In this document: in pieces, positions 1-64,000 of the stretch | Numbering within the stretch: position 1 is the stretch's first letter | How the letters are laid out: the number at the start of each line of letters is the position of its first letter | NCBI GenBank assembly: GCA_045837725.1 | Contig: JBEWZL010000073.1 | Location: 62,001 to 126,000, forward strand | DNA from: Vermamoeba vermiformis | Lineage: Eukaryota | Reading direction: 5' to 3' | Length of the DNA: 64,000 bases | The notes under the pieces: model-generated | What the model saw: the letters and a program-made list of their open reading frames with translations, nothing else | Told to the model about the DNA's origin: nothing | Database searches by the model: none | Position numbers and translations under genes: made by a program

Positions 1-65
1 ATAATAATAACTGCTCGGAAATGCCTCTTTCCAAATAAGGCAAGTTGTACTGACGGCGTTCGCAG

Positions 66-160
66 CGGGGTCGCCACAAGCTATGGGAGCAGGGTGCGTG
101 GGCATGGCAGCATTCGGCTTTGCGATGGACTGGCTGTTCAGAACTGCGCTGGGCATGTAA
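66..160 (+). CDS. Last exon of a Tim17/Tim22/Tim23-family mitochondrial inner-membrane translocase (Tim22-like); gene starts upstream of the window
   Basis: After a branch site and acceptor (actgac...cgcag, ending 65) the frame reads GSPQAMGAGCVGMAAFGFAMDWLFRTALGM*, similar to the Tim22 C-terminal GC.GFAAFS.AIDY helix. Confidence 0.55.
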
Positions 161-481
161 TTTGTGAATAATAAATCAACTGCAGTACTACTAGTAGTCG
201 TGTAGCATCGGTGATGTGATGGCTGTGTCGTCCAGCCCTAGCAATGTAAGAATGGCAACAGGTCACCGAGGACAAGCTGCGTTACCAAATAAGGAAATAA
301 TGAAGATCACGTGATCATCGAACAGTGTCAAGCACTCACTGGCAGTGTACCTGAAGAGAGTACGTGTTGATATCCTCAATATTTTATATTACATTCTCTT
401 ATTACTATTAACATCACCTATTCTCTTATTATCATACAAGTAGTATTATACCTCGCCTATGCAGCGCAGTTGCAGTGCATT

Positions 482-1462
482 CTAATTCGTCCATTTTTCG
501 ACTGGTCTGTTCTTGCCCAGCACAAAGGGCTCGAATGGATAGGACTCGCGATTCAAGACCAGTCGCTGCTCTGTCAAGAACTGCGCCATGAGCCCCTTCT
601 CCGAGCCCCAAAAATGAATGCAAAAGTCACCGCGCTGCCACTGCCCCACGCGACTGGACTTGTAGGGCTGCTGCAGCTGTTTCCAAGCGAGCATGTGGGC
701 ACGAGGCACGTACTCCACTCGTTGCAGTAGCTGTTGCAGTGCTTGTTGATCGTCGAGGTGCGTCAGTGCATAGACTTGAGTCAGCAGCCGGCGCGTCCAA
801 TGCGAGCTGTGCACGAACATAGCCCCTGCATTGAGACTCCATGAGGTGCCTGTGCGCGAGGGACCTGCCGCTAGGAACTCGTAGCGCGTGTCGATGAATG
901 ACTCGAGGGGGATGGAGAAGTTTGTAAAGATAATGTCGCTGTCGAACCACGCCACGTACTCGCAGTAGTCCAAGTAGCGTTCAATGAGCCGGATCTTGAA
1001 TTTGAAATTCTCCAGGCGCTGCACATATTTATTGGAATGGTAGAAGAAGAATGGATAGCCCCAATGATTCGCGTATTCTAAGAAGTACGGCAGGGTCAAT
1101 TCAACCACATCCTTGTTGTGAAACGCGGTCAGCAGGCAGATCGGTGACTTTTTTCTTTGTAGCGTTGTATTGAGCGTTGTGGACTGCTCAAGGGGCGATT
1201 CGGCGCTATACGGTGCTATTGGGGATGTATTTGTGGTTTGTTGCGGAGAGTCGTTCGCTTTATCAATCGATTAATAGGCAAGTTATTGCTATTATAATAG
1301 TGCTCGAATATTACCGTTAATTTGTAGTGTTTCTATCTTGCGTGCTTGCTCCGCTAAAGCCGCGTTCAGTTGCGCAATCTCTTTGTAATAATATTGGATG
1401 GTGAAGAAGTAGACGAGTGTCCCAAGCACGATAATGGCTATATTGCTGCTGTGCGGTCTCAT
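482..1462 (-). CDS. Type II membrane glycosyltransferase, GT34 (galactosyl transferase GMA12/MNN10-like)
   Basis: ATG at 1462 gives MRPHSSNIAIIVLGTLVYFFTIQYY (N-terminal TM) plus one intron at about 1259-1315. Catalytic exon has EYANHWGY, YVAWFDSDIIFTN (DxD), LNAGAMFV, DQQAL and GDFCIHFWG. Confidence 0.8.
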
Positions 1463-2019
1463 CTTCGATTAAGTTGTGAGTGAATCATATCATACGAACT
1501 GATGTGTAGGCCGAGCCGAGGACGTCAGTTAAATTAACGAAGGATCATGTATTCTCTTGTGGTAGTTGAACGACAATTAGACTACATAATTGGCTATCGG
1601 GTAATTGTTTTGATTTGGTAAAGCTTGTACAACGGAATACTGGAGCACATTGAACTCGAAGTGGTTTAACTTTAGCATCGCATTGCAGTGGGCATTTAAA
1701 ACAGGTCTATGTAGTATAATAACATTATAATGAGCAAACTCGGCATCATATCGAACAAATTCTGATCTCTGTTGAAATTTACCTTGCGAGTGAAATCTCA
1801 TCAATGTCAGACTGTTCAATGCGCTACCACGAGTGTCAAATTTAAGTACTTACAGCTCAAATTGCATCACTAATTGTATGGAGGCAAATTACAGTCAACA
1901 ACTGCCGAGGGAGGTCAGAACATGAATCATTAGAAACTTAAATAATTAATTATTATTAATATTAGCTTTGGCAATTAATATGCAGTTACCTCACCAGACG
2001 TGATTTGCGCGTGTTAAGA

Positions 2020-3847
2020 ATGATCGACAAGTCTTTACACGCACTCGCTGCTTTTGAATTAATTCAGCGTCCCAAATTCCGATTAACTGATAATACGCTC
2101 AATATACTCGTGGCTGGTCCGCCCAATTCAGGTCCGTGAATAAGACTGCATATTTTCAGGCCTATATGGATGCATCCGAGAGACTCATTTAATTTCCTTT
2201 TTAGGCAAGTCCTTGCTGGTCTCCACGCTCGTCAACGAGCCCAACACACGTGCGCACAACGAACACGTGGTCTTCACGCGCAGTCTCGCACTCACTGGCG
2301 CACTGCACTCCAAGTCACGTGTTGGCAGAGAGCGCCATTTGACATTTTTTGACGTCAAAGCTGGTCGGAAAAAAGTTCTCCCGGTGCAACTGCTGACCTA
2401 CGCGGCACTGGTAAATATTGCTATTTTTGGAAACCAGTTCTGATCGTGCTCAGAGTGAATTGTTGCTGCTCGTGGTCAATGCGCACGAGTTGTCTACCAG
2501 GGCCGAGCAGTACGAACATTCAGTGAAATTTCTCCGCGCCCAGCTGTTGAGCACCATGTTCGCGATGAGTGCACGTGATGTCGTGGTGGCACTGAACCTG
2601 CACCACGCGAGTGACCTGCACGGTGCTGAAGGTACGTCGTGCGCTATATTTAGCTCGTGATTGCAGTGCTGAACTCGTGAGCAGAGTTCACTGAAGCGAG
2701 ACAGCAATTGACACGTGTCATCAGTGACACTTGTGACATGTATCCTGCGTGGTATCCTTCGTCTGACAGGCGGTGGCACGTGGTCTACGTCCCCGTCAAC
2801 ATCAAGCGCGGCTTCAATTTGACACCTGTCAATCAGAAGTTCTCGTGGTATCACGGCGCTGATCTGTTAACTGTATTGGCGGAAAATCAGCAGCGGAATT
2901 ACTACGACGAAGATATCTGGAGCAGACTCGTCCACTCTCCGCTTAATTATCCGATGATCTCCGCGATGAGGGTCAGCGGCATCGGGACAGTGGCAGGTGG
3001 CATAGTGCTGAGTAAGTCTGGACACGGTACGACACTCGATTTGACACGTTTGACAGGTGGCACTGTGCAGTACCGCGACGACTTGCTGATTTTTCCCTCG
3101 ACGAAATTTCCCGCTAATGTGCTGGGCATTGCGACCAACAGACAACAGCCGTCAGACGCCAAGCTCTGGCCTGGTATGATGGCACAGTATTGCCTAATTT
3201 GGACTGACACGTGCCAGGTGACGTTGCGGGGATTAATTTGAGATTCACATCGGTCAACGAACTGGCCCCCAAATATGGCTACCTGACGAGTCGCAGCTAT
3301 GTCACCGCTGAGGGCGTGGCAGTGGCTCAAAACAGCGTGCAAGTGTTTGCCTTCAGAGTCGCCGTTCATGAACTGACGCCGCGCAGGCTGGTCCTGCATC
3401 AGAGCTACGTGCTGTTCTACGGCACTGCGCGCATCGTCTGTATCTTGGCGTGGAGATTTCCTGCCGAGTCCAGTGAGCGGCCGAGCGATCACGTGATCAT
3501 GGTGCCACTCACGCACTACCCTGTCACGTGCTACGCACCCAGTGACACGCAGAAGAATTTGCACGGCAAAGTGCTGGTCGTGATCAACGGCACGTGCGCG
3601 GCACTGGGCAGAATTGATCGCGTGATGCAGGGCCCCAACCCCTACGCCGCACCGACACGCCAAGGTAACGTGATGAGTGCAGCAATCAGTGCTAATAGTG
3701 TTGTTAGACTACGAGGCACAGTACGCGCAGCTCTGCACGCACCCCGATCCGCTGTTTTCAGTGAACGAGCGAGCACTGCAAGAACAATTTGTGGAGCACG
3801 TGAAACACAGTGGCATTCAAGCGACACTGATCAACAATCGCGATTGA
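2020..3847 (+). CDS. Highly divergent eEF1A/HBS1/eRF3-family translational GTPase paralog (probable pseudo-GTPase), 5 exons
   Basis: Spliced product: LNILVAGPPNS|GKSLL (P-loop across intron 2132-2204), LTFFDVKAG, VVVALNLHH, VYVPVNIKRGFNLTPVNQKFSWYHGADLL (cf. eEF1A VPISGWHGDNM...PWYKGPTLL), RVSGIGTV and WPGDVAGINLR (domain II), GKVLVVINGTCAALGRI (domain III). Confidence 0.75.
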
Positions 3848-4034
3848 CGGTGCATCAGTGGGGGCAATAGAGTCGCTTTATTGTGCTACAAGTCCATCAA
3901 TCGGCACTGCTGCACCCCTCGGGCTGGTCAGTGTTGCTCCCGTCACTGGCGCGCTGCTCTGTGGTACTGCTGTAGCTGAGTCCTGAATAGCCTGTCTTCG
4001 TTGTCTGCCACCATAAAAGTGCTCGTTCAGTGAA

Positions 4035-7000
4035 TTACTTGACTATTTTTAGCATGCGGTACAGTGTGGAATCGGGTTCGACAGGTGTCACAAATTGACC
4101 TACGGCGTGTTTCAGTGAATTCACTGCGAATTCTGCGTGCACGCGGCACACTTCGTCTTCGTCGTGGGTCTGCGAATGACACGTGTCAAACAAAAGATGG
4201 CATCAAGTGTCAACTGCTTACCTGCACGTGCTTGAGAGTGCCATAAATAGTGCGCAGATGATGAGGCAGCACTTCAAACACTTCGTCGTCGAGACCTGTC
4301 AACAGCTGTGCGTACAGATTGATGACACCTGCGTGACACGTGTCAATCACTGACTCGTACGGTAATCACATGTCGCACTCACCTCGACGCACTTCGACTG
4401 TCGTGTCAGACTGCAGCAAGGACTGGGCACATGACACGATCTCTTCCAAATAAGGCAATAGCGCGTAGTGCAGCAGTTCGCACAGTTCAGCTAAATTAGA
4501 CAGTGCACTGGCACGCATCAGCGGATCTGGATCTCGACAGCCGGCTAAAAATATCGGCACCAGTGTGTTTGCTAAAGAATTGTTAGCAGAGTTGCAAAGA
4601 CTGAGGGCTGGAATTACCATATTTGGGCAATGCTTCACCGAGACGTTGTGCGATCTATTTACTAATTAGGAAATGCTTCTACAACCAGTCCGACCTACCT
4701 GCAAAAATGCCTCGCCTATTTTTAGCCGCACTTCCAGTCGCTTAGTGAGTTCCAGTTCAGTGAACGATTTGTTCTTTGAATGCGCGCCAATCACTTCTAT
4801 TTTAGGCTTCTGCTCATTGGCACCAGTCTGATATTCCAAAAATAGCTCTCTCATCAGCGGAACAATGGTGTCAAACTCGACATCGCCCAGGGCACTAAAT
4901 CCCCGAATAGCTCCGAGATACACGTAGCTGTCATCGTCCTGCAACTGCGTGCGGAATATCTCGATGACACGTGTCAAGTGCTGCATGGTGTGCGGGTCAC
5001 GTGCCAGCACCAATCTCCGCAGCGCAATTAATCCGTGCGCGCGCACTGGCAGCAGCGGGTCATTGAGATCTCGCAGCGCAGATTCAAGCGCGTTCACTGA
5101 ATTGTCGTTCACTGAACCAGTGCTGTCACTGGTCTTGGCCCACGAGATGTCGCGATTGACAATTTTGTCGTGCAGGGCAGTGGCACTCGAGGCCAGTGAC
5201 TCGCGCGGGAACTGACCAATCAGACGCAGCGGTGCCACCAAGTCGAACAAGAGCAATTCTTCCGCGCGATCGATCGTCCGACCGCTGTGCAGCATCGTGT
5301 CCAAAATAGTCAATGCAATTTGCAGCATCTCCTCGTCAATCACGTGCTGGTCGTCAGTCACGTGCTCGGCCATGCTGTCCACGCACTGATCGATCAGCAC
5401 GCGGAGAAATGTCAAGATCTGCACGACATTACTAAATATGGAATCTTTGAACTGCTCGCACATCAGTCCCAACAGTGACAGCAGAAAAGAATTCAATTCA
5501 CTGAACGGTAGTGTGTTAGAGCGGTCTTGACTAAATTAGGAATAGGATATCATACCCTGAGTCACGTGCCACTTTGAGCTGATCGATCAACAAGTGCAAT
5601 ATTTGCACAAAATAGTCGCCAATGAATGCAGACTTGTTATTGACGCCTGTCAACATGTCAATCACGCACTGGGCCTCGACGGAGTACTCGGCCAAGCTGT
5701 TTCACTGAATTAGAATTGTTGCAAACACTGCTGCACACGTACCCCGCTGACTCGACGCGCACGAGGCTGAACAGCGTGCCCTGGTCGGTGACTTGCGCCC
5801 GATAGCGATATTGCCATTTTAGGCAATCTCTCTTGCGCGGCAGATCGATCACGATGATGTGCAGCACACGTGTGAGTTCACTGGACTCGACGGCATTGGC
5901 CCACGTGACTAACATCTCTTTGACACGTGTCAACAGCTGTTCTGTGTGCGAGTCACGCTTTGACATGCGGTACAGTGCAGCGTACAGCCCAAATAAGGCA
6001 GGAAGCACTAGATTGGCGTCAGTTCAGTGAAAGATTACTATATTTGGACTGACCTGGCGTCACAATCTCGCACATGACAGGTGTCACGTGACGCGTCAAC
6101 AGTTCGTGCAGCTCAGTGACACTTTGGTCCAGATCAGCATTTGACACTATGACACGTGTCATACTCGTTGTCACGCTGTTCAGTGAAAGCAGACCACGTG
6201 CTTGCGTCACGTGACTGGTGTCTTGGTCGAACTGTTTCATGAATTCAGTGAACGGGTGCAATATCTCGCGCAGGAGATAGTTCATCACGTGCTCGCGGTG
6301 TTGTTGCAGCAGCAGTGTCACGACACTCACCGCGCAGGACGCGAAATGACACGCGTCAGGTCCGCGCACTGTCAACAGCTGTCGCACTTGCGGACAAATT
6401 TGTGCAAAGTATTCTGCGGCTGTCAACTGACGCGGGACTGCTGTCACAATGCGCGCTGCTTGCAAATAACTGGCGGGAGATACTAGCGGAGATATTAAGT
6501 CAGGGCAGTGCAGGCAATCAAACAATTACCATTTTTGGCAGTCAGAATCGGCGTCAGCACGCCAAACAGTCCACCAGGGCGGAGTAATAGGCGCGAGAGA
6601 ATTGTTCCGATCTGTCGCGTCACGTGTGGCACTGGAGGTGATTGCGCACTTGCCAATTTAAGTAATGCGAAGAGTTGTTCCGCGAGATCGGTGACTGACA
6701 CGTGCTCAATCAGATACTCGAGCTGTGCTGCAGACCACTGTTTGACACGTGTCATCTCTTCATCCGTGCAGTTTGTCACGTGCTCAGTGCCAGTCACGTG
6801 CATGACACCTGCTACCACGTCACTCAGCACCGCTCTGTGGATTTCACTCCACAATTCATCGGCGGAAATACTTTCAATGAACGCGCGAATCACGTGCAAC
6901 AGCGCTGCAAATGAAGGCTGTGCGGCGCTGAACGAGTCCCTGGCACTCTTGCCATATTTGGACAAGTGCGGCACGAGAGCGGTGCGGCAGAGCAGTTCAG

Positions 7001-7500
7001 CCAGTCGTTGGAGCATGTTCCGCGCTGTCAAACTCAGCACTGGCACGGAGGGGCTGACACCTGTCAGTCGGAGGTCAGTATCGAGTGGTGAGAGTCTTTT
7101 GACGCGTGTCAAACACAGACCTTGACGTGCGTGTACGATGCGAGCCACGTGCCGCACCAATTCGGCGCCAGTGACACTCAGCTGTGCAGTCCAGTGACAC
7201 GTGTCAACATTCAACACCGTCGAGGGCAGTGTTGGACACGTGTCATTGGCAAGCTCTGTAGCAGTCACTTCTAAATTAGGCAACAGAGCACGCACTTGAG
7301 CCACTCGTTCAGTGAAATGTTGCGCGTAGTCAGTGATGGGCACTAGCAGCGGAGTTAGTGAGAATAAGGCAGTGTGAATATATACAATATAAGCGAGAAT
7401 AGTGAAGAGAATAGGACATGTAACATATAGAGGGTGTATTATTAATCGTATAAGTGTGTCGAATAGTGCGGTGACGTCATTACGAGAGTTCCGCAACTAT
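4035..7500 (-). CDS. TANGO6: TANGO6 / Rtp1-family HEAT-repeat protein (multi-exon; start codon not resolved)
   Basis: LRDLNDPLLPVRAHGLIALRRL, LQDDDSYVYLGAIRG, RLKIGEA, DPDPLMRASALSNLAELC, LSRLLLRPGG and AAEYFAQICPQV motifs; stop at 4035. Confidence 0.85.
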
Positions 7501-8125
7501 TCTGCACCATCAATATAGTACCCCATCGTGCATATTAATATGAGCGGTAATTAACAAAATTATTGCCGCAATTTTCTGTGGCAGTACAAGTCAGATTTCA
7601 ATCGAATGGAGTGGTCAGATCCACCCAATCGGCAAGAGATGCCTTGTTCGTACCTTCAGAGGTGACCAACAATTTAATAGCAGCGAGTAGTGACGTCAGA
7701 TCTGGTTCATTTGTCGTGCTCATGTTGATCCGCAAAACAAAATGCTCAGAACTCGTGTGCTCAAGAATTTATCCCCCATCACTCAGGCTCACTCCACATG
7801 AAAGTGAGTAGCTGTATGCTGATATAGCAACACCGTCCCACATGGGTCCGGTGCTCAAGGATGGTAAGATCGTGCTCAATTGTCTGCATCTGCAGCCAGT
7901 ACACGATAGTTCCTACTGGCTCGTATAAGGTTTCAAGAGGAGTGTCATTGATTCTCCTGTATGATATGAGGCCGCGCTTCATCGATAAAATCAAGCGGAT
8001 CTGTGTTCAGTTCATTTTATTTTTTTGACTGGCAAGACGTCAAGACTGCAGGGCTAATTGTTTATTGTAGTTGCAATAGCAGTCTTGTATATTAATATCT
8101 GTACATACTCTTCCGCTAATACATC

Positions 8126-10185
8126 ATGTGGTCACTCCTGAGTCGGATGTCGATCCGCGCCCCAGAGGCGAGAGTAATTACACGAGTGCGTGCTACAACT
8201 ACACCAATCACGCGCAGCACTAGTGTGGTCTTGTTGCAGCGCAGACACAGCTCGAACAAGCCTGGCGGTCAAACTGCTCCCACCCCTAAAATCCAAAATA
8301 GACACGCGAACAAACCTCTGCATGCTCCCAGGTACTCACAATTCATCGAATAATACTTATTCGGTATTTAGAGGCTGCGTAGTAATTTTATAAAAATTTC
8401 TATGATTTATTTGATATTAAAATAATTATTGCCACAAAACGGCTAGATCTTCGCTTTTAATTGGTTGATATTTGCGCATGCCTCGAGACAATCACTTCAT
8501 ATATTTAAATTGTAATTATATAGCATTATTAATTGATTTATTCCTTCGTTGTAACAGAGATCATCTGCGCTCCACTCACAAAGGAGCAAATCCAGCAGGC
8601 AACACTGAGGGTGCAAACACCAATAGACCGAACAACGACTATAATAATAGCAACAACAACAACGCTGGTAATAACAACGCCCCTCGTCAATTCAGACCAC
8701 GTGACGGACAAAACAACAGACCCTACAACAATCGTCCAAATAAGGAAGGTCAGGGAAGACCTCCACGAACATTCACGAACGGTGACAAACAAACACTTGC
8801 AAACTCTAACCGCACTGGCGCGCAAGAGAGTGACAGCAACAAGAAATTCCGCCGCACAGAGCCCGCACGCGTGGAAGGTGTCAAACCTCCGACAATTCTC
8901 CGCACATCACGTGACCGTGCCACCATTCCCAGCAGCAAACGATCTCCGGACAGCGAAGTATTGCCCGACGACTACGGTGAGTGCTTGATTTCCTAATTAG
9001 GGCGTGTCACTGACCGCACTTGCCAAATATAGAAGCGTACGAGGCCGAGTTAGAGGAGCTGCACCGCGCAGATCTGGGTCAGTTTGAAGAGCCTGAACGA
9101 CCAGAGCCGACCTTGCCCGAAGAGGAAGTGGATCCCCGTGCAGCGCAAGAGCTCGAAGAACAAGAGCTGTTCATCACCGACAACTCGCAGCCAGATCCGC
9201 GTCGAGTCAAGAAATTCGTGGAAAAGAAGAAGAGCGACAAGTACAAGACAGCGCGCAATGGCAAGAAGCGCGGCGACAAAGAGAGTGCTGGCCCCCTGCC
9301 CGTGGGTGCAGCCAAGAAACGCAAGCGCGTGCACGAAGAGGACGAGGACGACGAGGGCAGTGCGGGGCCGTTCAACTTCCCTGGCGCGCGTCAACACACC
9401 AATCTCATCTCCACGCAGAGCCGCTATCTCGACACCGCTGTGTTCGATGCGCAAGCGGAACAACTCGCCACCAGTCAGAAGTTGCAAGCATTCGCCGCTG
9501 ACTATGCAGCACAGGGCGAGGTCGATGCCTCGATGCGCATGGCCATCACGGATCTGCGCCGCAATGTGAGTACGAACTTTGAGCGGGAAATGCAGCGCGA
9601 ACGAAGCAAACGACTGCAAGAGCTGAAGCAAGACAAGACGCGCGAGAAGTGGCTCAACAAGAAGCGCGCAGAGATCACTGCGTCACGTGCGCAGAGAAAA
9701 GCACGTGCCAAAGAAGTGCGCGCCAAACTGAAGAGCCAACTGAGCGAGGTCAAACAACAGGCTGGTGCGGCGTATTATGCTGAGCTGGGTCACTGGTTCA
9801 CTCGCGAGGAGTTGCTAGGTGAGTAGTGCTGCCACCAATGTGTCACAGTACTAATCGTGTGCTCGCAGTGCCGCAAGTGCGCGATGCCCTCAGTGCCGTG
9901 GTGCGCAATCCGACCATGACCAAACAGCAGCGTCTGCAGCTCGTGTTGCACGTGCAGAAGTTGTTGGAAGAGGTCAAGAAGATACCCAATGATACTAAGC
10001 GCATGTACAGAGAGCTCTTGTTGCCTGAGAACTTGAACCGAGCCAAGCCGACGGATGTGCGTCTGATCGAACACAACATGGTCATCCCGATCTACGACTG
10101 GCATCAGATGATTGCTCTGGCTGAGAGTGAAATGACCCCCGAAGAGAAGTCTAAGCGATATGCTCCTCCTCCAAGCGATAAATAA
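8126..10185 (+). CDS. Hypothetical, probably mitochondrion-targeted protein with N-rich, acidic and basic coiled-coil segments (4 exons)
   Basis: Arg/Ser/Thr-rich, acid-poor N-terminus MWSLLSRMSIRAPEARVITRVRA...LQRRHSS; long open frames joined by GT-AG introns. Confidence 0.7.
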
Positions 10186-10493
10186 TACCTTCAAATGCAT
10201 TTCAATTAATTCTAACGAGATGTGGTCTGCGAAACAAACTTTGTAATTCATTTTTGTTTAAAATTCAATAAATTAATATTCGAATACGTAGGCTCAATTA
10301 CTCTTCGCGGGTGGCTCCGCAATCGATCACGTGGCATTGTTTTTCGCTTTGTCGGGTAATTCCCTTTTTTAGGCATCGGAACTGAGTGGTTTTGCCTCCC
10401 TGAGTTGGTGTGAAACTATTTGTACCGGTCAGAATACCACAATAAGACTATATATCTCCTCACTCGCCAGCTTGTCCAGGTGTGCCATGTGAG

Positions 10494-10982
10494 ATGGTAC
10501 AATCAGATCGAAACAGCGACGGTTGTTGTGCATTCAGCAGCAAAAAGAAACAGTACGTGAACTGGCTGCACACATTGGCGATAAAATGACTAATATCATT
10601 CGTGCACAGGAAATTATTGGTGACCGAAGAATCGTTCACTGACCTATTAACCAACAAAGATCTGTACCGGCGGTTTGAAGAGTTTCTGAAATCAGAACTC
10701 TGCAGTGAAGCATTATACTTCTACAAGGACACCACAGAATATCACAATAGACAAAGCCGCGACAGATTGGAAATGAAAAAAGAAGTGGATGAAATTATTG
10801 AAAAGTACTTCGATGCAGATTCACCAACGTTCGTGTACATTCCAGAGTATTTGAGCGAGGAAGTCTGGAATAGCAAAGATTACCCTCATCGAGAACTGTT
10901 TGAAGACGCCAGACTCGATATTGAGAGCTTGTTGAGGACCAAGTTCATTGCTTATTGCAAAGTTCAAAGCAACAGCGACTAA
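10494..10982 (+). CDS. Small RGS (regulator of G-protein signalling) domain protein, 2 exons
   Basis: SFTDLL...FEEFLKSELCSEALYFY...IIEKYFDADSPTFVYI...LFEDARLDIESLL is a typical RGS-box pattern; intron at about 10553-10609. Confidence 0.85.
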
Positions 10983-11134
10983 AATGGAAAATGATTCGAA
11001 TTGTATTATATAGCACTTATAGGACATGTAGATATTGGCGGAGCTTGCGGAATTGGAATAAAAAATTAGTTGAATTCTCATCCCGATCTCGGTACAAAAA
11101 TTTTTCTCGCTGTACAAGTATTTTATTATTGTTC

Positions 11135-13644
11135 TTAAATAAGCTGCAATCGCTTGAATTTGGGTCTGTGCGGCTTGAATTCAGCGCCCAATCGTTGCTT
11201 GCGATCTTCTTCGTAGGAAGTGAAATTTCCGTCGAAGAACACTACGCGCGAGTCATCTTCAAAGGCAATAATGTGCGTGGCGAGGCGATCGAGGAAATAT
11301 CTGTCGTGCGAGATGACGAGTACGCAGCCTGGGAACGATTGCAAAGACTCTTCGAGATTGCGCATCACTTCCACATCCAGATCGTTGGTCGGTTCGTCAA
11401 GCAACAAGACATTAGCACCGCTCTTCAACATCTAGCGAGTGACAGGTGTCAAAGTGAGATTCGCACGGGATAATTGACTGAAAAGTCTTACCTTTGCAAT
11501 GTGCACGCGATTGCGCTCACCGCCAGAGAGGTATTTGCACTTCTTCTCTTGCGTCGTGCCGCGGAAGTTAAACTGTGACAGGTGTCAAATCGAGTTCAGG
11601 CCGCGGATGTCACGTGATGTACTTACACTGGCAATGTATGTGCGCACATTGACCTCGCTGGCACCGTACTGAAAGTAGTCCTGGCCCTCGCTGATGGCCT
11701 CGTACACGGACTGCTCGGGGTTCAGCGGCCGCGACTGCGACACGTAGCCGAGCTTCACGGTTTGACCAAGTTTGACCGCGCCTTTGTCGGGCTGTTCTTC
11801 GCCAGTCAGAATGCGGAACAATGTGCTCTTGCCCGTGCCGTTCGGGCCAATAATTCCCACGACTGCACCGGGTGGGATGGCAAATGACAGGTCCTCAAAC
11901 AAGACACGCTCACCGTAGCTCTTGCTCAGACTACGTGCTTCAATCACCACGTCACCCAAGCGCGGACCTGGCGGAATAACTATTTGTCCGACTTCGTAGC
12001 GCTGTCCCTTCGATTCATTCAACATTTGTTCGTAACGGTTCAAGCGAGCCTATATGATGCACGTAAGATACTGACCGATATTATATCGTATTAATTGCAG
12101 CGAAGGACTTACCCTTGATTTGGCTTGTCGTGCTCGCGGTGATTGCGCGATCCATTCACGTTCTTCAGCAAGTCGTTTGACGCGTTGTACCTCGCGGTTC
12201 TTCTCTTGTTCGAGTCGCTCTTGTTTGTTTTCTAACCATGCACTATAATTTCCTTGAAAAGGCAATGCGCGACCTCGATCGATTTCGAGAATCCAGCCTG
12301 CAACAGATTCGAGGAAGTAACGGTCGTGCGTGACAGCAAGCACGGTGCCTTTGTATTCACTTAAATAGCGCTCTAACCAAGCTACTGAATCGGCGTCAAG
12401 ATGATTGGTCGGTTCATCGAGCAAGAGCAGATCTGGATTCGAGATCAACAAGCGACACAGCGCCACACGACGTCGTTCACCCTGCAGTAGGTTAATACAG
12501 CATGCCATGCAGAGTCGATGCGCTACATACCCCGGAGAGGCCAGTGACGGGCAGGTCTCCATTCGGACAATTGAGCGCATCCATCGCGACTTCAATTCTC
12601 CGCTCCAAATCCAACAAATTGCCCTCTTCGACCTGCTTCTTCAGCTTTTGATACTGGTGCCGCAGCTTAGGCTCCAATTCGTGCTCAGCGCGGCCCTGCA
12701 CAGCACTCTCCATCTTGCGCCAGTCCTCCAAGAGCTGCTTCTTCTCCTTGACGCCCTCCAACACGTTGTCGCGCACACTGAGCTCCTCGTCCAGATCGGG
12801 CTCTTGTTGCAAGAAACCAATCTTGTAGTTGCCGAGGGTCTTGGCCTCACCGTCGTAGTCGTGGTCCTCGCCCGCAATGATGCGCAGTAGGGTGGACTTG
12901 CCTGTTCAGTGAACGGTGAGATACAGCGAGATACAGCGCGGTCACAGCACGTACCTGCACCATTCATGCCCAGCACTCCAATCTTCGCGCTGCAGCACTG
13001 GTCAGTCACGTGCTCAAACGCGTGTCTATATATGGTAGTACTTGCCCTAAATAGAACTGCAAATTGAGGTCTTCGAGAATAGGTCTGCCGTCATCGAGGT
13101 GCTTCGACACACCGCGCAATGAATACACGAATTTTCCTGGAATTCCAAGACCCTTGTTGGAGAGGTTCTTCCGCTTGTCTATATCGGGGATAATGTTATT
13201 GTGGTGGTTGAGATCTGGATCTGAACGTACCATTGGATAGGACATTAAGCCCTTGTTTGACTCCAATCGCTGCGTCTTTCTTTTTCTCTGAATAAATGGT
13301 TCAGTGAATAATTCAATTATTGGACAGAATTATCGTAATTGTTGGATGCAGACACGGTGAATTCACGCCACGTTGATTATGCTAATAATAATTCATATGG
13401 CCATAAATACCTTTGGCGTAGTGTCGTACTAATAGTTGCGCTGTTTTGTTCGGCTGCAGCTGAGATCTGGATGTCAAAATTATTTAGTACCGCTACTTTT
13501 GTAACGGGGCTAATTGCAATTAAGAAATGCATAGTACTTAAATTACCTCGTATTAACTGCAGCTACTCGACTCAAATTTGAAACAGATCCAACTCGTGAT
13601 CCGGAGTTAACGACACGAATGAACGAGCGCGCAAATGACAACAT
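11135..13644 (-). CDS. ettA: Energy-dependent translational throttle protein A (EttA/YjjK, ABC-F ATPase) with an N-terminal mitochondrial presequence; multi-exon
   Basis: [102 protein letters not shown] and C-terminal [10 protein letters not shown]...PHRPKFKRL all match EttA. Spliced N-terminus is [27 protein letters not shown]...LLVRHYAK. Confidence 0.93.
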
Positions 13645-13844
13645 CGGTGCTCGCCACGAATAAATACGCTTCTGTATTGTCTGGTCTAACGCGTGTTCAG
13701 TGCGTGCAACAGATCTGAACAAATAAAGCTCAAAATTTCACCGGTGAATTATTTCAGTGCGATTTTGTGCGCGAGACAATAACTGACACGCAAGTGCCGC
13801 TGTAGTGCTTGTAATATAGTCATATATGTATATCTAGCCTGCTC

Positions 13845-16800
13845 ATGTCCTCGCTACGTGTGCGCAATCTCATTAAACGCTTCTCTGTGAATGAGACCGA
13901 ATCTAAGTTCAAATCTGAAGCGGAGAATCAGCCGAACAATACCAACAACAACACGCGCACCTCGAATAGTAATTCGAATAATAACAGCGCTATGGAGGCA
14001 TCGGACAGCGACTCGGATGTAACGGATCTGGAGCGAAAAATCGAATTATTAGCGCAAGAGAAGAACCAGGCGCGCATAGCAGTCACAACAGCGAATAATA
14101 ACAACAATAACAACAATAACAATATGACTAGTCGTAAGTATTTAATTAGAATCAGTCTGCGTTACACTGCGCGCAGATTTATTAATTATTGCGAGAATTC
14201 TACTTGGTGTTCTATCTCACCACTAGGTGCTCTAAATATGGTCATATTATACTTATTTGACCGAGTGTCAGCACTATTTATCTCGCGCCTTATAATTCTG
14301 AACAATTTTAAACTTTAATTTATCGTTAATGATCAATACTGGCCTATTAAAATACGGAGCTTAATGTCCTATATGCAACAGGTGCGCATCAGCCAGCTCA
14401 TGTCACGCCACTCGTGGAAGAGGGTGTGGATGTGGAGAGCTCGTCCGAAGAGACTAAAAATAGCGCAGCACCGCACGTGACTGATGTGCGTTCAGTGAAC
14501 GACACGTCAAATTATTTGACACCGAGTGAAGTGCGCGGTGACAACAATGATTGCAACAATTTATCAGTCAAACCAGCCCTCACCATAAATGGAAATATGA
14601 ACTATCTGACCTCCACGGAGGTCGGTGACAATGTCTATTACACACCACGTGATTCACAGCCCGAGGATAGCACGGACCATACTTCCAAATTAGGCAATAC
14701 AAACTATCTCACACCGCACGAGATCGAGGAGACACGCCAGAGCAGAAGATATTACCATAAATGGCAATCAGGGCGCCAGCACGAACTATCTGATGCCCGA
14801 TGAGATACAGCCGTCCAAAAATGGCAATGTTTATCACACCAGCACGAATTATCTGCTGCCTGGTGAAGTGTCACGTGACTCAGACAGTGAGAGCGAGGAT
14901 TTGACACCTGTCACACGTCAAAATGTCAATTACCTCACCAAGGACGAGGTCGATGAGCTCGAAGGTGACAGCGATCCAAAATTGGAAATTAAAATTGACC
15001 GTGCACCGAGCAACATGCCCAATAATGGCAATGCTGCGTCACGTGCCAGCACGACCATTGACCCGAACAATCGGCGCAGTGTGTTGTATCTCCAGCCCTC
15101 GGAGATTCAATTCTCCGACGACGATGACGACGAGCACGTGTTCGGTGCTGCAACACTGCACGTGCCAAAATTAGCACTGCCGACCGGCACTCAGCCTACA
15201 CCTGCCAAAAAAGGCAATGCCGGCTATTTTGAGAGTGCGCCGAGTCGCGGGTCCCTGCAGAGCGCGACATCGAGTGCGACACTGCCAGCGGTGACACCAC
15301 GCGTGACAGCACGTGGTCCGAACTACACTGGTCCGAGCACGCTGAGTTCACTGAATTCGGCACGTGACGAGCTCGAGGACAGCTTCAGCGACGACGAGAC
15401 TGACACGTGGAGCGACAAGGGCAGTGGCGCGCAGGTGAGTGGCAGTGTGCCAGCAGCGAGTGTGGTGCCGAGTGACAGCAGCGACATGTACTGGAACAGC
15501 GAGTACCAGCACGTGCTCGCGATGAGTGAGGGCGTCGAGAAGTATCAGCGGCTCAGTCGACTCGCACAGGACTTTGTGTACGCGGCACAGGTAAGTCACG
15601 TGCTTGTATGTGGTGCGGATCACTGATTGACACGTGTCACACGCAGACCTACGGCAAGATCATCATCACGGAGCGCTACTTGCCCACGCACCGCAAGACC
15701 ATCAAGAACGTGCAGTCGATGGGCGGTGTGGCTGGCGGTACGTGATAATTGCCTAATATAGCAAGTGCGCTGACTGACACGTGCCAGGTGACAAGTACAA
15801 AGTGCAGGGCATTCTGTTCAAGTTCGCGGTGGACACCAATCTCAAAGACAAGGGCTACGTCTCCTTCGACTACTGGATGTACGGCGGATATCGCCAGTCG
15901 GACCGGTACGCGGCCAAAGCTGCCGGTCACGAGCTCAGTAAGCTATTTTTAGCGCAATATGATCGTCACAGCCATTTGTGGTTGTATCTCGCGGTAGTGA
16001 CTCACCAATTCATGAACAGAGGGCCTGATCAGCTACTACAATGCCACTGTGCCAGGGCTGCACTATCCGCTGATGGCACTCATTGACTACCGGTACGGTC
16101 TATTTCCTTATTAGGCAATGTGTCACTCACAAACCTCCACAGTGGCTTCCGTTTGATTGCCATGTCCCTCGTGCCAGTCACTTCCCAGACTCTCAAATAT
16201 GGCAGTGCTGATGCTGGGAAAACAATCCACACGGACATTCCCGAACTGAATCTAAAAATGGAAACGGTGGCACAACGCCTCAATCTCAAGAAACACCGCG
16301 CCGGGGACAAAGAGATTGCGGGCCCGAGTGACATTGAGGGACATTGTTCCGCCGACAACAAGTTCTACGTGCTAGACTTTGCCAGAGTTTTTCCGCCCGA
16401 GGCACCGCTCAAACCGTATGATTCCTAAAATGGTAAATGCGTGAACTAACGTCCCTATTTTTAGCCTTCGTCGCGGTGATCGACGCGTGTACTATCAGCT
16501 GCTGCGCGCGGAATTAGTGCGGAAAAACCCAGTGGCACTGAACAGCGACGTGTTCACCAACTTCAACACGCACAATCAGGAACAGGACGAGCGCGAGGTC
16601 GAAGAGGCCACGCTGCACTTGTTCAACCGCGTGATTCCAGGTCTGTCACGTGATGCTGTCGTGTTTCACTGAATCAACTAACGGCCTTTGTCATTGCTCA
16701 GATTTTGCAGCCAAAATAGGCAAAATGTCCAAAGTACAACTGCAAAAGACGTCCATCATTGAAGAGATGCATCGCGAGGGTGTAAGGAGCTAAATATAGA

Positions 16801-19800
16801 CCGCAGTGGTCAGCGTCACTCACTTGCCTAATTTAGATAAATATCCGACACTTGGGACGAGTCCGCGCCCTGATCGATCTCAAGGCCTCAGGACCGCGCA
16901 CCGTGCTGCTGATCGAGGTGAGCTATTTTTAGCTGCGGACGTGCCTCCGATGCTGATCTTTGCATTTGCAGATGATAGCGCGCGTGGCCAAGAACAAGTG
17001 GCGGCGCATGATGCGGCACAAGATGAAGTTGCTGCAGTTGCCGAGCGAGGATCCGTACCGTCAACTGACCGCGCAGTACTTGAATCTATTATTAGGCCGC
17101 GATGAACTGCGCTCTGAACGGCTCTGGAAAGTTGAGCTCAAGCGGCAGATCGTGGTGAAATTTCCCGAGGCCCTGGGCGAGTACCGCGCGAGCAGCGGCG
17201 AGATTAAGCGCGAGATGGACGAGGACTACGATCTGAAACGCGATTGGTCGAGCGAGGACCTCGTGCACCTGCTGACACGTGTGCAAGAACTGTGCGGCGT
17301 GGCACTGTCCAAGCAAGCGAGCGAAGAATTGCAACAATTTCCGCGCAGTATCTCGCTGCTGACGAGTGACATCGAGACCATTCAGCCACGTGTCAAGCAC
17401 TTGAATGTGGTCGAAGAGGCGCAGGCCAAGCTGCTCGCCTTTCAGTTTCAGCGCGCCACGGGTGCACAGGCCACGCGACTCTGGGCCCTGGTCAATGCTA
17501 AATTTAGACTCGCGGTGGCATCCTCGACCAACAGCGCGGAGACGATCTATTTGTGGGCACGCGTGCTGTTCGATCAGGCGCGGCGTGTTTCAGTGAACAG
17601 CGAGCACCTGCTGATCGAGTCACGTGACAAGTTGAAGTCGTGCGTGGAACTCATGTCCGACAAGCACGTGGCCTGGTTCACACTCGGGCACGTGATCATG
17701 GAGCTCAGCATGCGCCAGCACCACTCGTTTCATGAACAGGTGCAGCTCTATCACGAGGCTGCGGTGGCATTTCGCCGCGCCATTCAATTGGACAGCAGTC
17801 ACGTGGACGAATTGTTGCAGTTGTGCACGGAGAATTGTCGCCAGATCACGCAGATCACGTGCTCAGCGCGCGGTGCGAGTTCAGTGGCCCTGGAAGAGCT
17901 GTTCAAGTGCTCCTATCAGCTGTTCAAACTCGTGCTCGAACATCGGTTCAGTGAACGGATCTACATTCAGCTCGGAAATCTCCTGCTCGACTGGGCGCAG
18001 ACCAAGTCCGCAGCAGCAGCCGACGAGCACTACATCCGCGCTGCCATCATGTACGAGGCTGCACTGCGCTGCTCACCGCTGCTCATCGACCAGGGCACGC
18101 GCTATCTCATTCGATCTCGCGACCAGATTGACGATCACGTGACTATCAAACAGATCGCTCCCAACGAGCTCGGACTCAGCAAGCCAAATATAGCCTCACG
18201 CCTCACCACGCCACGTGTCGAGAGCGGAACAACTCCGCAGCAGGGTCGATCGCGCGAGAACACCATTTCTGGCGGTGAACGACCAAATTTGGCAATGTCG
18301 GAAGGCATCAAACCGCTCAATTTGAGTCGCGTGGTGCCACCAGACAGCGGAAAAACACTCAAAGCGAGCAAAAATCGGCCCACCATTCCGCTGTCGCAAT
18401 TAACGCAAAGTCAAGTGGCGGAGAAATCTCAGAGCTCGGAGGAGGACGCGAAGCACGTGATCGAACACGACAAAGTGGTGGAAATATTTGCAAAGATTGA
18501 TGGCGTGTGGACGGTGAGTGCGCGCTACGAACTCCCAAAAAGGAAATCGGACAGCTGGCTGTGGTTCAATCTGCTGTCAACTTCGAGTGACACGCTGGCA
18601 CTGGACAGCTGTCGCAACATGTTCATGAACGACGACACGTGCACGGTGATTCGACGCGATCGCGTGGTGAATTTGTGCGCCGCGTACGAGGGCACGCAAT
18701 TCGTGTTGACACGTGTCACTCTGAAGATCCCCTGCGATGCTGTCAACAAGCGCGGAAGAATTCTCGTGTTTGCGCTGGACAAATTGCCAAAAATAGACGA
18801 GTACGAGCTGTTCAACGACCACACCGCGGAGAGCTGGAAAAAGTTCAAAGTGCACGTGACGAACAAGCGCAAAGCGGAGCTGATTGGCGAGGGCAACGAA
18901 CCTGTCACGTGGATTGATTTGCGACACGAGGGCTTGACTAAAAATGGAAATTTCTATCTCGTTAAGAAGAACATCGCTTCTAAAAGAGGAAAATACTTGC
19001 TCATCAAGGTAAGTCATTGCAGTAATTTTTGTCGATAAAGAACTCACAGTACCTTGCCAAATTTAGATAATTAATCCGCCCACCCCGCACGACATCAACA
19101 GTGCCGCGGAGGTGCCCGAAGATATTCCGCTGACCTTGCGCTACATGGGCTTCAAAGGCTATCAAACACTGACACCGCTGAATGACACGCAACACGTCAA
19201 CATGTCAATCACTGACCTCGATCGCGCGCAAGGATTGCAACTGTTCGATCACGTGCTCGAAGACCAAGGCGCGCGATTGGCCAGTGTGCTGCGGACCATC
19301 AAGTGCAGTCCGCTGCTGGCATCGCTATTTATAGTGCTCACGCGCCACAAGACCAAATTAGGCAATGCCATGTTTGGCGCGCATCAGAGCTCGTTCTGCA
19401 CCGTGTTCTATCAGCCCTCGCGCGTGGTGCTGCCACGAGTTATTCCGCTGCACGCGACGAACACGAGCAACGACACGAACAACACGTCGCTGGATCTATT
19501 TTTAGCCGATTGTCCCGCGCAGGTCAATCTTCCGCTGGCCAAGAAGTTGTGTCAGTTGTTCCCGAATGCAATCCGATCTCTCGATCTCGCGGGGGCAGAT
19601 CACTTGACCGATGAGGCTATTTATGTCTTTGCCAACAGCTGTCAACGACTGGCGCACGTCAATCTGTCAAAATGTCCGAAAATCTCCGAGCAATCTGTCG
19701 AGTACTTGCTGGAGACCAAACCAGGGCTCAAGTCGCTATTATTGGACTCGTGCACGCAGTTCACTGACACTTTGGTGGCATCGATTGCCAAATTTGGTAT

Positions 19801-21077
19801 GGCGCTGGAACACTTGGCGCTGTGGCACACTGTGAGCGACAAGTCTTTGCAACAATTGTCGAAGTGTCTCAATTTGAAGCACCTGCAACTGATCAACAAT
19901 CACGTGATCAGCGACAAGGCCCTGGCAAAATTGTTGAAGCGGTTGGACTTGGTGTCACTGAACATTGACGGGTGTCATTCAGTGAACAGCAACAAGACCT
20001 TCGCTGCGACGATTGGACCACTCACGTGCGAGGCATTGACTGGTCACGTGCACTTGACGGCACTCTCAATCAGGGCAGTGGTTGGCATCACGGATGACAC
20101 TTTGACACCTGTCATCGAGGCGTGTCCGTCGCTCGTGGTGCTCATGGCCGATGATTGTCCAAATATAGGCAAACAGACCGTGCACGCGTTCGGTGACACT
20201 TTGACACCTGTCAAAGCGCTGTCTCTGCGCCGCACCACTGGCTGGAGTGACGTGGATGACACGGCCCTGACAAAGCTATTTTTAGCTTTCGACAAACCGC
20301 GCGCTGATTGGTCGGAGATTGCCACCAAGAAAAATGAGCGCAAAGGTCGCGCTGCCACCATCGCACGCAGTTCACTGAAAAAGAAGAACAGACCTGCGCT
20401 AAAAATAGCCGCTAGTCCCGGCAGTGCCGTTCAGTTCGCATCTGGCGCACCAAATATGGAAATCCTCGATTTGTACCGCTGCAACAAGCTGACCGATGCC
20501 TCGATCTCGAAGATAGCTGCGCATGACCAAATATGGCAATCACTGCGCGTGTTGGACTTGAGCTACTGCGCGCAGATCACTGACCAGGGCCTCATGCAGC
20601 TGTCAAAGTGCAGTCTGCTCGAAGATCTGCGGTAAGTCTTTGCAACTATTTTTGTCCCACCAAAACCAGTCACTGAACCGTGCTATTTTTAGTCTCGAAG
20701 GCTGCACCTCAGTGAGCTACGTGAGTCTGAACGGCGTGGTCGAGCAGTGCTTGCGTTTGACACGTGTCAATGTGTCAGGCTGCGTGGTGATTGATCGCAC
20801 GGTCACGCTGCTCGCCACCACACATCCTAATTTGGAAGTGCTGCAGCTCAGCGGCTGTCAGGACATTACCGATCAGTCGCTGTCCATATTAGGCAAGTGC
20901 TGTCCGCAGCTGAAAGTGCTGCACATCCGCGGCAATGCGAGTGTGACAGATGTCGCGCTGCTGGCACTAGTCACGTGCTGCACGGCACTGCTGTCACTCG
21001 ACATGGCGGACTGCAAGAACATCAGCGTGCTGCACGACCTCATCAAACTGCTGCCGGGCTGTCACTTTGACACTTGA
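13845..21077 (+). CDS. Large Clu-domain protein with N-terminal NYLTPxEV repeats, TPR-like helices and C-terminal FBXL/AMN1-type leucine-rich repeats; apparent frameshift near 14740
   Basis: Clu motifs LAQDFVYAA, GGVAGGDKY..QGILFKFA, AAGHEL, PLMALIDYRGFRL, LKYGSADAG, DIEGH...FYVLDFARVFPP, EMHREGINIRHLG; repeated LxxLxLxxCxxITD LRRs from about 19560 to 21050. Confidence 0.85.
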
Positions 21078-21251
21078 GCACCCCTCTGTAACGTCCTCAT
21101 GTAACATAAGTCACGTGCGCAACTTGTACATATTTGGAAATAATAACCAGTAAATTTACGAAATTTCACGACTCAACCCACACAGCGCTGAATTTGACTC
21201 AGTCAGTGCAATCACACATTAGTGCTCGCAACCACTACACTTCATCGCCCT

Positions 21252-23316
21252 ATGCGAGCGGTGAGTATCATTCTGCGCCACTCTGCTCGATCTCGATCTG
21301 TTCCGCGTAACAGCTTGTTCAGCCTTAATTACAGCACCAGTGCTCAGAGGACCATGGAAAAGAACAATAACAACACTACGACTAGCAATAATAAGCAGCC
21401 CTTTAAGAGCGCCAGTCTCAATAATTATTTTGATTTTTGCCTTCAAAATGGTCCTGGATTTGCAATTAATTCAAAAAAAATAGAGATTCTGCACGATCCA
21501 CCTACATTCTTCAACCAGCTCAAGGTAAGTACTGCATTGTTAATTTAATGACCTCGCCACCTCACCTCGCTGCCCCCAGGAGCGCATCCAGCGCGCAGAG
21601 AAGCACATCCTGCTCGCCTCGCTGTACATTGGCCACGAACCCAAGCCCGTGGAGCTGGTGCGTGCTCTGTGCCCCCCCCTCAGTCCCGTACTGACCCCTC
21701 TGACAGGTGCAAGCCCTGCACACCGCACTGCGCACTCAGCCCGCGCTGCACGTGACGCTGCTGCTCGACTACCTGCGCGGCACTCGCAACACAGCCCCGC
21801 CCCACTCTGCGCCACTCAGCTCCGTCACGCTGCTGCTGCCACTCGTGCAAGAGTTTCCGGATCGGGTACGTCACATGCGGCTTAGTGATCACGTGCCACT
21901 GACGCGTTCATGAACCAGGTCCGCTGTCACCTGTTCCACACCCCCGCGCTGAATGGCGTGCTCAAGCGACTGTTGCCGCAGCGCTGGAACGAAGTGATTG
22001 GCGTGCAACACGTCAAGTGCTACATTGTCGATCACGTGCTCTGTATCTCGGGGTGCGGAGATTTGTCGCTGCTCGACACCGCGCAGTACTGACCACTCCT
22101 CGCAGGGCCAATCTGTCGGAACAATATTTCACCGCGCGCCAAGACCGCTACATGTGGCTGCACAGCGCGGCACTGAGCACGTTCTACCGTCAACTGATCG
22201 ACACCATTGGACAGTACTCGTATCTGCTCGGCGCGGGGGGACTCGTGCTGGCACCTGGCACCCCTGACCCCGCCACGCAATCCGAGGCCTTCAAGCTGTT
22301 CGGTGAGTGACACCTGTCAAACTGCGATCTGTAACTGACGCGACGCAGCCAATCAGAAAATGAAGCTATTTTTAGACACGTATCGCATCACACGCGCCGA
22401 TCACGCGGAAGAACTCGTGGAAGAGCTCAGTGCCAGCAGTGAAGTGCGGAATAACTCGTCACGTGATCAGCACTACAGCGTGCTGTTCGATCAGGATCAC
22501 AGCGCACATGACACGTGGATATTTCCCACCATTCAGATGGGCGCGCTGACGATCGATCACGACCTCAAAGTGACAGCACGTGTCATTCAGGATGCGCCAC
22601 CACACGCGCGACTTTATTTGACCAGTCCGTACTTCAACTTCACCGACAAATACACGCAATTAATGCTCGAGTCACGTGCTGACATTCAAATCATCGTCGC
22701 ATCGCCTGAGGTACGCTGTTTGACACGTGTCACATGTCACTCACTGCTTGACAGGCGAATGGATTCTGGAAGGGCTCGGGGATGTCGGGATATATTCCGC
22801 ACGCGTACAGCAAAGTATTGCAAGAATTCTTCAACCGCGTCAACCGTCACGGCCAGCAGCACCGCATCGAGCTGTACGAATATTTCCGCAATGCTTGGAC
22901 CTTCCACGCCAAGGGACTGTGGATCAGTCTCCCAGAGGACGTCAGCGAGGAGTCACGTGACAAAGAATCACGTGATGATTTGCCATCACTCACCATGATT
23001 GGCAGTCCCAATTTTGGTAAGTATTGCAAAGTTATTTTTAGGACCTGAGTACTCACTCCACGTGACAGGTGTCAGATCTGTGGTGCGAGATTTCGAGTCT
23101 CAACTGCTGATCATGACGGAGAACCCTGCATTCAAACAAGAGCTCAAACGAGTAAGTCATTGCAATTATTCTTGAACGGCACTCACAGGCATCTAGGAGC
23201 GTGACAATATCTTCAACAACAGCGTGCAAGTCAAGGCTGAAACATTCGATGAAGAGCAACGCCAAGGGGGCTGGTGGGTGCGCTTGTTGATCCCTCTTGC
23301 CAAGAAGTACATGTAA
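21252..23316 (+). CDS. PGS1: CDP-diacylglycerol--glycerol-3-phosphate 3-phosphatidyltransferase, mitochondrial (PLD-type)
   Basis: LASLYIG, LLDYLRGTR, LFHTPAL...RWNEVIGVQHVKCYIVD, ANLSEQYFTARQDRY, LTSPYFNF, NGFW, WTFHAKGLW, TMIGSPNFG; presequence-like N-terminus. Confidence 0.93.
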
Positions 23317-23816
23317 ATATGATATAAAGAGTAGCAATTAATTGATAAACTGGTGTAGAACAACACAGTTACAAGGGACACTTTTCTTTTCAGCTTTGCG
23401 TAAATGTTTTAGTTAGAGAAAGAGCATGGCCAACTCCACCATTGAAATTGCCGGCTCAATGAAGACAGGAAACACTGTTAACAAAAATAATGACAAAGTT
23501 TCCAGCTCATCATGAAAGCATGGATGACTGCAACTTATGATGAGCTTCCAGACTACAAGCAGTAAAACTCTGAACAAGGGGATAGGTTAGGGAATTCTAA
23601 ACCTTGAAAGACTTCTCAAACTTATCAAAAGGAATGTCCCCCAGACTGAACTTTAACCAATTGTGCATTATTTTAATGATTCTTAATCTACTAGTTGTGG
23701 TGCTAGCTTTTCAAAGTTTCAGCGATTGCTGCTACAATGTTCATTTATATATGCAGTGTACATGATTAAGCATACCTTATCCGGATAAGTTTTTACTTTG
23801 CCAGGACCAAAACAAA

Positions 23817-24456
23817 GGCGGACGTCCCGTCCGCCAAAAATTTTTCATCCATCCGTGGACATTGCGTCCGTCCGGGGTCACTGCGTCCGCTGATGTTGGT
23901 AATTGACCAACTTATACCAAACTCGGCCATTAGCATCATTGGACCCAAGAAACACTACTGTTGGCGTCAGGAGGCTTTGGGCTAAACGCCAGAGGCTGAA
24001 AATGGCAATGTTCTGCAAGGAACTTAAGTACTAGAACTTTGTTCTATTGGCTGCAATACCATTGAAACTTTGGAAACTCCTAGACCTATCACTATCTAAC
24101 AAGAAAATATAAGTAATCATCAAAGATATTGTAGTGGCAGCAAATTGTAAATTTTCAGCATTAAGTATGAACCCACCCACCAGCACATGTTTGGCACAAC
24201 ACAATTATACGTATTTTATGCGACCCTGAACTTTGGCAACAATACATTGTCACCTAGCTATGAAATTTTTTTACAATCATCTATACTTTTTTATGTTGTA
24301 ACTTTGTCCAGTATGGTGGCAAACCTTGTTATAATGAAGGGATATGCTTAATCATATACATGGCACATAGAAATCTGGTTAAAATCTTCATACTATACAA
24401 TGTATGGTCGGCGGACCGTGGCGGACGTCCAATTTTTGCCGGACGGGACGTCCGCC
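23817..24456. mobile_element. Candidate MITE-like element (~640 bp) with 26-bp terminal inverted repeats
   Basis: ggcggacgtcccgtccgccaaaaatt (23817-23842) and aatttttgccggacgggacgtccgcc (24431-24456) are reverse complements at 25/26 positions, flanked by AAA on both sides. Confidence 0.6.
23873..24178 (+). repeat. ~300-bp diverged repeat, copy 1 (inverted copy at 27431-27707; partial direct copy at about 27116-27240)
   Basis: Shared blocks taattgaccaacttataccaaa, aggctgaaaatggcaatgttctgcaa, aagtaatcatcaaa and taagtatgaaccca recur reverse-complemented at 27431-27707. Confidence 0.85.
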
Positions 24457-24590
24457 AAAGGCTCAGCCAGCCTGGAGGTTGGCCAGGCCAAGTTGGCCAG
24501 TGTGGCGAGCCAAGCCGAGGGGGATGGCCGGTCCGGCTCGGCTCGGCTATCCGGAGCGTTTCGGCTATCCGGAAGCAGGTAGTGGAAATG

Positions 24591-24659
24591 GGGGTTGGCA
24601 ATCACACAGAAGTCCCAGGTTCAAATCCTGGTAACCCACTTTTTTATTTTTTTTTTTAT
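24591..24659 (+). pseudogene. Truncated tRNA-like sequence (3-prime half resembling tRNA-Val CAC) followed by a T-run
   Basis: tcacac-agaagtc-CCAGG TTCAAAT CCTGG-taaccca then poly-T. T-arm/B-box is well formed and gggttg could pair with taaccc, but no D-arm is present. Confidence 0.5.
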
Positions 24660-25089
24660 TGCAGTATCATCACCCACTAACAGGGTTATAATTGTAACAC
24701 TAATAAATACCTGTTAGAAATATATTAAATTTCAATTACATCATTAATTAAAGTCAGATCTAAGCCAAAGACTGAGAGAAAACTTAGAGGTAAGTTGTAC
24801 CCTACTTAGAAGGCCCAATATAATTACAATATGTTATTATAATTGATTTTCGAAATTTTGGCACTGTCCTGAGATTCCAGAAAATATTTGTAAATTGAAT
24901 TTTTAATCTGGATCTTGTGCAGGACCGCCATAGGACACACCCTCTATATAAGGGCTCTTATTATACATATATAATGTATATGGGGGGTATATCTTATATA
25001 TTTAATTCAAGTTTTTTGGTGCATTAGTAAAGTCATAGTAGATCTGCAAACATGATGCAAAAATAGTGACTTAATCTTATTGTATAGTA

Positions 25090-26020
25090 ATGGAGAGATC
25101 TCCCAAGAAGCTAAGGCGCCCCTCTAAGCGCCATTTCAAGCAACTGGTGGCAAAGGTTGCCAAAGTGCACAAGGCTGCTCAGTACACTTTGTACAAGTAT
25201 TTGAAGCGAGTTTTGAATACTGTGCCTGAGGGCAAGAAGCATCCGCCAAAACTAGTACCGTAAGTGCATTACATTGCATTATGTTTGTCTAATATTCGAT
25301 AGATCCTATCTATCAATTAGTGATGCATGTTTGATCTTCATCCATTGGCTTTGTTATAGTCCAATTATGTCCTTCTATGATGATATGGCATCCTAGCTCA
25401 ACCATTTGAGTTTATCCGTGTATGCTTGATTTGGTATCATTACGTCAAGATACAAGAACTAATGTATTCAAAGCGAAAGATTTTCCACTGAGCACATCAC
25501 CTCAACTGCAGCAGAAGAAAAAAGATTTCTGATGGAGCCAACTCCAAAACGAATAGATGGAACTCATTGCCCAGCTGAGACCAGCAGTGCACAAAAAGAT
25601 TCTCACCACAGCTTCAAGCTAAAGCGTGGGGCTTTAACAACTCTAGCAGCAACAGATTCAAGACAATACTATGTCTCAAAAGGTCGCACCAGCTGGGCTC
25701 ACAATGACCAAAAACTTTTGTCCATCTACATCAAAGACTACAAACTGTGTTGGAAAGACTTCATATGATCATAAAGGATAATTTTTGGGGTATGGCTGAG
25801 AATGGATATGAATCTGATACAGAACAGTTCCAATCATCAAATACAAGGGCAGACAATTGTCTCTGCGCCAGAAAGCAAGCAACAGTCCACAGGCACATCC
25901 GTAGTCAATGAAAATGTTGGAAGACTTAAGTACATTTAAATTCTGAAGCTCATCTGGCGCCTGGATCATCAGCTCTTTAATGTAGCATTCAGAATCTGTG
26001 CAGCACTCTACAATCTAGGA
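25090..26020 (+). pseudogene. Decayed PIF/Harbinger (IS5-related, DDE_Tnp_4) transposase with an intron, frameshifts and stops
   Basis: HTH-like LSISDACLIFIHWL...YGI.SSTI; catalytic IDGTHCP...SFKLK...YYVS...HNDQ; MAENGY at the GDxGY position; VVNENVGRLKYI*IL...WR...F.ICAALYNL; the blocks lie in different frames. Confidence 0.8.
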
Positions 26021-26118
26021 TTGCCTCAGCAATCAAGAAAGATCCAGCCCCCTGCCAACCACAAGCTTTTTGTGTATGTGTTCTGTGCAGAACTCAGCAA
26101 AGTCTAATTTATTACAGG

Positions 26119-26835
26119 TATGAGCCAACACAAACCGCCATACAGCAGGACACTGAAGCAACAGAGCACTGCAACCTCACATTTGAAGAGTTCCTTGCCT
26201 TGCAGACAGATGGTGAAGTAGCTGAAAGAGCCCCTCCTGCAACTGAACAAGGCAATGAAGATTGGGAAGAGAACTCAGAAAGCTTATCTATCGAAGATTC
26301 TGAGGATGCAGAGCACAATGACTCTGTTTACTCCAGAGAGTATGAAAATGATGAATTTGATGAAATCCCAGAAATGGATCCCCCATCTCCTGTCCCATCA
26401 AATGCAAACCAAAGAGACAAGATCATCCGTGAAATTTTGTCAGATAGAGAGAAAAGTGAGCAATTCCAGCTATATAGACAATTGTTCTTGAACTTTGCTG
26501 AGGCAAGCAAAAAACTGCGCGATATCACTGAAGAGGCTCGTCAACGAAACTTTGGGAACCATACTTCAGATAAGAAATGGCAGTTGGCATTCTCCGTCAT
26601 GATGAAAGCCTCCAAATCATTGCAGGAAGCTGAACGCAATAACCAATTTGCAAACTTGACAGCTGAAGATGTGGAACAAGTTTACCATGAAGTTTCTCGT
26701 CTTCTAGGTACCCCAATAACACCTCCATCATCACCAACGCACTCCCCTAGCAGAAAACGAGCAGCTCCTGATGATGACAGCTCAGATGCTTCTGGCCCTA
26801 CTCAAAGTTCTGCAAAGAAGCAGAAGTCCACCTAA
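26119..26835 (+). CDS. Open acidic/helical ORF downstream of the transposase (C-terminal exon or second ORF of the element)
   Basis: Uninterrupted frame of more than 210 codons after an acceptor (ttacag at about 26118); E/D-rich tract, helical core, terminal NLS-like RKR and KKQK. Confidence 0.5.
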   Translation, partial: YEPTQTAIQQDTEATEHCNLTFEEFLALQTDGEVAERAPPATEQGNEDWEENSESLSIEDSEDAEHNDSVYSREYENDEFDEIPEMDPPSPVPSNANQRDKIIREILSDREKSEQFQLYRQLFLNFAEASKKLRDITEEARQRNFGNHTSDKKWQLAFSVMMKASKSLQEAERNNQFANLTAEDVEQVYHEVSRLLGTPITPPSSPTHSPSRKRAAPDDDSSDASGPTQSSAKKQKST

Positions 26836-26939
26836 CTCATCTTCTTGTTAGCAGATCCTACTCAATTTCATTACTCATATATATTTAGATAATAGATATA
26901 GTGTATTCATTAAAATAAACTTTTTATCTGCAACTGTAG

Positions 26940-27035
26940 GTACTTATCCGGAAGTTGTCACTTAGCCGGGACAAATGACTTGTCCGGGACAAACAACATA
27001 TCCGGGTCGGATGACTTATCCGGGCCGGATATGTG
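26940..27035. repeat. Cluster of short ACTTATCCGG-like repeats (subterminal-type)
   Basis: acttatccgg, acttagccgg, acttgtccgg, catatccgg, acttatccgg, ccggatatg; related cttatccggataag at about 23777 and two ctatccgga copies at about 24547-24573. Confidence 0.7.
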
Positions 27036-27430
27036 ATACTGCATGGATATGAGAGCCAGCCTGGACTGGCCATCCTCCTTGTGGCAGGGATGAGTGTCCG
27101 TCAGTAGACAGCCTCCAATGTTCTGCAAAGAACTTCAGCACAAGAACTGTTCTATTTGCTGCAATACCACTTAAACTTTCAAAATAAATCGTTCTAATTA
27201 ATATGCAGATAGTAGCAATATTAATAATCAAAGAGATTGAGCGACAATAACTTGTGATGGTGTCCCAGTGTGGCCGGCCAAGCCACCCTGGCCAATTTTT
27301 CCAGGAAGGATGCAGCAGCAGGTTCAATTCCTGCTGTAGGCAAAATTTTTGGTAAGTTTGTATGGGGGTGTGGTTGCCCCAGGTTCAATTCCTGGTATCG
27401 GGCCAGGAAAATTGGCCTGGCCGTCCCCTG

Positions 27431-27707
27431 ATGGGTTCATACTTACGAAAAATTACTAAGTGCTGTCACTACAATGTTTTTGATGATTACTTGTATTTTC
27501 TTGTTACATACTGATAGTTCTATGTATTTTTTACATGGTATTGTTCTGTTATTTAAGTTCTTTGCAGAACATTGCCATTTTCAGCCTCCAGCAATTTGTC
27601 CAAAGCCTCTGAGCCAATAATAGTACTTTCTGGGTCCGCTGGTACTAATGGCAAAATTTGGTATAAGTTGGTCAATTACTAACATCAGAAGATGCAGCGA
27701 CCCAGGA
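27431..27707 (-). repeat. ~280-bp diverged repeat, copy 2 (inverted relative to 23873-24178)
   Basis: tgggttcatactta...tgatgattactt...ttgcagaacattgccattttcagcct...tttggtataagttggtcaatta is the reverse complement of the copy 1 blocks. Confidence 0.85.
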
Positions 27708-28341
27708 CTGCACTAGGTTCTCACGGAATAAAAGGCTAATGCACTGAATTGTGGTGGATACCCATAAATAAGTTTGATGGTTTCCTTGCTGGCCAACCTC
27801 TACATCTGAATGCTTGCAAAACGCATAATAGCGCTGCACAGAACCATGTTGCCTTCAACAACTGGCTTGTTGTAGAACTGTGAGAGTGGTGGATGGGCTG
27901 AGTCAACTAATGCCAATCACCTACAGATGTGAAAGTATCAAAGTAACAAACAAGTCTTGTAGCCTTACCAGCCCAGCGATCTTAACTACGACTGGGCCTG
28001 GCCACAGCAGGCTGCTACTTGTTACTAAGTTTTAATTTCAAACATAAATTGAATTTGTTCCTTTTATAAACCTTGGCCCTTGCTGAAGCCAATGGTGAGG
28101 TCCTACACAAAGATCATTAGTGAATATGATAAGGCTGATGGCATGGTGGAACGTAAGATCTGGCTCTGCTTAAAGACTTAACAGGAGATGATTCAAGAGA
28201 AAAAAAATCCAGTCAATTGATTTGTAATGTTATTAGTTGTTGAATTATGACAACCTGGACAGGATGAGCAGAACATTGTTGGATACTAATTGTCATGCTT
28301 TGAAATGGACCAAGTTTTATTTAATTGCAAGACAATTGGTC

Positions 28342-30786
<2,445 letters not shown>

Positions 30787-31159
30787 GGTGATGTTGGCGC
30801 GAATAGATGATCAATGATAGGGATGGAATTATATATGTGTGTGGCAGTCTATTCGAGCTTGAACAAATAATGCTGTGCTGCACGTGACTAAATATTTTGC
30901 GCGACACTCGTCATCGAGGAAAAATCACGGAAATCGAACAACGGATCCGAGAGCTGCGACCAATCAGCGGCGCATGGTACTCGCGCACGTGGTGGTACAT
31001 TGCATCTAGCAGCTGCACCTGAGAATATCGCGAGAATGCAATTCATTTACATACACTATGTACAACGGGTGCACGTACCACATCCAGTGCTTGGCGGTAC
31101 TGTGGTACACGACAGAACAGACTACAGCGCCATTGATATATACACACACACAGGCCACA

Positions 31160-32353
31160 CTACACATCAGGTGACGAGTCGTACAAGTCGCGCAGTGGTG
31201 GAAACACGAGGGTGTTCTTGGGCACGGGGATGGTGGCACCGAACAGCTTGATGGTCATCATGATCTCCTCTGGCACGGAGGTCAGTGGGGCGGTGTGGAT
31301 GGAGAGGCATATATATGTTATGTGTATGATATGGATGATATGTGTATTATAGGTGAGGTATATAGACATCAGACACTACGTACGGTGCTGCACGCCACGT
31401 GGGTTGAAATCTTTCACGAATTTCTGTTGCTGCAGTTCAAATCGTCCGCGCACTGAGAATTGTTCCGCAGAGCTCTGATTGACACGTGTCATCGAGTCCT
31501 CATCGCTGTCCTCACCCTCGAGCACGAGATCGGTGTTCATGATCTCCGTGCTGTCACAGTCCTCCACTTCATCTTCAATCTGATCGCTCACCTGTGCTGT
31601 GTGCTCGTAGGGGTGAGAACGGTTATGAGATGAGGGGTGAGAGGTGTTATGAGAATAGTTGTGAGAGGTGTGCTGTGTGCTGCGAGGGTCGTGCTGCGCG
31701 TCCCTCTGGTGTGCAGTGTGCTCGTCCTCGCTGTCCTCCATGGCATCGCGCTCCTCCTCCTCCTCGCTGCTCGAAGACACGTGCACTACCTCGTGGTGCC
31801 TGACACGTGTGCGCGGTGCAGTGCTCGCTCGCGTCGTGCGACTGGTGCGCTGAGGTATAGCATTGCTCGTGCCTCTCCTCGCGCCAGTCACCTTGTAGAG
31901 GGCCAGGCGCAGTGTGGTGTCGTACTGGACAGTGTCAGTTGATTTGGATCGATGTGCGTGTATATATATAGAGAGCTATAGTATAGTGTACAAGTCGTGG
32001 CTCAAAAGGTAATTGGAAATAATAATATGAGCATAAAATATAATTTATCAAATAATATTATAATTTTAAATAAAATAGCATTTCCGGCAATGCAGTTGAT
32101 ATACTAATACCTTTCGTTTAATTGCATCGACAACTCCAGCTAGATTGCGGTAAGGCGGGCACACAAATGTCCCCACACGTACAGTCGCCGTGACAAATCC
32201 TTGCTCTTTTAAGAATTTGTGGCCGCGAATAGCATTGCTAAGAGGCGCGCACTTCTTATAGCCGAGGACGCGCTTGTCTTGCGATCCATACTGCTTGATC
32301 GAAGTTTGGAGCAGCGCGAGTGCGCATTGTACTTCGTCTTCTGCATCAGTCAT
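31160..32353 (-). CDS. Hypothetical protein (3 exons) with an acidic and His/Ser-rich low-complexity middle
   Basis: MTDAEDEVQ...AIKRK, then GT-AG intron, LSIYIHAH...RGVQH, intron, EIMMTIKLFGATIPVPKNTLVFPPL...*; no family recognised. Confidence 0.6.
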
Positions 32354-32528
32354 TATAGGTACTCGATCATAGTTAAGTGGTTGCTCAGTCTCGATGCAAA
32401 TTAAACTGAACGGCCGCACGAGTACGTGGTCAGATCCCCTTTTGGCCAGGGCCGTTCATAGCCGCGATTAAATACCGCACCAGCAATAGCGCCATACACT
32501 GTACAAGTCGGTCTTTATTATTGCCCTA

Positions 32529-34370
32529 CTACTGATGCAGCGCACGATGAAATGCGGGCAAGCTCTCGAGGGCTTCAATGACCTGGCGCGCAAAGGTTTG
32601 ATCGCTGAATTGTTGCAAAGACTCTCGTGCATTCATTTGCAGATCACGACGCTGCTGCTCAGTCATTTGCAGCACTTGTTCGATGGCACGTGCGTATTCA
32701 TCCGCGGTCGAGGCGAGCAGACCAGTCGCGCGACCATTGAACGGCACCACAATGTCCTCGCGCGGTCCAGCGCTGTTGTGCGCAATGACAATGGTGCCAG
32801 CTGCCATCATCTCCACGACACCAATGCCAAAGTGCTCGTCGCGCATGGTGTGCAGACCAATCAGGGCACGTGCGTAGTACTCGCGCAGCAGCACGTCATT
32901 CGGCACATTGCACACCACGCGCACGTGATCCTGCGTGGTTCAGTGAATGCACTCCCAATTAGGCAACACAGTGCTTACCTCAAGGTGATACTGTCCAATC
33001 AGTCGTTGCAGTTGTTCGACGATAGCGCGGTCCTCAGCCTTGTCGCGCACACTGCCGATCATGCACAGCTGCATCGTGCTCGTGGGATTGCGTTCTAAAA
33101 ATAGCTTGAACGCCTCCACTTGCAGCACGTGATTCTTCTCGGGTCTGCACTCCACGGTCAGTACGCTACTACACGTGTCTACGGATGACTTGCCTGAACT
33201 GCGCGATGGAGATGATCACGTGCTCGCGCGGTGTCAGGGCCAGTGCCACCAATCGCTCCACATTGCACGGCGGATAAATCAAGTGCAGCCGCTGCGCACG
33301 TGCTCCTCTCAACGCCCATTGGTCTATCATGTGCGCGCGTGTCCAGCTCGAATTGACCTGTGCATGGAGGTGAGTGCGTGACAGGTGTCAAACAAGTGAC
33401 AGGTGTCAAATGGCGTACCATGACGAGTTGCGTCCACTGTCCGACCCAGCGGTACGCGAGACCGAACAGCGCGTAGTAGAACAGCTTGGCGCGTGTCTTG
33501 AGCGTGCTGTCGCTGACACGTGACGCGTTGTTGAAGTCACGTGCGCGCGAACTGACCTTGCGCACCATGTCCGCGCTGAGGGTCGGGTAGTGCGTGTAGC
33601 AGGCCACGGTGCAGCCTGCCAGGGCCGCGAAGGGATAGGTGAAGGCGTAGCCCATGGAATCTGCGCGAGTCAGTGTTTGACACCTGTCACAACGCATCAC
33701 TCACGTACCTACAAACACGTGCGGTCTCAGCGCGCGCAATGCTTCGAGCACCAGCGGAATGGCGCCGAAACTCTGTCCCAAGAGTCTGAAGTAGGTGTAT
33801 CTGGACCAGCGTGGTCAGTTACAATCCTCATATATATATACAGTGTCCGTATAGTACCTGCTAGGCTCCACCCAATAGCGTTTCTTCAAGAACACAAATT
33901 CGATGTCCTCGCGCAGTTCGATCGCAAAGTTTTTCTGCCGAAGTCGGATCAGTTCAGCTGATTGGACGAGTTTGATATTGTACCTTAACATTTGCCAATA
34001 TCGACTCTTTAGTCTCTTTGTAATCGCCTGTGTAGACGCAGATGCGGATCTGTCCTTTGTTGTCAGGGTGCTGTTGAATAGCACCAATCATCTTCCACAA
34101 CACGCGCTCACCGCCACCACCGTCATTGCTGCAATAGGATGTAATTAGGGTCATAGAGTAGGCAGCTCGTGGAATAATTACAATTAATTCTCAAAAATAC
34201 TGTATCGAATGATCGCCCTATACTTCGATATGCACGTACCAATAGGGATGAAAGAATGCAATGGTGAATTTATTCGGCCATTTGGGCACTGAAAGTCGCA
34301 GTGCAATGAATCCACACGACAGCGCAGCTACTACGAGCACTGTGAGGTATGTCAACACTGCCACTAACAT
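32529..34370 (-). CDS. ALG11: GDP-Man:Man3GlcNAc2-PP-Dol alpha-1,2-mannosyltransferase
   Basis: N-terminal TM, IAFFHPYC|NDGGGGERVLW, DSMGYAFTYP, CYTHYPT, RPEKNH, GLHTMRDEHFGIGVVEMMAAG...HNSAGP. Confidence 0.95.
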
Positions 34371-34670
34371 GTTGTCATTAGGTGTGGTTGTGGTTAAATA
34401 ATGTGGTGACGTAAGTAATTATTGCGTGCACACTCGGCACTGACACGTCCGCAAGGCTCGATAAGCGGAAATTTCATGGACAACAACAGATATTGCCGCG
34501 TCACTCAGCGAGCAGTGTTCAGCGAATATCATCTGTCACTGCACGCAAGAGATTGACACTGCCACGTGACATTCCTTCTGCCTCGATATACTTTATTATT
34601 ATTCCTATGTACAACAGGTGCCCCGAGCGAGCAGCACTAATGAGCTCTGCCAGTGCGTGTCTCGTGTCCC

Positions 34671-35976
34671 TTACAACGCCTGTCTCTTGCGTGCAGTGTT
34701 CATGTAGGGCCGCAGCACCCACTCGTTGTCGGCTTCGTTCATCTCCACCGTACCGAGCTTGATCTGGTACAGTTGCAGTTCAAAACGAGGTCCTAGTTCT
34801 ACGAGCTCAATGTCCTTGCCTTGACGTCTATATACATGGTGGCTGTATTCTCAAAGGTTAATTCACTGCTCGAACACATCTGGAACTGCGTACCGGAATG
34901 AAATGAAGTCGTTCTGATTCACAAAAGATGCTACTCGCTTGCTGCTCTCTTTGTTGGGAGGAAATAGTGCTTTTAATATATTTTGCACGCGCTCGCCGAG
35001 CTTGGTGTTGAAATTGGCGAAGATCAGATGCGGAAACTGCGTGGGCATTGTACCCATGTTCTGCAGAGTGTGAGTACGAGGAAATGGAGCCACATCATAT
35101 ATATAATGGTCCTTACACCAATATCGTGACGAGTGAGCACATTGTGCAGTGCAAAGTAGGCAGTAGGTCCGTAGGGCAGATGTGACACGATGAGACCGTC
35201 AGGCTGACCACTGTAGCGAATAGAGTGCGTTAATGTATGTACTAAGGACCTCGCACATGCACTTCGTACCGCGTCTCATGCACGAGAATGAGGTCAGTGA
35301 CGCCCGATCGACGACAAGATTCGACCAGCTCGGGCAAGACATTGGCACCTCTGTTCACGCGCTCAGCATTGGGCAGCAAGATCTTCAACTCCTTGACGAA
35401 CTGCGTCAGCTTGGAGGACGGATCGCGCGAAGTAGTGAGCATAATCTTGGGCTCGTAAGTGCCCAGCTTGGCGTACTCGTCATCGAGCAGATTGGGCAGT
35501 GAAGCGTGTTTCTGTGCGCTGTTAGTGCCGCTAATGCAACATATAGTGTCTTGTGTGCACGTACATCATCTTCGAGTTGAATTTCTTTCATCAGATCTTC
35601 TGCTTCTTTTCGCAGCTCTGTTGGGATCGGCTTGCCCTCTGCAACAAAACGGTAAAAAAATAATTCTTTAAAAGAATACACGTATTTGACTGCGTTTATA
35701 TTAATAGTATAGCTAAATGGTTAATTTGATTATTTTTAAAATTCTCGATCGCGATCAGATCCAGATTCAAAACAGCGTTAAATTAATACCTTGCAATGCC
35801 TCGCGTATTTTCTTCTTTTTTTCATATGTCTCGCGTTCTTTGCCAATCAGACTGCGGCGATACAAATATTCTTTCCGCAACCGTGTCATACGTCGGATCT
35901 GCAACAGTGGATGAGTATTGTGCGTTACATTAATCTCTAGTCTGCGCAGCTAAGTGCTGTATATACTCACCGACAT
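34671..35976 (-). CDS. IMP4: U3 snoRNP protein Imp4 (Brix domain)
   Basis: RLRKEYLYRRS, GKPIPTELRKEA, TTSRDPSSKLTQFVKE, NRGA, PHLIFANFNTKLGERV, ELGPRFEL...IKLGT...EWVLRPYMNT. Confidence 0.95.
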
Positions 35977-36119
35977 GTTTGTGCTGTTGTTGCTGTGCTT
36001 GTGCTGTGATTGACCACCGCACCATTCAGTCAGTTTTTATCGCGGAGTGCACCAACACGTGTAGCAGTCCACCACTCACATACCCGTGTTAATATATATA
36101 TATCGCACACACATCGCAT

Positions 36120-38274
36120 ATGTCGCGCGTGACGAGGTCAAAAGCACAAAGCAAGACGGTATGTGCCGCACTGATTTTGGCGGTTTTATTTTCGATAATT
36201 ATTCAAAAATTCAATTAATACAGCTGCGTTGTCAGTTGATAATATATTGCGCGCGTATATAAGCACCCCATAGCGACTAATTTTCATGCTGTACTGCGCA
36301 ATTCACTAACACCTCGCAGTCCCTGCGCGACATGGTGCAGCAAGACACTGAAGTGCCTAAAAATAGCTCCAAGACCAGCACCAGTGCGGCCAAAAAAGGT
36401 AACAACGAGCACGTGATCGAGAACGAAGTGTCCAACAAGAGGAGCACGCGCAAGAGTAGTTCAGTGAACGATGTGCCCAAAAATAGCACCGCGGCAGAGA
36501 GCAAGGCCAGTACGCGCACCAAAAATAGCAATAAAAGTGACAGCACGGCCAAAAAAAGAAAGCGCGAGGAATCGAGTCCTGAGCCAGAGCGTTCAGTGAA
36601 ACGAGCGAAGCACGTGACAGCAATGGAGATCGATGAGCCCGTGCACAGCGAGAGTACTGTGCCTAATAAGGAAATGACACAGACCACCGCGAACAAAAGC
36701 CAAGTTAAAGATGCACCGTCCAGTACTAATAAGGAAATGCTTGCAGTCACCACAGGCAATGAATTTCCGTTGCCAAATAAGTACAAAGTGCTGTCAGACG
36801 TGTACAAATACGTCGACACAGTGTTCATGTACTTTAAAGGCAAAAAGAATTCAATTCTCTTCGAAGAGCTGCAAAGACAAGTGGAGCAAATGACACGCAA
36901 GCCAGTGTCACTCATGCACCTGCGTCAGATACAGGCAGTGACACCACAATTACTAAATTTGGAAGCTACGACGCGCGGTGGCGTGAGTGTCACAGTGCCA
37001 CTCGATGTCACGCAGCTGTCACCGACACAGCGCCGCAACAAACTGCAACATGCCCTGCTCGAGCACGTGACGCGCTTGCACTCGGTAGGGACTTGCCTTT
37101 TATGGTAACTACTGACACTGGTACAGGATTGGCTGAAAAAGACCTTCCCTTCCAAACAAGCACGTGCGTTCACTGAATTGAACACGTGGCACGCTGATTT
37201 TCCGCTCGAAGACGTGCCGGATATTTCCGTCGGTCACGCCGCCAATACTGAGTCTCGTGCGGAAGACACAACCAAAAAAGGCAAGAGTGCAAAGAAGTCT
37301 AAAGTAGACGAATCAGCGACAGAAGACACTTCCAAATTAGGCAAAGAAGAGCGCATTGAAGACATGCCCGACATTCGCCCTGCACCGCGCAGTGCTTTGC
37401 AGACATTGCACCGCACTGCACCGAGCGAGAAAAAGCGTGCGGTACGTACGAGGTCTATAGCCAAATAAGGCAAGTCCTAATCTCGCGAGCAGATTGATGA
37501 CGTGGAAGTGCTGCTGTTGGGCGAGGCACATCCGGAGATTGCGCGCAAGAAACAATTTCACGCGGCAGTGGAACAATTCGAAGCACTCGATGGTAAGACA
37601 CGTGATTTGGTGCAGACCCTGGTAGAAATCTCCCCATTAATCTCGCTGTTCAGAGAAAGACAAACACGCCGCACTCTCAGCCCCCGTGCCCACTGCCCTG
37701 CAAGGTGTGTCGAGTTCACTGATCTATCAGGTACGTTCACGAACGACAGCGGTGCAGATCGGAGTTTGACACGTGTCACAGGCTCGACTGCGCGAGAAAC
37801 AAGTGCAAGAAGATTCGGCGACCAATCGCGATGAATTGAAGAAGCGGAAATACACCTTGGGCAAACTGCCACTGTTGTGTGACATGCTGTGGAGGTGAGT
37901 CTTTGACACGCACGTGACTGCGGCAATCGATCGCACGACTGACACGTGTCTATGTGCAGCATGTTCTCGTCAGCAGGCAAGTCGTGCATGTTGTACGAGG
38001 GCACCGTGAACTACGTGCTCAACGGCTACAAGACCAGCATCCCGCGCGGTAAGTGTTTGCCTTATTTGGACATGTGCACTGACTGTACATCCACACAGAC
38101 GAGGTGATCGCACAACTGGCACTGTTGACAGAACTAGTGCCTGACGCGTGTCAAATTGTGACCCTGAACAACAACAGATGGTTCAAAATGACACGTGTCA
38201 GTGCGGAGTTCGTAGCCATGAAACACAAGCTGAATGAACTCTATGCGCAACTCGATGCTGAGATCGGTGCTTGA
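36120..38274 (+). CDS. CDT1: DNA replication licensing factor Cdt1
   Basis: LPNKYKVLSDVYKYVDTV...FEELQRQVEQMTRK...HLRQIQAVTP, RRNKLQHALLEHV, WHADFPLEDVPDI; C-terminal winged-helix-like region (LPLLCDML...LALLTELVP). Confidence 0.85.
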
Positions 38275-38807
38275 CACGTGTCACTATGAAGACTGCATCA
38301 ATATTCGTCCCACGTTGTTGTCAGTCAGATTCGAAGTGACATCCAGCAATTGTAAATAAACATCGGTTCACAAGCCACTTAAAGCTGATTCCTCGAATAG
38401 ACGCGCGAGAGTGTCACCAAAGCACGTTAAATGAGCATTAATTAGTGTTTCGAAACTGTGTGAATCAAAATTCAAAACATTAAGTAGCGCACTCAAGATT
38501 AATTAACGAACTTATTACTGACATGTCGTGAATAAAAGATATTCGTGTCACAGATATTAGAGAGGCGTGTAGTAAGATTACAGTCAGTTTAATAAATTAA
38601 AACTATGGTGAATGATAGTACAAATTAAAAGTCGAAAATTTCCGCTGCGAGGCAGAACAGTTTTGTTATTAACAATTAATAACTCCGGTGAGGGGTGTGT
38701 TGGGGGTGGTGTGACTATTCATAGGGCGAGGTGGTGGTGGGTTGAATTAAATAATATGGACAAGTGAGGCAAGGGGAGGTGGATGTGGGCTGCGTGTGAT
38801 TAAAATT

Positions 38808-40057
38808 TTAAGAGAGACCGCTGATCTCCATTCGTTTTCTGAAGATCCAGTCCATGACACTGTCAAACACAAACTTGACCTGATTGGTGTCCAGCGCGCA
38901 AGTCACGTGCACGTAGACGTCGTCAGGACTGCGTGTCTTGACTTGCTTGAGATATTTCTGCTTGATGAATTCCACGCCCGCTGTGAAGTCATTACCGCCC
39001 TTGTAGTCTGAGTAGGTCTTGCTCATATCTGCGTGCTTCAACTTGTGTTCGAACAAGTCCTTCTTGTTCAAGAACAAGATCCAAGGCGTCTGTTGGAACC
39101 ACTCGTGGTTGATCATAGATTCGAACACTTCCAAGCTTTCTTCCATGCTAATAGGGGATACAAAGCATCAGTATCAATTCAATAAGTGAATAATTATATA
39201 TTTGTGAATTAAAAAGTCCGGTTTTGAATTGGGCGAACAGATTTAAATTTTCAACCACTTACCGCATCTTTTTGGGATCTTCAGGCAAAACAACGTCCCA
39301 TTCATCGAGAGCAGCTACGTAAATCATAGCGACAACACCTTCGTAGAAATGCACCCATTTTCTGCGTTCTGCGCGCTGACCGCCGACATCGATAAGATTC
39401 CAAGTGAATTTGCCGACTTGAAATTCATTTTCAACGATACCAGTGGTTCTTTGACGTGCGTGCAAAATATCCTCGTCAGTAATCTTGTAGTCGGGGTCGG
39501 TGAGCTTGGCGGCGTGAGTGACGCAGTACTCGGTGTTGGTGGGCAAGTCGAATTCGTTACGACGAGCATAAGTGGCTTGAATACCTGTTGAAAATTAAAT
39601 AAAAATTAGTACCTTCGTATATTATTGTACTCTTATAACGAGGTGATGCATTTAAAGCGTTACCTTTGTCTTCCCAAAGTTTGTTGATATCTTGAATCAG
39701 TTGCGGTGTGATTGTCACTGCGAAGGGATCCAACTTGTCAATTTCCTCTGCGATGGACTCCTCTTTAATATCGATTTTTAATAGCTGTGCTTGAGTTACT
39801 AATTCTTTCAGGGACAAGAAGATGTTAGAGATTAGAATCTTTTTATAATTGTCTCGTTCCTCGGGGGTGAAGCCGTTGCAGTGCAGAATTTTCATTTGCT
39901 TAGCCACAGTACTCTTGCCGCAAGCAGAAGTGCCCACCATGAGTACTTTCATGTAATATTTGGCTTTCACTTTCTTCTGATTGCCAGATGCACCTTGTTG
40001 TTCGGTCTTGGTAGTGCTGTTACCAGCAGGCTTCTCTTTAGCGGCAGTGCAACCCAT
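38808..40057 (-). CDS. Heterotrimeric G-protein alpha subunit
   Basis: MGC lipidation motif, GTSACGKSTVAKQMKILH, DILHARQRTTGI, DVGGQRAERRKWVH, ILFLNKKDLF, TCALDT. Confidence 0.95.
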
Positions 40058-40333
40058 TTTAAAACGTGACTGGTGGTGAAGTGTTGCGTTTGATTGATTA
40101 AAATTTAACCGCAAGTTTCAATTTTTTTTTTTGACCTGCCAATAAAAATCATAAATTCAACTCGAATTTGGAGCTCCCGCGCGAGATACAGTTTAAAAAG
40201 CTATTTTTGGCCTTTGCTCGTCTGTCATTCGCATCACAACCGTTCAACCTACCGACACATTTGATGTCCGAGCGGAATTATTATCACTTGCAACAACACA
40301 TCCACAGAAAATTTTAAAATTAAAACCACGAGC

Positions 40334-41744
40334 TCATTTCTTGCTTGCTTTATTGTGATTACTCGCTTGAAATGAAGCGTTGTACTCGTCAGTTTTGTTG
40401 CTTGTGTTCATGGTGCGCTGCACTCGCTCGCGCTCTTTGTTGTAGCTCTTCAACATGTCGCGGAACGAAGCCAATCTGCGCAACGGTACAGCGGGCACGT
40501 TCTTCTGCGCATTGTTAACGAGCCACTTGTGCTGCAAACACTCTTTACTCGTCATCCTCCGCTGCGGATCAGTGACGAGTATTTTTTGGATAAAGTCTTT
40601 GGCCTCGGTGCTGATTCCATCCCAATCTTGTGCCGGAAATTCGTACTTGCCGGCAGTAATCTGTTCAAATAGCTTGCTCTGTTGTTCACCAGGGTCGTAG
40701 AAGGGTGGATAGCCGCACAGCAAGATGTAAGTGATCACGCCAATGCTCCAGATGTCCACTGCGTGGTCGTACGCGCCCATTGCATTCACCACTTCAGGAG
40801 CTAGTGTTGAAATATTAGATAGATCCCTTTGCAATATATCATGACGGTGTGACCATAGCAACATATTAAATTCAACAGTAAACACAAGTAGATGGGGCTT
40901 ACCAGCATATTCAGGGGTGCCACAAGCAGTGTGCAGATTGTTGTCGCCTAAGAACTCTTTTGACAGTCCAAAATCACTGATCTTCACTACATCGCAGTTG
41001 TCGTCCATAGCAAGCAAGTTCTCGGGCTTCAAATCTCGATGCGCGATCCCATTGTCGTGCATGTAACTGACGCCTTCGAGTATCTGTCGCACGATATTCG
41101 CGGCATCCTTCTCGCTGTATTGACCTCGCGCGACTATATGATCAAACAGCATGCCTCCCTCGCCCCTAGCAATGGCCAAAATCAGCTAACCGGTTAAATT
41201 TTAAATTGGATCCAAGCGGTTGATCCGAATTTGAATAGCGTGTATTGGCAGTACTTACAGTTCTAACACTAAATATATATGTCCATCGTGATCGTACACT
41301 TCCAACAGCTCAATAATGTTTGGATGTTTCAATCTGCGCATGTTCTCAATCTCGCGCTGAAGCATTTGCAATTGATGTGCGTCGCCAAGGGCTTCTTTAT
41401 TGATAATTTTAATAGCAACTTTCTTCTTATTGTCCTTCCTTCGAGCTTTTCTAACTACTGAAAACCCACCCCTAGATGCGACAAAAAAAATTTTAATAAT
41501 TACTGTTGCCAAGTCTTTATTGCTTGCGTATAAATTTGATACATTGAGGTCAGGTGCATATTAATTGATCAGTACGCAAACAAATAGCACACAAGCTATT
41601 AATTGCGCAAATTACACAAAAAATCTTTTAACGGATTTCAATTTGTTGAATGAATATAAAGCGGTCAAGAATCTTTTAATATAGACATTACCATCCTAAT
41701 GCATCGCCGAATTTATACACCTCGTGCACTTTCTTCTGAGACAT
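40334..41744 (-). CDS. CAMK-group Ser/Thr kinase (CaMK1 / MLCK-A-like)
   Basis: GGFSVV...VAIKII, HPNIIEL, HRDLKPENLL, DFGLSK, TACGTPEY|APE, DIWSIGVITYILLCGYPPF. Confidence 0.95.
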
Positions 41745-42008
41745 GAGTACTTGTTTGTCGACTGGTGCCAGTAATATTGATAGCTAATTATATAATACAA
41801 GAGTTATATGTGCATTCAAATATACAAGTACAAATAATGCTATTGGGGGGCACTCTGTTGCTATTCACAAGACTGAGAGAATTACAACGCGATTTTATTT
41901 TTGATTAGCACAGTGATAAGCACTGCGAGTATAGGGCTGCATTGGACTATATAGAGCTGTGGTGATTATACCGGACCCCGTTGATCGTTATTTACTGGCA
42001 GCTTCATC

Positions 42009-43812
42009 ATGGACTTGTACAACAAGGTATTGGCAGATCTAGCTTGAACTCAATGCAGCACGTTAGGCATTTGTGATACAATACGAATGAGATTAATTAT
42101 GACACTAGTGCCACGCACTATCACATTCAGTGCCGCGCTGTAAAATTAAAAAATATCTCGCAAATTAATTTGAAAAATAATTAATTGAATTCAGCGCCAA
42201 TTACAATGCCAATTTCACGTCAATTCCACCGACATAAAGGTGGATATAGCACACGGCAGCTAATTCCCTTGTTCTGCAGATAATGTACGTGCAACACGAG
42301 CCGATCGTGATCGAGTCCGTCGAGTACGAGCACAAAGGCCCAGTCAACACTACGAGCAGCAACAATAGCAGTGCCGATGCAGCGAATGTGCCTCGCAGTC
42401 CCTACAAGAGCCGCACCAAGTCGGATCTGCTCGATCAAGTGTTCAGCGAGTGCCGCAGTGCGCAGAGCATCCAAGAGCTGCTGGAGAGTTCGAGTGCCGT
42501 GCTCAACAAGCTCAATGTGCTCGACTTGCACCAATCAGCGCAGGTCTTGCTGTTGCCTGCACGCGGTGAACAGCGCTTGCCCGAGGAGGGTGTGACACTG
42601 GACAGCTTGGTGCAGCACGGTGGCACTGTGACACGTGGCCAGGGACCACTCCGCTGCAGACTGCTCGTGCAGCTCACCGAACACAAGCCCCTCACTCTGC
42701 GCGCGGCCACCACGCACACCACGGGGGTGGGCGAGACCTCACTCGTACGTAGTTTGACAGCTCTCTGACAGGCACGTGACTCAATCTTTGCAGGAATTCT
42801 CCGCCACACATCGCAATCTGCTGGGTCGAGCTGAGCGCGGTCACGTGACAGCAGTGATCACCGCGAGTCAGTCCTCCGTGTTGCAGGCCTCACTCGCGCG
42901 CCCCGTGCTGATTGGTCCTACATTTGCAGGTGTCGCTGAACTGCAGGTGGGTCAGAGTCTGACGCACTCGCCACTCAGTTCACATCACGAGCTCAAACGA
43001 GATCTCGTCGCGCGGTGGCGATACAAGCGGCACGAACTCGCCTACGAGTGGGCCTGGCGTCACGTGACATTGATGCCGGGTGCCACCGAGCGCATGTTGA
43101 GCGAGGGCGGTGACAGTGTCAAATCAGCTGTCAAACACCGCTACTTGATCGCACAGCTCGATGACATGTTGGCACCGACACGTGGCTTTGCACTCCGCTT
43201 CGTGCAAGAGCTCGCAGGTCTCGGCGGTGACGTGAAATTTCTCAAGCACGAACTCGATTTCAACTACAACGTGCCACTCGCTGTCAAGGGCATGGCACTC
43301 AATTTCCTATTTAAGGCCGGCACCCACGTGCCACTGTTTGACAGCAAGAGTTACATCACCGATCGATTTTTCCTCGGTGGTGCCACCATATTCCGCGCCT
43401 TTGCTAACAAGGTACGCCAGCATATCTACCATTCAGTGAAAGAACGCTACTGACACGTGTCAAACAGGGTGTTGGACCGCGATTCCGTCGCGACTCGTAC
43501 GGCGGTGACGTCATGTACAACGCGAGTGCCTACCTCAGTGGCCCCTTGCCAGTGCCCAAATCAAACATCGGAGAGTTCCGCGGTCACGTGTTCGGTCACG
43601 TGGGCAGTCTGATCTCCATCAACCGCAAGAAGGGCCTGAAAGATCACATTGAGACCCTGGTGGAGCAGTACCGCGCGAGTGTGGGCGTGGGCGTGGTGTT
43701 GAAGACGGTGTTCGGAGCGCGCATTGAACTCAACTACGCGCTGCCACTCAAATTCAGCAGCTCTGATCGCGTGCAGGCCCTGCAGCTCGGCATTGCATTC
43801 GACTTCTTGTAA
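42009..43812 (+). CDS. SAM50: Sam50 / Omp85-family mitochondrial outer-membrane beta-barrel
   Basis: POTRA-like RTKSDLL, RNLLGRAE, GDSVKSAVKH, PTRG...QELAGLGGDVKFLK, DRFFLGG, GVGPR...GGD, RASVGVGV...ARIELNY, C-terminal LGIAFDFL. Confidence 0.9.
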
Positions 43813-43926
43813 ATACGTACCTATATAATAATACTGCTGTCTGCTTATATATAAATCCTCCTCGCACTCAGCTGTGATGAAGTTCATTTATGTACAAGAG
43901 CAGGTCCTCAATCACACCTGCGACAC

Positions 43927-44578
43927 TCACTTCTTCTTGAGCTCCTTGTTCGCTGAAGCAGTCAGATTCGTGCTGGCACTGTTGCTCGGTCTGTCGGCAA
44001 AGTACTCGGGCTTGTTGGTGTTGATGCCGTACTCGCGCAGTGACTGCGACAGATCTTCCATCGTCAGCGTGTGCTTCTTGTCCTAGCAAGCCATCGAGTT
44101 AGTTACTGGTATAATAGATGTATCGGATTCGGTGTCGTTTGGCTGATCGGGATCAGTAGTAGTATTCCACACTGTTATTGCCTATGTAATATTCAATGTA
44201 CCTTGCGTCTGCTCTGTCGCATTTTACAATATTGCAGTGAGTCATTGGCAATGTCTGATACAAATTTCTGTGCGGCGAGGGAGATGAGTCGTTTGCTGCA
44301 AGAAATTAGCTCAGCAATAATAACAGGAAATATGCAACTGTGTAAATAGCCCTTACATGCGAATATCGGGACAATTAAAGCCCGTCTTCTTTAAATAAAA
44401 TTCTATCACTTCGTCTGGAATCTGTAGTTGTGCAATTAGAGGGTGTGTTGTCAAAAGTGCAATTATACAATTATAATAATTAATGAGAAAAACTTACAAC
44501 AGGAGTGTAGCTCTCGAGCGACATGACGAAATCTTCGATCGTCTCTTTGAGTTCATTGTTCATTGCCTTATTCTCCAT
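43927..44578 (-). CDS. TAF10: TFIID/SAGA subunit TAF10
   Basis: DFVMSLESYTPV|IPDEVIEFYLKKTGFNCPDIR|KRLISLAAQKFVSDIANDSLQYCKMR|...TLTMEDLSQSLREYGIN..KPEYF. Confidence 0.95.
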
Positions 44579-44733
44579 TATCACATAACAGAGAAAGATC
44601 TTTATTGTTTAACTATCAGTAATTGTTGCGATTGTGTTAGCTGCAAATAACGTTACACAAAGAAAATTTTGTGCAGCTTTTTCATTTCACTTCCACCCTT
44701 GAACAAACAACAACAACACAAACCCAACATCCA

Positions 44734-45919
44734 ATGCCTCCATCCAAAAGACGTGCGACTATAGATATCAACACTCGTGCTCTGAAGAAGCCCAGATGCG
44801 CACAGGAGCAAACAGTTGAAGTTACTCGCCTCAACACTACTGTGCACACTTCTGCGCTCGAAGAATTGCCGCCACTGCCCACAGTTGATTGGCTCGGCGA
44901 ATTGACAGAGGCACTCAAGTTGAAAGCACCGTTCAAAGGTCGCGAAGAGTTATCTTTGCAGGTGTTCGATCTGTGTCCGTACGGCACATATAAACGTCAA
45001 AAGAAGTGGCGCGAGAGTGGCTGTCTGTACGACGACTTTGATCGACGTCACTTAGGTGTGGTGGACGAGCTGGGCCAACACTACTGGATCTGCTACTACG
45101 ACGAAGACTACTTTGAGCAGGCACTGCACGAGATTGTAAGCACAATTGATCGAATGCAATGCGAGTGTATGTATGTGTCTAATCGATGACACTGCAAGCA
45201 CATGAATCGATTGCTGCGACAACATCAGGTACCGCACGTCATTGCAGCACTCTGTCACGTGATGCTGGAGCGGAGCAAGCTGATCTGCATTGTGTTCCCG
45301 CACCACCCCCTTGCCGTGTCATTGTCGGACTATCACAGGTACGCAGTGTTGAGTGGGCCGTGCTGTAGTAACTCCATCGCGGTAGAGGCGCACTGGAGCC
45401 CTTTCAACTCACTGCGCGCGATCTGGAGCAAGGAGTGCAGCACATTGCGGCCACGCTGCAGGCAGTGCGCTGGAACGATGGCGAGAAGCGACCGCGACGA
45501 GTGGGCAGACAGGCCCTCGAGTTCAGCATTGGTCGCCAGCTGTTTGTTACAACAATGTGATGCTCGTGCCTGACCTGCAGAGCAATCGCGTGTCATTCAA
45601 GTTGTTTGACTTCCACGAAGGATGTGCGCGTGTCGGTGATAGGTCAGTGTACTACTAGCAGCTCTTATGAGTACGCGATCACTCATCATCTGTGCCCTAG
45701 AGTGCACGCAGCTCCGCAGTTGGACTGGCATACTGTGCCCTACAGACAAGCAGGCACCTGTTTTCTCGTCGCTGCAGAGCAAGGTACGTGCGACACTAGT
45801 GCACCACTTAATATGAGAGTGCTATTCTAACAGTCGTTGGGACAGTGGCGCACATGATCGGTGCCGCACGAGCGCTGTGGCTATTAGAGCGCTATGAGTC
45901 ACTGCTGTTGAACCTGTGA
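44734..45919 (+). CDS. Hypothetical protein, multi-exon, with an N-terminal bipartite NLS-like segment
   Basis: MPPSKRRATIDINTRALKKPR...; successive open frames separated by GT-AG introns; no family recognised. Confidence 0.55.
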
Positions 45920-46160
45920 ACTGACTGCATGGGCCGTTAATCGCCAAGCATCTCCTGTGTACATTATTTATAAACAATTACCACTGTACCTCTGTGTGTG
46001 AAACGTTAAGTTTTGCCGAGGAACGAGTTCTACCCCTACAAATCTCCGAACGCAGCAGTAAGTTTGGCTGCGACCGACCCGATCTTTTTCTGGTCACGTA
46101 ACACCTCTTATAAACTGTAATTTACTTAATATTCAAACACTAGTGCACAAGTCCAGGTCT

Positions 46161-48176
46161 CTACACGCTGAGGACGGCAGAGGCAGCGACAATGCCGTTG
46201 AAGACAAATGTGTTGTCCATGGGCAGCCACTGTTGCGTGAGCAGCTTGATCATCTCTTGCGCCACTACACCACCCAATATAGATGCAATCGTGTGCATGT
46301 GTGCTCCACCGAAGCGAACCCTTGAGAATAGGAGGTACAATGAATAAACATGCCTATAAGCAAGGCGAGCAAGTGACTTACATCTCGCGCAACATGTCCT
46401 CAGTGAGGGCCGAGTCGTTGCTCTTGCTGACAGCGACGGACAGACCGTGGTGTTGAATCACTTCGTCCACGCACGCTGACAGCTCGTTCAAATCTTTCTC
46501 CAGATCTGCACTCAACTCCGCGCCGGGATAGCGGCCGTGCTTGAGGTAGAACTGATCCACACCGCGGAATACCAAGTACCAGCCCGCACTGCTGCTCGGG
46601 TCCATCATTTGCATCTCGAGCTCGTCGCGGTTGAGACCAGCAGCATCGAGTTCCTGCGCGAGGGATTTGTAGCGGATCAGCTTGAGGAACATGGCGTTCT
46701 TGACGAACAAACGAATGTCGTCTTCGCTGCAGTACGACTCATCGTGCGACACTGATTTGCAGGCCTCGCGCACATAGCCGATCATGGTGTGAATGTCTTT
46801 CTCTGCTTGGTTGTGGTAGCTGTGGCAAAAGGATCAGTCAGCATTGCTAAATATGGTAAATCGATCGTACATGGCTTGCAGACGCACGTAGTCCTTGGTC
46901 TCAGCAGTCATGTCGGGAATGCTGCCCTTCAGTGGCAAGTATTTGCCTTGGCCGTCAGTGGCCACAAATTTGCGCAAAGCATGCGCCATGATCCAGAACG
47001 CAGAGCTGTCGTGCGTGATGGTGACAGCTTTGGCGTCGTCGAGAATCGCCTGCACATCGGAGGGAATGGAGTAGGGCTCGTACGCGAGATAGGCGTTCTT
47101 GACGGCCTCTTCGACATTGGAGGTGATCTGATCCTTGACGTACTCGCTGGTGATCAGCTTCTTGTACTCTTCCTTCTCGGCGCGCGTGCTCGGTGTCTTG
47201 CCCTCGTGACGCGCTGCAAACAGATCACGTGCTTTGATCAACAGGGCTGGGAAGGGCACGTGCGCGTACTGTGCGGAGGTGAGGCTGTTGAGATCGATCG
47301 CATCGGTGAATTGACGCAGTTCACTGAACGGCTGTTCGAGACGCAAATCTTCCAGGGCAAAGTCAGGCTTGGTCTCAATCACCACGTGCTCGGGGTACTG
47401 GATGCGCACCAGACCCACCAAGCCGTTCACGCGTGCAGCCACGAGAGGTATGTTGCGCTTCTCAGCCGCAGCCGCGAGAGTGCGCAGTGCGTGGGGTGGC
47501 AGATCTGACGCGACGAGCAGCGAGTAGGGCGCGAGACTGTCTGCACTGCTCGCTTGGGCCCACGCTGCGGCGTCTTGTTCCACCACGTGCACCTCGCGCA
47601 AGTCTTCGTTGAGTTCTTTGAGCAGCGCTGCCACGGTCTTGGCACGTGATTGGCCCAGTGCGGACTCGACCACGAAGAAATTTGAGCCCAAATCTGCAGC
47701 CTGGACCTTGTTGCCATCCACCACTGTGATCTGACCAATGCCTGGTGTTCAATAGGCCCGTATTAGTGCGCGAGTATTATATTGCAGCCGCAGCATTGAA
47801 TATGATGGAAAGTATTTGGGTCCACAAAGACCTTTATTCATCCAGAACAAAAATTAAATTTCAAAATAAGCAGTAATATGTGGTCAATATTAATACCAGT
47901 TAATTATGTGGCTATTATTGTTTGAAATAAACGAATATAATTTTCTTACCAGGCAAGACGAGATTCTTCAAAATTTCAGTGCCGAGAGCATTGCCGTTCA
48001 ACAAGCAGATGTGAGAGTTCTCTAAACGAGATTGACCGCGTTCACCCCACAAACTAATCATATATTAATACACTACGCAACCTTGCTGCTCCATCTGAGA
48101 GAGGTGAATGTGGTCACAAAGACACTTACCGCAATTGACGATCGTATTTCTGAGTCTTCTTGTCGGGAGTGGCCAT
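46161..48176 (-). CDS. NAE1: NEDD8-activating enzyme E1 regulatory subunit (APPBP1/Ula1)
   Basis: [44 protein letters not shown]...[57 protein letters not shown]. Confidence 0.95.
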
Positions 48177-48440
48177 GACGAGTGTTGCACTGTATATAGA
48201 TGAGGGAATAAGAGTGATAGTGACTGGCTCTTGTGGCGCAACTGAAGATTTTCACAGCAAAAATGAACCAATTTCCGCTGCAACAACGCTTTGTTATTTT
48301 TTAGAAGCACCTAATAGTGACGAGAGAATAGGCACCTCAAATGTATAGTCGTGTATTTTAATTGTATATATCTTGTATTATTCGCTCTAGTGCACTCTCT
48401 CGAACAAGTCCCCATCCCCCAACCCATATATACACACAGC

Positions 48441-51400
48441 ATGTCGTGGCTCAAACAACTCTTCAGCAACAGACGCAGCACGGCCTCGTCGTCCACGCGC
48501 TCATCGGGCTCAGAACACAGCACGGGCTCGAATAACAAACCTTCGCTCGACTCGGATGACACCAAAGAAATTCAACCGCCGTCACCCAACCACTACTTCG
48601 AGTATGTAGCACACTATATATACAATGCTGGATTATTGTCATAGTATCGATCACATTACTGCTCGTGCGGATCCGTTTTTCAAATAATTATTTTATCGTG
48701 CGCTGTAATGGCATTGTAATTGCCTATTAATCGCGTCACAGTAATCAATATACAATAATGATATGAATAATGATGTTCATACAGCGTTAAATGCTTGAAA
48801 ATTTCGGATCTCACCTTTAAATGTTCATTTAATCATTTAAGCTCGCTGTATTTAATGTAATTAATGCTCACATCACGTTTATACGATTTATTTCTGTCAT
48901 TTTGACAATTAACGGTGAGAGATCTGACAGATCTAACCTTCTCGCTGAAAGATTCTTTACTGAACGAGCACCCTTATTGCCACTATATTGTGAGGAACAG
49001 CGCGCTAATGCCGTTCTATTTTTAGATACGAATACGATGCAGTCGCGCTTCTAGAACACTGGCAGAAGTTTCACAGTGATCTGAGCGTGCAGTCATTGCA
49101 AGAATTTATCGGAGAATATCGCCGACAAGAGGAACTGCTCGGCACAAAAGAGGAATTTCACGCGCAGCGACAGTTGATTGGCCTCAGCTTGCCTTATTTG
49201 GAACCCCGCTTGCTCGCAGCACTCGAGCAGGGCACGCACCAGCACGATGCGCACACGAGCACGTGGGTGGCCCTGGTAGAGATCCTCAGCCGCGCCTCGT
49301 ACAACATTGCCGTGCTGTCGAGTGAGTCGTGTCGGCGGCTGATTGGTCAGTTAATTGGCTATTTTCGCGCGCTCATCGCAGACCTGCGCGGCGATGCCAA
49401 AGATGGCAATCGGACCTCGCTGCTGGGCAGTCATCGATCACGTGAGGATCTTGCTGTTAATGAACCAGCGGCGGAACTCGATGCGACGAGTCTGTACCGT
49501 TCACTGAATGGTTTGCAGGCCCTGGTGACGACCTTCAGTCAGCTGAGCAGCCCTGGGCACGCGTGGCGCCATCAGTACCAGATTGAAGCGCTCAAACTGC
49601 AGCTCAATGTGCGCGGCATGAGTGCGCTGATTGACCTCAACAAACAGACGCTGCTCAGCAATGACGTCATCAACTTGCTCGTCGGTACGTACGGCACTTG
49701 CCTTATTTGGTAATATCTCGCTCACTCATGCGCAGATCTGTTGCGTGTCGTACACGGTCTGACAGCGGAACAACTCAACGGATCACGTGTCACCTACGAG
49801 CTGACCATGAGTGCGCTGAATCTGATTGGTGGCCTGGTGCACGACTGTCACAACGCACAACCTTTTTTGGACAAATCTCCCGCACTGTTCGAACTGCTCG
49901 CCGATCATCTCGGCTGGCCCAGTGACGTGTATGTGACACGTGTCAATGCGGGTACTTTGCCATTGTTTATTGACGTGCTATTTTTAGCTGCCCTCGATGG
50001 AAGCTCACTGCAGACACGCAAGTGACACCTGTCATATCCGAGCACGATCTGTTCATGTTTGAACTGCTCACCATTCAAGTGTTCACTGAACTCAGGTACG
50101 CGCCTATAAATAGCACACTCGTTCACTGAACTAACACTGTCACGTGCCAGCATTCTCAGCTCGACGAACATGCGGCGGTGGCGCACGACAGGTGGATTTC
50201 AGCGCGTGATTGATTGGGTGCTCTGGACTGCTGTCACTTTCCAAAAAAAGCTATCCGAACCCACACCTGACTCGATATGGCAAGTGGCATCGTTCACGCC
50301 GTACCTGTCGCGCTTGACACTCGGCAAACACGTGACGAGTCAAGGAATGACACGTGTCACTTCAGACGATGAAATTTCACCGCGCGAGACAGCCAACAGT
50401 GCCCTGACTCCGACACCTCCGCGTCCGTGGCACATTTGCAATGTTCCGCTGGCCATGATCTTTCAAGTGCTGTACTGTCTCTGTGTGGGAGGCCTCCAAG
50501 CTAATTATAGCCACCAGACCAACACGGCCAATTCTCCGAATTTAAATTTGCAGGTGTTGAATATATTGATGGATCTGTTCAACAGCGACATTCGACAGAC
50601 GCCGCAGAACATTGTCGCGCGCGAGTGGCTGAGTGACACGTGTCCCGAGTGTCAACTGCTGGTCTTGGACTTTGTGTCGCGCTTGGCGGTAGATTTCCCA
50701 GCTGTCAAACCGCAGCTCTTGGCGTGCAATCTGTGGCCCACACTCAGCTCGCAGTACTTCTTTGCACCGCTGCTCTGGCACGTGACTGATGCCACGGCGC
50801 GCGGGCTAAATATAGAACACCCAATCACCAAGAACATCACGGGCACGTATCTATTTTTGGAACACCGGCGCTACCTGTTTCAACTGATCGAATTCTTGGC
50901 GACACTTGGTGATAGCTGTCACTTTGAGTGCGCCACGCTGCTCGTAAGTACAACGACATTTCCTTATTTGGCAATGTACTAACCACACACCAGACACTTT
51001 GGCAGCAGTGCTACGTGCAGTTCTACAAGAGTTATTCCGCCGTGTTGACAGCACAGCAGACGGCCCTGAGTCAGGCCATGGACAGCAGTGACCACCACGT
51101 GACTTCGCGGAAATTATCTTTGCAGCCATTCTTCAACGCGACACTCGTGCTCGAGTCACGTGATCACAAACCAGATCTCGCGGCGTATCTCGAGGCCTAT
51201 TATTGGCTGTCACATTTGCTGTCGCGTTTGCTGTCACAAAGCCGCGGAGAAATGACGCGTCAAATACTGCTGCACTCCATTCAGCTAAATATAGGCACAG
51301 GGCAGGTGCTGGTGACGTCATCGACTGCTGTGCCCGAGTCTTCAGTGAAACACGTGCCCTTGACGCTGCCACTGCTCTGCAACACGGGTCTGCTGTTGAC

Positions 51401-54400
51401 AGGTGTCAATGCGTGTCAACCAGAGATCAGCGAGCACGACCGCCAAGATCGTCACGTGACACGTCAACACGTGCTCGATCTGATCGGTGCGGTGCTGGGA
51501 ATGACATCCAGCGCCACTCCCAGCGTGACACTGGCCCTGGTCGATGACGCGCTGCTCGAGCTCATGTTCGGACTGCTCCGCGAGTCTGCCATGCGACGCT
51601 GGAGCTATAATTGGCTCATCTCAGCTCTCGGAACAGTGCCGAGCAGTGCCGAGGACAAAAATCAGCTGCTAAAATTAGCTACAAAATATCTCAACTATTT
51701 GTGCGCGCTGAGATTGGAGCTCAAAGACGAAGAGCAGCTGTTGCTATTTTTGCTGCAGGGTGAGTGAGGCTATAAATAGAACGGCGCAGTACTCATCACG
51801 TGACAGGACTGCGCATGGTGGCAGGAGGGCGGAACAATAAATCTCAACAAGATCTCCTGCGCGAGGCCGGCGCGTTTGTGAAGCTGTCCAACATGTTGAC
51901 AGGTGTCAAAGCGGTGGATCGACAGCGATTGGACGAATTGAGCAGTCACGTGATTGGCTGTTTGACAGCACTGATGGCCAACAACGCGGAAAATAAGGAA
52001 TTCTTTTCCAAGTCGATTGGTGTCACGCAGTTCAAGACGCTATTATTAGAAGCATACGACAGCAAACTCACCGCACGTGTGCTGAATGGATTGCTACTTA
52101 TGGTAAGTGCAGTGTTGCCGATGCCAGTCTGACACTTGCCTAATTTAGATGACGGACGGCCAAGATCTGGACGATGATTCGCCGAGCAGTCTGATTCAGA
52201 ACAGTTCTATAGCTTTGCTGTTATTCTCGCTCACACCTAATTGGGCGGATGAGGAGCAGGTGACGCTGTACGATCACGTGATTCGCTTGGTGTCCAAACA
52301 CGACATCAATCAGTCCATTCTCGCCAACACCAATCTCATCTATCAGCTGCTCGATCTCCTGCCCCAGATCACTGCTGGACCCGTGCAAGGTATGCGCGGT
52401 GTATTCACTGACACGTGACCTGACAATGGATGTCTATTTTTAGAACGCGCGCTGTCCCTGGTGGCACTGCTGTCCAAACAAGGCATCACCGTGCGCGAGT
52501 TGAAAAAGCTGTTCACGCTGTTCAAACCTGTCGCTGATCGGCGCGTAAGTCACTCTTTGACACGTGTCACCCAGTGCTGATCTATTTTTAGTCTCCGCTC
52601 ACCCCCGTGCTCGTGCAAGTGCTCGAAGCAGTGGCCCGTGCCAGCGCCGATGTGATCAGTGCCTCGTCACGTGATCTCGAGAACAGCACGGTGGCACTCA
52701 CTAATAATAGCACCACGCAGTTCACGGCCAGTGCAGGCTCGAGCTCGTTCTTTGAATTCAACGGCCGACACAGTGCTGTCACCGTGCTGTCAACGTGTCA
52801 GTGGCCGCTGGGGCTGGATGACAGCGACAAGCCCGCGTGTTCGGTGGCACTGTGGCTGCGCGCGACCTCGTGGACGGACCCCTCGCTGGCCCCGCTCTAC
52901 TTGCCGCGCCTGTGCTCGCTGCTCAAGTACGACGGTGGCACTGGTGTCGAGATCTATTTTCGGCCCTCGTGGGACACCTCCACTGCGCACCTCGTGGTAT
53001 CTTTGCAGCCATCACGTGATCAGGCCCCCGTGCTCGTGGAGTTCACGGCCCATCCGCTGTTGGAGCGCGAGTGGTATCACGTGACATTGACTTATATGGT
53101 CACCTCGCGCAAGAACACTGAACTGCACTTGTACGTCAACGGCCGTCACGTGCAGCACGAGACTGTGCGCGCCCCGTACATCTTCAAGGTGAGTGCTGTC
53201 CTAATTAGGCAATCACGTGCTGACCTCTCGCGCAGGGCTTGGACTGTGTGCGCATCGGTTCGAATGCGGAAGTGTACCGCACTGCCAGCACGATATACCG
53301 CGAATCGAGTTTTTACGGACAGATGGCCAATGTCTACTGGTTCAGCGACGAACTCACCGCACCGCACGTGGCAGCTATTTATAGACTCGGACCCAACTAC
53401 ATGGCCAACTTCCAGGGCGACAGTGCTGCGGAGGTAGCGGAACAACTCGATCTTTCAGTGAACCAGGCCATGCAGCTGTTGAGCGAACTGCGCGCCATGG
53501 TGCACGTGGCATTCATGGCACAGGCCTGCGTGCAGCTGTCACCAGATGTCAAACTCAAGTCCGTGCCAGCACTCATTGCAAATGCCCCGTTGACACCTGT
53601 CAATGAGCGTGCCGTGTCAGAAGCCGATTCGCTCTGTTACGACTGCAGTCCTGAGTCACTGCCACGTGCTCGCCGTCACGCCGTGCTCACAGGTCAGTGT
53701 TTGACACGTGTCACTCGCATATATATCATTGCAAGTGTTTCTAATTCTCCGCGTGACAGGTGTCAGTGTCATCACGCGCTCGATTCTGCACGACATTGTC
53801 AACTGTCTCGGAGGTGTCTCCGCACTGTTGCCACTGTTCCAACAGCTCGATCTCGCGGAGGATTCCGATCACGTGACTGCACCGCTCTACACCTTCGCCG
53901 CGGACATTGTGCGCGTGATTGCCTGGCTCTTGGTGGCACCTCCGCGCTCGGAGAAAACAGCTAATAATAGCACCGCGGACGAGTGGCACCGCCAGCACCA
54001 AATTAAGTTCTATCACCAGGGCGGCTTCCCAATCGTGTCGTATCTCCTGCTGAGATCGTCGCCGCAGAATCTCACCATTGAGCTGCTCGATGCTTTGCAA
54101 CTATTTCTCAAAGAATACAAACAGCCCAACACACGTGTTGGCATGTTGATCGGTACGATGAAATTTCATTGCAATCTCCCCGCTAATCTCCGCACAGAAC
54201 CACTCGAAGACGATCTGTTTTTGCACTTGTTCTTCAATTTCCATTTATGGATATACGCCGAGTACGCCGTTCAGAAGCACCTGTTGACACGTGTCTTGCC
54301 GTTCTACGTGCACAAAATCAAACGTCTGCGCACCGTGTTTGGCGTGCAGCCATTTTTAGACGCACTGCGGCTGTACTACTGGACAGCACGTGACAGTCAC

Positions 54401-57400
54401 TCCATGGCCGTGGAGCCCGTGCACCACCCCGTGACTGGCACCTGTGTCGGACGCAGACCCGATGATCATCACGTGATCGATCTCCAGCGCGATCTCGTGG
54501 CCCTGGTCGAACTCACCGTGCAGGACGGAATAACTGTCGATGAGACACGTGCTCTGCTGTGAGTATTCGGCCCTCGTTCAGTGAATGGTGCGATGCTAAT
54601 ATTTCCTAATTAGGCAATTCATGATTGACTGCAAAGAGAACGGCCAGCTCATTTTAGTGCTGAAAATGATGGTGCGGCTATTATTAGCACCAAATCAGAC
54701 GGGCACTTATCTACTGAACGCGCTGTTGACACTTGGTGGCACTGACACGCTGCTGCTATTATTAGACAACCCAAACAAGTCCGTGCAGGTCTTGGTGCTG
54801 ATGCTGATCGATCTCATTATAGAAAATGTCAAATCGACACCTGCACGAAGTGTCACTGAGGGACAGGACAGTCCTGCCTTAAATAGAAATCAGTCTGGAC
54901 CCCTCGCAATCATTGCCACAAATTCGAGCAAAGACAGTGCCGTGCTGACCGACTCTTTGGCGCGCTTGCCCCCGATATTTCCTATTAAGGCAATCACCAA
55001 CACGAGCACTGCCTCACCCGTGTCCACGCCCACATTGACATCGAGTGACAGCGCGGTGGCACTCACTGCGGAGAAATCTCCGATGCAGATCAGCACCCCC
55101 GTGATGAAATCTCGTTCTCGGAGATTGTTCCGCCAGAAATCAGCCTCGCGCGTGAAGATCAGTCAGATGATGGCACGTGCTGTCAGTTTGAGCGAAGACA
55201 TGTCGCCGTTGACAGCTATTTTAACACATCACCTCACGGGACACGTGGATCAGCCGAACAACACCAATGTAGCTAATAATAGCGATGAGTCACGTGACGA
55301 CAGTGCCGAGGGAGATCTCGCGCGCAGTGCATCGAGCACGCGACACGAACTGTACAACATTCTGTTCGCCATGCTCGTTGGCAAGTGGCACGAGACGTCA
55401 AGTGTCACGGTGACAGGTGTCAATGACGATCTTGCGGAGCCACACGTGGGCAAGGTACGTGCTGCGGTTATTTATGGCACCAAGATCTAATTTTAGCCGC
55501 AGATCTTCGTGGACGACAAAGTGTCCCTGACGCACTTTCCTGTTTTGGAAGTGCTGTTCGGTCTGGTCCAATCACACGCCAGCACGACACATCTGTTGCT
55601 GCAAGATCTCGCGCTCTTGTTGCAGCGGCACGACAACTGCCACGCCTTCAAACGACTCGCTGGCTGGCACGTGCACCTGCTCTCCTTGCTGTTCGACGGT
55701 ATGTGCGCTATTGCCTAATTAGTACATGCCTCGCTAACCCTCGCGGTGACAGCGGACAGCGTGACATTCGACATTGTGTGTCAGATCTACAAGTGGCTGC
55801 TGCTCGATGCGCTGCAGTACGACAAGGACGGCTGGACACTGCTGTACGAGACCGAGGCCTACTGCACGCACTTCAACGACAAGGGCGTCGATGCACCGCG
55901 GTTCATGAACCAGTTGATCCGCTCGGTGGTGGCAGAGCTGTGCAAGGAGTCGTGGAACTACAACAAGACGACCAAAGACACCTCGCGCATGAATGTGCTG
56001 CGCGGCCTGCACGAGCGCGACAGTGCGCTGAAGAACAACTTGATGCTGTTCATCTTGTTCGTCGAGGAGTACCTCTACTACCGCTTGGATGGCACTGCGG
56101 AGGACAGCAACGAGCGCACTTCGGATCACGTGACGGACGAGGACGACGAGGAACAACAGCGGAACAATTCGCTCGATGAAGACAAGTTCCACAACTATCA
56201 CGTGACCATGATCATTCGCGCACGTGGTCCCGAGGGTCACGAGTACGACGAGGAGTACAACACCGCACGTGATGTGGCACGTGGCCGCATTTGGCGCGAT
56301 GTGGAGATAGCAATGAATCTCGTCGATCTCGTGATGAATCTCAATCTCGCCAAGATCATTCAAATCTCCGTGCCACAGCCCAATTCTTCTGGCACACTCA
56401 AGCGCGTAAGTGCTAATTATAGCTCCTGCACGTCATTGCTAACGAGCTAAATTTAGACCATGGTGCGTGTGCGTGAAGGTGGTCTGCGCCAGCTCGTGCT
56501 GCGATTGGTCAGTGCGTGTCTGTACGAGCACTCGGAGACTGACAGCGGAGATCACGCGAGATCAGTGCGAGATTTCCTCGTGCGCACCATCCCGCAGCTG
56601 CACGCCATCATGCGCAAGAAGGCGAGCACTGAAGAGGTGCACTACGTAGCATTGCACTTGTTGCGCGCACTGAAATTGCGGCACCTGGCAGCCACGTGGC
56701 AGGAAATCTCGGGCACGAGTCCCGTGAATGGCGCGAGTCCAGCGGCGCAACTGATCAGCGACACGATCAAAGAGACCAAAGAGAGTGCGGTGCTGAGCAA
56801 GTCAGCCCTGGTGCGCGATCACGGCGATCTGTTGGTGATGATCCACTGGCTGCAAGATCTGCTCGTCAATCACGTCAAGTCGCCGCTCATTGCCTCGTTC
56901 AAGAAAGACAATCTCCCGCACGAGCAGCAGCGCAAAGTCAAAGATGTGGTGGCACAGTTGACGCAGGGCTATCACGCCAATGGTCCGCTCAATCTCCAGC
57001 CCGGAGCTGACTCCGGTCACGTGTTCAAAATCAGCAGCAGCACCTATCAATCTCCGCTGCTATCTCCGACATTCATTGCAACAATGTTGACGCTCATCCA
57101 GGGCAGCACGGCCTCGACCTCGCTGACGTATCTCGAAGCATATCTCGCGTCACGTGCTGCACCGCTGACCACGCACGAGATTGACATGGCGCAGTCCATT
57201 CTCAAGACACGTGTCAAATGGCTGGCCGTGTCACAGCGGCAGATTGACGAGTACTTGACGCGGCAAAATCTGAACATCATGGAGACCACGCGGCGCATTG
57301 AGCACGTGAAGACAACGCTGTTCAGTGAATCGCAGTTCGAACAGCGCATTCATGAACTGAAGATGTCACTCAAAGATGCCTACGCGCGCATTGCCAATCA

Positions 57401-60343
57401 GTGGAAGCGCATTCTCCGTTCACTGAACAACGAGCGCGGGCCGTGGTGTCCGCAACAGCCGTCACGTGTCTATTGGAAGCTCGACAAGACGGAGAATTCG
57501 CTGCGCATGCGACTGAAGCTGAAGCGGAATTACAACTTCAACGACCACCGCGATGCCGTGCAGCACAAAGAGGCACGTGATTCGAGTGCTATAAATAGCA
57601 AGGGACTCGACGACTACGAGCGGTTGAGACTGCTGAAATTGCCCGTGCGACGAGGTAACTGTCGACTATTTTAAGACTGCCACAGATATGTACTAATTTG
57701 GCAATAGACTTCATGGAGCGCTACGAAGAGGAGGAAATGCCCGATGATCAGATCGTCACCGCGGACACGAGCACCAATCTCGGAGCGAGTTCCGAGATTC
57801 AGCTCATCACGCGCAAGAGTTCTTCCGCCGCACAACAGACACCAGCCCCTGCCCCCGCCCCCTCGTACCGCATTGTGATGCGCGTGTCCGCGGAGTGGAT
57901 CACACCGTCCAATGTCTACCAGGGCCTGCTCGCTCTCGTGCTGGTCAGTGCGGACAACAGCTGTCACGTGACATTCACTGAAGATCTCGCGGAGAATGCT
58001 CCGAACACAGCACGTGCGCGCAAGATGAAGCACTGGGCCGTGCACGACATCCGCGGCATGCACATGCGCCGTTACCTTTTAAGGCGAAGTGCAGTGGAGC
58101 TGTTCATGAACGACCAGACAAACAATCTGTTCAATCTGTCCAAGAAAGACTGTCAACGGCTGTACCAGAAGATCATCGGTCTCAAGCCACTGTCGCTGCT
58201 GTCCATCACGGAGATGAAGTTGACGCCCGACCAGATCTTGTTGGCGAGTGGGCTGTGCGACAAGTGGCGCCACCGACACATCAGCAACTTCGAGTACTTG
58301 ATGCACCTCAACACCATTGCTGGCAGAACGTACAACGACCTCACGCAGTACCCTGTGTTCCCCTGGGTGCTGCAGGACTACACCAGTCACGTGCTCGATT
58401 TGGACAATCCACGTGTCTATCGAGATCTGAGCAAGCCCATTGGTGCCATCAATGCCGAGCGCTTGAAGTACTTCCAAGACCGCTACGAGCAGTGGGAGTC
58501 GATGCAAGACCAGGGCAGTGTGCCACCCTTCCACTACGGCAGTCACTACTCGAGTGCGGGGGTCGTGCTCTATTATCTCATTCGCGTTGAGCCCTTCACC
58601 ACGCTGCACATTCAGCTGCAGGGCGGCAAGTTCGATCACACTGACCGCTTGTTCCACTCGATCGAACAGACCTGGCACAGCTGCACGCACGACACGAGTG
58701 ACGTCAAGGAACTCATTCCCGAATTCTTTTATTTCCCCGAATTCCTCACCAATCACAACTCGTTTGACTTTGGCACCAAGCAGAATGGCATCAAGATGAA
58801 TGACGTCCTCTTGCCACCCTGGGCCAACAACAGTCCCGAGCAGTTCATTCGTCTGCATCGCCGCGCCCTCGAGTCCGAATACGTCTCACTTCATCTGCAC
58901 AAGTGGATCGATCTCGTCTTTGGTTATTTGCAGCGCGGTCATCCAGCGCGCGAGGCCAACAACGTGTTCTACTATCTGACCTACGAAGGTGCCGTGGATC
59001 TCGACGAAATTACAGATCCAGTGCTCAAAGTCTCCACGCGCGATCAAATTGCACACTTCGGTCAAACACCCTCGCAACTGCTCAAAGCAGAGCCGCACGT
59101 GGCCCGATTCCCACTGACCACTGATCTGTCCAATCACTACCGCTCTATATTTGTGCGCCCTGACATGCTGGACATTTATCGTATAAACCTCGAGCCCGTC
59201 AATCCCTCGGGCACCAATACGAGCACCAGCACCGAACTGAGTGGCGCGATAGTGTACATGTCCTGCGCGATGATGAATGACCGAGTGATTGCAGTGGACG
59301 AGTACGGCTTGATTCGCATCTATCGGCTGATACGACCTCTCACCTGGCAACACGTCGAGTCCAATCACCCGTTCAAGTACTTGCCCAATTACAGACAACG
59401 ACTCGATCACCACGCTACTGACGGAGATCAGTCGATGACACTTGACACGTCACGCCACGGTCAGCACTTGACCACACGGCACAGCACACATCAATTTGCC
59501 ATCAGCCCCGACGGTCGCACGCTCTACTCTGCGGCACACTGGGACGGCACTGCGAAGGTGGTAGCCATTGACTCGCACAGTCTGAGCAGTGTCGCTGGTG
59601 GCAGCAGTTCACAGACAGCACTCAGTCTCAGCCCCGTGGGACTCGTGCACTCCAAGCCTCCGCTCACTTGTCTGGCCTTGGCAGAGGACGGAGGTCTGTT
59701 GGTGACTGGCTGCGCTGACACAACACTCACTGTGTGGACTGTGCACGGCCCTGGCCTTACTGCCGCGAACCCTGCCTCCAATGTCATTTCTCCGCAACGC
59801 AACACGGCGAAATCTCCGCTACTGCCTGTGACTCTTCATCCGCGTCACGTGCTCTACGGCCACGACCGTGAAATTACAGCCGTGGCCATCAGTCGCGATC
59901 TCGATGTGTGCCTCAGTGGCAGTCGTGATGGCACCTGTCTCGTGCACACTCTCAAGCAGGGTCAATACGTCAGGGCTCTGCAGTTGCCGCACACCAATGC
60001 CTCAATTGACATGATTGCTATCTGTGCGACCACAGGACACTTCGTCATGTACTCCAAGTCCAGCTTGACGCTCTATCTCTACACCATCAACGGCAAGCTG
60101 TTGGCCCAGACTGACGCCAACGACCACTTGAATCACATGGTGGTGACCAAGGACGGCGAGTACTTGATCAGCGGTGGTCGCAAGGGTACGGTGGTTATTC
60201 GCACGCTGTTCACATTGCAGACAGTGCACAAGTTCCAAGTCGATGCTGCAGTCTGTTCATTGGCCCTCACCGCTGAAGAGAAACATCTGCTCGTAGGACT
60301 TGACAACGGCAAAATGATCTTGTTCTACCCTCGCGGCTTGTAA
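48441..60343 (+). CDS. BEACH-domain protein (neurobeachin/LRBA/Lvs-like): ARM region, ConA-like domain, PH, BEACH, WD40
   Basis: WYHVTL...LYVNG (ConA-like), [96 protein letters not shown]40 repeats. Confidence 0.95.
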
Positions 60344-60489
60344 TTGTTGTCAACCGAATAAACAATTTTTCAACGAAATTGCGCACATGTTCGTTGTACT
60401 ACCGTCCAATAAAATCAATTTATGACCACAAGGTAGCAGTCAACGCGTACTTTAACTCGCATAAAATACGAATGAAAAATGCTTAAACC

Positions 60490-61370
60490 TGCGTTTTGGT
60501 TCATGAATAAAAGCGAAATTTCTCAAACTCAGAAGGGTTGTCGTAATGCGTAAATTGGTCTTAAGTCACTTTGTAATGCTCTCATTAACAAATTGCTTTC
60601 ATGACTTGATGTTTGTGATGTATTCCACCGGGTGCGCGGTTGGTTGGCAAACTTGAAGCATAAACAAAGCTCCTTGTGCTCGCATTTGCCATTGCTTGGT
60701 GCTCGACGATGCACTACGGCAAATAACATTGGATTACACTTGATTTGCTGTTGTAGATGCATTAGTAAATGTTTGATCTGCTTCACGAGTTGTGGAAAAA
60801 TAGTTTGTACGGGCGGAGAAAGAATTTTGCTTTTGGTACAAAAAAGGTGCGATCGCGTGGCAAGCAAAACCGCTTTACGTACCATTAGAATGACTCTTAT
60901 GAACTGGTATGGTATGTCATGGTAACACACTTTGGTGATATGAAAGTATGACTGCTATTTCGGCTCAACCAAAGAGTTTTGAGGCCGAAGAACAAAGGAT
61001 CTTGGCAACAAAAGCATTATATTTATCGCGCTCTTATCAGTATTCATAAACGGAACTTATCTTTGAACATAGTCCGGATTCTACCGGGTTTGGATTTGTT
61101 CGATGTCCCCAAGTTTCTAGCTAAGGTCGCTGAAGGTAGAGAGAGCTTAAGTTAACTAAAAATAAATATAAAGTTATCCTTGGCATTTAATTGCGCTACA
61201 ACAAAACTGCTTTACCCACCCTTGAGTAACTCGCAAAACCAGTTTTGGTTCATGAAACGGGCACAAGCTAACCTTTGAATAACTCGTAGCAGACGTTATG
61301 AGCCGTCATAGTAATGTATTTTAGTGGTATTAAAACATGGTGCTTGCAATATCGGCTCAACTAGCGTTTT
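60490..61370 (-). mobile_element. Possible decayed hAT-like transposon remnant in the BEACH-PPase intergenic gap
   Basis: Minus-strand PRTRWNT (cf. hAT TRWNS) at about 60619-60639, exact 15-bp direct repeat gttttggttcatgaa at 60493 and 61242, and no gene-body motifs. Confidence 0.3.
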
Positions 61371-61643
61371 TTTTTGCACATTTTACGCAGCAAGGATCTC
61401 GCTTTATTACGGGAGCCGCTGCAACTACTGTACACCATTGCTATTCAGTCAGAACTACAGTTTGGCACGCATTGGATTGGAAGATGGTGACCGCACGTAC
61501 CTAGGGGTTCGATTGAGATCAGAGCTTTGTGGTCCAGAGTTATTCAATAACAAACAGTTTCGGCCAAAGGTTTATTAAAATATTTGATATATTATTTGCT
61601 AACTATCAGCGAGTTTATTGAACATATTCACTGCTTTATAGAA

Positions 61644-62928
61644 TTATTTTTGGCGCACGTACGCTTGGAAGATCTTGGTCAATTCAGCTTCAGCATCAGC
61701 AGCGCTCACGTGCTCGGCTCCTTGAGTTTGAGTGCACTTCCTATATGCAGCAAGATAGTTAGTACAGGTGTTTACTCAGCTGCACAAGTGACGTACAAAG
61801 CCCAGTTTGAAGCAGCCTTCTTGTGCACCATGTGGTCCCACTCTTGGTGCGTCTCTTCGAGCACCTTCAACATGAAAGCCTAACGCGCCACAAATAATTA
61901 GTACGTGCAGCTAGTACCAAGCATGGTACGCGTACCTTGTCCAACAACTTGCCGCCAAAGCCGAACTGAGCTTGAGGCTTGCCATCGGGCACTTTGTAGT
62001 CACGAATAAATTCGAAGATCTGTTGAGTCTTGCCGGGGAACACCTTGTCGATATCAGAGGCATCTATTTATACAACGTTCTTATGAGTATTCATGCATAA
62101 AGCTCATCTTTGAACAGATGTGCCTCATCTGTTGCCACGTACCGTTCAACTTGTCAGCGTGTTCGTCAGTGACGTCAATGGTGATGAACTTCCAGTCCAT
62201 TTCACCCTCATCAATCATGGCGTAACCACCGAGCACTTTAGCTTGCACAATAGTGCCTGTGGCGTGTAACTTGGTGCCGATCTCGCACACGTCAACGGGG
62301 TCGTTGTCACCTTGAGTAGAATAGTACGATTAAATGTTGGTAATAATTAAATTACATTGCTATGATGCGTACCCTTGGCCTTAGTCTCGGGGTCAACAAT
62401 GGCGGGATTCTCCCAGGTTTGAGGAATAGCGCCATAGTTGTAAGGGAATGGGTATTGAGCAGCGATGTATCTCAACTTGCCGTTCTGCGTAAATATAAAT
62501 AGATATTAATATTGTGGCATGGTACTACGCAGCAGGAGAAGAAAAAAAGACCACCGTAAAGCGACTTACCTTGACGTCTTGGGTAATAGGGTTGAAGGGC
62601 TTAGTCTTGTGGCATTCGAGCTTAGCATGAGTACCACGAGGGATTTCGATGAAGATATTAATAATACCCTTCTCTTTATCGGCCCAAAGAGGCAGATCGT
62701 GCACCAAGGAGACTGGAACTCCGTCTAAACGCAGAAGAAAATTAAAGAGGGTTCAAATAATGAGCATTATCCATTAAGAACCTATTAAAATATTTTTTTA
62801 TGATATTTTTGAAATTATTTGTGTGCGTTCAGCATCTGTTGTTGCAGTAGGCCTTACTCACCCTTAGTGTGGTAGAGTTGATAGTCCAAGGTGCCGAACA
62901 CACCGATTTGCTTAGTGGCGTAAGACAT
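61644..62928 (-). CDS. PPA1: Soluble family I inorganic pyrophosphatase
   Basis: HDLPL, IEIPRGTHAKLE, NPITQDVK|NGKLRY, YNYGAIPQTWENP, GDNDPVDVCEIG, MIDEGEMDWK, RDYKVPDGKP. Confidence 0.95.
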
Positions 62929-63359
62929 GCTTAGAGAGTGGTGGTAGCTAATGCTTGTTGTGCAGGAAACAATCACCGCCTAGAGATCCAACGAATTTAT
63001 TTCCACCCAGCTTTTTTTGACAAGAAACAGCATTACGAACAAATCTCTTATTGATTTGACACAAACACAACAACAACAGCTTCTTCTTGGCAGACAATAG
63101 AGTACGTTAACCAGCACCAAGCAGATAAGGTGTTGTAGCCAGAAAGTCACTTTACGTCAGACAGGAAATAATTATTAATACTAATAATAATAATCGTGAT
63201 GACCTTGCAATTATACCAGTCATAGCGATTAAGGGCTTCAGGATCTTCATTTAAAATCGGATAATAATTGTCTTCCAATCAATATCTGGTGTTTTCGAGG
63301 CTAAATCTGCGCACACTATCGAGTATAATAGTCCTACTAACAATATTCGAATTAGAATC

Positions 63360-64000
63360 ATGGCGCAACAAGAGATCCACAAAGCCTCACCGTATCCAAT
63401 GCTGCCAGTGCCAGAAGCACTCTCTATCACCCTGGCACATACCCCTGTCATGCGCTCTCATAGTGTTGATATTCAGCAAGCACTAGGACGCGTTCTGGCC
63501 GAAGACGTTCACGCTGCAGATCCACTGCCACCGTTTCCTGCATCCATCAAGGACGGCTATGCAGTGGTAGCGGAGGTAACTGCAGTACTATAGGTGCTCC
63601 AAAAGCAGCTCGCTGACGTGCTTGCAGGACGGACTGGGCGAGTATCCCATCCTCGGCATCATCGCTGCTGGTCAAGTCCCCTCGTTCACGGTCACATCTG
63701 GTCACGTCGCTAAAATCACGACTGGCGCACCAGTACCACCGGGAGCGAATGCTGTCATTCAGGTACTTGCCTAGTTTAGTCAGAAGCGCGTGCTAATCAG
63801 TCGTCAGGTTGAAGACACAGTGCTCATCAAGGGCACGAATGGCGCACCAGATCGCGTCAGAATATTGAAGGCCGCAAGCAAGCCCAGTCAAGACATTAGA
63901 GCTGTTGGCTCGGACATCAAGTACGTGACTTGTTTGCCTTGCATCACTAACAACCATGTACGTGCAGCACAGGAGATGTCGTGCTGAAGACAGGCGAGGT
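63360..64000 (+). CDS. Molybdopterin molybdenumtransferase (MoeA / gephyrin-Cnx1 E domain), 5-prime part, runs off the window
   Basis: SPYPML, ALGRVLAEDV.A..PLPPFPASIKDGYAV, KITTGAPVPPGANAVIQ|VEDT, DIRAVGSDI. Confidence 0.92.

Follow-up and report, generated by a model that had tools for sequence, protein, structure and literature searches.

Short palindromic words recur about once per 90 bases in many genes of the analyzed window (the whole stretch of DNA, 64,000 nucleotides), both exons and introns included. A related species keeps them, and so they have the look of a DNA-level signal not described before, not of a product of chance or a by-product of coding. No published description of such a eukaryotic word system was found in the literature searched. 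The best reading of the sequence is selection on words in double-stranded DNA, which are probably the sites of dimeric binding proteins marking gene bodies. That a dyad-symmetric lexicon is kept on double-stranded DNA through many transcription units of an amoebozoan-like lineage is proposed tentatively, as a possibility that stays short of the probable.

In total, 420 instances of the pooled lexicon (CACGTG, TGACA(GG/CC)TGTCA, TTCA-S-TGAA, C[CT]-W6-[AG]G, TTCATGAA, GAAATTTC, and TGACGTCA) were found in the 64-kb window; the lexicon was scored over 2020..60343. Gene-dense segments reach a density of about 11 sites per kb, and no spacing periodicity was seen among 440 sites. The sequence-only reading had described five recurring palindrome families, and all of them were recovered far above chance: TGACANNTGTCA has 40 copies in the window, KCACGTGM 103, CACGTG 200 (15 to 30 expected), TTCASTGAA 38, CC-W6-GG 48 (12 of them in the form TTNCC-W6-GGNAA), and CTA-W4-TAG 40. 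Expected counts under Markov models of order 1, 3, and 5 (60 simulations each) were 0.0, 0.2, and 1.7 for TGACASSTGTCA (40 observed), 0.9, 1.5, and 4.0 for TTCASTGAA, 1.6, 2.6, and 3.0 for CC-W6-GG, 0.4, 1.1, and 2.5 for CTA-W4-TAG, and about zero at every order for TTNCC-W6-GGNAA. For CACGTG they were 30.1, 94.2, and 199.9, the last being uninformative since an order-5 model matches hexamer counts by construction. The excess of the long words persists through orders 1-5 and amounts to 10 to 25 times the order-5 expectation; TTCA-S-TGAA, CC-W6-GG, and CTA-W4-TAG are each enriched 10 to 100 times. The window piece 2001-22000 was matched at 99% identity or more by independent contigs (24/41 pieces in run X5 and 64/119 in run X6).

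All five families are real, but they are not independent of one another and collapse to about three. The center of TGACA-NN-TGTCA is CG, GG, or CC in 40/40 copies, so these words are E-boxes (CACGTG or CACCTG) with TGA/TCA flanks. The E-box entry of the lexicon is CACGTG or CACCTG with the favored flanks G-N-...-N-C and TGA...TCA; of the 200 CACGTG copies, 109 have G at position -2 and 92 have C at +2, and the dyad-flanked forms TCACGTGA and ACACGTGT have 32 copies each in the window. Swaps between CC-W6-GG and CTA-W4-TAG were seen between orthologues, and because the two interconvert they form one MADS-type family, C[C/T]-W6-[A/G]G, often extended to TTGCC-W6-GGCAA (flank logo ATTGCC-W6-GGCAAT). 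The third entry is TTCA-S-TGAA, and the minor words are TTCATGAA, GAAATTTC, TGACGTCA, and CGCGCG. Word arms are exact and centers free. TGACACGTGTCA is represented by 21 perfect copies and by 19 with a GG or CC center; about 11 other single-mismatch neighbors were found, none of them a CpG-to-TpG form. The lexicon resembles what we take to be the consensus sites of dimeric transcription factors, namely the E-box, the MADS-type CC-W6-GG, CTA-W4-TAG, and TTNCC-W6-GGNAA, and TGACGTCA. The presumed MADS-box (SRF/MEF2/Mcm1) consensus is matched by 48, 40, and 12 copies of the three MADS-type forms, and the presumed E-box/G-box (bHLH, bZIP) consensus, a CACGTG core with dyad flanks, by 200 copies.

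The words are unevenly distributed among genes. The densest span is the RTP1/TANGO6-like gene (4000..7500, minus strand; Pfam RTP1_C1, E=1.1e-29), with 56 words in 3,501 nt (16.0 per kb). High densities were also found in the N-terminal part of the BEACH gene (49000..57650, plus strand; Pfam DUF4704, Beach, and NBCH_WD40; 109 words, 12.6 per kb), the CLU-LRR gene (14000..21100, plus strand; 89 words, 12.5 per kb), CDT1 (11.7 per kb), and ALG11 (7.5 per kb); the conserved C-terminal exon of the BEACH gene (57651-60350) has 11 words, or 4.1 per kb. These five genes had been named as dense from the sequence alone, and their densities of 7.5-16.0 per kb agree; an eEF1A paralog named with them was not found. 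The gene at 10.5-13.1 kb is an ABC ATPase with word-poor exons. Similarly, G-alpha and the kinase are sparse as claimed (0.9 and 0.6 words per kb), and the PPase listed beside them was not found. Brix has 1.4 words per kb, GT34 has 0 words in 786 nt at GC 0.53, and the protein kinase gene (39500..41300, minus strand; Pfam Pkinase), which has a single word over its 1,801 nt, illustrates the unmarked genes. Since some genes lack words, the process behind them is not one that acts uniformly on all DNA or on all transcribed DNA.

Outside genes, the five intergenic spans have 0 to 1.7 words per kb and the unannotated tail (60351-64000) has 1.4. The transposon-like element (23870..27708, no strand assigned), with inverted repeats of about 290 nt at both ends that are 80-85% complementary, is at chance level (2 words in the 4,051-nt span 23700-27750, or 0.5 per kb), in agreement with the description of a nearly word-free transposon island. 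Its CpG observed/expected ratio is 0.47, against 1.0-1.1 in genes and elsewhere. Intergenic and promoter DNA, as well as G-alpha, kinase, Brix, and GT34, likewise have words at chance level, so a marking role, if any, would not be universal. The words stay out of the AT-rich DNA of promoters and intergenic spans, the expected place of ordinary regulatory sites; their location (0-1.7 words per kb in intergenic spans versus 12-16 in rich gene bodies) is the opposite of that of such sites, also where the MADS-type words are concerned. This does not look like classical promoter control.

Coding sequence was represented by 40 ORFs (30,015 nt) picked by codon log-likelihood, which are heuristic predictions, and was compared with 300 synonymous-codon shuffles; codon-order shuffles were also run. 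CACGTG was found 135 times in the ORFs versus 50.5±4.7 times after shuffling, TGACASSTGTCA 18 versus 0.4, TTCASTGAA 26 versus 1.6, CC-W6-GG 28 versus 2.2, and CTA-W4-TAG 24 versus 0.7, and the excess survives both kinds of shuffle in these 30 kb. The CpG-to-TpG derivatives CATGTG and CACATG have 2 and 3 copies against the 135 of CACGTG. Words occupy every frame that is free of stop or Cys; for example, TTCASTGAA has 11 copies in frame 0, 15 in frame 2, and none in frame 1, encoding FSE, FTE, xSVN, and xSLK. Non-palindromic variants have no sense/antisense bias in the ORFs (15 vs 11, 11 vs 12, 4 vs 4, and 24 vs 23), which places the signal at the level of the duplex. The earlier description of the words as independent of frame and strand and present in exons and introns is supported on each of these points, and the signal sits at the DNA level, not at the protein level.

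Words hold 7.2% of the codons in the ORFs, and rare codons cluster in them (TTA 23/43, CGT 55/124, and CTA 21/58). The dipeptide His-Val was found 71 times versus 25.3 expected (2.8-fold), and Val-His 27 times. An exonic TGACACGTGTCA (18707..18718) is read as TTG ACA CGT GTC ACT (L-T-R-V-T) and is the same in a related species, and an exonic CTATTATTAG (17086..17095) as CTA TTA TTA G (Leu-Leu-Leu), using the two least frequent codons for Leu (3% each). In the conserved BEACH-domain peptide YLLR, CCTTTTAAGG (58075..58084) lies in the frame TAC CTT TTA AGG, with three rare codons. Within the BEACH C-terminal exon, conservation is not lower at word-coded residues than at the other residues (0.486 vs 0.410, P=0.38), so a picture in which words occupy only tolerant positions is incomplete.

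Conservation was assessed against two related-species contigs (L002 and L001, about 81% identical), to which CLU-LRR aligns over 14777-21073; the sample of about 5.9 kb from one locus is small. With this window and some 6 kb of orthologous sequence as the DNA covered, a genome-wide extent, protection from mutation, and biased repair, all put forward from the sequence alone, are conjectural. The same words are present in both contigs. Identity in the relative was found for TGACASSTGTCA in 5/6 cases (0.164 for all 12-mers, P=6e-4), for CACGTG in 16/27 (background 0.362, P=0.012), and for CTA-W4-TAG in 6/11 (background 0.215, P=0.016), whereas CC-W6-GG alone (3/14), TTCASTGAA (2/5), and CGCGCG/GCGCGC (5/18) are not conserved above background. 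Words are kept beyond background at synonymous sites, where same-amino-acid codons are identical in 83/96 cases in words versus 725/1019 outside (P=0.0011), and in otherwise diverged introns, where 44/56 columns are identical in words versus 54/136 outside. Additionally, one word may switch to another at a single site: CC-W6-GG changes to CTA-W4-TAG, and CACGTG to CGCGCG four times, as at 17387..17392, where the relative has CGCGCG; these four are symmetric double changes that keep the palindrome. Palindromic hexamers with two differences remained palindromic in 5/28 cases versus 1/15 expected (P=0.036). In reads of a related strain, 0/27 listed differences fall at fixed word positions versus 7.7% expected, which is not significant (P=0.11).

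Conserved word position is equally expected from sequence-specific repair or conversion bias. In such molecular drive, near-matches would be restored to perfect words; we consider this unlikely, though well worth weighing. The repair might be of a very-short-patch-like type tied to DNA methyltransferases, with words persisting without benefit to the host, and methyltransferase-linked repair has been discussed for cyanobacterial HIP1. The sharpness of the words, with their few one-mismatch neighbors, is consistent with drive, as is the way they override codon preference and alter amino acids. However, a dozen words with degenerate centers would need many specificities, and word-to-word switching at one site is unlike the work of a single restoring enzyme. 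Moreover, intergenic DNA and some genes of similar GC, such as GT34, are at chance level, so drive would have to be gene-selective.

Introns are richer in words than coding sequence (18.0% of intron nucleotides versus 7.2% of ORF nucleotides). At least one word was found in 39/56 introns, of which 43 are heuristic predictions and 13 are RNA-supported, and in 8/13 of the RNA-supported ones. Intronic MADS-type words start 7-21 nt from the 5' end in 17/26 cases, C[CT]-W6-[AG]G ends exactly at the 3' splice site in 9/26, some CTA-W4-TAG copies are the intron's own 3' end, and in 10/15 cases the TGACA word begins 13-20 nt upstream of the 3' end. In the predicted 56-nt intron at 15591..15646 (plus strand), TGACACGTGTCA (15628-15639) is unchanged in L002, whereas the remaining sequence has diverged; close to the 5' end, an E-box persists at a shifted position. 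In the RNA-supported 61-nt intron at 20632..20692 (plus strand), CTATTTTTAG at 20683-20692 forms the 3' end and is the only conserved block besides the 5' splice site. The 16-nt long-form MADS-type dyad TTTCCTAATTAGGCAA (54602..54617) also stands at a predicted intron's 3' end.

This stereotyped placement, together with the confinement of words to gene spans and their peak in introns, could reflect a function of the words in pre-mRNA, either in splicing or through the formation of small hairpins or duplexes, which would account for the limit to transcription units. TGAC and CTAAT are branch-point-like, and a sense bias was found in introns for ACTGAC (10 vs 1), TGACACCTGTCA (4 vs 0), and CTATTTTTAG (4 vs 0). 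Even so, an RNA-level function is improbable. The variant pairs in ORFs lack sense/antisense asymmetry, G.U-compatible variants are not favored over C.A variants (CT-W6-GG 10 vs CC-W6-AG 19), and the predicted stability of introns does not exceed that of dinucleotide shuffles (mean z -0.01 over n=56). The folds of single words are weak (-0.1 to -6 kcal/mol), and words are spread over single exons of 2 to 2.7 kb, distant from splice sites. The fixed distance and sense-strand restriction of a splice signal were found in a minority of copies; 24 CTA-W4-TAG and 18 TGACASSTGTCA copies lie inside ORFs, where variant pairs are free of strand bias.

A generic palindrome-making mutation, with template switching or hairpin-directed correction turning quasi-palindromes of transcribed DNA into exact inverted repeats, is very improbable and already largely refuted. 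The symmetric double changes noted above, to which one change of TGGCCA to TCGCGA can be added, keep palindromes, as this mechanism would, and exact arms with free centers are also in its favor. In contrast, control non-palindromic hexamers had mirrored double changes at 0.229 versus 0.2 by chance. Palindromes as a class are not enriched, the palindromic 8-mers totaling 451 versus 352-408 expected (Markov order 3-5) and 209 versus 266 without the top 25. Among dyads whose 4-nt arms are separated by gaps of 0-10, a few arms predominate (TCAC, ACAC, TTCA, GACA, TGAC, and GCTA).

An origin as a by-product of codon usage, amino-acid composition, or dinucleotide bias is scarcely credible. His is mostly written CAC (85%) and Val mostly GTG (67%), dinucleotide odds are uneven (CA/TG 1.31 and GC 1.26, high; TA 0.67 and CC/GG 0.68-0.70, low), and an order-3 Markov model covers about half of CACGTG (94/200). 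Nevertheless, the rarest codons are used, words are denser in introns, and synonymous sites are conserved; for the long words this origin is refuted by the ORF shuffles, the presence in introns, and the Markov nulls. That the words are footprints left by word-carrying insertions, of a small mobile element or of introner type, is suggested by introns packed with the same few words but is next to inconceivable: the consensus ends within 2-5 nt beyond the words with no MITE- or introner-like similarity past them, introns share words rather than overall sequence, and the coding sequence that holds exonic copies is conserved and can be aligned, with no indels at words relative to the related species or distant homologues.

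In the reading of selection on double-stranded DNA words, purifying pressure keeps words in position at synonymous sites as well as within introns, with enough force to skew the choice of codons and even the amino-acid sequence. Which frames and genes can carry words is set by protein constraint and stop codons, and introns, which are free, carry most. The candidate readers are abundant homodimeric DNA-binding proteins, bHLH/bZIP-like, MADS-like, and of other types, whose occupancy may mark or organize gene bodies. Such marking might set genes apart from transposons, which have CpG decay here, or order chromatin.

Among known systems, HIP1 of cyanobacteria (GCGATCGC), which shapes codon and peptide usage, had been offered as an analogy, and as a description it is apt: in both cases short palindromes are hyper-abundant in coding and non-coding DNA. 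Published abstracts describe HIP1 as 15- to 300-fold over-represented, evolutionarily conserved, and methyltransferase-recognized, which would also suit molecular drive. Against a HIP1-type threshold of at least 10-fold over Markov expectation, TGACASSTGTCA, CC-W6-GG, CTA-W4-TAG, and TTCASTGAA (38 vs 4.0) stand in that range at order 5, and frame bias in coding sequence and conservation beyond background were also found. Unlike HIP1, these words belong to an intron-bearing eukaryote, look like dimer sites of eukaryotic transcription factors, and are limited to certain transcription units and absent from intergenic DNA. GCGATCGC itself has 2 copies in 64 kb; instead of a single octamer, about a dozen words, several of them unrelated, are iterated.

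The DNA uptake sequences (USS/DUS) of Pasteurellaceae and Neisseriaceae are exact 9-12-mers, thousands-fold over-represented, that also lie in genes and bias peptide content, as the words do here. Unlike these palindromic words, they are non-palindromic and act in competent bacteria via a known uptake receptor and recombination; we know of nothing comparable for an amoeba. In the case of duons (exonic transcription-factor sites) and yeast general regulatory factors, binding in coding DNA can constrain codons, with Cbf1 at TCACGTGA and Mcm1 at CC-W6-GG. The same consensus sequences are found here (TCACGTGA 32 times, CC-W6-GG 48 times, and TTTCCTAATTAGGCAA once), but at a density orders of magnitude higher, about one site per 90 bp of the gene-dense segments, and with promoters avoided. 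PATCs of C. elegans germline genes, thought to license expression against silencing, are likewise a non-coding sequence feature enriched in the bodies, mainly the introns, of a gene subset; they are degenerate, 10 bp periodic, and intronic, whereas the words here are exact dyads, also exonic, and lack periodicity. Finally, as in branch-point and 3' splice-site signals, TGAC and CTAAT inside intronic words have the spacing of branch points, and the end of CTA-W4-TAG often coincides with the splice site; unlike the splice signals of short introns, most word copies are exonic, on either strand, and far from splice sites.

The window (GC content 0.495) is gene-dense and eukaryotic. Contigs of the sequencing run X5 show that its introns are short (43-73 nt) and of the GT..AG type. 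The sequence behind the words was also found in independent data: 24 of 41 pieces from run X5 and 64 of 119 pieces from the water-metagenome run X6 match the window at at least 99% identity. The analysis covered approximately 18 genes in the window and one orthologous locus. The gene map drawn from Pfam matches includes, on the minus strand, a GT34 glycosyltransferase (485-1270), RTP1/TANGO6 (4.0-7.5 kb), an ABC ATPase (10.5-13.1 kb), MetRS (28.3-30.6 kb), ALG11 (32-34 kb), Brix (~35 kb, a weak match below Pfam's cut-off), G-alpha (~39 kb), a kinase (39.5-41.3 kb), and a ThiF-type E1 (46.3-47.8 kb). On the plus strand, CLU-LRR (14-21.1 kb), CDT1 (36-38.3 kb), Omp85/Sam50 (42.2-43.9 kb), and a BEACH protein (49-60.3 kb) were found, together with two unnamed genes at 2.0-3.9 kb and 8.1-10.25 kb, the latter with good coverage. 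The best named relatives of the 894-aa BEACH exon belong to Amoebozoa (Physarum, Heterostelium, Acytostelium, and Pelomyxa), at only 40-44% identity. By this one protein, the source is probably an amoebozoan to which no named protein is closely related.

Long open frames on both strands were observed at 2400-3900 and 6490-7130, with overlaps such as that of a 333-aa frame at 6495-7496 (minus strand) and a 208-aa frame at 6499-7125 (plus strand). Choosing ORFs by length places 2453-3708 on the minus strand, and the X5 introns in this region are GT..AG on the plus strand. Palindromic words probably help to hold antisense frames open; ORF-based strand calls are misled because palindromes keep both strands open over long stretches. 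The X5 contigs also contain a GC..AG intron at 12990-13045 (minus strand), a 227-nt skip with CA..AC ends at 8328/8556 (window 8329-8555), and a 604-nt skip with GC..AG ends at 9356/9961 (window 9357-9960), which may stem from alternative splicing, from non-canonical splice sites, or from joins introduced during assembly.

The most over-represented hexamer in the window is CACGTG, with 200 copies against 15.3 expected by base composition and 30.1 or 94.2 expected by Markov models of order 1 or 3 (60 simulated windows at each order). Long words exceed the order-5 expectation by 10-25 times: TGACASSTGTCA, 40 copies against 1.7; TTCASTGAA, 38 against 4.0; CC-W6-GG, 48 against 3.0; CTA-W4-TAG, 40 against 2.5; and TTNCC-W6-GGNAA, 12 against approximately zero. 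The over-representation reported by the sequence-only reading is thus real, since models up to order 5 leave the excess of long words standing. That reading had distinguished five palindrome families; all five are enriched, and they collapse to approximately three families plus minor words.

The TGACA-NN-TGTCA words are in fact E-boxes (CACGTG or CACCTG) with TGA/TCA flanks, as the centres of the 40 copies are always CG (21), GG (10), or CC (9) and never GC. TGACACGTGTCA is sharply defined: next to its 21 perfect copies and the 19 whose centre is GG or CC, sequences one mismatch away number only about 11, and CpG-to-TpG forms are absent. The remaining E-boxes favour G-N-CACGTG-N-C, and TCACGTGA and ACACGTGT have 32 copies each. 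CC-W6-GG and CTA-W4-TAG form one family, C[CT]-W6-[AG]G (133 copies; long form ATTGCC-W6-GGCAAT), whose members swap at orthologous sites. TTCA-S-TGAA is frequently lengthened to GTTCASTGAAC. Minor words include TTCATGAA and GAAATTTC (11 copies each against an order-3 expectation of 1.3), GATCGATC (10 against 2.0), TGACGTCA (8 against 2.5), GTGC-N-GCAC (17), CGCGCG (53), and GCGCGC (63). Non-palindromic words are iterated as well, namely TGGTGGCAC/GTGCCACCA (13 copies), CAGTGCCAC with its complement (12), and GTGACAGCA with its complement (17), and these have no obvious role.

Word density is bimodal across the window. The highest values, 9-16 words per kb, were found in TANGO6, the gene at 2-3.9 kb, CLU-LRR, the N-terminal part of BEACH, CDT1, and a gene at 21.4-23.1 kb, followed by ALG11 and Sam50 (7.5-8.2 per kb). 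MetRS, ABC, ThiF-E1, the 8-10 kb gene, and the BEACH C-terminal exon have 3-5 words per kb. Chance level, 0-1.7 per kb, was observed for GT34, Brix, G-alpha, the kinase, a gene at 44.5-45.7 kb, all five intergenic spans, and the unannotated tail at 60.4-64 kb. The densities judged by eye in the sequence-only reading therefore hold for the rich genes TANGO6, CLU-LRR, CDT1, ALG11, and BEACH (N-part), as well as for the poor G-alpha and kinase. GC content alone does not explain the distribution, because GT34 has a GC content of 0.53 and no words in 786 nt. The conserved genes ABC and MetRS have poor exons and word-rich introns, which fits a protein-constraint filter; the kinase and Brix are poor throughout. 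Among 440 sites, separated by a median of 59 nt and a mean of 87 nt, no clear nucleosome-scale or helical periodicity was found; a few 10-bp spacing bins reach z of about 3 among 60 bins and are not trusted.

A metagenome scan yielded two contigs from a related species. The first (L001, 3,347 nt) is orthologous to window 17884-21073 with 81.8% identity over 3,166 aligned columns, and the second (L002, 4,830 nt) to window 14777-17576 with 80.5% identity over 2,722 columns. They contain, respectively, 14 and 10 copies of CACGTG, 4 and 2 of TGACASSTGTCA, and 8 and 5 of CTA-W4-TAG. Identical words were found in the relative for TGACASSTGTCA at 5 of 6 sites (0.164 for same-length windows; P=6e-4), CACGTG at 16 of 27 (0.362; P=0.012), CTA-W4-TAG at 6 of 11 (0.215; P=0.016), and C[CT]-W6-[AG]G at 13 of 35 (0.215; P=0.025). 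Taken alone, CC-W6-GG (3/14), TTCASTGAA (2/5), and CGCGCG/GCGCGC (5/18) are not significantly conserved. These P values are modest because the comparative sample is a single locus of approximately 5.9 kb. Inside words, 83 of 96 codons for an amino acid shared by both species are themselves identical; elsewhere the figure is 725 of 1019 (Fisher P=0.0011). In the four alignable introns, 44 of 56 columns are identical inside words versus 54 of 136 outside, and the clearest footprints, TGACACGTGTCA at 15628 and CTATTTTTAG at 20683, stand amid otherwise scrambled sequence.

Words are also exchanged for one another at orthologous sites: CC-W6-GG is replaced by CTA-W4-TAG, TTCA-S-TGAA has its centre inverted, and at four sites two symmetric substitutions turn CACGTG into CGCGCG. 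Palindromic hexamers with two differences are still palindromic in 5 of 28 cases against 1/15 expected (P=0.036), and in 5 of 24 in the reverse direction (P=0.019). Within the species label, the RNA runs X21 and X23, which share it with the likely source run of the window, match window 2001-22000 at 90-95% identity for most reads (114/138 and 287/321); strains that have diverged, or cryptic species, are therefore probably grouped under one name. Among the differences listed for this strain (40 of 547), none of 27 in 19980-20730 falls at a fixed word position, against 7.7% expected (P=0.11, not significant), and three lie at degenerate word centres.

The sharpness and conservation of the words would be explained as well by a sequence-specific repair or conversion drive as by selection, and a drive of this kind has been discussed for HIP1. 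The number of different words, their switching, and the existence of unmarked genes are troublesome for this explanation, which we regard as unlikely, though not negligible.

The words run through both exons and introns, as first noticed by eye, and are densest in the latter, covering 18.0% of bases in introns and 7.2% in ORFs. The intron set contained 56 introns (2,990 nt), 13 of them supported by RNA (among the joints listed, 15 of 43) and 43 predicted as short introns. Of all 56, 39 hold one word or more; for those with RNA support the number is 8 of 13. Against an order-1 null, there were 21 copies of CACGTG (7.0 per kb; 1.7 expected), 11 of TGACASSTGTCA (0.0), 26 of C[CT]-W6-[AG]G (0.25), and 6 of TTCASTGAA (0.02). 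Positions within introns follow a stereotyped pattern. For 10 of 15 intronic TGACA words, the start lies 13-20 nt ahead of the 3' end, and the TGAC of such a word could serve as a branch point. Of 26 MADS-type words, 17 start 7-21 nt in from the 5' end, and 9 finish precisely at the 3' splice site. Words seem to share space with splice signals in tiny introns, which explains part of the CTA-W4-TAG family but not its 24 copies within ORFs.

Restriction of the words to transcripts and their placement in introns would be accounted for by a role in RNA or splicing; that role would not account for the strand symmetry in long exons, and we consider it improbable. The earlier observation of words on either strand was borne out, as non-palindromic variants are equally frequent in sense and antisense in ORFs: TTCAGTGAA 15 versus TTCACTGAA 11, GTCACGTGC 11 versus GCACGTGAC 12, GG versus CC centres 4 versus 4, and CGCGTG 24 versus CACGCG 23. 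No preference for G.U-compatible variants was found in ORFs, and in fold stability the 56 introns do not exceed their dinucleotide-shuffled versions (mean z -0.01). The symmetry in ORFs, the lack of G.U preference, and the lack of fold stability in introns point to recognition at the level of double-stranded DNA rather than RNA. The branch-point-like ACTGAC is the sole sense-biased word, and only in introns (10 versus 1).

A generic correction process that makes palindromes of any kind would predict an excess of the whole class. Once the top 25 palindromic 8-mers are removed, no class-wide excess was found (209 against 266 expected). The lexicon is a specific vocabulary and not the product of a general palindrome-making process, an explanation that is very improbable and largely excluded. 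Among palindromic hexamers, several are nearly absent, with approximately 15 expected: CCCGGG and GTATAC have no copies, and TCTAGA, GCTAGC, and CCTAGG have one each.

Coding DNA was represented by 40 ORFs (30,015 nt), a heuristic set picked with a codon log-likelihood for which exons backed by Pfam served as training data; a few of the ORFs may read through into introns. In 300 synonymous-codon shuffles, which keep each protein and its codon counts, the words were strongly reduced: CACGTG has 135 copies against 50.5+-4.7, TGACASSTGTCA 18 against 0.4, TTCASTGAA 26 against 1.6, CC-W6-GG 28 against 2.2, and CTA-W4-TAG 24 against 0.7. The excess also persists in codon-order shuffles (CACGTG, 135 against 18.1). 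An artefact of composition or codon bias, to which the CACGTG count in order-3 simulations lends something, was rejected as the excess survives both kinds of shuffle and the Markov models; we give this explanation scarcely any credence and take it as largely excluded. The dinucleotide signature of host DNA is unusual: odds are 0.68-0.70 overall for CC/GG (0.51-0.56 in word-rich genes), 0.67 for TA, 1.31 for CA/TG, and 1.26 for GC.

The words lie in different reading frames, again in agreement with the sequence-only reading; each occupies all frames that contain no stop or Cys/Trp codon, and the encoded peptides differ by frame. TGACASSTGTCA is in frame 1 in 17 of 18 copies, read xTG ACA SST GTC A, and avoids frame 0, which would begin with TGA. 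TTCASTGAA is found in frames 0 (11 copies) and 2 (15), and not in frame 1, which would contain TGA. CACGTG has 66, 55, and 14 copies in frames 0, 1, and 2. The rarest codons spell words: 23 of 43 TTA, 55 of 124 CGT, and 21 of 58 CTA codons lie inside words, which take only 7.2% of all codons. For example, Leu-Leu-Leu at 17086 is spelled CTA TTA TTA G, and at 58075 a conserved BEACH-domain peptide, YLLR, is spelled TAC CTT TTA AGG. The protein sequence is affected too: the dipeptide His-Val occurs 71 times against 25.3 expected (Val-His, 27), and several His-Val pairs in the BEACH exon consist of a conserved His followed by a Val absent from homologues. In the BEACH C-terminal exon, word-coded residues are no less conserved than others (0.486 versus 0.410, P=0.38); therefore, words also exploit conserved peptides through codon choice, and a restriction of words to poorly conserved residues is unsupported there.

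A transposon-like element of approximately 3.8 kb lies between two inverted repeats, each some 290 nt long (arms 23870-24156 and 27447-27708, 80-85% complementary; body 24157-27446). It has 0.5 words per kb, so the impression of a nearly word-free transposon island was correct. Its CpG observed/expected ratio is 0.47 versus 1.01-1.09 in genes and intergenic DNA, and it has no CC/GG depletion (0.93-0.94 versus 0.51-0.71 in host DNA), which hints at CpG methylation or decay confined to this element, or at its recent arrival. The 284-aa ORF at 25981-26835 had no Pfam match. The scarcity of words here was dropped as an argument against the drive: the arms differ by only 15-20% while neutral intron sites between species are near saturation, so the element is too young to inform. 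An origin of the words from mobile elements is the least credible explanation and largely excluded.

What the data show is a constraint on duplex DNA. It concerns a dozen particular words, applies in some transcription units and not in others, overrides codon bias, and persists while neutral intron sites saturate. The likeliest of the explanations considered, though at less than even odds, is that the words are read by dimeric proteins marking gene bodies. Such DNA-binding proteins would be abundant, and their occupancy might mark or organise gene bodies, perhaps setting them apart from methylated transposons. The word forms resemble E-box/G-box, CRE, and HSE-like TTCnnGAA and GAAnnTTC sites, as well as the MEIS/TGIF-type TGACAG-S-TGTCA dimer. 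They also resemble the sites of SRF, MEF2, and Mcm1, a group to which the yeast P(PAL)-like TTTCCTAATTAGGCAA at 54602 belongs. More tentatively, the words may form a gene-body code of exact dyads placed about every 90 bp in some of the genes, exons as well as introns, and held by selection so as to override codon bias and alter proteins, with dimeric readers labelling these genes against transposons and unmarked genes. This label could keep genes free of CpG methylation or silencing, or organise chromatin. The remaining probability belongs to some explanation that we have not thought of.

The proposed likeness to HIP1 holds descriptively, as the words are iterated palindromes in coding DNA, conserved and frame-biased; identity with HIP1 does not, since GCGATCGC has merely two copies in the window. 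Unlike HIP1, the words are eukaryotic, multiple, gene-selective, and similar to factor sites. A full-text search of the main text of openly available papers returned no description of a comparable eukaryotic system, and the exact 12-mer appeared in the text searched only in two unrelated papers on Ebola. If proteins read the words, a second message would occupy approximately 7% of the bases in ORFs and 18% of those in introns across the window, with the words concentrated in marked genes. The message would limit change at synonymous sites, impose rare codons, and alter amino acids. This overlap of codes would be far heavier than any described for eukaryotic exons and would amount to a new layer of information over the genetic code in a eukaryote, a HIP1 counterpart with a testable function. 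The system would be tractable for the HIP1-type question of why genomes iterate short palindromes, as its words look like factor sites that are well understood, not all genes contain them, and comparison with a related species is possible. Models of codon usage, dN/dS, and gene prediction would be biased in this lineage unless the words are modelled.

Viral contigs were scanned for TTGACACGTGTCAA, a 14-mer with only two copies in the window, which makes the scan insensitive for amoeba DNA. Approximately ten contigs with 3-9 copies each were found. A viral link was rejected, as these contigs are tailed phages that contain none of the other words of the amoeba lexicon, and they are unrelated to the window. 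In the phage contigs (L015, L024, L036, L052, L057, L061, L063, L065, L073, and L075), TTGACACGTGTCAA, often as TTTGACACGTGTCAAA, is a striking per-gene motif located at nearly every gene junction, a few nucleotides upstream of the next start codon. One of them, L075, encodes Baseplate_J, P2 gpU and gpI-like proteins, and tail fibres.

Follow-up and report, generated by a model that had tools for sequence, protein, structure and literature searches.

A TGACA-SS-TGTCA palindrome and other transcription-factor-like words packed into gene bodies around a probable centromeric repeat island in Vermamoeba vermiformis

Genes and features of the window

The window is a 64-kb stretch of V. vermiformis contig C73 (G000:C73:62001-126000); positions are counted from its first base. 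It contains the following features.

2709..55422, no strand: 40 TGACA-SS-TGTCA sites, inside a GC-rich domain saturated with transcription factor (TF)-like motifs
3990..7600 (ends approximate), minus strand: TANGO6/RTP1 gene; nine sites (seven exonic, two intronic), about 21 motifs/kb in two exons
14694..21077, plus strand: large gene with C-terminal LRRs, presumably Clu-like; six sites, about 13 motifs/kb (part aligned to relatives L025/L026; the 5' end lies further upstream)
22308..23074, plus strand: gene that we take to be PGS1-like; three sites, two intronic and one over a 3' splice site (TGACAG/GTGTCA)
23300..28300, no strand: repeat island, candidate short regional centromere; motif-free, CpG observed/expected 0.43, GC 0.41
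23817..24460, plus strand: element of about 640 bp with terminal inverted repeats (MITE-like); copies 80-95% identical at islands elsewhere, on 39 contigs
24614, 27317 and 27378 (span 24614..27397), plus strand: three tRNA-box-like GGTTCAAWTCC modules
26080, 27120 and 27557 (span 26080..27570), no strand: three copies of GTTCT-N4-AGAAC, a palindromic word confined to islands
27432..27708, minus strand: inverted partial copy (about 75%) of 23870-24175
36317..38283, plus strand: CDT1; first exon with 18 motifs/kb, one intronic site (37767) and two further sites at 38189 (MTRV) and 38272 (TGA = stop codon)
38834..41700, minus strand: G-alpha and CaMK-like kinase genes; 12-mer absent, AT-rich introns (GC 0.28, 0.37), an internal contrast
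49009..60343, plus strand: Neurobeachin/BEACH gene; 11 sites confined to the N-terminal half, the BEACH-WD40 exon being free of them

Number, spacers and placement of the sites

An earlier note on this DNA had counted about 40 copies of TGACA-SS-TGTCA. Exactly 40 TGACA-NN-TGTCA sequences were found in the window, against a mean of 0.03 and a maximum of 1 in 100 dinucleotide shuffles. All positions listed in the note were correct, except that six were off by one base (true starts 6075, 7055, 23063, 43451, 50348 and 53754). The spacer spectrum, a count which the note had proposed, comprised CG (21), GG (10) and CC (9) and no other dinucleotide, and each other half-site spacing from 0 to 11 bp occurred 0-5 times against 40 for the 2-bp spacer. 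When overlapping loci of the same genome were added to the window, the order was CG > CC/GG >> GC (163, 69, 55 and 7, of 313 TGACA-NN-TGTCA). Exact sites outnumbered one-mismatch outer variants by 129:47, which by our own arithmetic is about 80-fold above 1:30. The whole genome contains 3,977 copies of TGACASSTGTCA in 43.3 Mb, or 92/Mb, compared with 10 for the reversed control, and the density of TGACA-SS-TGTCA in the window is 625/Mb. Since the 12-mer is already about 400-fold above control in the chromosome arms, the island only amplifies it, about 4-5-fold.

By manual reading of the context, aided by spliced-contig joints for 11440, 11576 and 22308 and by homolog gaps at 4334, 23 of the 40 sites are exonic and 14 intronic; two (23063 and 53754) span 3' splice sites and one, at 38272, starts on the CDT1 stop codon. 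The description "largely coding" is only partly right, and 12-mer density is higher in introns than in exons. None of the 40 lies in intergenic DNA or in a promoter. Most of the peptide imprint described by the note was recovered: 22 of the 23 exonic sites encode L/M/V-T-R/P/G-V. The remaining one, at 7195, encodes DTCH, and no coding frame of the window was assigned to the reported DTCQ. ORFs near the island are richer in HV (4-fold), HVT (29-fold) and [LMV]T[RPG]V (4-fold). The packing of these weakly constrained gene bodies is dense enough to change the encoded proteins, as bacterial uptake sequences also do.

Companion words and GC content around the island

The 12-mer is one among about a dozen TF-like words (E-box, MEF2-like, CArG-like, TTCASTGAA and others). 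Those co-enriched in the domain of the window are RTCACGTG, GCACGTG, CTAW4TAG, CCW6GG, TTCASTGAA, GCGGAACA, ACCAGGGC, GGTGGCAC, GATCGATC and TGACAGCA; RTCACGTG is the commonest, and the commonest words resemble what we take to be Cbf1-type and Mcm1-type sites. The words and GC climb jointly within about 30-45 kb of the short CpG-poor island. In a distance profile of seven contigs, window excluded, GC fell from 0.50 at 0-20 kb from the island to 0.39 past 250 kb and all motifs from 6.4/kb to about 0.8/kb, while the 12-mer stood at 250-530/Mb inside 30 kb and at 28-125/Mb past 45 kb. On island-bearing contigs, 68 of 75 dense motif pairs lay within 50 kb of the island, and on contigs above 400 kb 23 of 26 were near it versus 5.0 expected; 24 of 99 dense-pair matches fell on contigs without a located island. 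Two contigs selected for their islands gave a patchy or weak signal, C76 (4 and 4 motifs per 5 kb) and C260 (low). The gradients run smoothly along single contigs, which argues against a mixture of two organisms in the assembly.

The median motif-masked GC4 was 0.65 in 83 near-island ORFs and 0.43 in 53 arm ORFs, and within the domain it tracked motif density (rho 0.38, p 4e-4), so that a generic GC bias operates alongside the motif bias. The AT-rich words CTAW4TAG and CCW6GG also climb toward the island, and GC bias by itself is therefore not their cause. Intron GC was 0.44-0.49 in motif-rich genes versus 0.28-0.37 in motif-poor ones and intergenic DNA is AT-rich, which makes purely regional conversion insufficient alone.

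Motif-rich genes (10-26 motifs/kb) include URB1, UTP10, TANGO6, CDT1 and Roco, and motif-poor ones (0-1.3 motifs/kb) SAHH, Sec61, TIP49, ribophorin, IleRS and the CaMK-like kinase. Genes of presumably high expression remain motif-free, expression class here being judged from gene identity and codon bias (an RNA data set gave 384 reads, from a diverged strain).

The chief alternative to the fixation bias proposed below is an adaptive one, which we consider rather doubtful: occupancy by abundant nucleosome-displacing factors, together with GC-rich sequence, would hold these genes open by stopping the spread of CENP-A or heterochromatin. Much as proposed for C. elegans PATCs, weakly transcribed centromere-adjacent genes would gain sites, and highly expressed genes would be protected by their own transcription. 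The centring of the gradient on a CpG-depleted island, the enrichment in genes presumed to be lowly expressed, the presence of at least three DNA-methylase loci and the presumed Cbf1-type and Mcm1-type character of the commonest words agree with this, and selection equally predicts the conservation of silent and intronic sites described below. However, many unrelated word families climb indiscriminately, including one whose geometry is that of TGIF, a repressor; none of the 40 sites, as noted, is in a promoter or between genes; and G-ending, apparently non-optimal codons increase as well. Moreover, the CpG-poor blocks of C73 at 15-35 kb and 150-175 kb, which contain AAA, FAD-binding, P450 and methyltransferase genes, lack the island repeat, and the three normal-CpG stretches sampled beside them on C73, outside the window, were all motif-poor. 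This speaks against anti-silencing and led us to reject any nearby CpG-poor block as the cause.

The repeat island as a candidate centromere

Island clusters were located on 59 contigs, one per contig. The inverted copy at 27432..27708 means that the island of the window is framed by inverted repeats. Its GTTCT-N4-AGAAC copies may be where a centromere protein binds. The GGTTCAAWTCC modules resemble a tRNA B-box; tRNA and Rfam searches of the island gave no match, and the island as a tRNA or known RNA was ruled out. Nor did Pfam match any of three ORFs of the island or the one at 2681.

We regard the island as quite probably a centromere, on the strength of its base composition, repeats and distribution, and the site of packing on each large contig is probably the centromere. 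S. pombe, Candida tropicalis and Komagataella have short regional centromeres with inverted repeats on either side, and the islands resemble these yeast-type centromeres in being short single loci with inverted repeats and tRNA-box-like modules. The count of one island each was made on contigs, none of which, among those examined, had telomeres at both ends (1 of 20 contig ends was telomeric in one sample and 1 of 4 in another). Budding yeast, with CDEI/Cbf1 and its pericentromere, offers a second comparison: here too there is a distinct zone of +/-30-50 kb, and RTCACGTG, the CDEI/Cbf1 word, is the commonest. Unlike CDEI, the E-boxes lie in flanking genes and not in the core. Yeast pericentromeres are GC-poor and, to our knowledge, not saturated with TF sites. 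As a rule, GC dips at yeast centromeres and crossovers are few in their vicinity, and the GC peak seen here is the opposite.

That peak would better suit a high-recombination centre, and one island per contig suits any single-copy chromosome organiser. The island could instead be a dominant origin of replication, or a centre of pairing or recombination, with motifs and GC marking its domain through drive or selection. We consider this unlikely: the CpG depletion and inverted repeats suit a centromere, as do the tendency of the assembly to break at islands (7 of 59 start a contig or lie less than 5 kb from its start) and the variable telomere distances (C8 79 kb, C44 about 104 kb, C209 144 kb, C260 571 kb), and no GC-skew switch was evident by eye. 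The same 79-571 kb spread excluded a fixed telomere distance.

Comparison with a relative and with homologs

Against a relative of about 80% identity, the sites differed by substitutions only. Identical bases made up 47 of 57 fourfold sites inside motifs versus 389 of 629 outside, and 83 of 103 intron bases in motifs versus 171 of 378 outside. The 12-mer was common to both lineages in five of six cases, versus 18% for other 12-mers, and each lineage had one private copy. Amino acids were kept at 145 of 171 positions under motifs and 1344 of 1584 elsewhere. The motifs are thus kept at silent positions and in introns, and their turnover proceeds by substitution.

The earlier note had proposed orthologue alignments as a check for lineage-specific substitutions without indels; the homologs, too, showed no indels at the sites. 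The HLTRV peptide at 4965, the one site that the homolog tests covered well, was kept in 0 of 23 TANGO6 homologs (best named match Balamuthia, 32%), with L..V chemistry frequently kept; none of 120 BEACH homologs covered the 12-mer sites. Column conservation under motifs was not significantly lower in BEACH (0.58 vs 0.50, p 0.13) or TANGO6 (0.45 vs 0.51, p 0.075). A palindrome in thousands of copies could suggest transposon footprints or a dispersed repeat. This is exceedingly unlikely, because the flanks are unrelated, the sites carry no indel and the true repeats, those of the island, lack the motif; for the aligned sites footprints are refuted, no target duplication or common flank having been found.

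Another possibility is that bound DNA simply mutates more slowly, in a pericentromere whose mutation spectrum is less AT-biased (e.g. through early replication), and that motifs and GC build up with no fixation bias. Silent differences within motifs (36 observed, 92.5 expected) and the five retained 12-mers agree with such shelter. Nevertheless, a loss reduced about 2.5- to 10-fold is too small for the >1000-fold enrichment or the 129:47 ratio, and synonymous one-step neighbours were completed in the other lineage in 8 of 16 cases versus 2.6 expected (shuffled-word control, 42 vs 60.3), an indication that gain is favoured beyond slower loss. The gain test covered 16 sites of a single gene, the 12-mer not among them; in the E-box classes none of 4 was completed, and part of the positives were CArG/MEF2 interconversions. 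We judge shelter alone very unlikely.

Candidate binding proteins

The note had recognised a TALE homeodomain dimer geometry. The inverted TGACA half-sites with a 2-bp spacer agree with it, and the genome has ten Homeobox_KN matches with MEIS/PKNOX/TGIF-type recognition helices (WFINARRR, WFTNARRR, WFINARQR), one locus (L015) matching PKNOX1, MEIS and TGIF structures. The spacer does not agree: the TGACAG half-site (GC spacer) of the TGIF1 crystal site occurs in none of the 40 sites and in 7 of the 313. A putative TALE homeodomain dimer is, on balance, the likelier binder of TGACA(CG/CC/GG)TGTCA, with a bHLH protein on the central CANNTG as a rival candidate (five HLH loci). Two Spo11-type loci were also found.

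That the sites form an ordinary TALE regulon, with functional exonic and intronic enhancers, is highly improbable. TALE genes are encoded and the sites are conserved, but the targets are functionally unrelated housekeeping genes, density is set by chromosome position, no promoter has a site and a dozen families co-vary.

Fixation bias for bound sequence

Our best overall reading, held tentatively, is a fixation bias, like those of DUS and HIP1, for protein-bound words in pericentromeric gene bodies. TGACA(CG/CC/GG)TGTCA would be bound with high affinity by a DNA-binding protein that the organism itself encodes. Together with it, making about a dozen in all, other words of this kind would accumulate base by base under weak constraint, that is in introns, at synonymous positions and in the variable protein segments that weakly expressed genes encode, at distances up to about 30-45 kb from the CpG-poor island, presumably one per chromosome. 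The bias would be non-adaptive, a molecular drive: during conversion between homologous copies the protein-bound allele may be cut less often, or act as donor more often, so that bound words spread, and the same conversion would also raise GC at neutral sites. The case for conversion as the driving force, alongside GC-biased conversion, seems evenly balanced. Highly expressed genes would be spared by strong codon or protein constraint and by heavy transcription, which evicts factors, and promoters by selection on regulation. A bolder version, held more loosely still, is a eukaryotic uptake-sequence-like drive in which factor occupancy biases conversion and every pericentromere writes the TF-site repertoire into genes and proteins, around short repeat-framed centromeres with GTTCT-N4-AGAAC.

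If this fixation bias is real, conserved TF motifs at silent or intronic sites need not be regulatory, and DNA-binding proteins would shape exons and proteins via a neutral drive hitherto described for bacteria. The over-represented words would be a ready list of the organism's TF specificities, and a GC peak round centromeres, contrary to the usual trough, would be directly testable. For a lineage that is probably Amoebozoa there would also be a sequence-only centromere map with 59 candidates, along with a putative centromere word. That group is unrepresented in a 2026 centromere atlas (10.64898/2026.09.17.752431), and for Acanthamoeba one report describes centromere positions as still needed (PMC9528979). 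A literature search, in which subscription papers and preprint supplements were thinly covered and absence is no proof, found no account of such a pile-up of binding sites; among the papers it listed, the exact 12-mer occurred only in two unrelated virology papers.

Comparison with known systems

The sites resemble the TGIF1/MEIS/PKNOX type in their TGACA half-sites and in being a 12-bp palindrome of the kind bound by two homeodomains; the TGIF1 site, TGACAGCTGTCA, differs in its GC spacer (PMC6158717). Like DUS and USS (PMC2817400), the words are short, presumably protein-recognised, present in hundreds to thousands of copies in coding DNA and able to raise encoded tripeptides, and the amino acids under them are about as conserved as the rest. 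DUS (Neisseria) and USS (Pasteurellaceae) are bacterial, with one dominant genome-wide word, whereas the Vermamoeba words are eukaryotic, belong to about a dozen families, are also intronic and grow denser toward a single locus on each contig, where GC peaks as well. Unlike for DUS/USS, we know of no uptake receptor for this eukaryotic case.

HIP1 (GCGATCGC) of cyanobacteria is likewise a highly iterated palindrome, for which creation by repair bias was proposed; it is a single word linked to cognate methyltransferases (PMC4390886). Here density is positional, CpG is absent from 19 of the 40 sites, and the CpG-free CTAW4TAG, CCW6GG, TTCASTGAA and TGACAGGTGTCA pile up; the genome has seven DNA_methylase matches, at four places. 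PATCs of C. elegans are a pervasive gene-body feature that follows chromosomal domains and was proposed to protect genes near repressive chromatin; they consist of A/T tracts with a 10-bp period in non-coding DNA (PMC4947018). Judged from content and placement, the Vermamoeba words are instead discrete, TF-like and GC-balanced, they enter exons, and GC climbs.

Number and placement of the 12-mer

The enrichment of the palindrome TGACA-SS-TGTCA (the 12-mer, with spacer CG, GG or CC) is real and genome-wide. The earlier note had put the palindromes at about 40, and exactly 40 TGACA-NN-TGTCA sites were counted in the window, with spacers CG (21), GG (10) and CC (9) and none other, against a mean of 0.03 in dinucleotide shuffles. 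For every other spacer length between 0 and 11, the half-sites occur 0 to 5 times. In the 43.3-Mb, 309-contig assembly, of which the window is C73:62001-126000, TGACASSTGTCA was found 3,977 times and its reversed control 10 times. The word is sharp, since 149 kb of motif-rich sequence contain 129 exact copies and 47 that differ at one of the outer ten positions.

Placement was determined by manual reading, spliced-contig joints and homolog gaps. The sites had been described as largely coding, which holds for 23 exonic sites; the others are intronic (14), lie across a 3' splice site (two, as TGACAG/GTGTCA, cut at the slash) or start at the CDT1 stop codon (one), and none is intergenic. The 12-mer is denser per base in introns than in exons because introns are short (about 45-70 nt by spliced-contig joints). 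It is not a promoter element, and an ordinary regulon fits less well and is very improbable. The window carries housekeeping genes with introns (TANGO6/RTP1, ABC-F, LRR protein, MetRS, ALG11, CDT1, G-alpha, kinase, Omp85/SAM50, ThiF/NAE1 protein and neurobeachin). Some motifs double as splice signals, and the intronic TGAC may be a branch point.

Window 23063 and 53754: TGACAG/GTGTCA over 3' splice sites
Window 16960-16971, 19057-19066 and 20683-20692: CTATTTTTAG or similar words, terminating or within introns
Window 2681-3241 (+): 186-codon frame with two 12-mers (LTRV, LTPV), a TVAGG..GHG stretch reminiscent of FAD-linked oxidases and no match in a Pfam search

Other enriched words

De novo word counting in the window and the 149 kb of motif-rich sequence showed that the 12-mer is one among many enriched word families. 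These include RTCACGTGAC, GCACGTG, CTAW4TAG, CCW6GG, GTTCASTGAAC, ACCAGGGC, GCGGAACA, GGTGGCAC, GATCGATC, TGACAGCA and others, some of which we take to be E-box, MEF2 and CArG/Mcm1 words. Per 100 kb, CACGTGAC occurs 179 times in motif-rich sequence and 7 times in 155 kb of samples from the arms (sequence far from the island described below).

Near-identical sequences around motif pairs recur across contigs (C41:77225, C103:67566 and C111:19447; also C153:10861 and C202:18083), which suggests gene duplication or repeated segments. Compared with the arms, sequence near islands is poor in CC/GG (0.65 vs 0.86) and TA (0.64 vs 0.78) and rich in CA/TG (1.35 vs 1.06).

The repeat island

Window 23.3-28.3 kb is a motif-free, CpG-poor repeat block, the island. 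Its modules are a 640-bp element with terminal inverted repeats, an inverted partial copy, GGTTCAAWTCC and GTTCT-N4-AGAAC; some contigs' islands also carry 19-bp tandem units. Searches for tRNA, Rfam and Pfam matches in the island gave none. Islands have a CpG o/e of 0.37-0.66, and DNA-methylase genes are present in the genome.

Parts of the island were found on at least 39 contigs (40 of 91 candidates scored), and two further, complete searches gave 38 matches on 27 contigs and 14 on 10. GTTCTDYDNAGAAC lies on 28 contigs among the first 51 sites listed, with 125/127 strand matches (reversed control 40/32). Matches always form one cluster of at most about 3 kb per contig, on 59 contigs altogether, a total that omits two single matches on C12 and C30. 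Distances from the islands to the telomeres seen (repeat TTAGGG) range from 79 to 571 kb, and several islands are at contig ends. We infer that the island is a putative short regional centromere; no examined contig runs telomere to telomere. A non-centromeric organiser fits less well and is unlikely. The organism may be amoebozoan, a group whose centromeres 10.64898/2026.09.17.752431 and PMC9528979 leave uncharted.

TTCT-N4-AGAA occurs 15 times in 15 kb (five islands), 0 times in the rest of the window and 11 times in 569 kb of other loci. GTTCT-N4-AGAAC is a candidate centromere-protein site and a candidate quick centromere finder.

Window 26080, 27120 and 27557: GTTCT-N4-AGAAC, mostly GTTCTGCAAAGAAC or GTTCTGCATAGAAC; nearly island-confined, 49 of 51 listed sites lying within one-per-contig clusters
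Window 25981-26835 (+): 284-codon open frame, without Pfam match, which may be a mobile-element remnant
L091:1151-1293 and L030:2022-2135 (islands of C11 and C48): tandem repeats of a GGACACCCTGTCCATGGAC-like 19-bp unit, related to the 640-bp element ends

Distribution along chromosomes

In 5-kb samples along C11 (797 kb) and C209 (649 kb), GC and motif density peak together, once on each contig. Three further peaks, covered by contiguous stretches, each contain a 2-5-kb CpG-poor, motif-free island akin to that of the window. Islands on C11, C209, C260, C48, C216 and C300 are 77-95% identical to it, while arm samples and large CpG-poor blocks gave no match. The island of C3, at 446 kb, coincides with a 12-mer peak seen earlier.

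A distance profile that excludes the window and CpG-poor pieces covers seven contigs, four picked for known motif peaks and a fifth being the window's own. In it GC declines from 0.50 at 0-20 kb from the island to 0.39 at >250 kb. The density of all motifs drops from 6.4 per kb to about 0.8, and that of the 12-mer from 250-530 per Mb to 28-125. Among three contigs picked by island alone, C278 and C282 are patchily rich (up to 58 and 49 motifs per 5 kb) and C76 is poor (4 and 4). Pairs of TGACAGGTGTCA and CACGTG number 99 genome-wide; for 75 of them the island of the contig was located, and 68 of the 75 are within 50 kb of it. On contigs >400 kb the figure is 23 of 26 (5.0 expected; same-contig matches are non-independent). 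Single 12-mers are far less concentrated (5/18 within 50 kb), and the majority of the 3,977 copies are in the arms, where they exceed the control about 400-fold.

Motif-rich and motif-poor genes

Near islands, motif-rich ORFs (10-26 per kb) include URB1, UTP10, TANGO6, CDT1, Roco and the LRR gene, and motif-poor ones (0-1.3 per kb) SAHH, Sec61, TIP49, ribophorin, IleRS, a proteasome subunit and the window kinase. FAN1, 30 kb from an island and of presumed low expression (expression levels are inferred), has merely 0-8.5 motifs per kb. Motif-masked GC4 is 0.65 near islands and 0.43 in arms, correlating with motif density (rho 0.38). With approximate hand-set boundaries, intron GC is 0.44-0.49 in motif-rich and 0.28-0.37 in motif-poor genes.

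Comparison with a relative and with homologs

Metagenome contigs L025 and L026, from a relative, are 79-82% identical to window 14.8-21.1 kb, with comparable motif load. Identity is higher within motifs than outside at fourfold sites (47/57 vs 389/629, p 0.0015) and in introns (83/103 vs 171/378 bases), and equal for amino acids. Five of six 12-mers are common to both lineages (18% for other exonic 12-mers), and each lineage has one private 12-mer, at which the two differ by substitutions. Of 16 synonymous one-step neighbours, 8 are complete motifs in the other lineage (2.6 expected; shuffled words 42 vs 60.3); none of the 16 is a 12-mer, and E-box classes gave 0/4. Shelter from mutation alone fits less well and is quite improbable.

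The peptide imprint that had been proposed was recovered: in near-island ORFs HV and [LMV]T[RPG]V are 4-fold and HVT 29-fold commoner. The HLTRV segment, compared across 23 TANGO6 homologs, is gap-free at the motif and identical in none. Transposon footprints fit less well and are hardly credible. Column conservation under motifs and elsewhere did not differ significantly (BEACH higher, p 0.13; TANGO6 lower, p 0.075).

In the relative, the same intergenic element of about 45 bp lies at the L025 end and at L026 ~1050-1090, and is absent at the aligned window positions.

Candidate binder

The genome has ten Homeobox_KN matches, some with MEIS/PKNOX/TGIF-type helices. The 12-mer centre also reads CANNTG, and five HLH loci were found; a TALE protein would be the better candidate. 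According to PMC6158717, TGIF1 occupies TGACAGCTGTCA as two monomers, a geometry equal to that of the 12-mer. By contrast, its GC spacer is the least frequent of the strong spacers in this genome (163 CG, 69 CC, 55 GG and 7 GC of 313 sites, some loci overlapping). The half-site arrangement fits the TALE dimer geometry suggested earlier; the spacer differs from that of TGIF1.

C263:147376-148471 (L017, L024): two identical inverted TALE homeodomain segments about 1 kb apart, <20 kb from an island

Possible mechanism

Several features taken together suggest a weak, indiscriminate fixation bias: the enriched words are sharp and exact, they are lost less often and gained somewhat more often than expected, they belong to many unrelated families, constrained genes are avoided, and neutral GC rises in parallel. 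By arithmetic from exact and one-mismatch counts, the last-step bias is about 80-fold and its scaled strength near 4. A bias of this strength would make loss about 13 times rarer and gain about 4 times more frequent, close to the results from the relative, where numbers are small. Binding-biased gene conversion could act beside GC-biased conversion, and this whole chain is our favoured reading, held tentatively. Selection for occupancy keeping centromeric chromatin away predicts nearly the same pattern and is somewhat less likely. Yeasts show the opposite of a GC peak at centromeres.

Bacterial uptake sequences (PMC2817400) and, less clearly, HIP1 (PMC4390886) work similarly, and PATCs (PMC4947018) have a like position dependence; one defining feature of DUS and one of PATCs are absent here. 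In literature of incomplete coverage, no report was found of pericentromeric genes saturated with TF words or of this island, and the phenomenon is apparently undescribed.

Large CpG-depleted blocks

Large AT-rich, CpG-depleted blocks (o/e 0.2-0.4) hold AAA-ATPase, FAD-binding, P450 and methyltransferase genes. They resemble gene blocks that are methylated and silenced, and have no relation to the island repeats.

C73:15001-35000 and 150001-175000 (L002, L003, L006, L007): blocks on the window's contig
C209 end (L066): a further block
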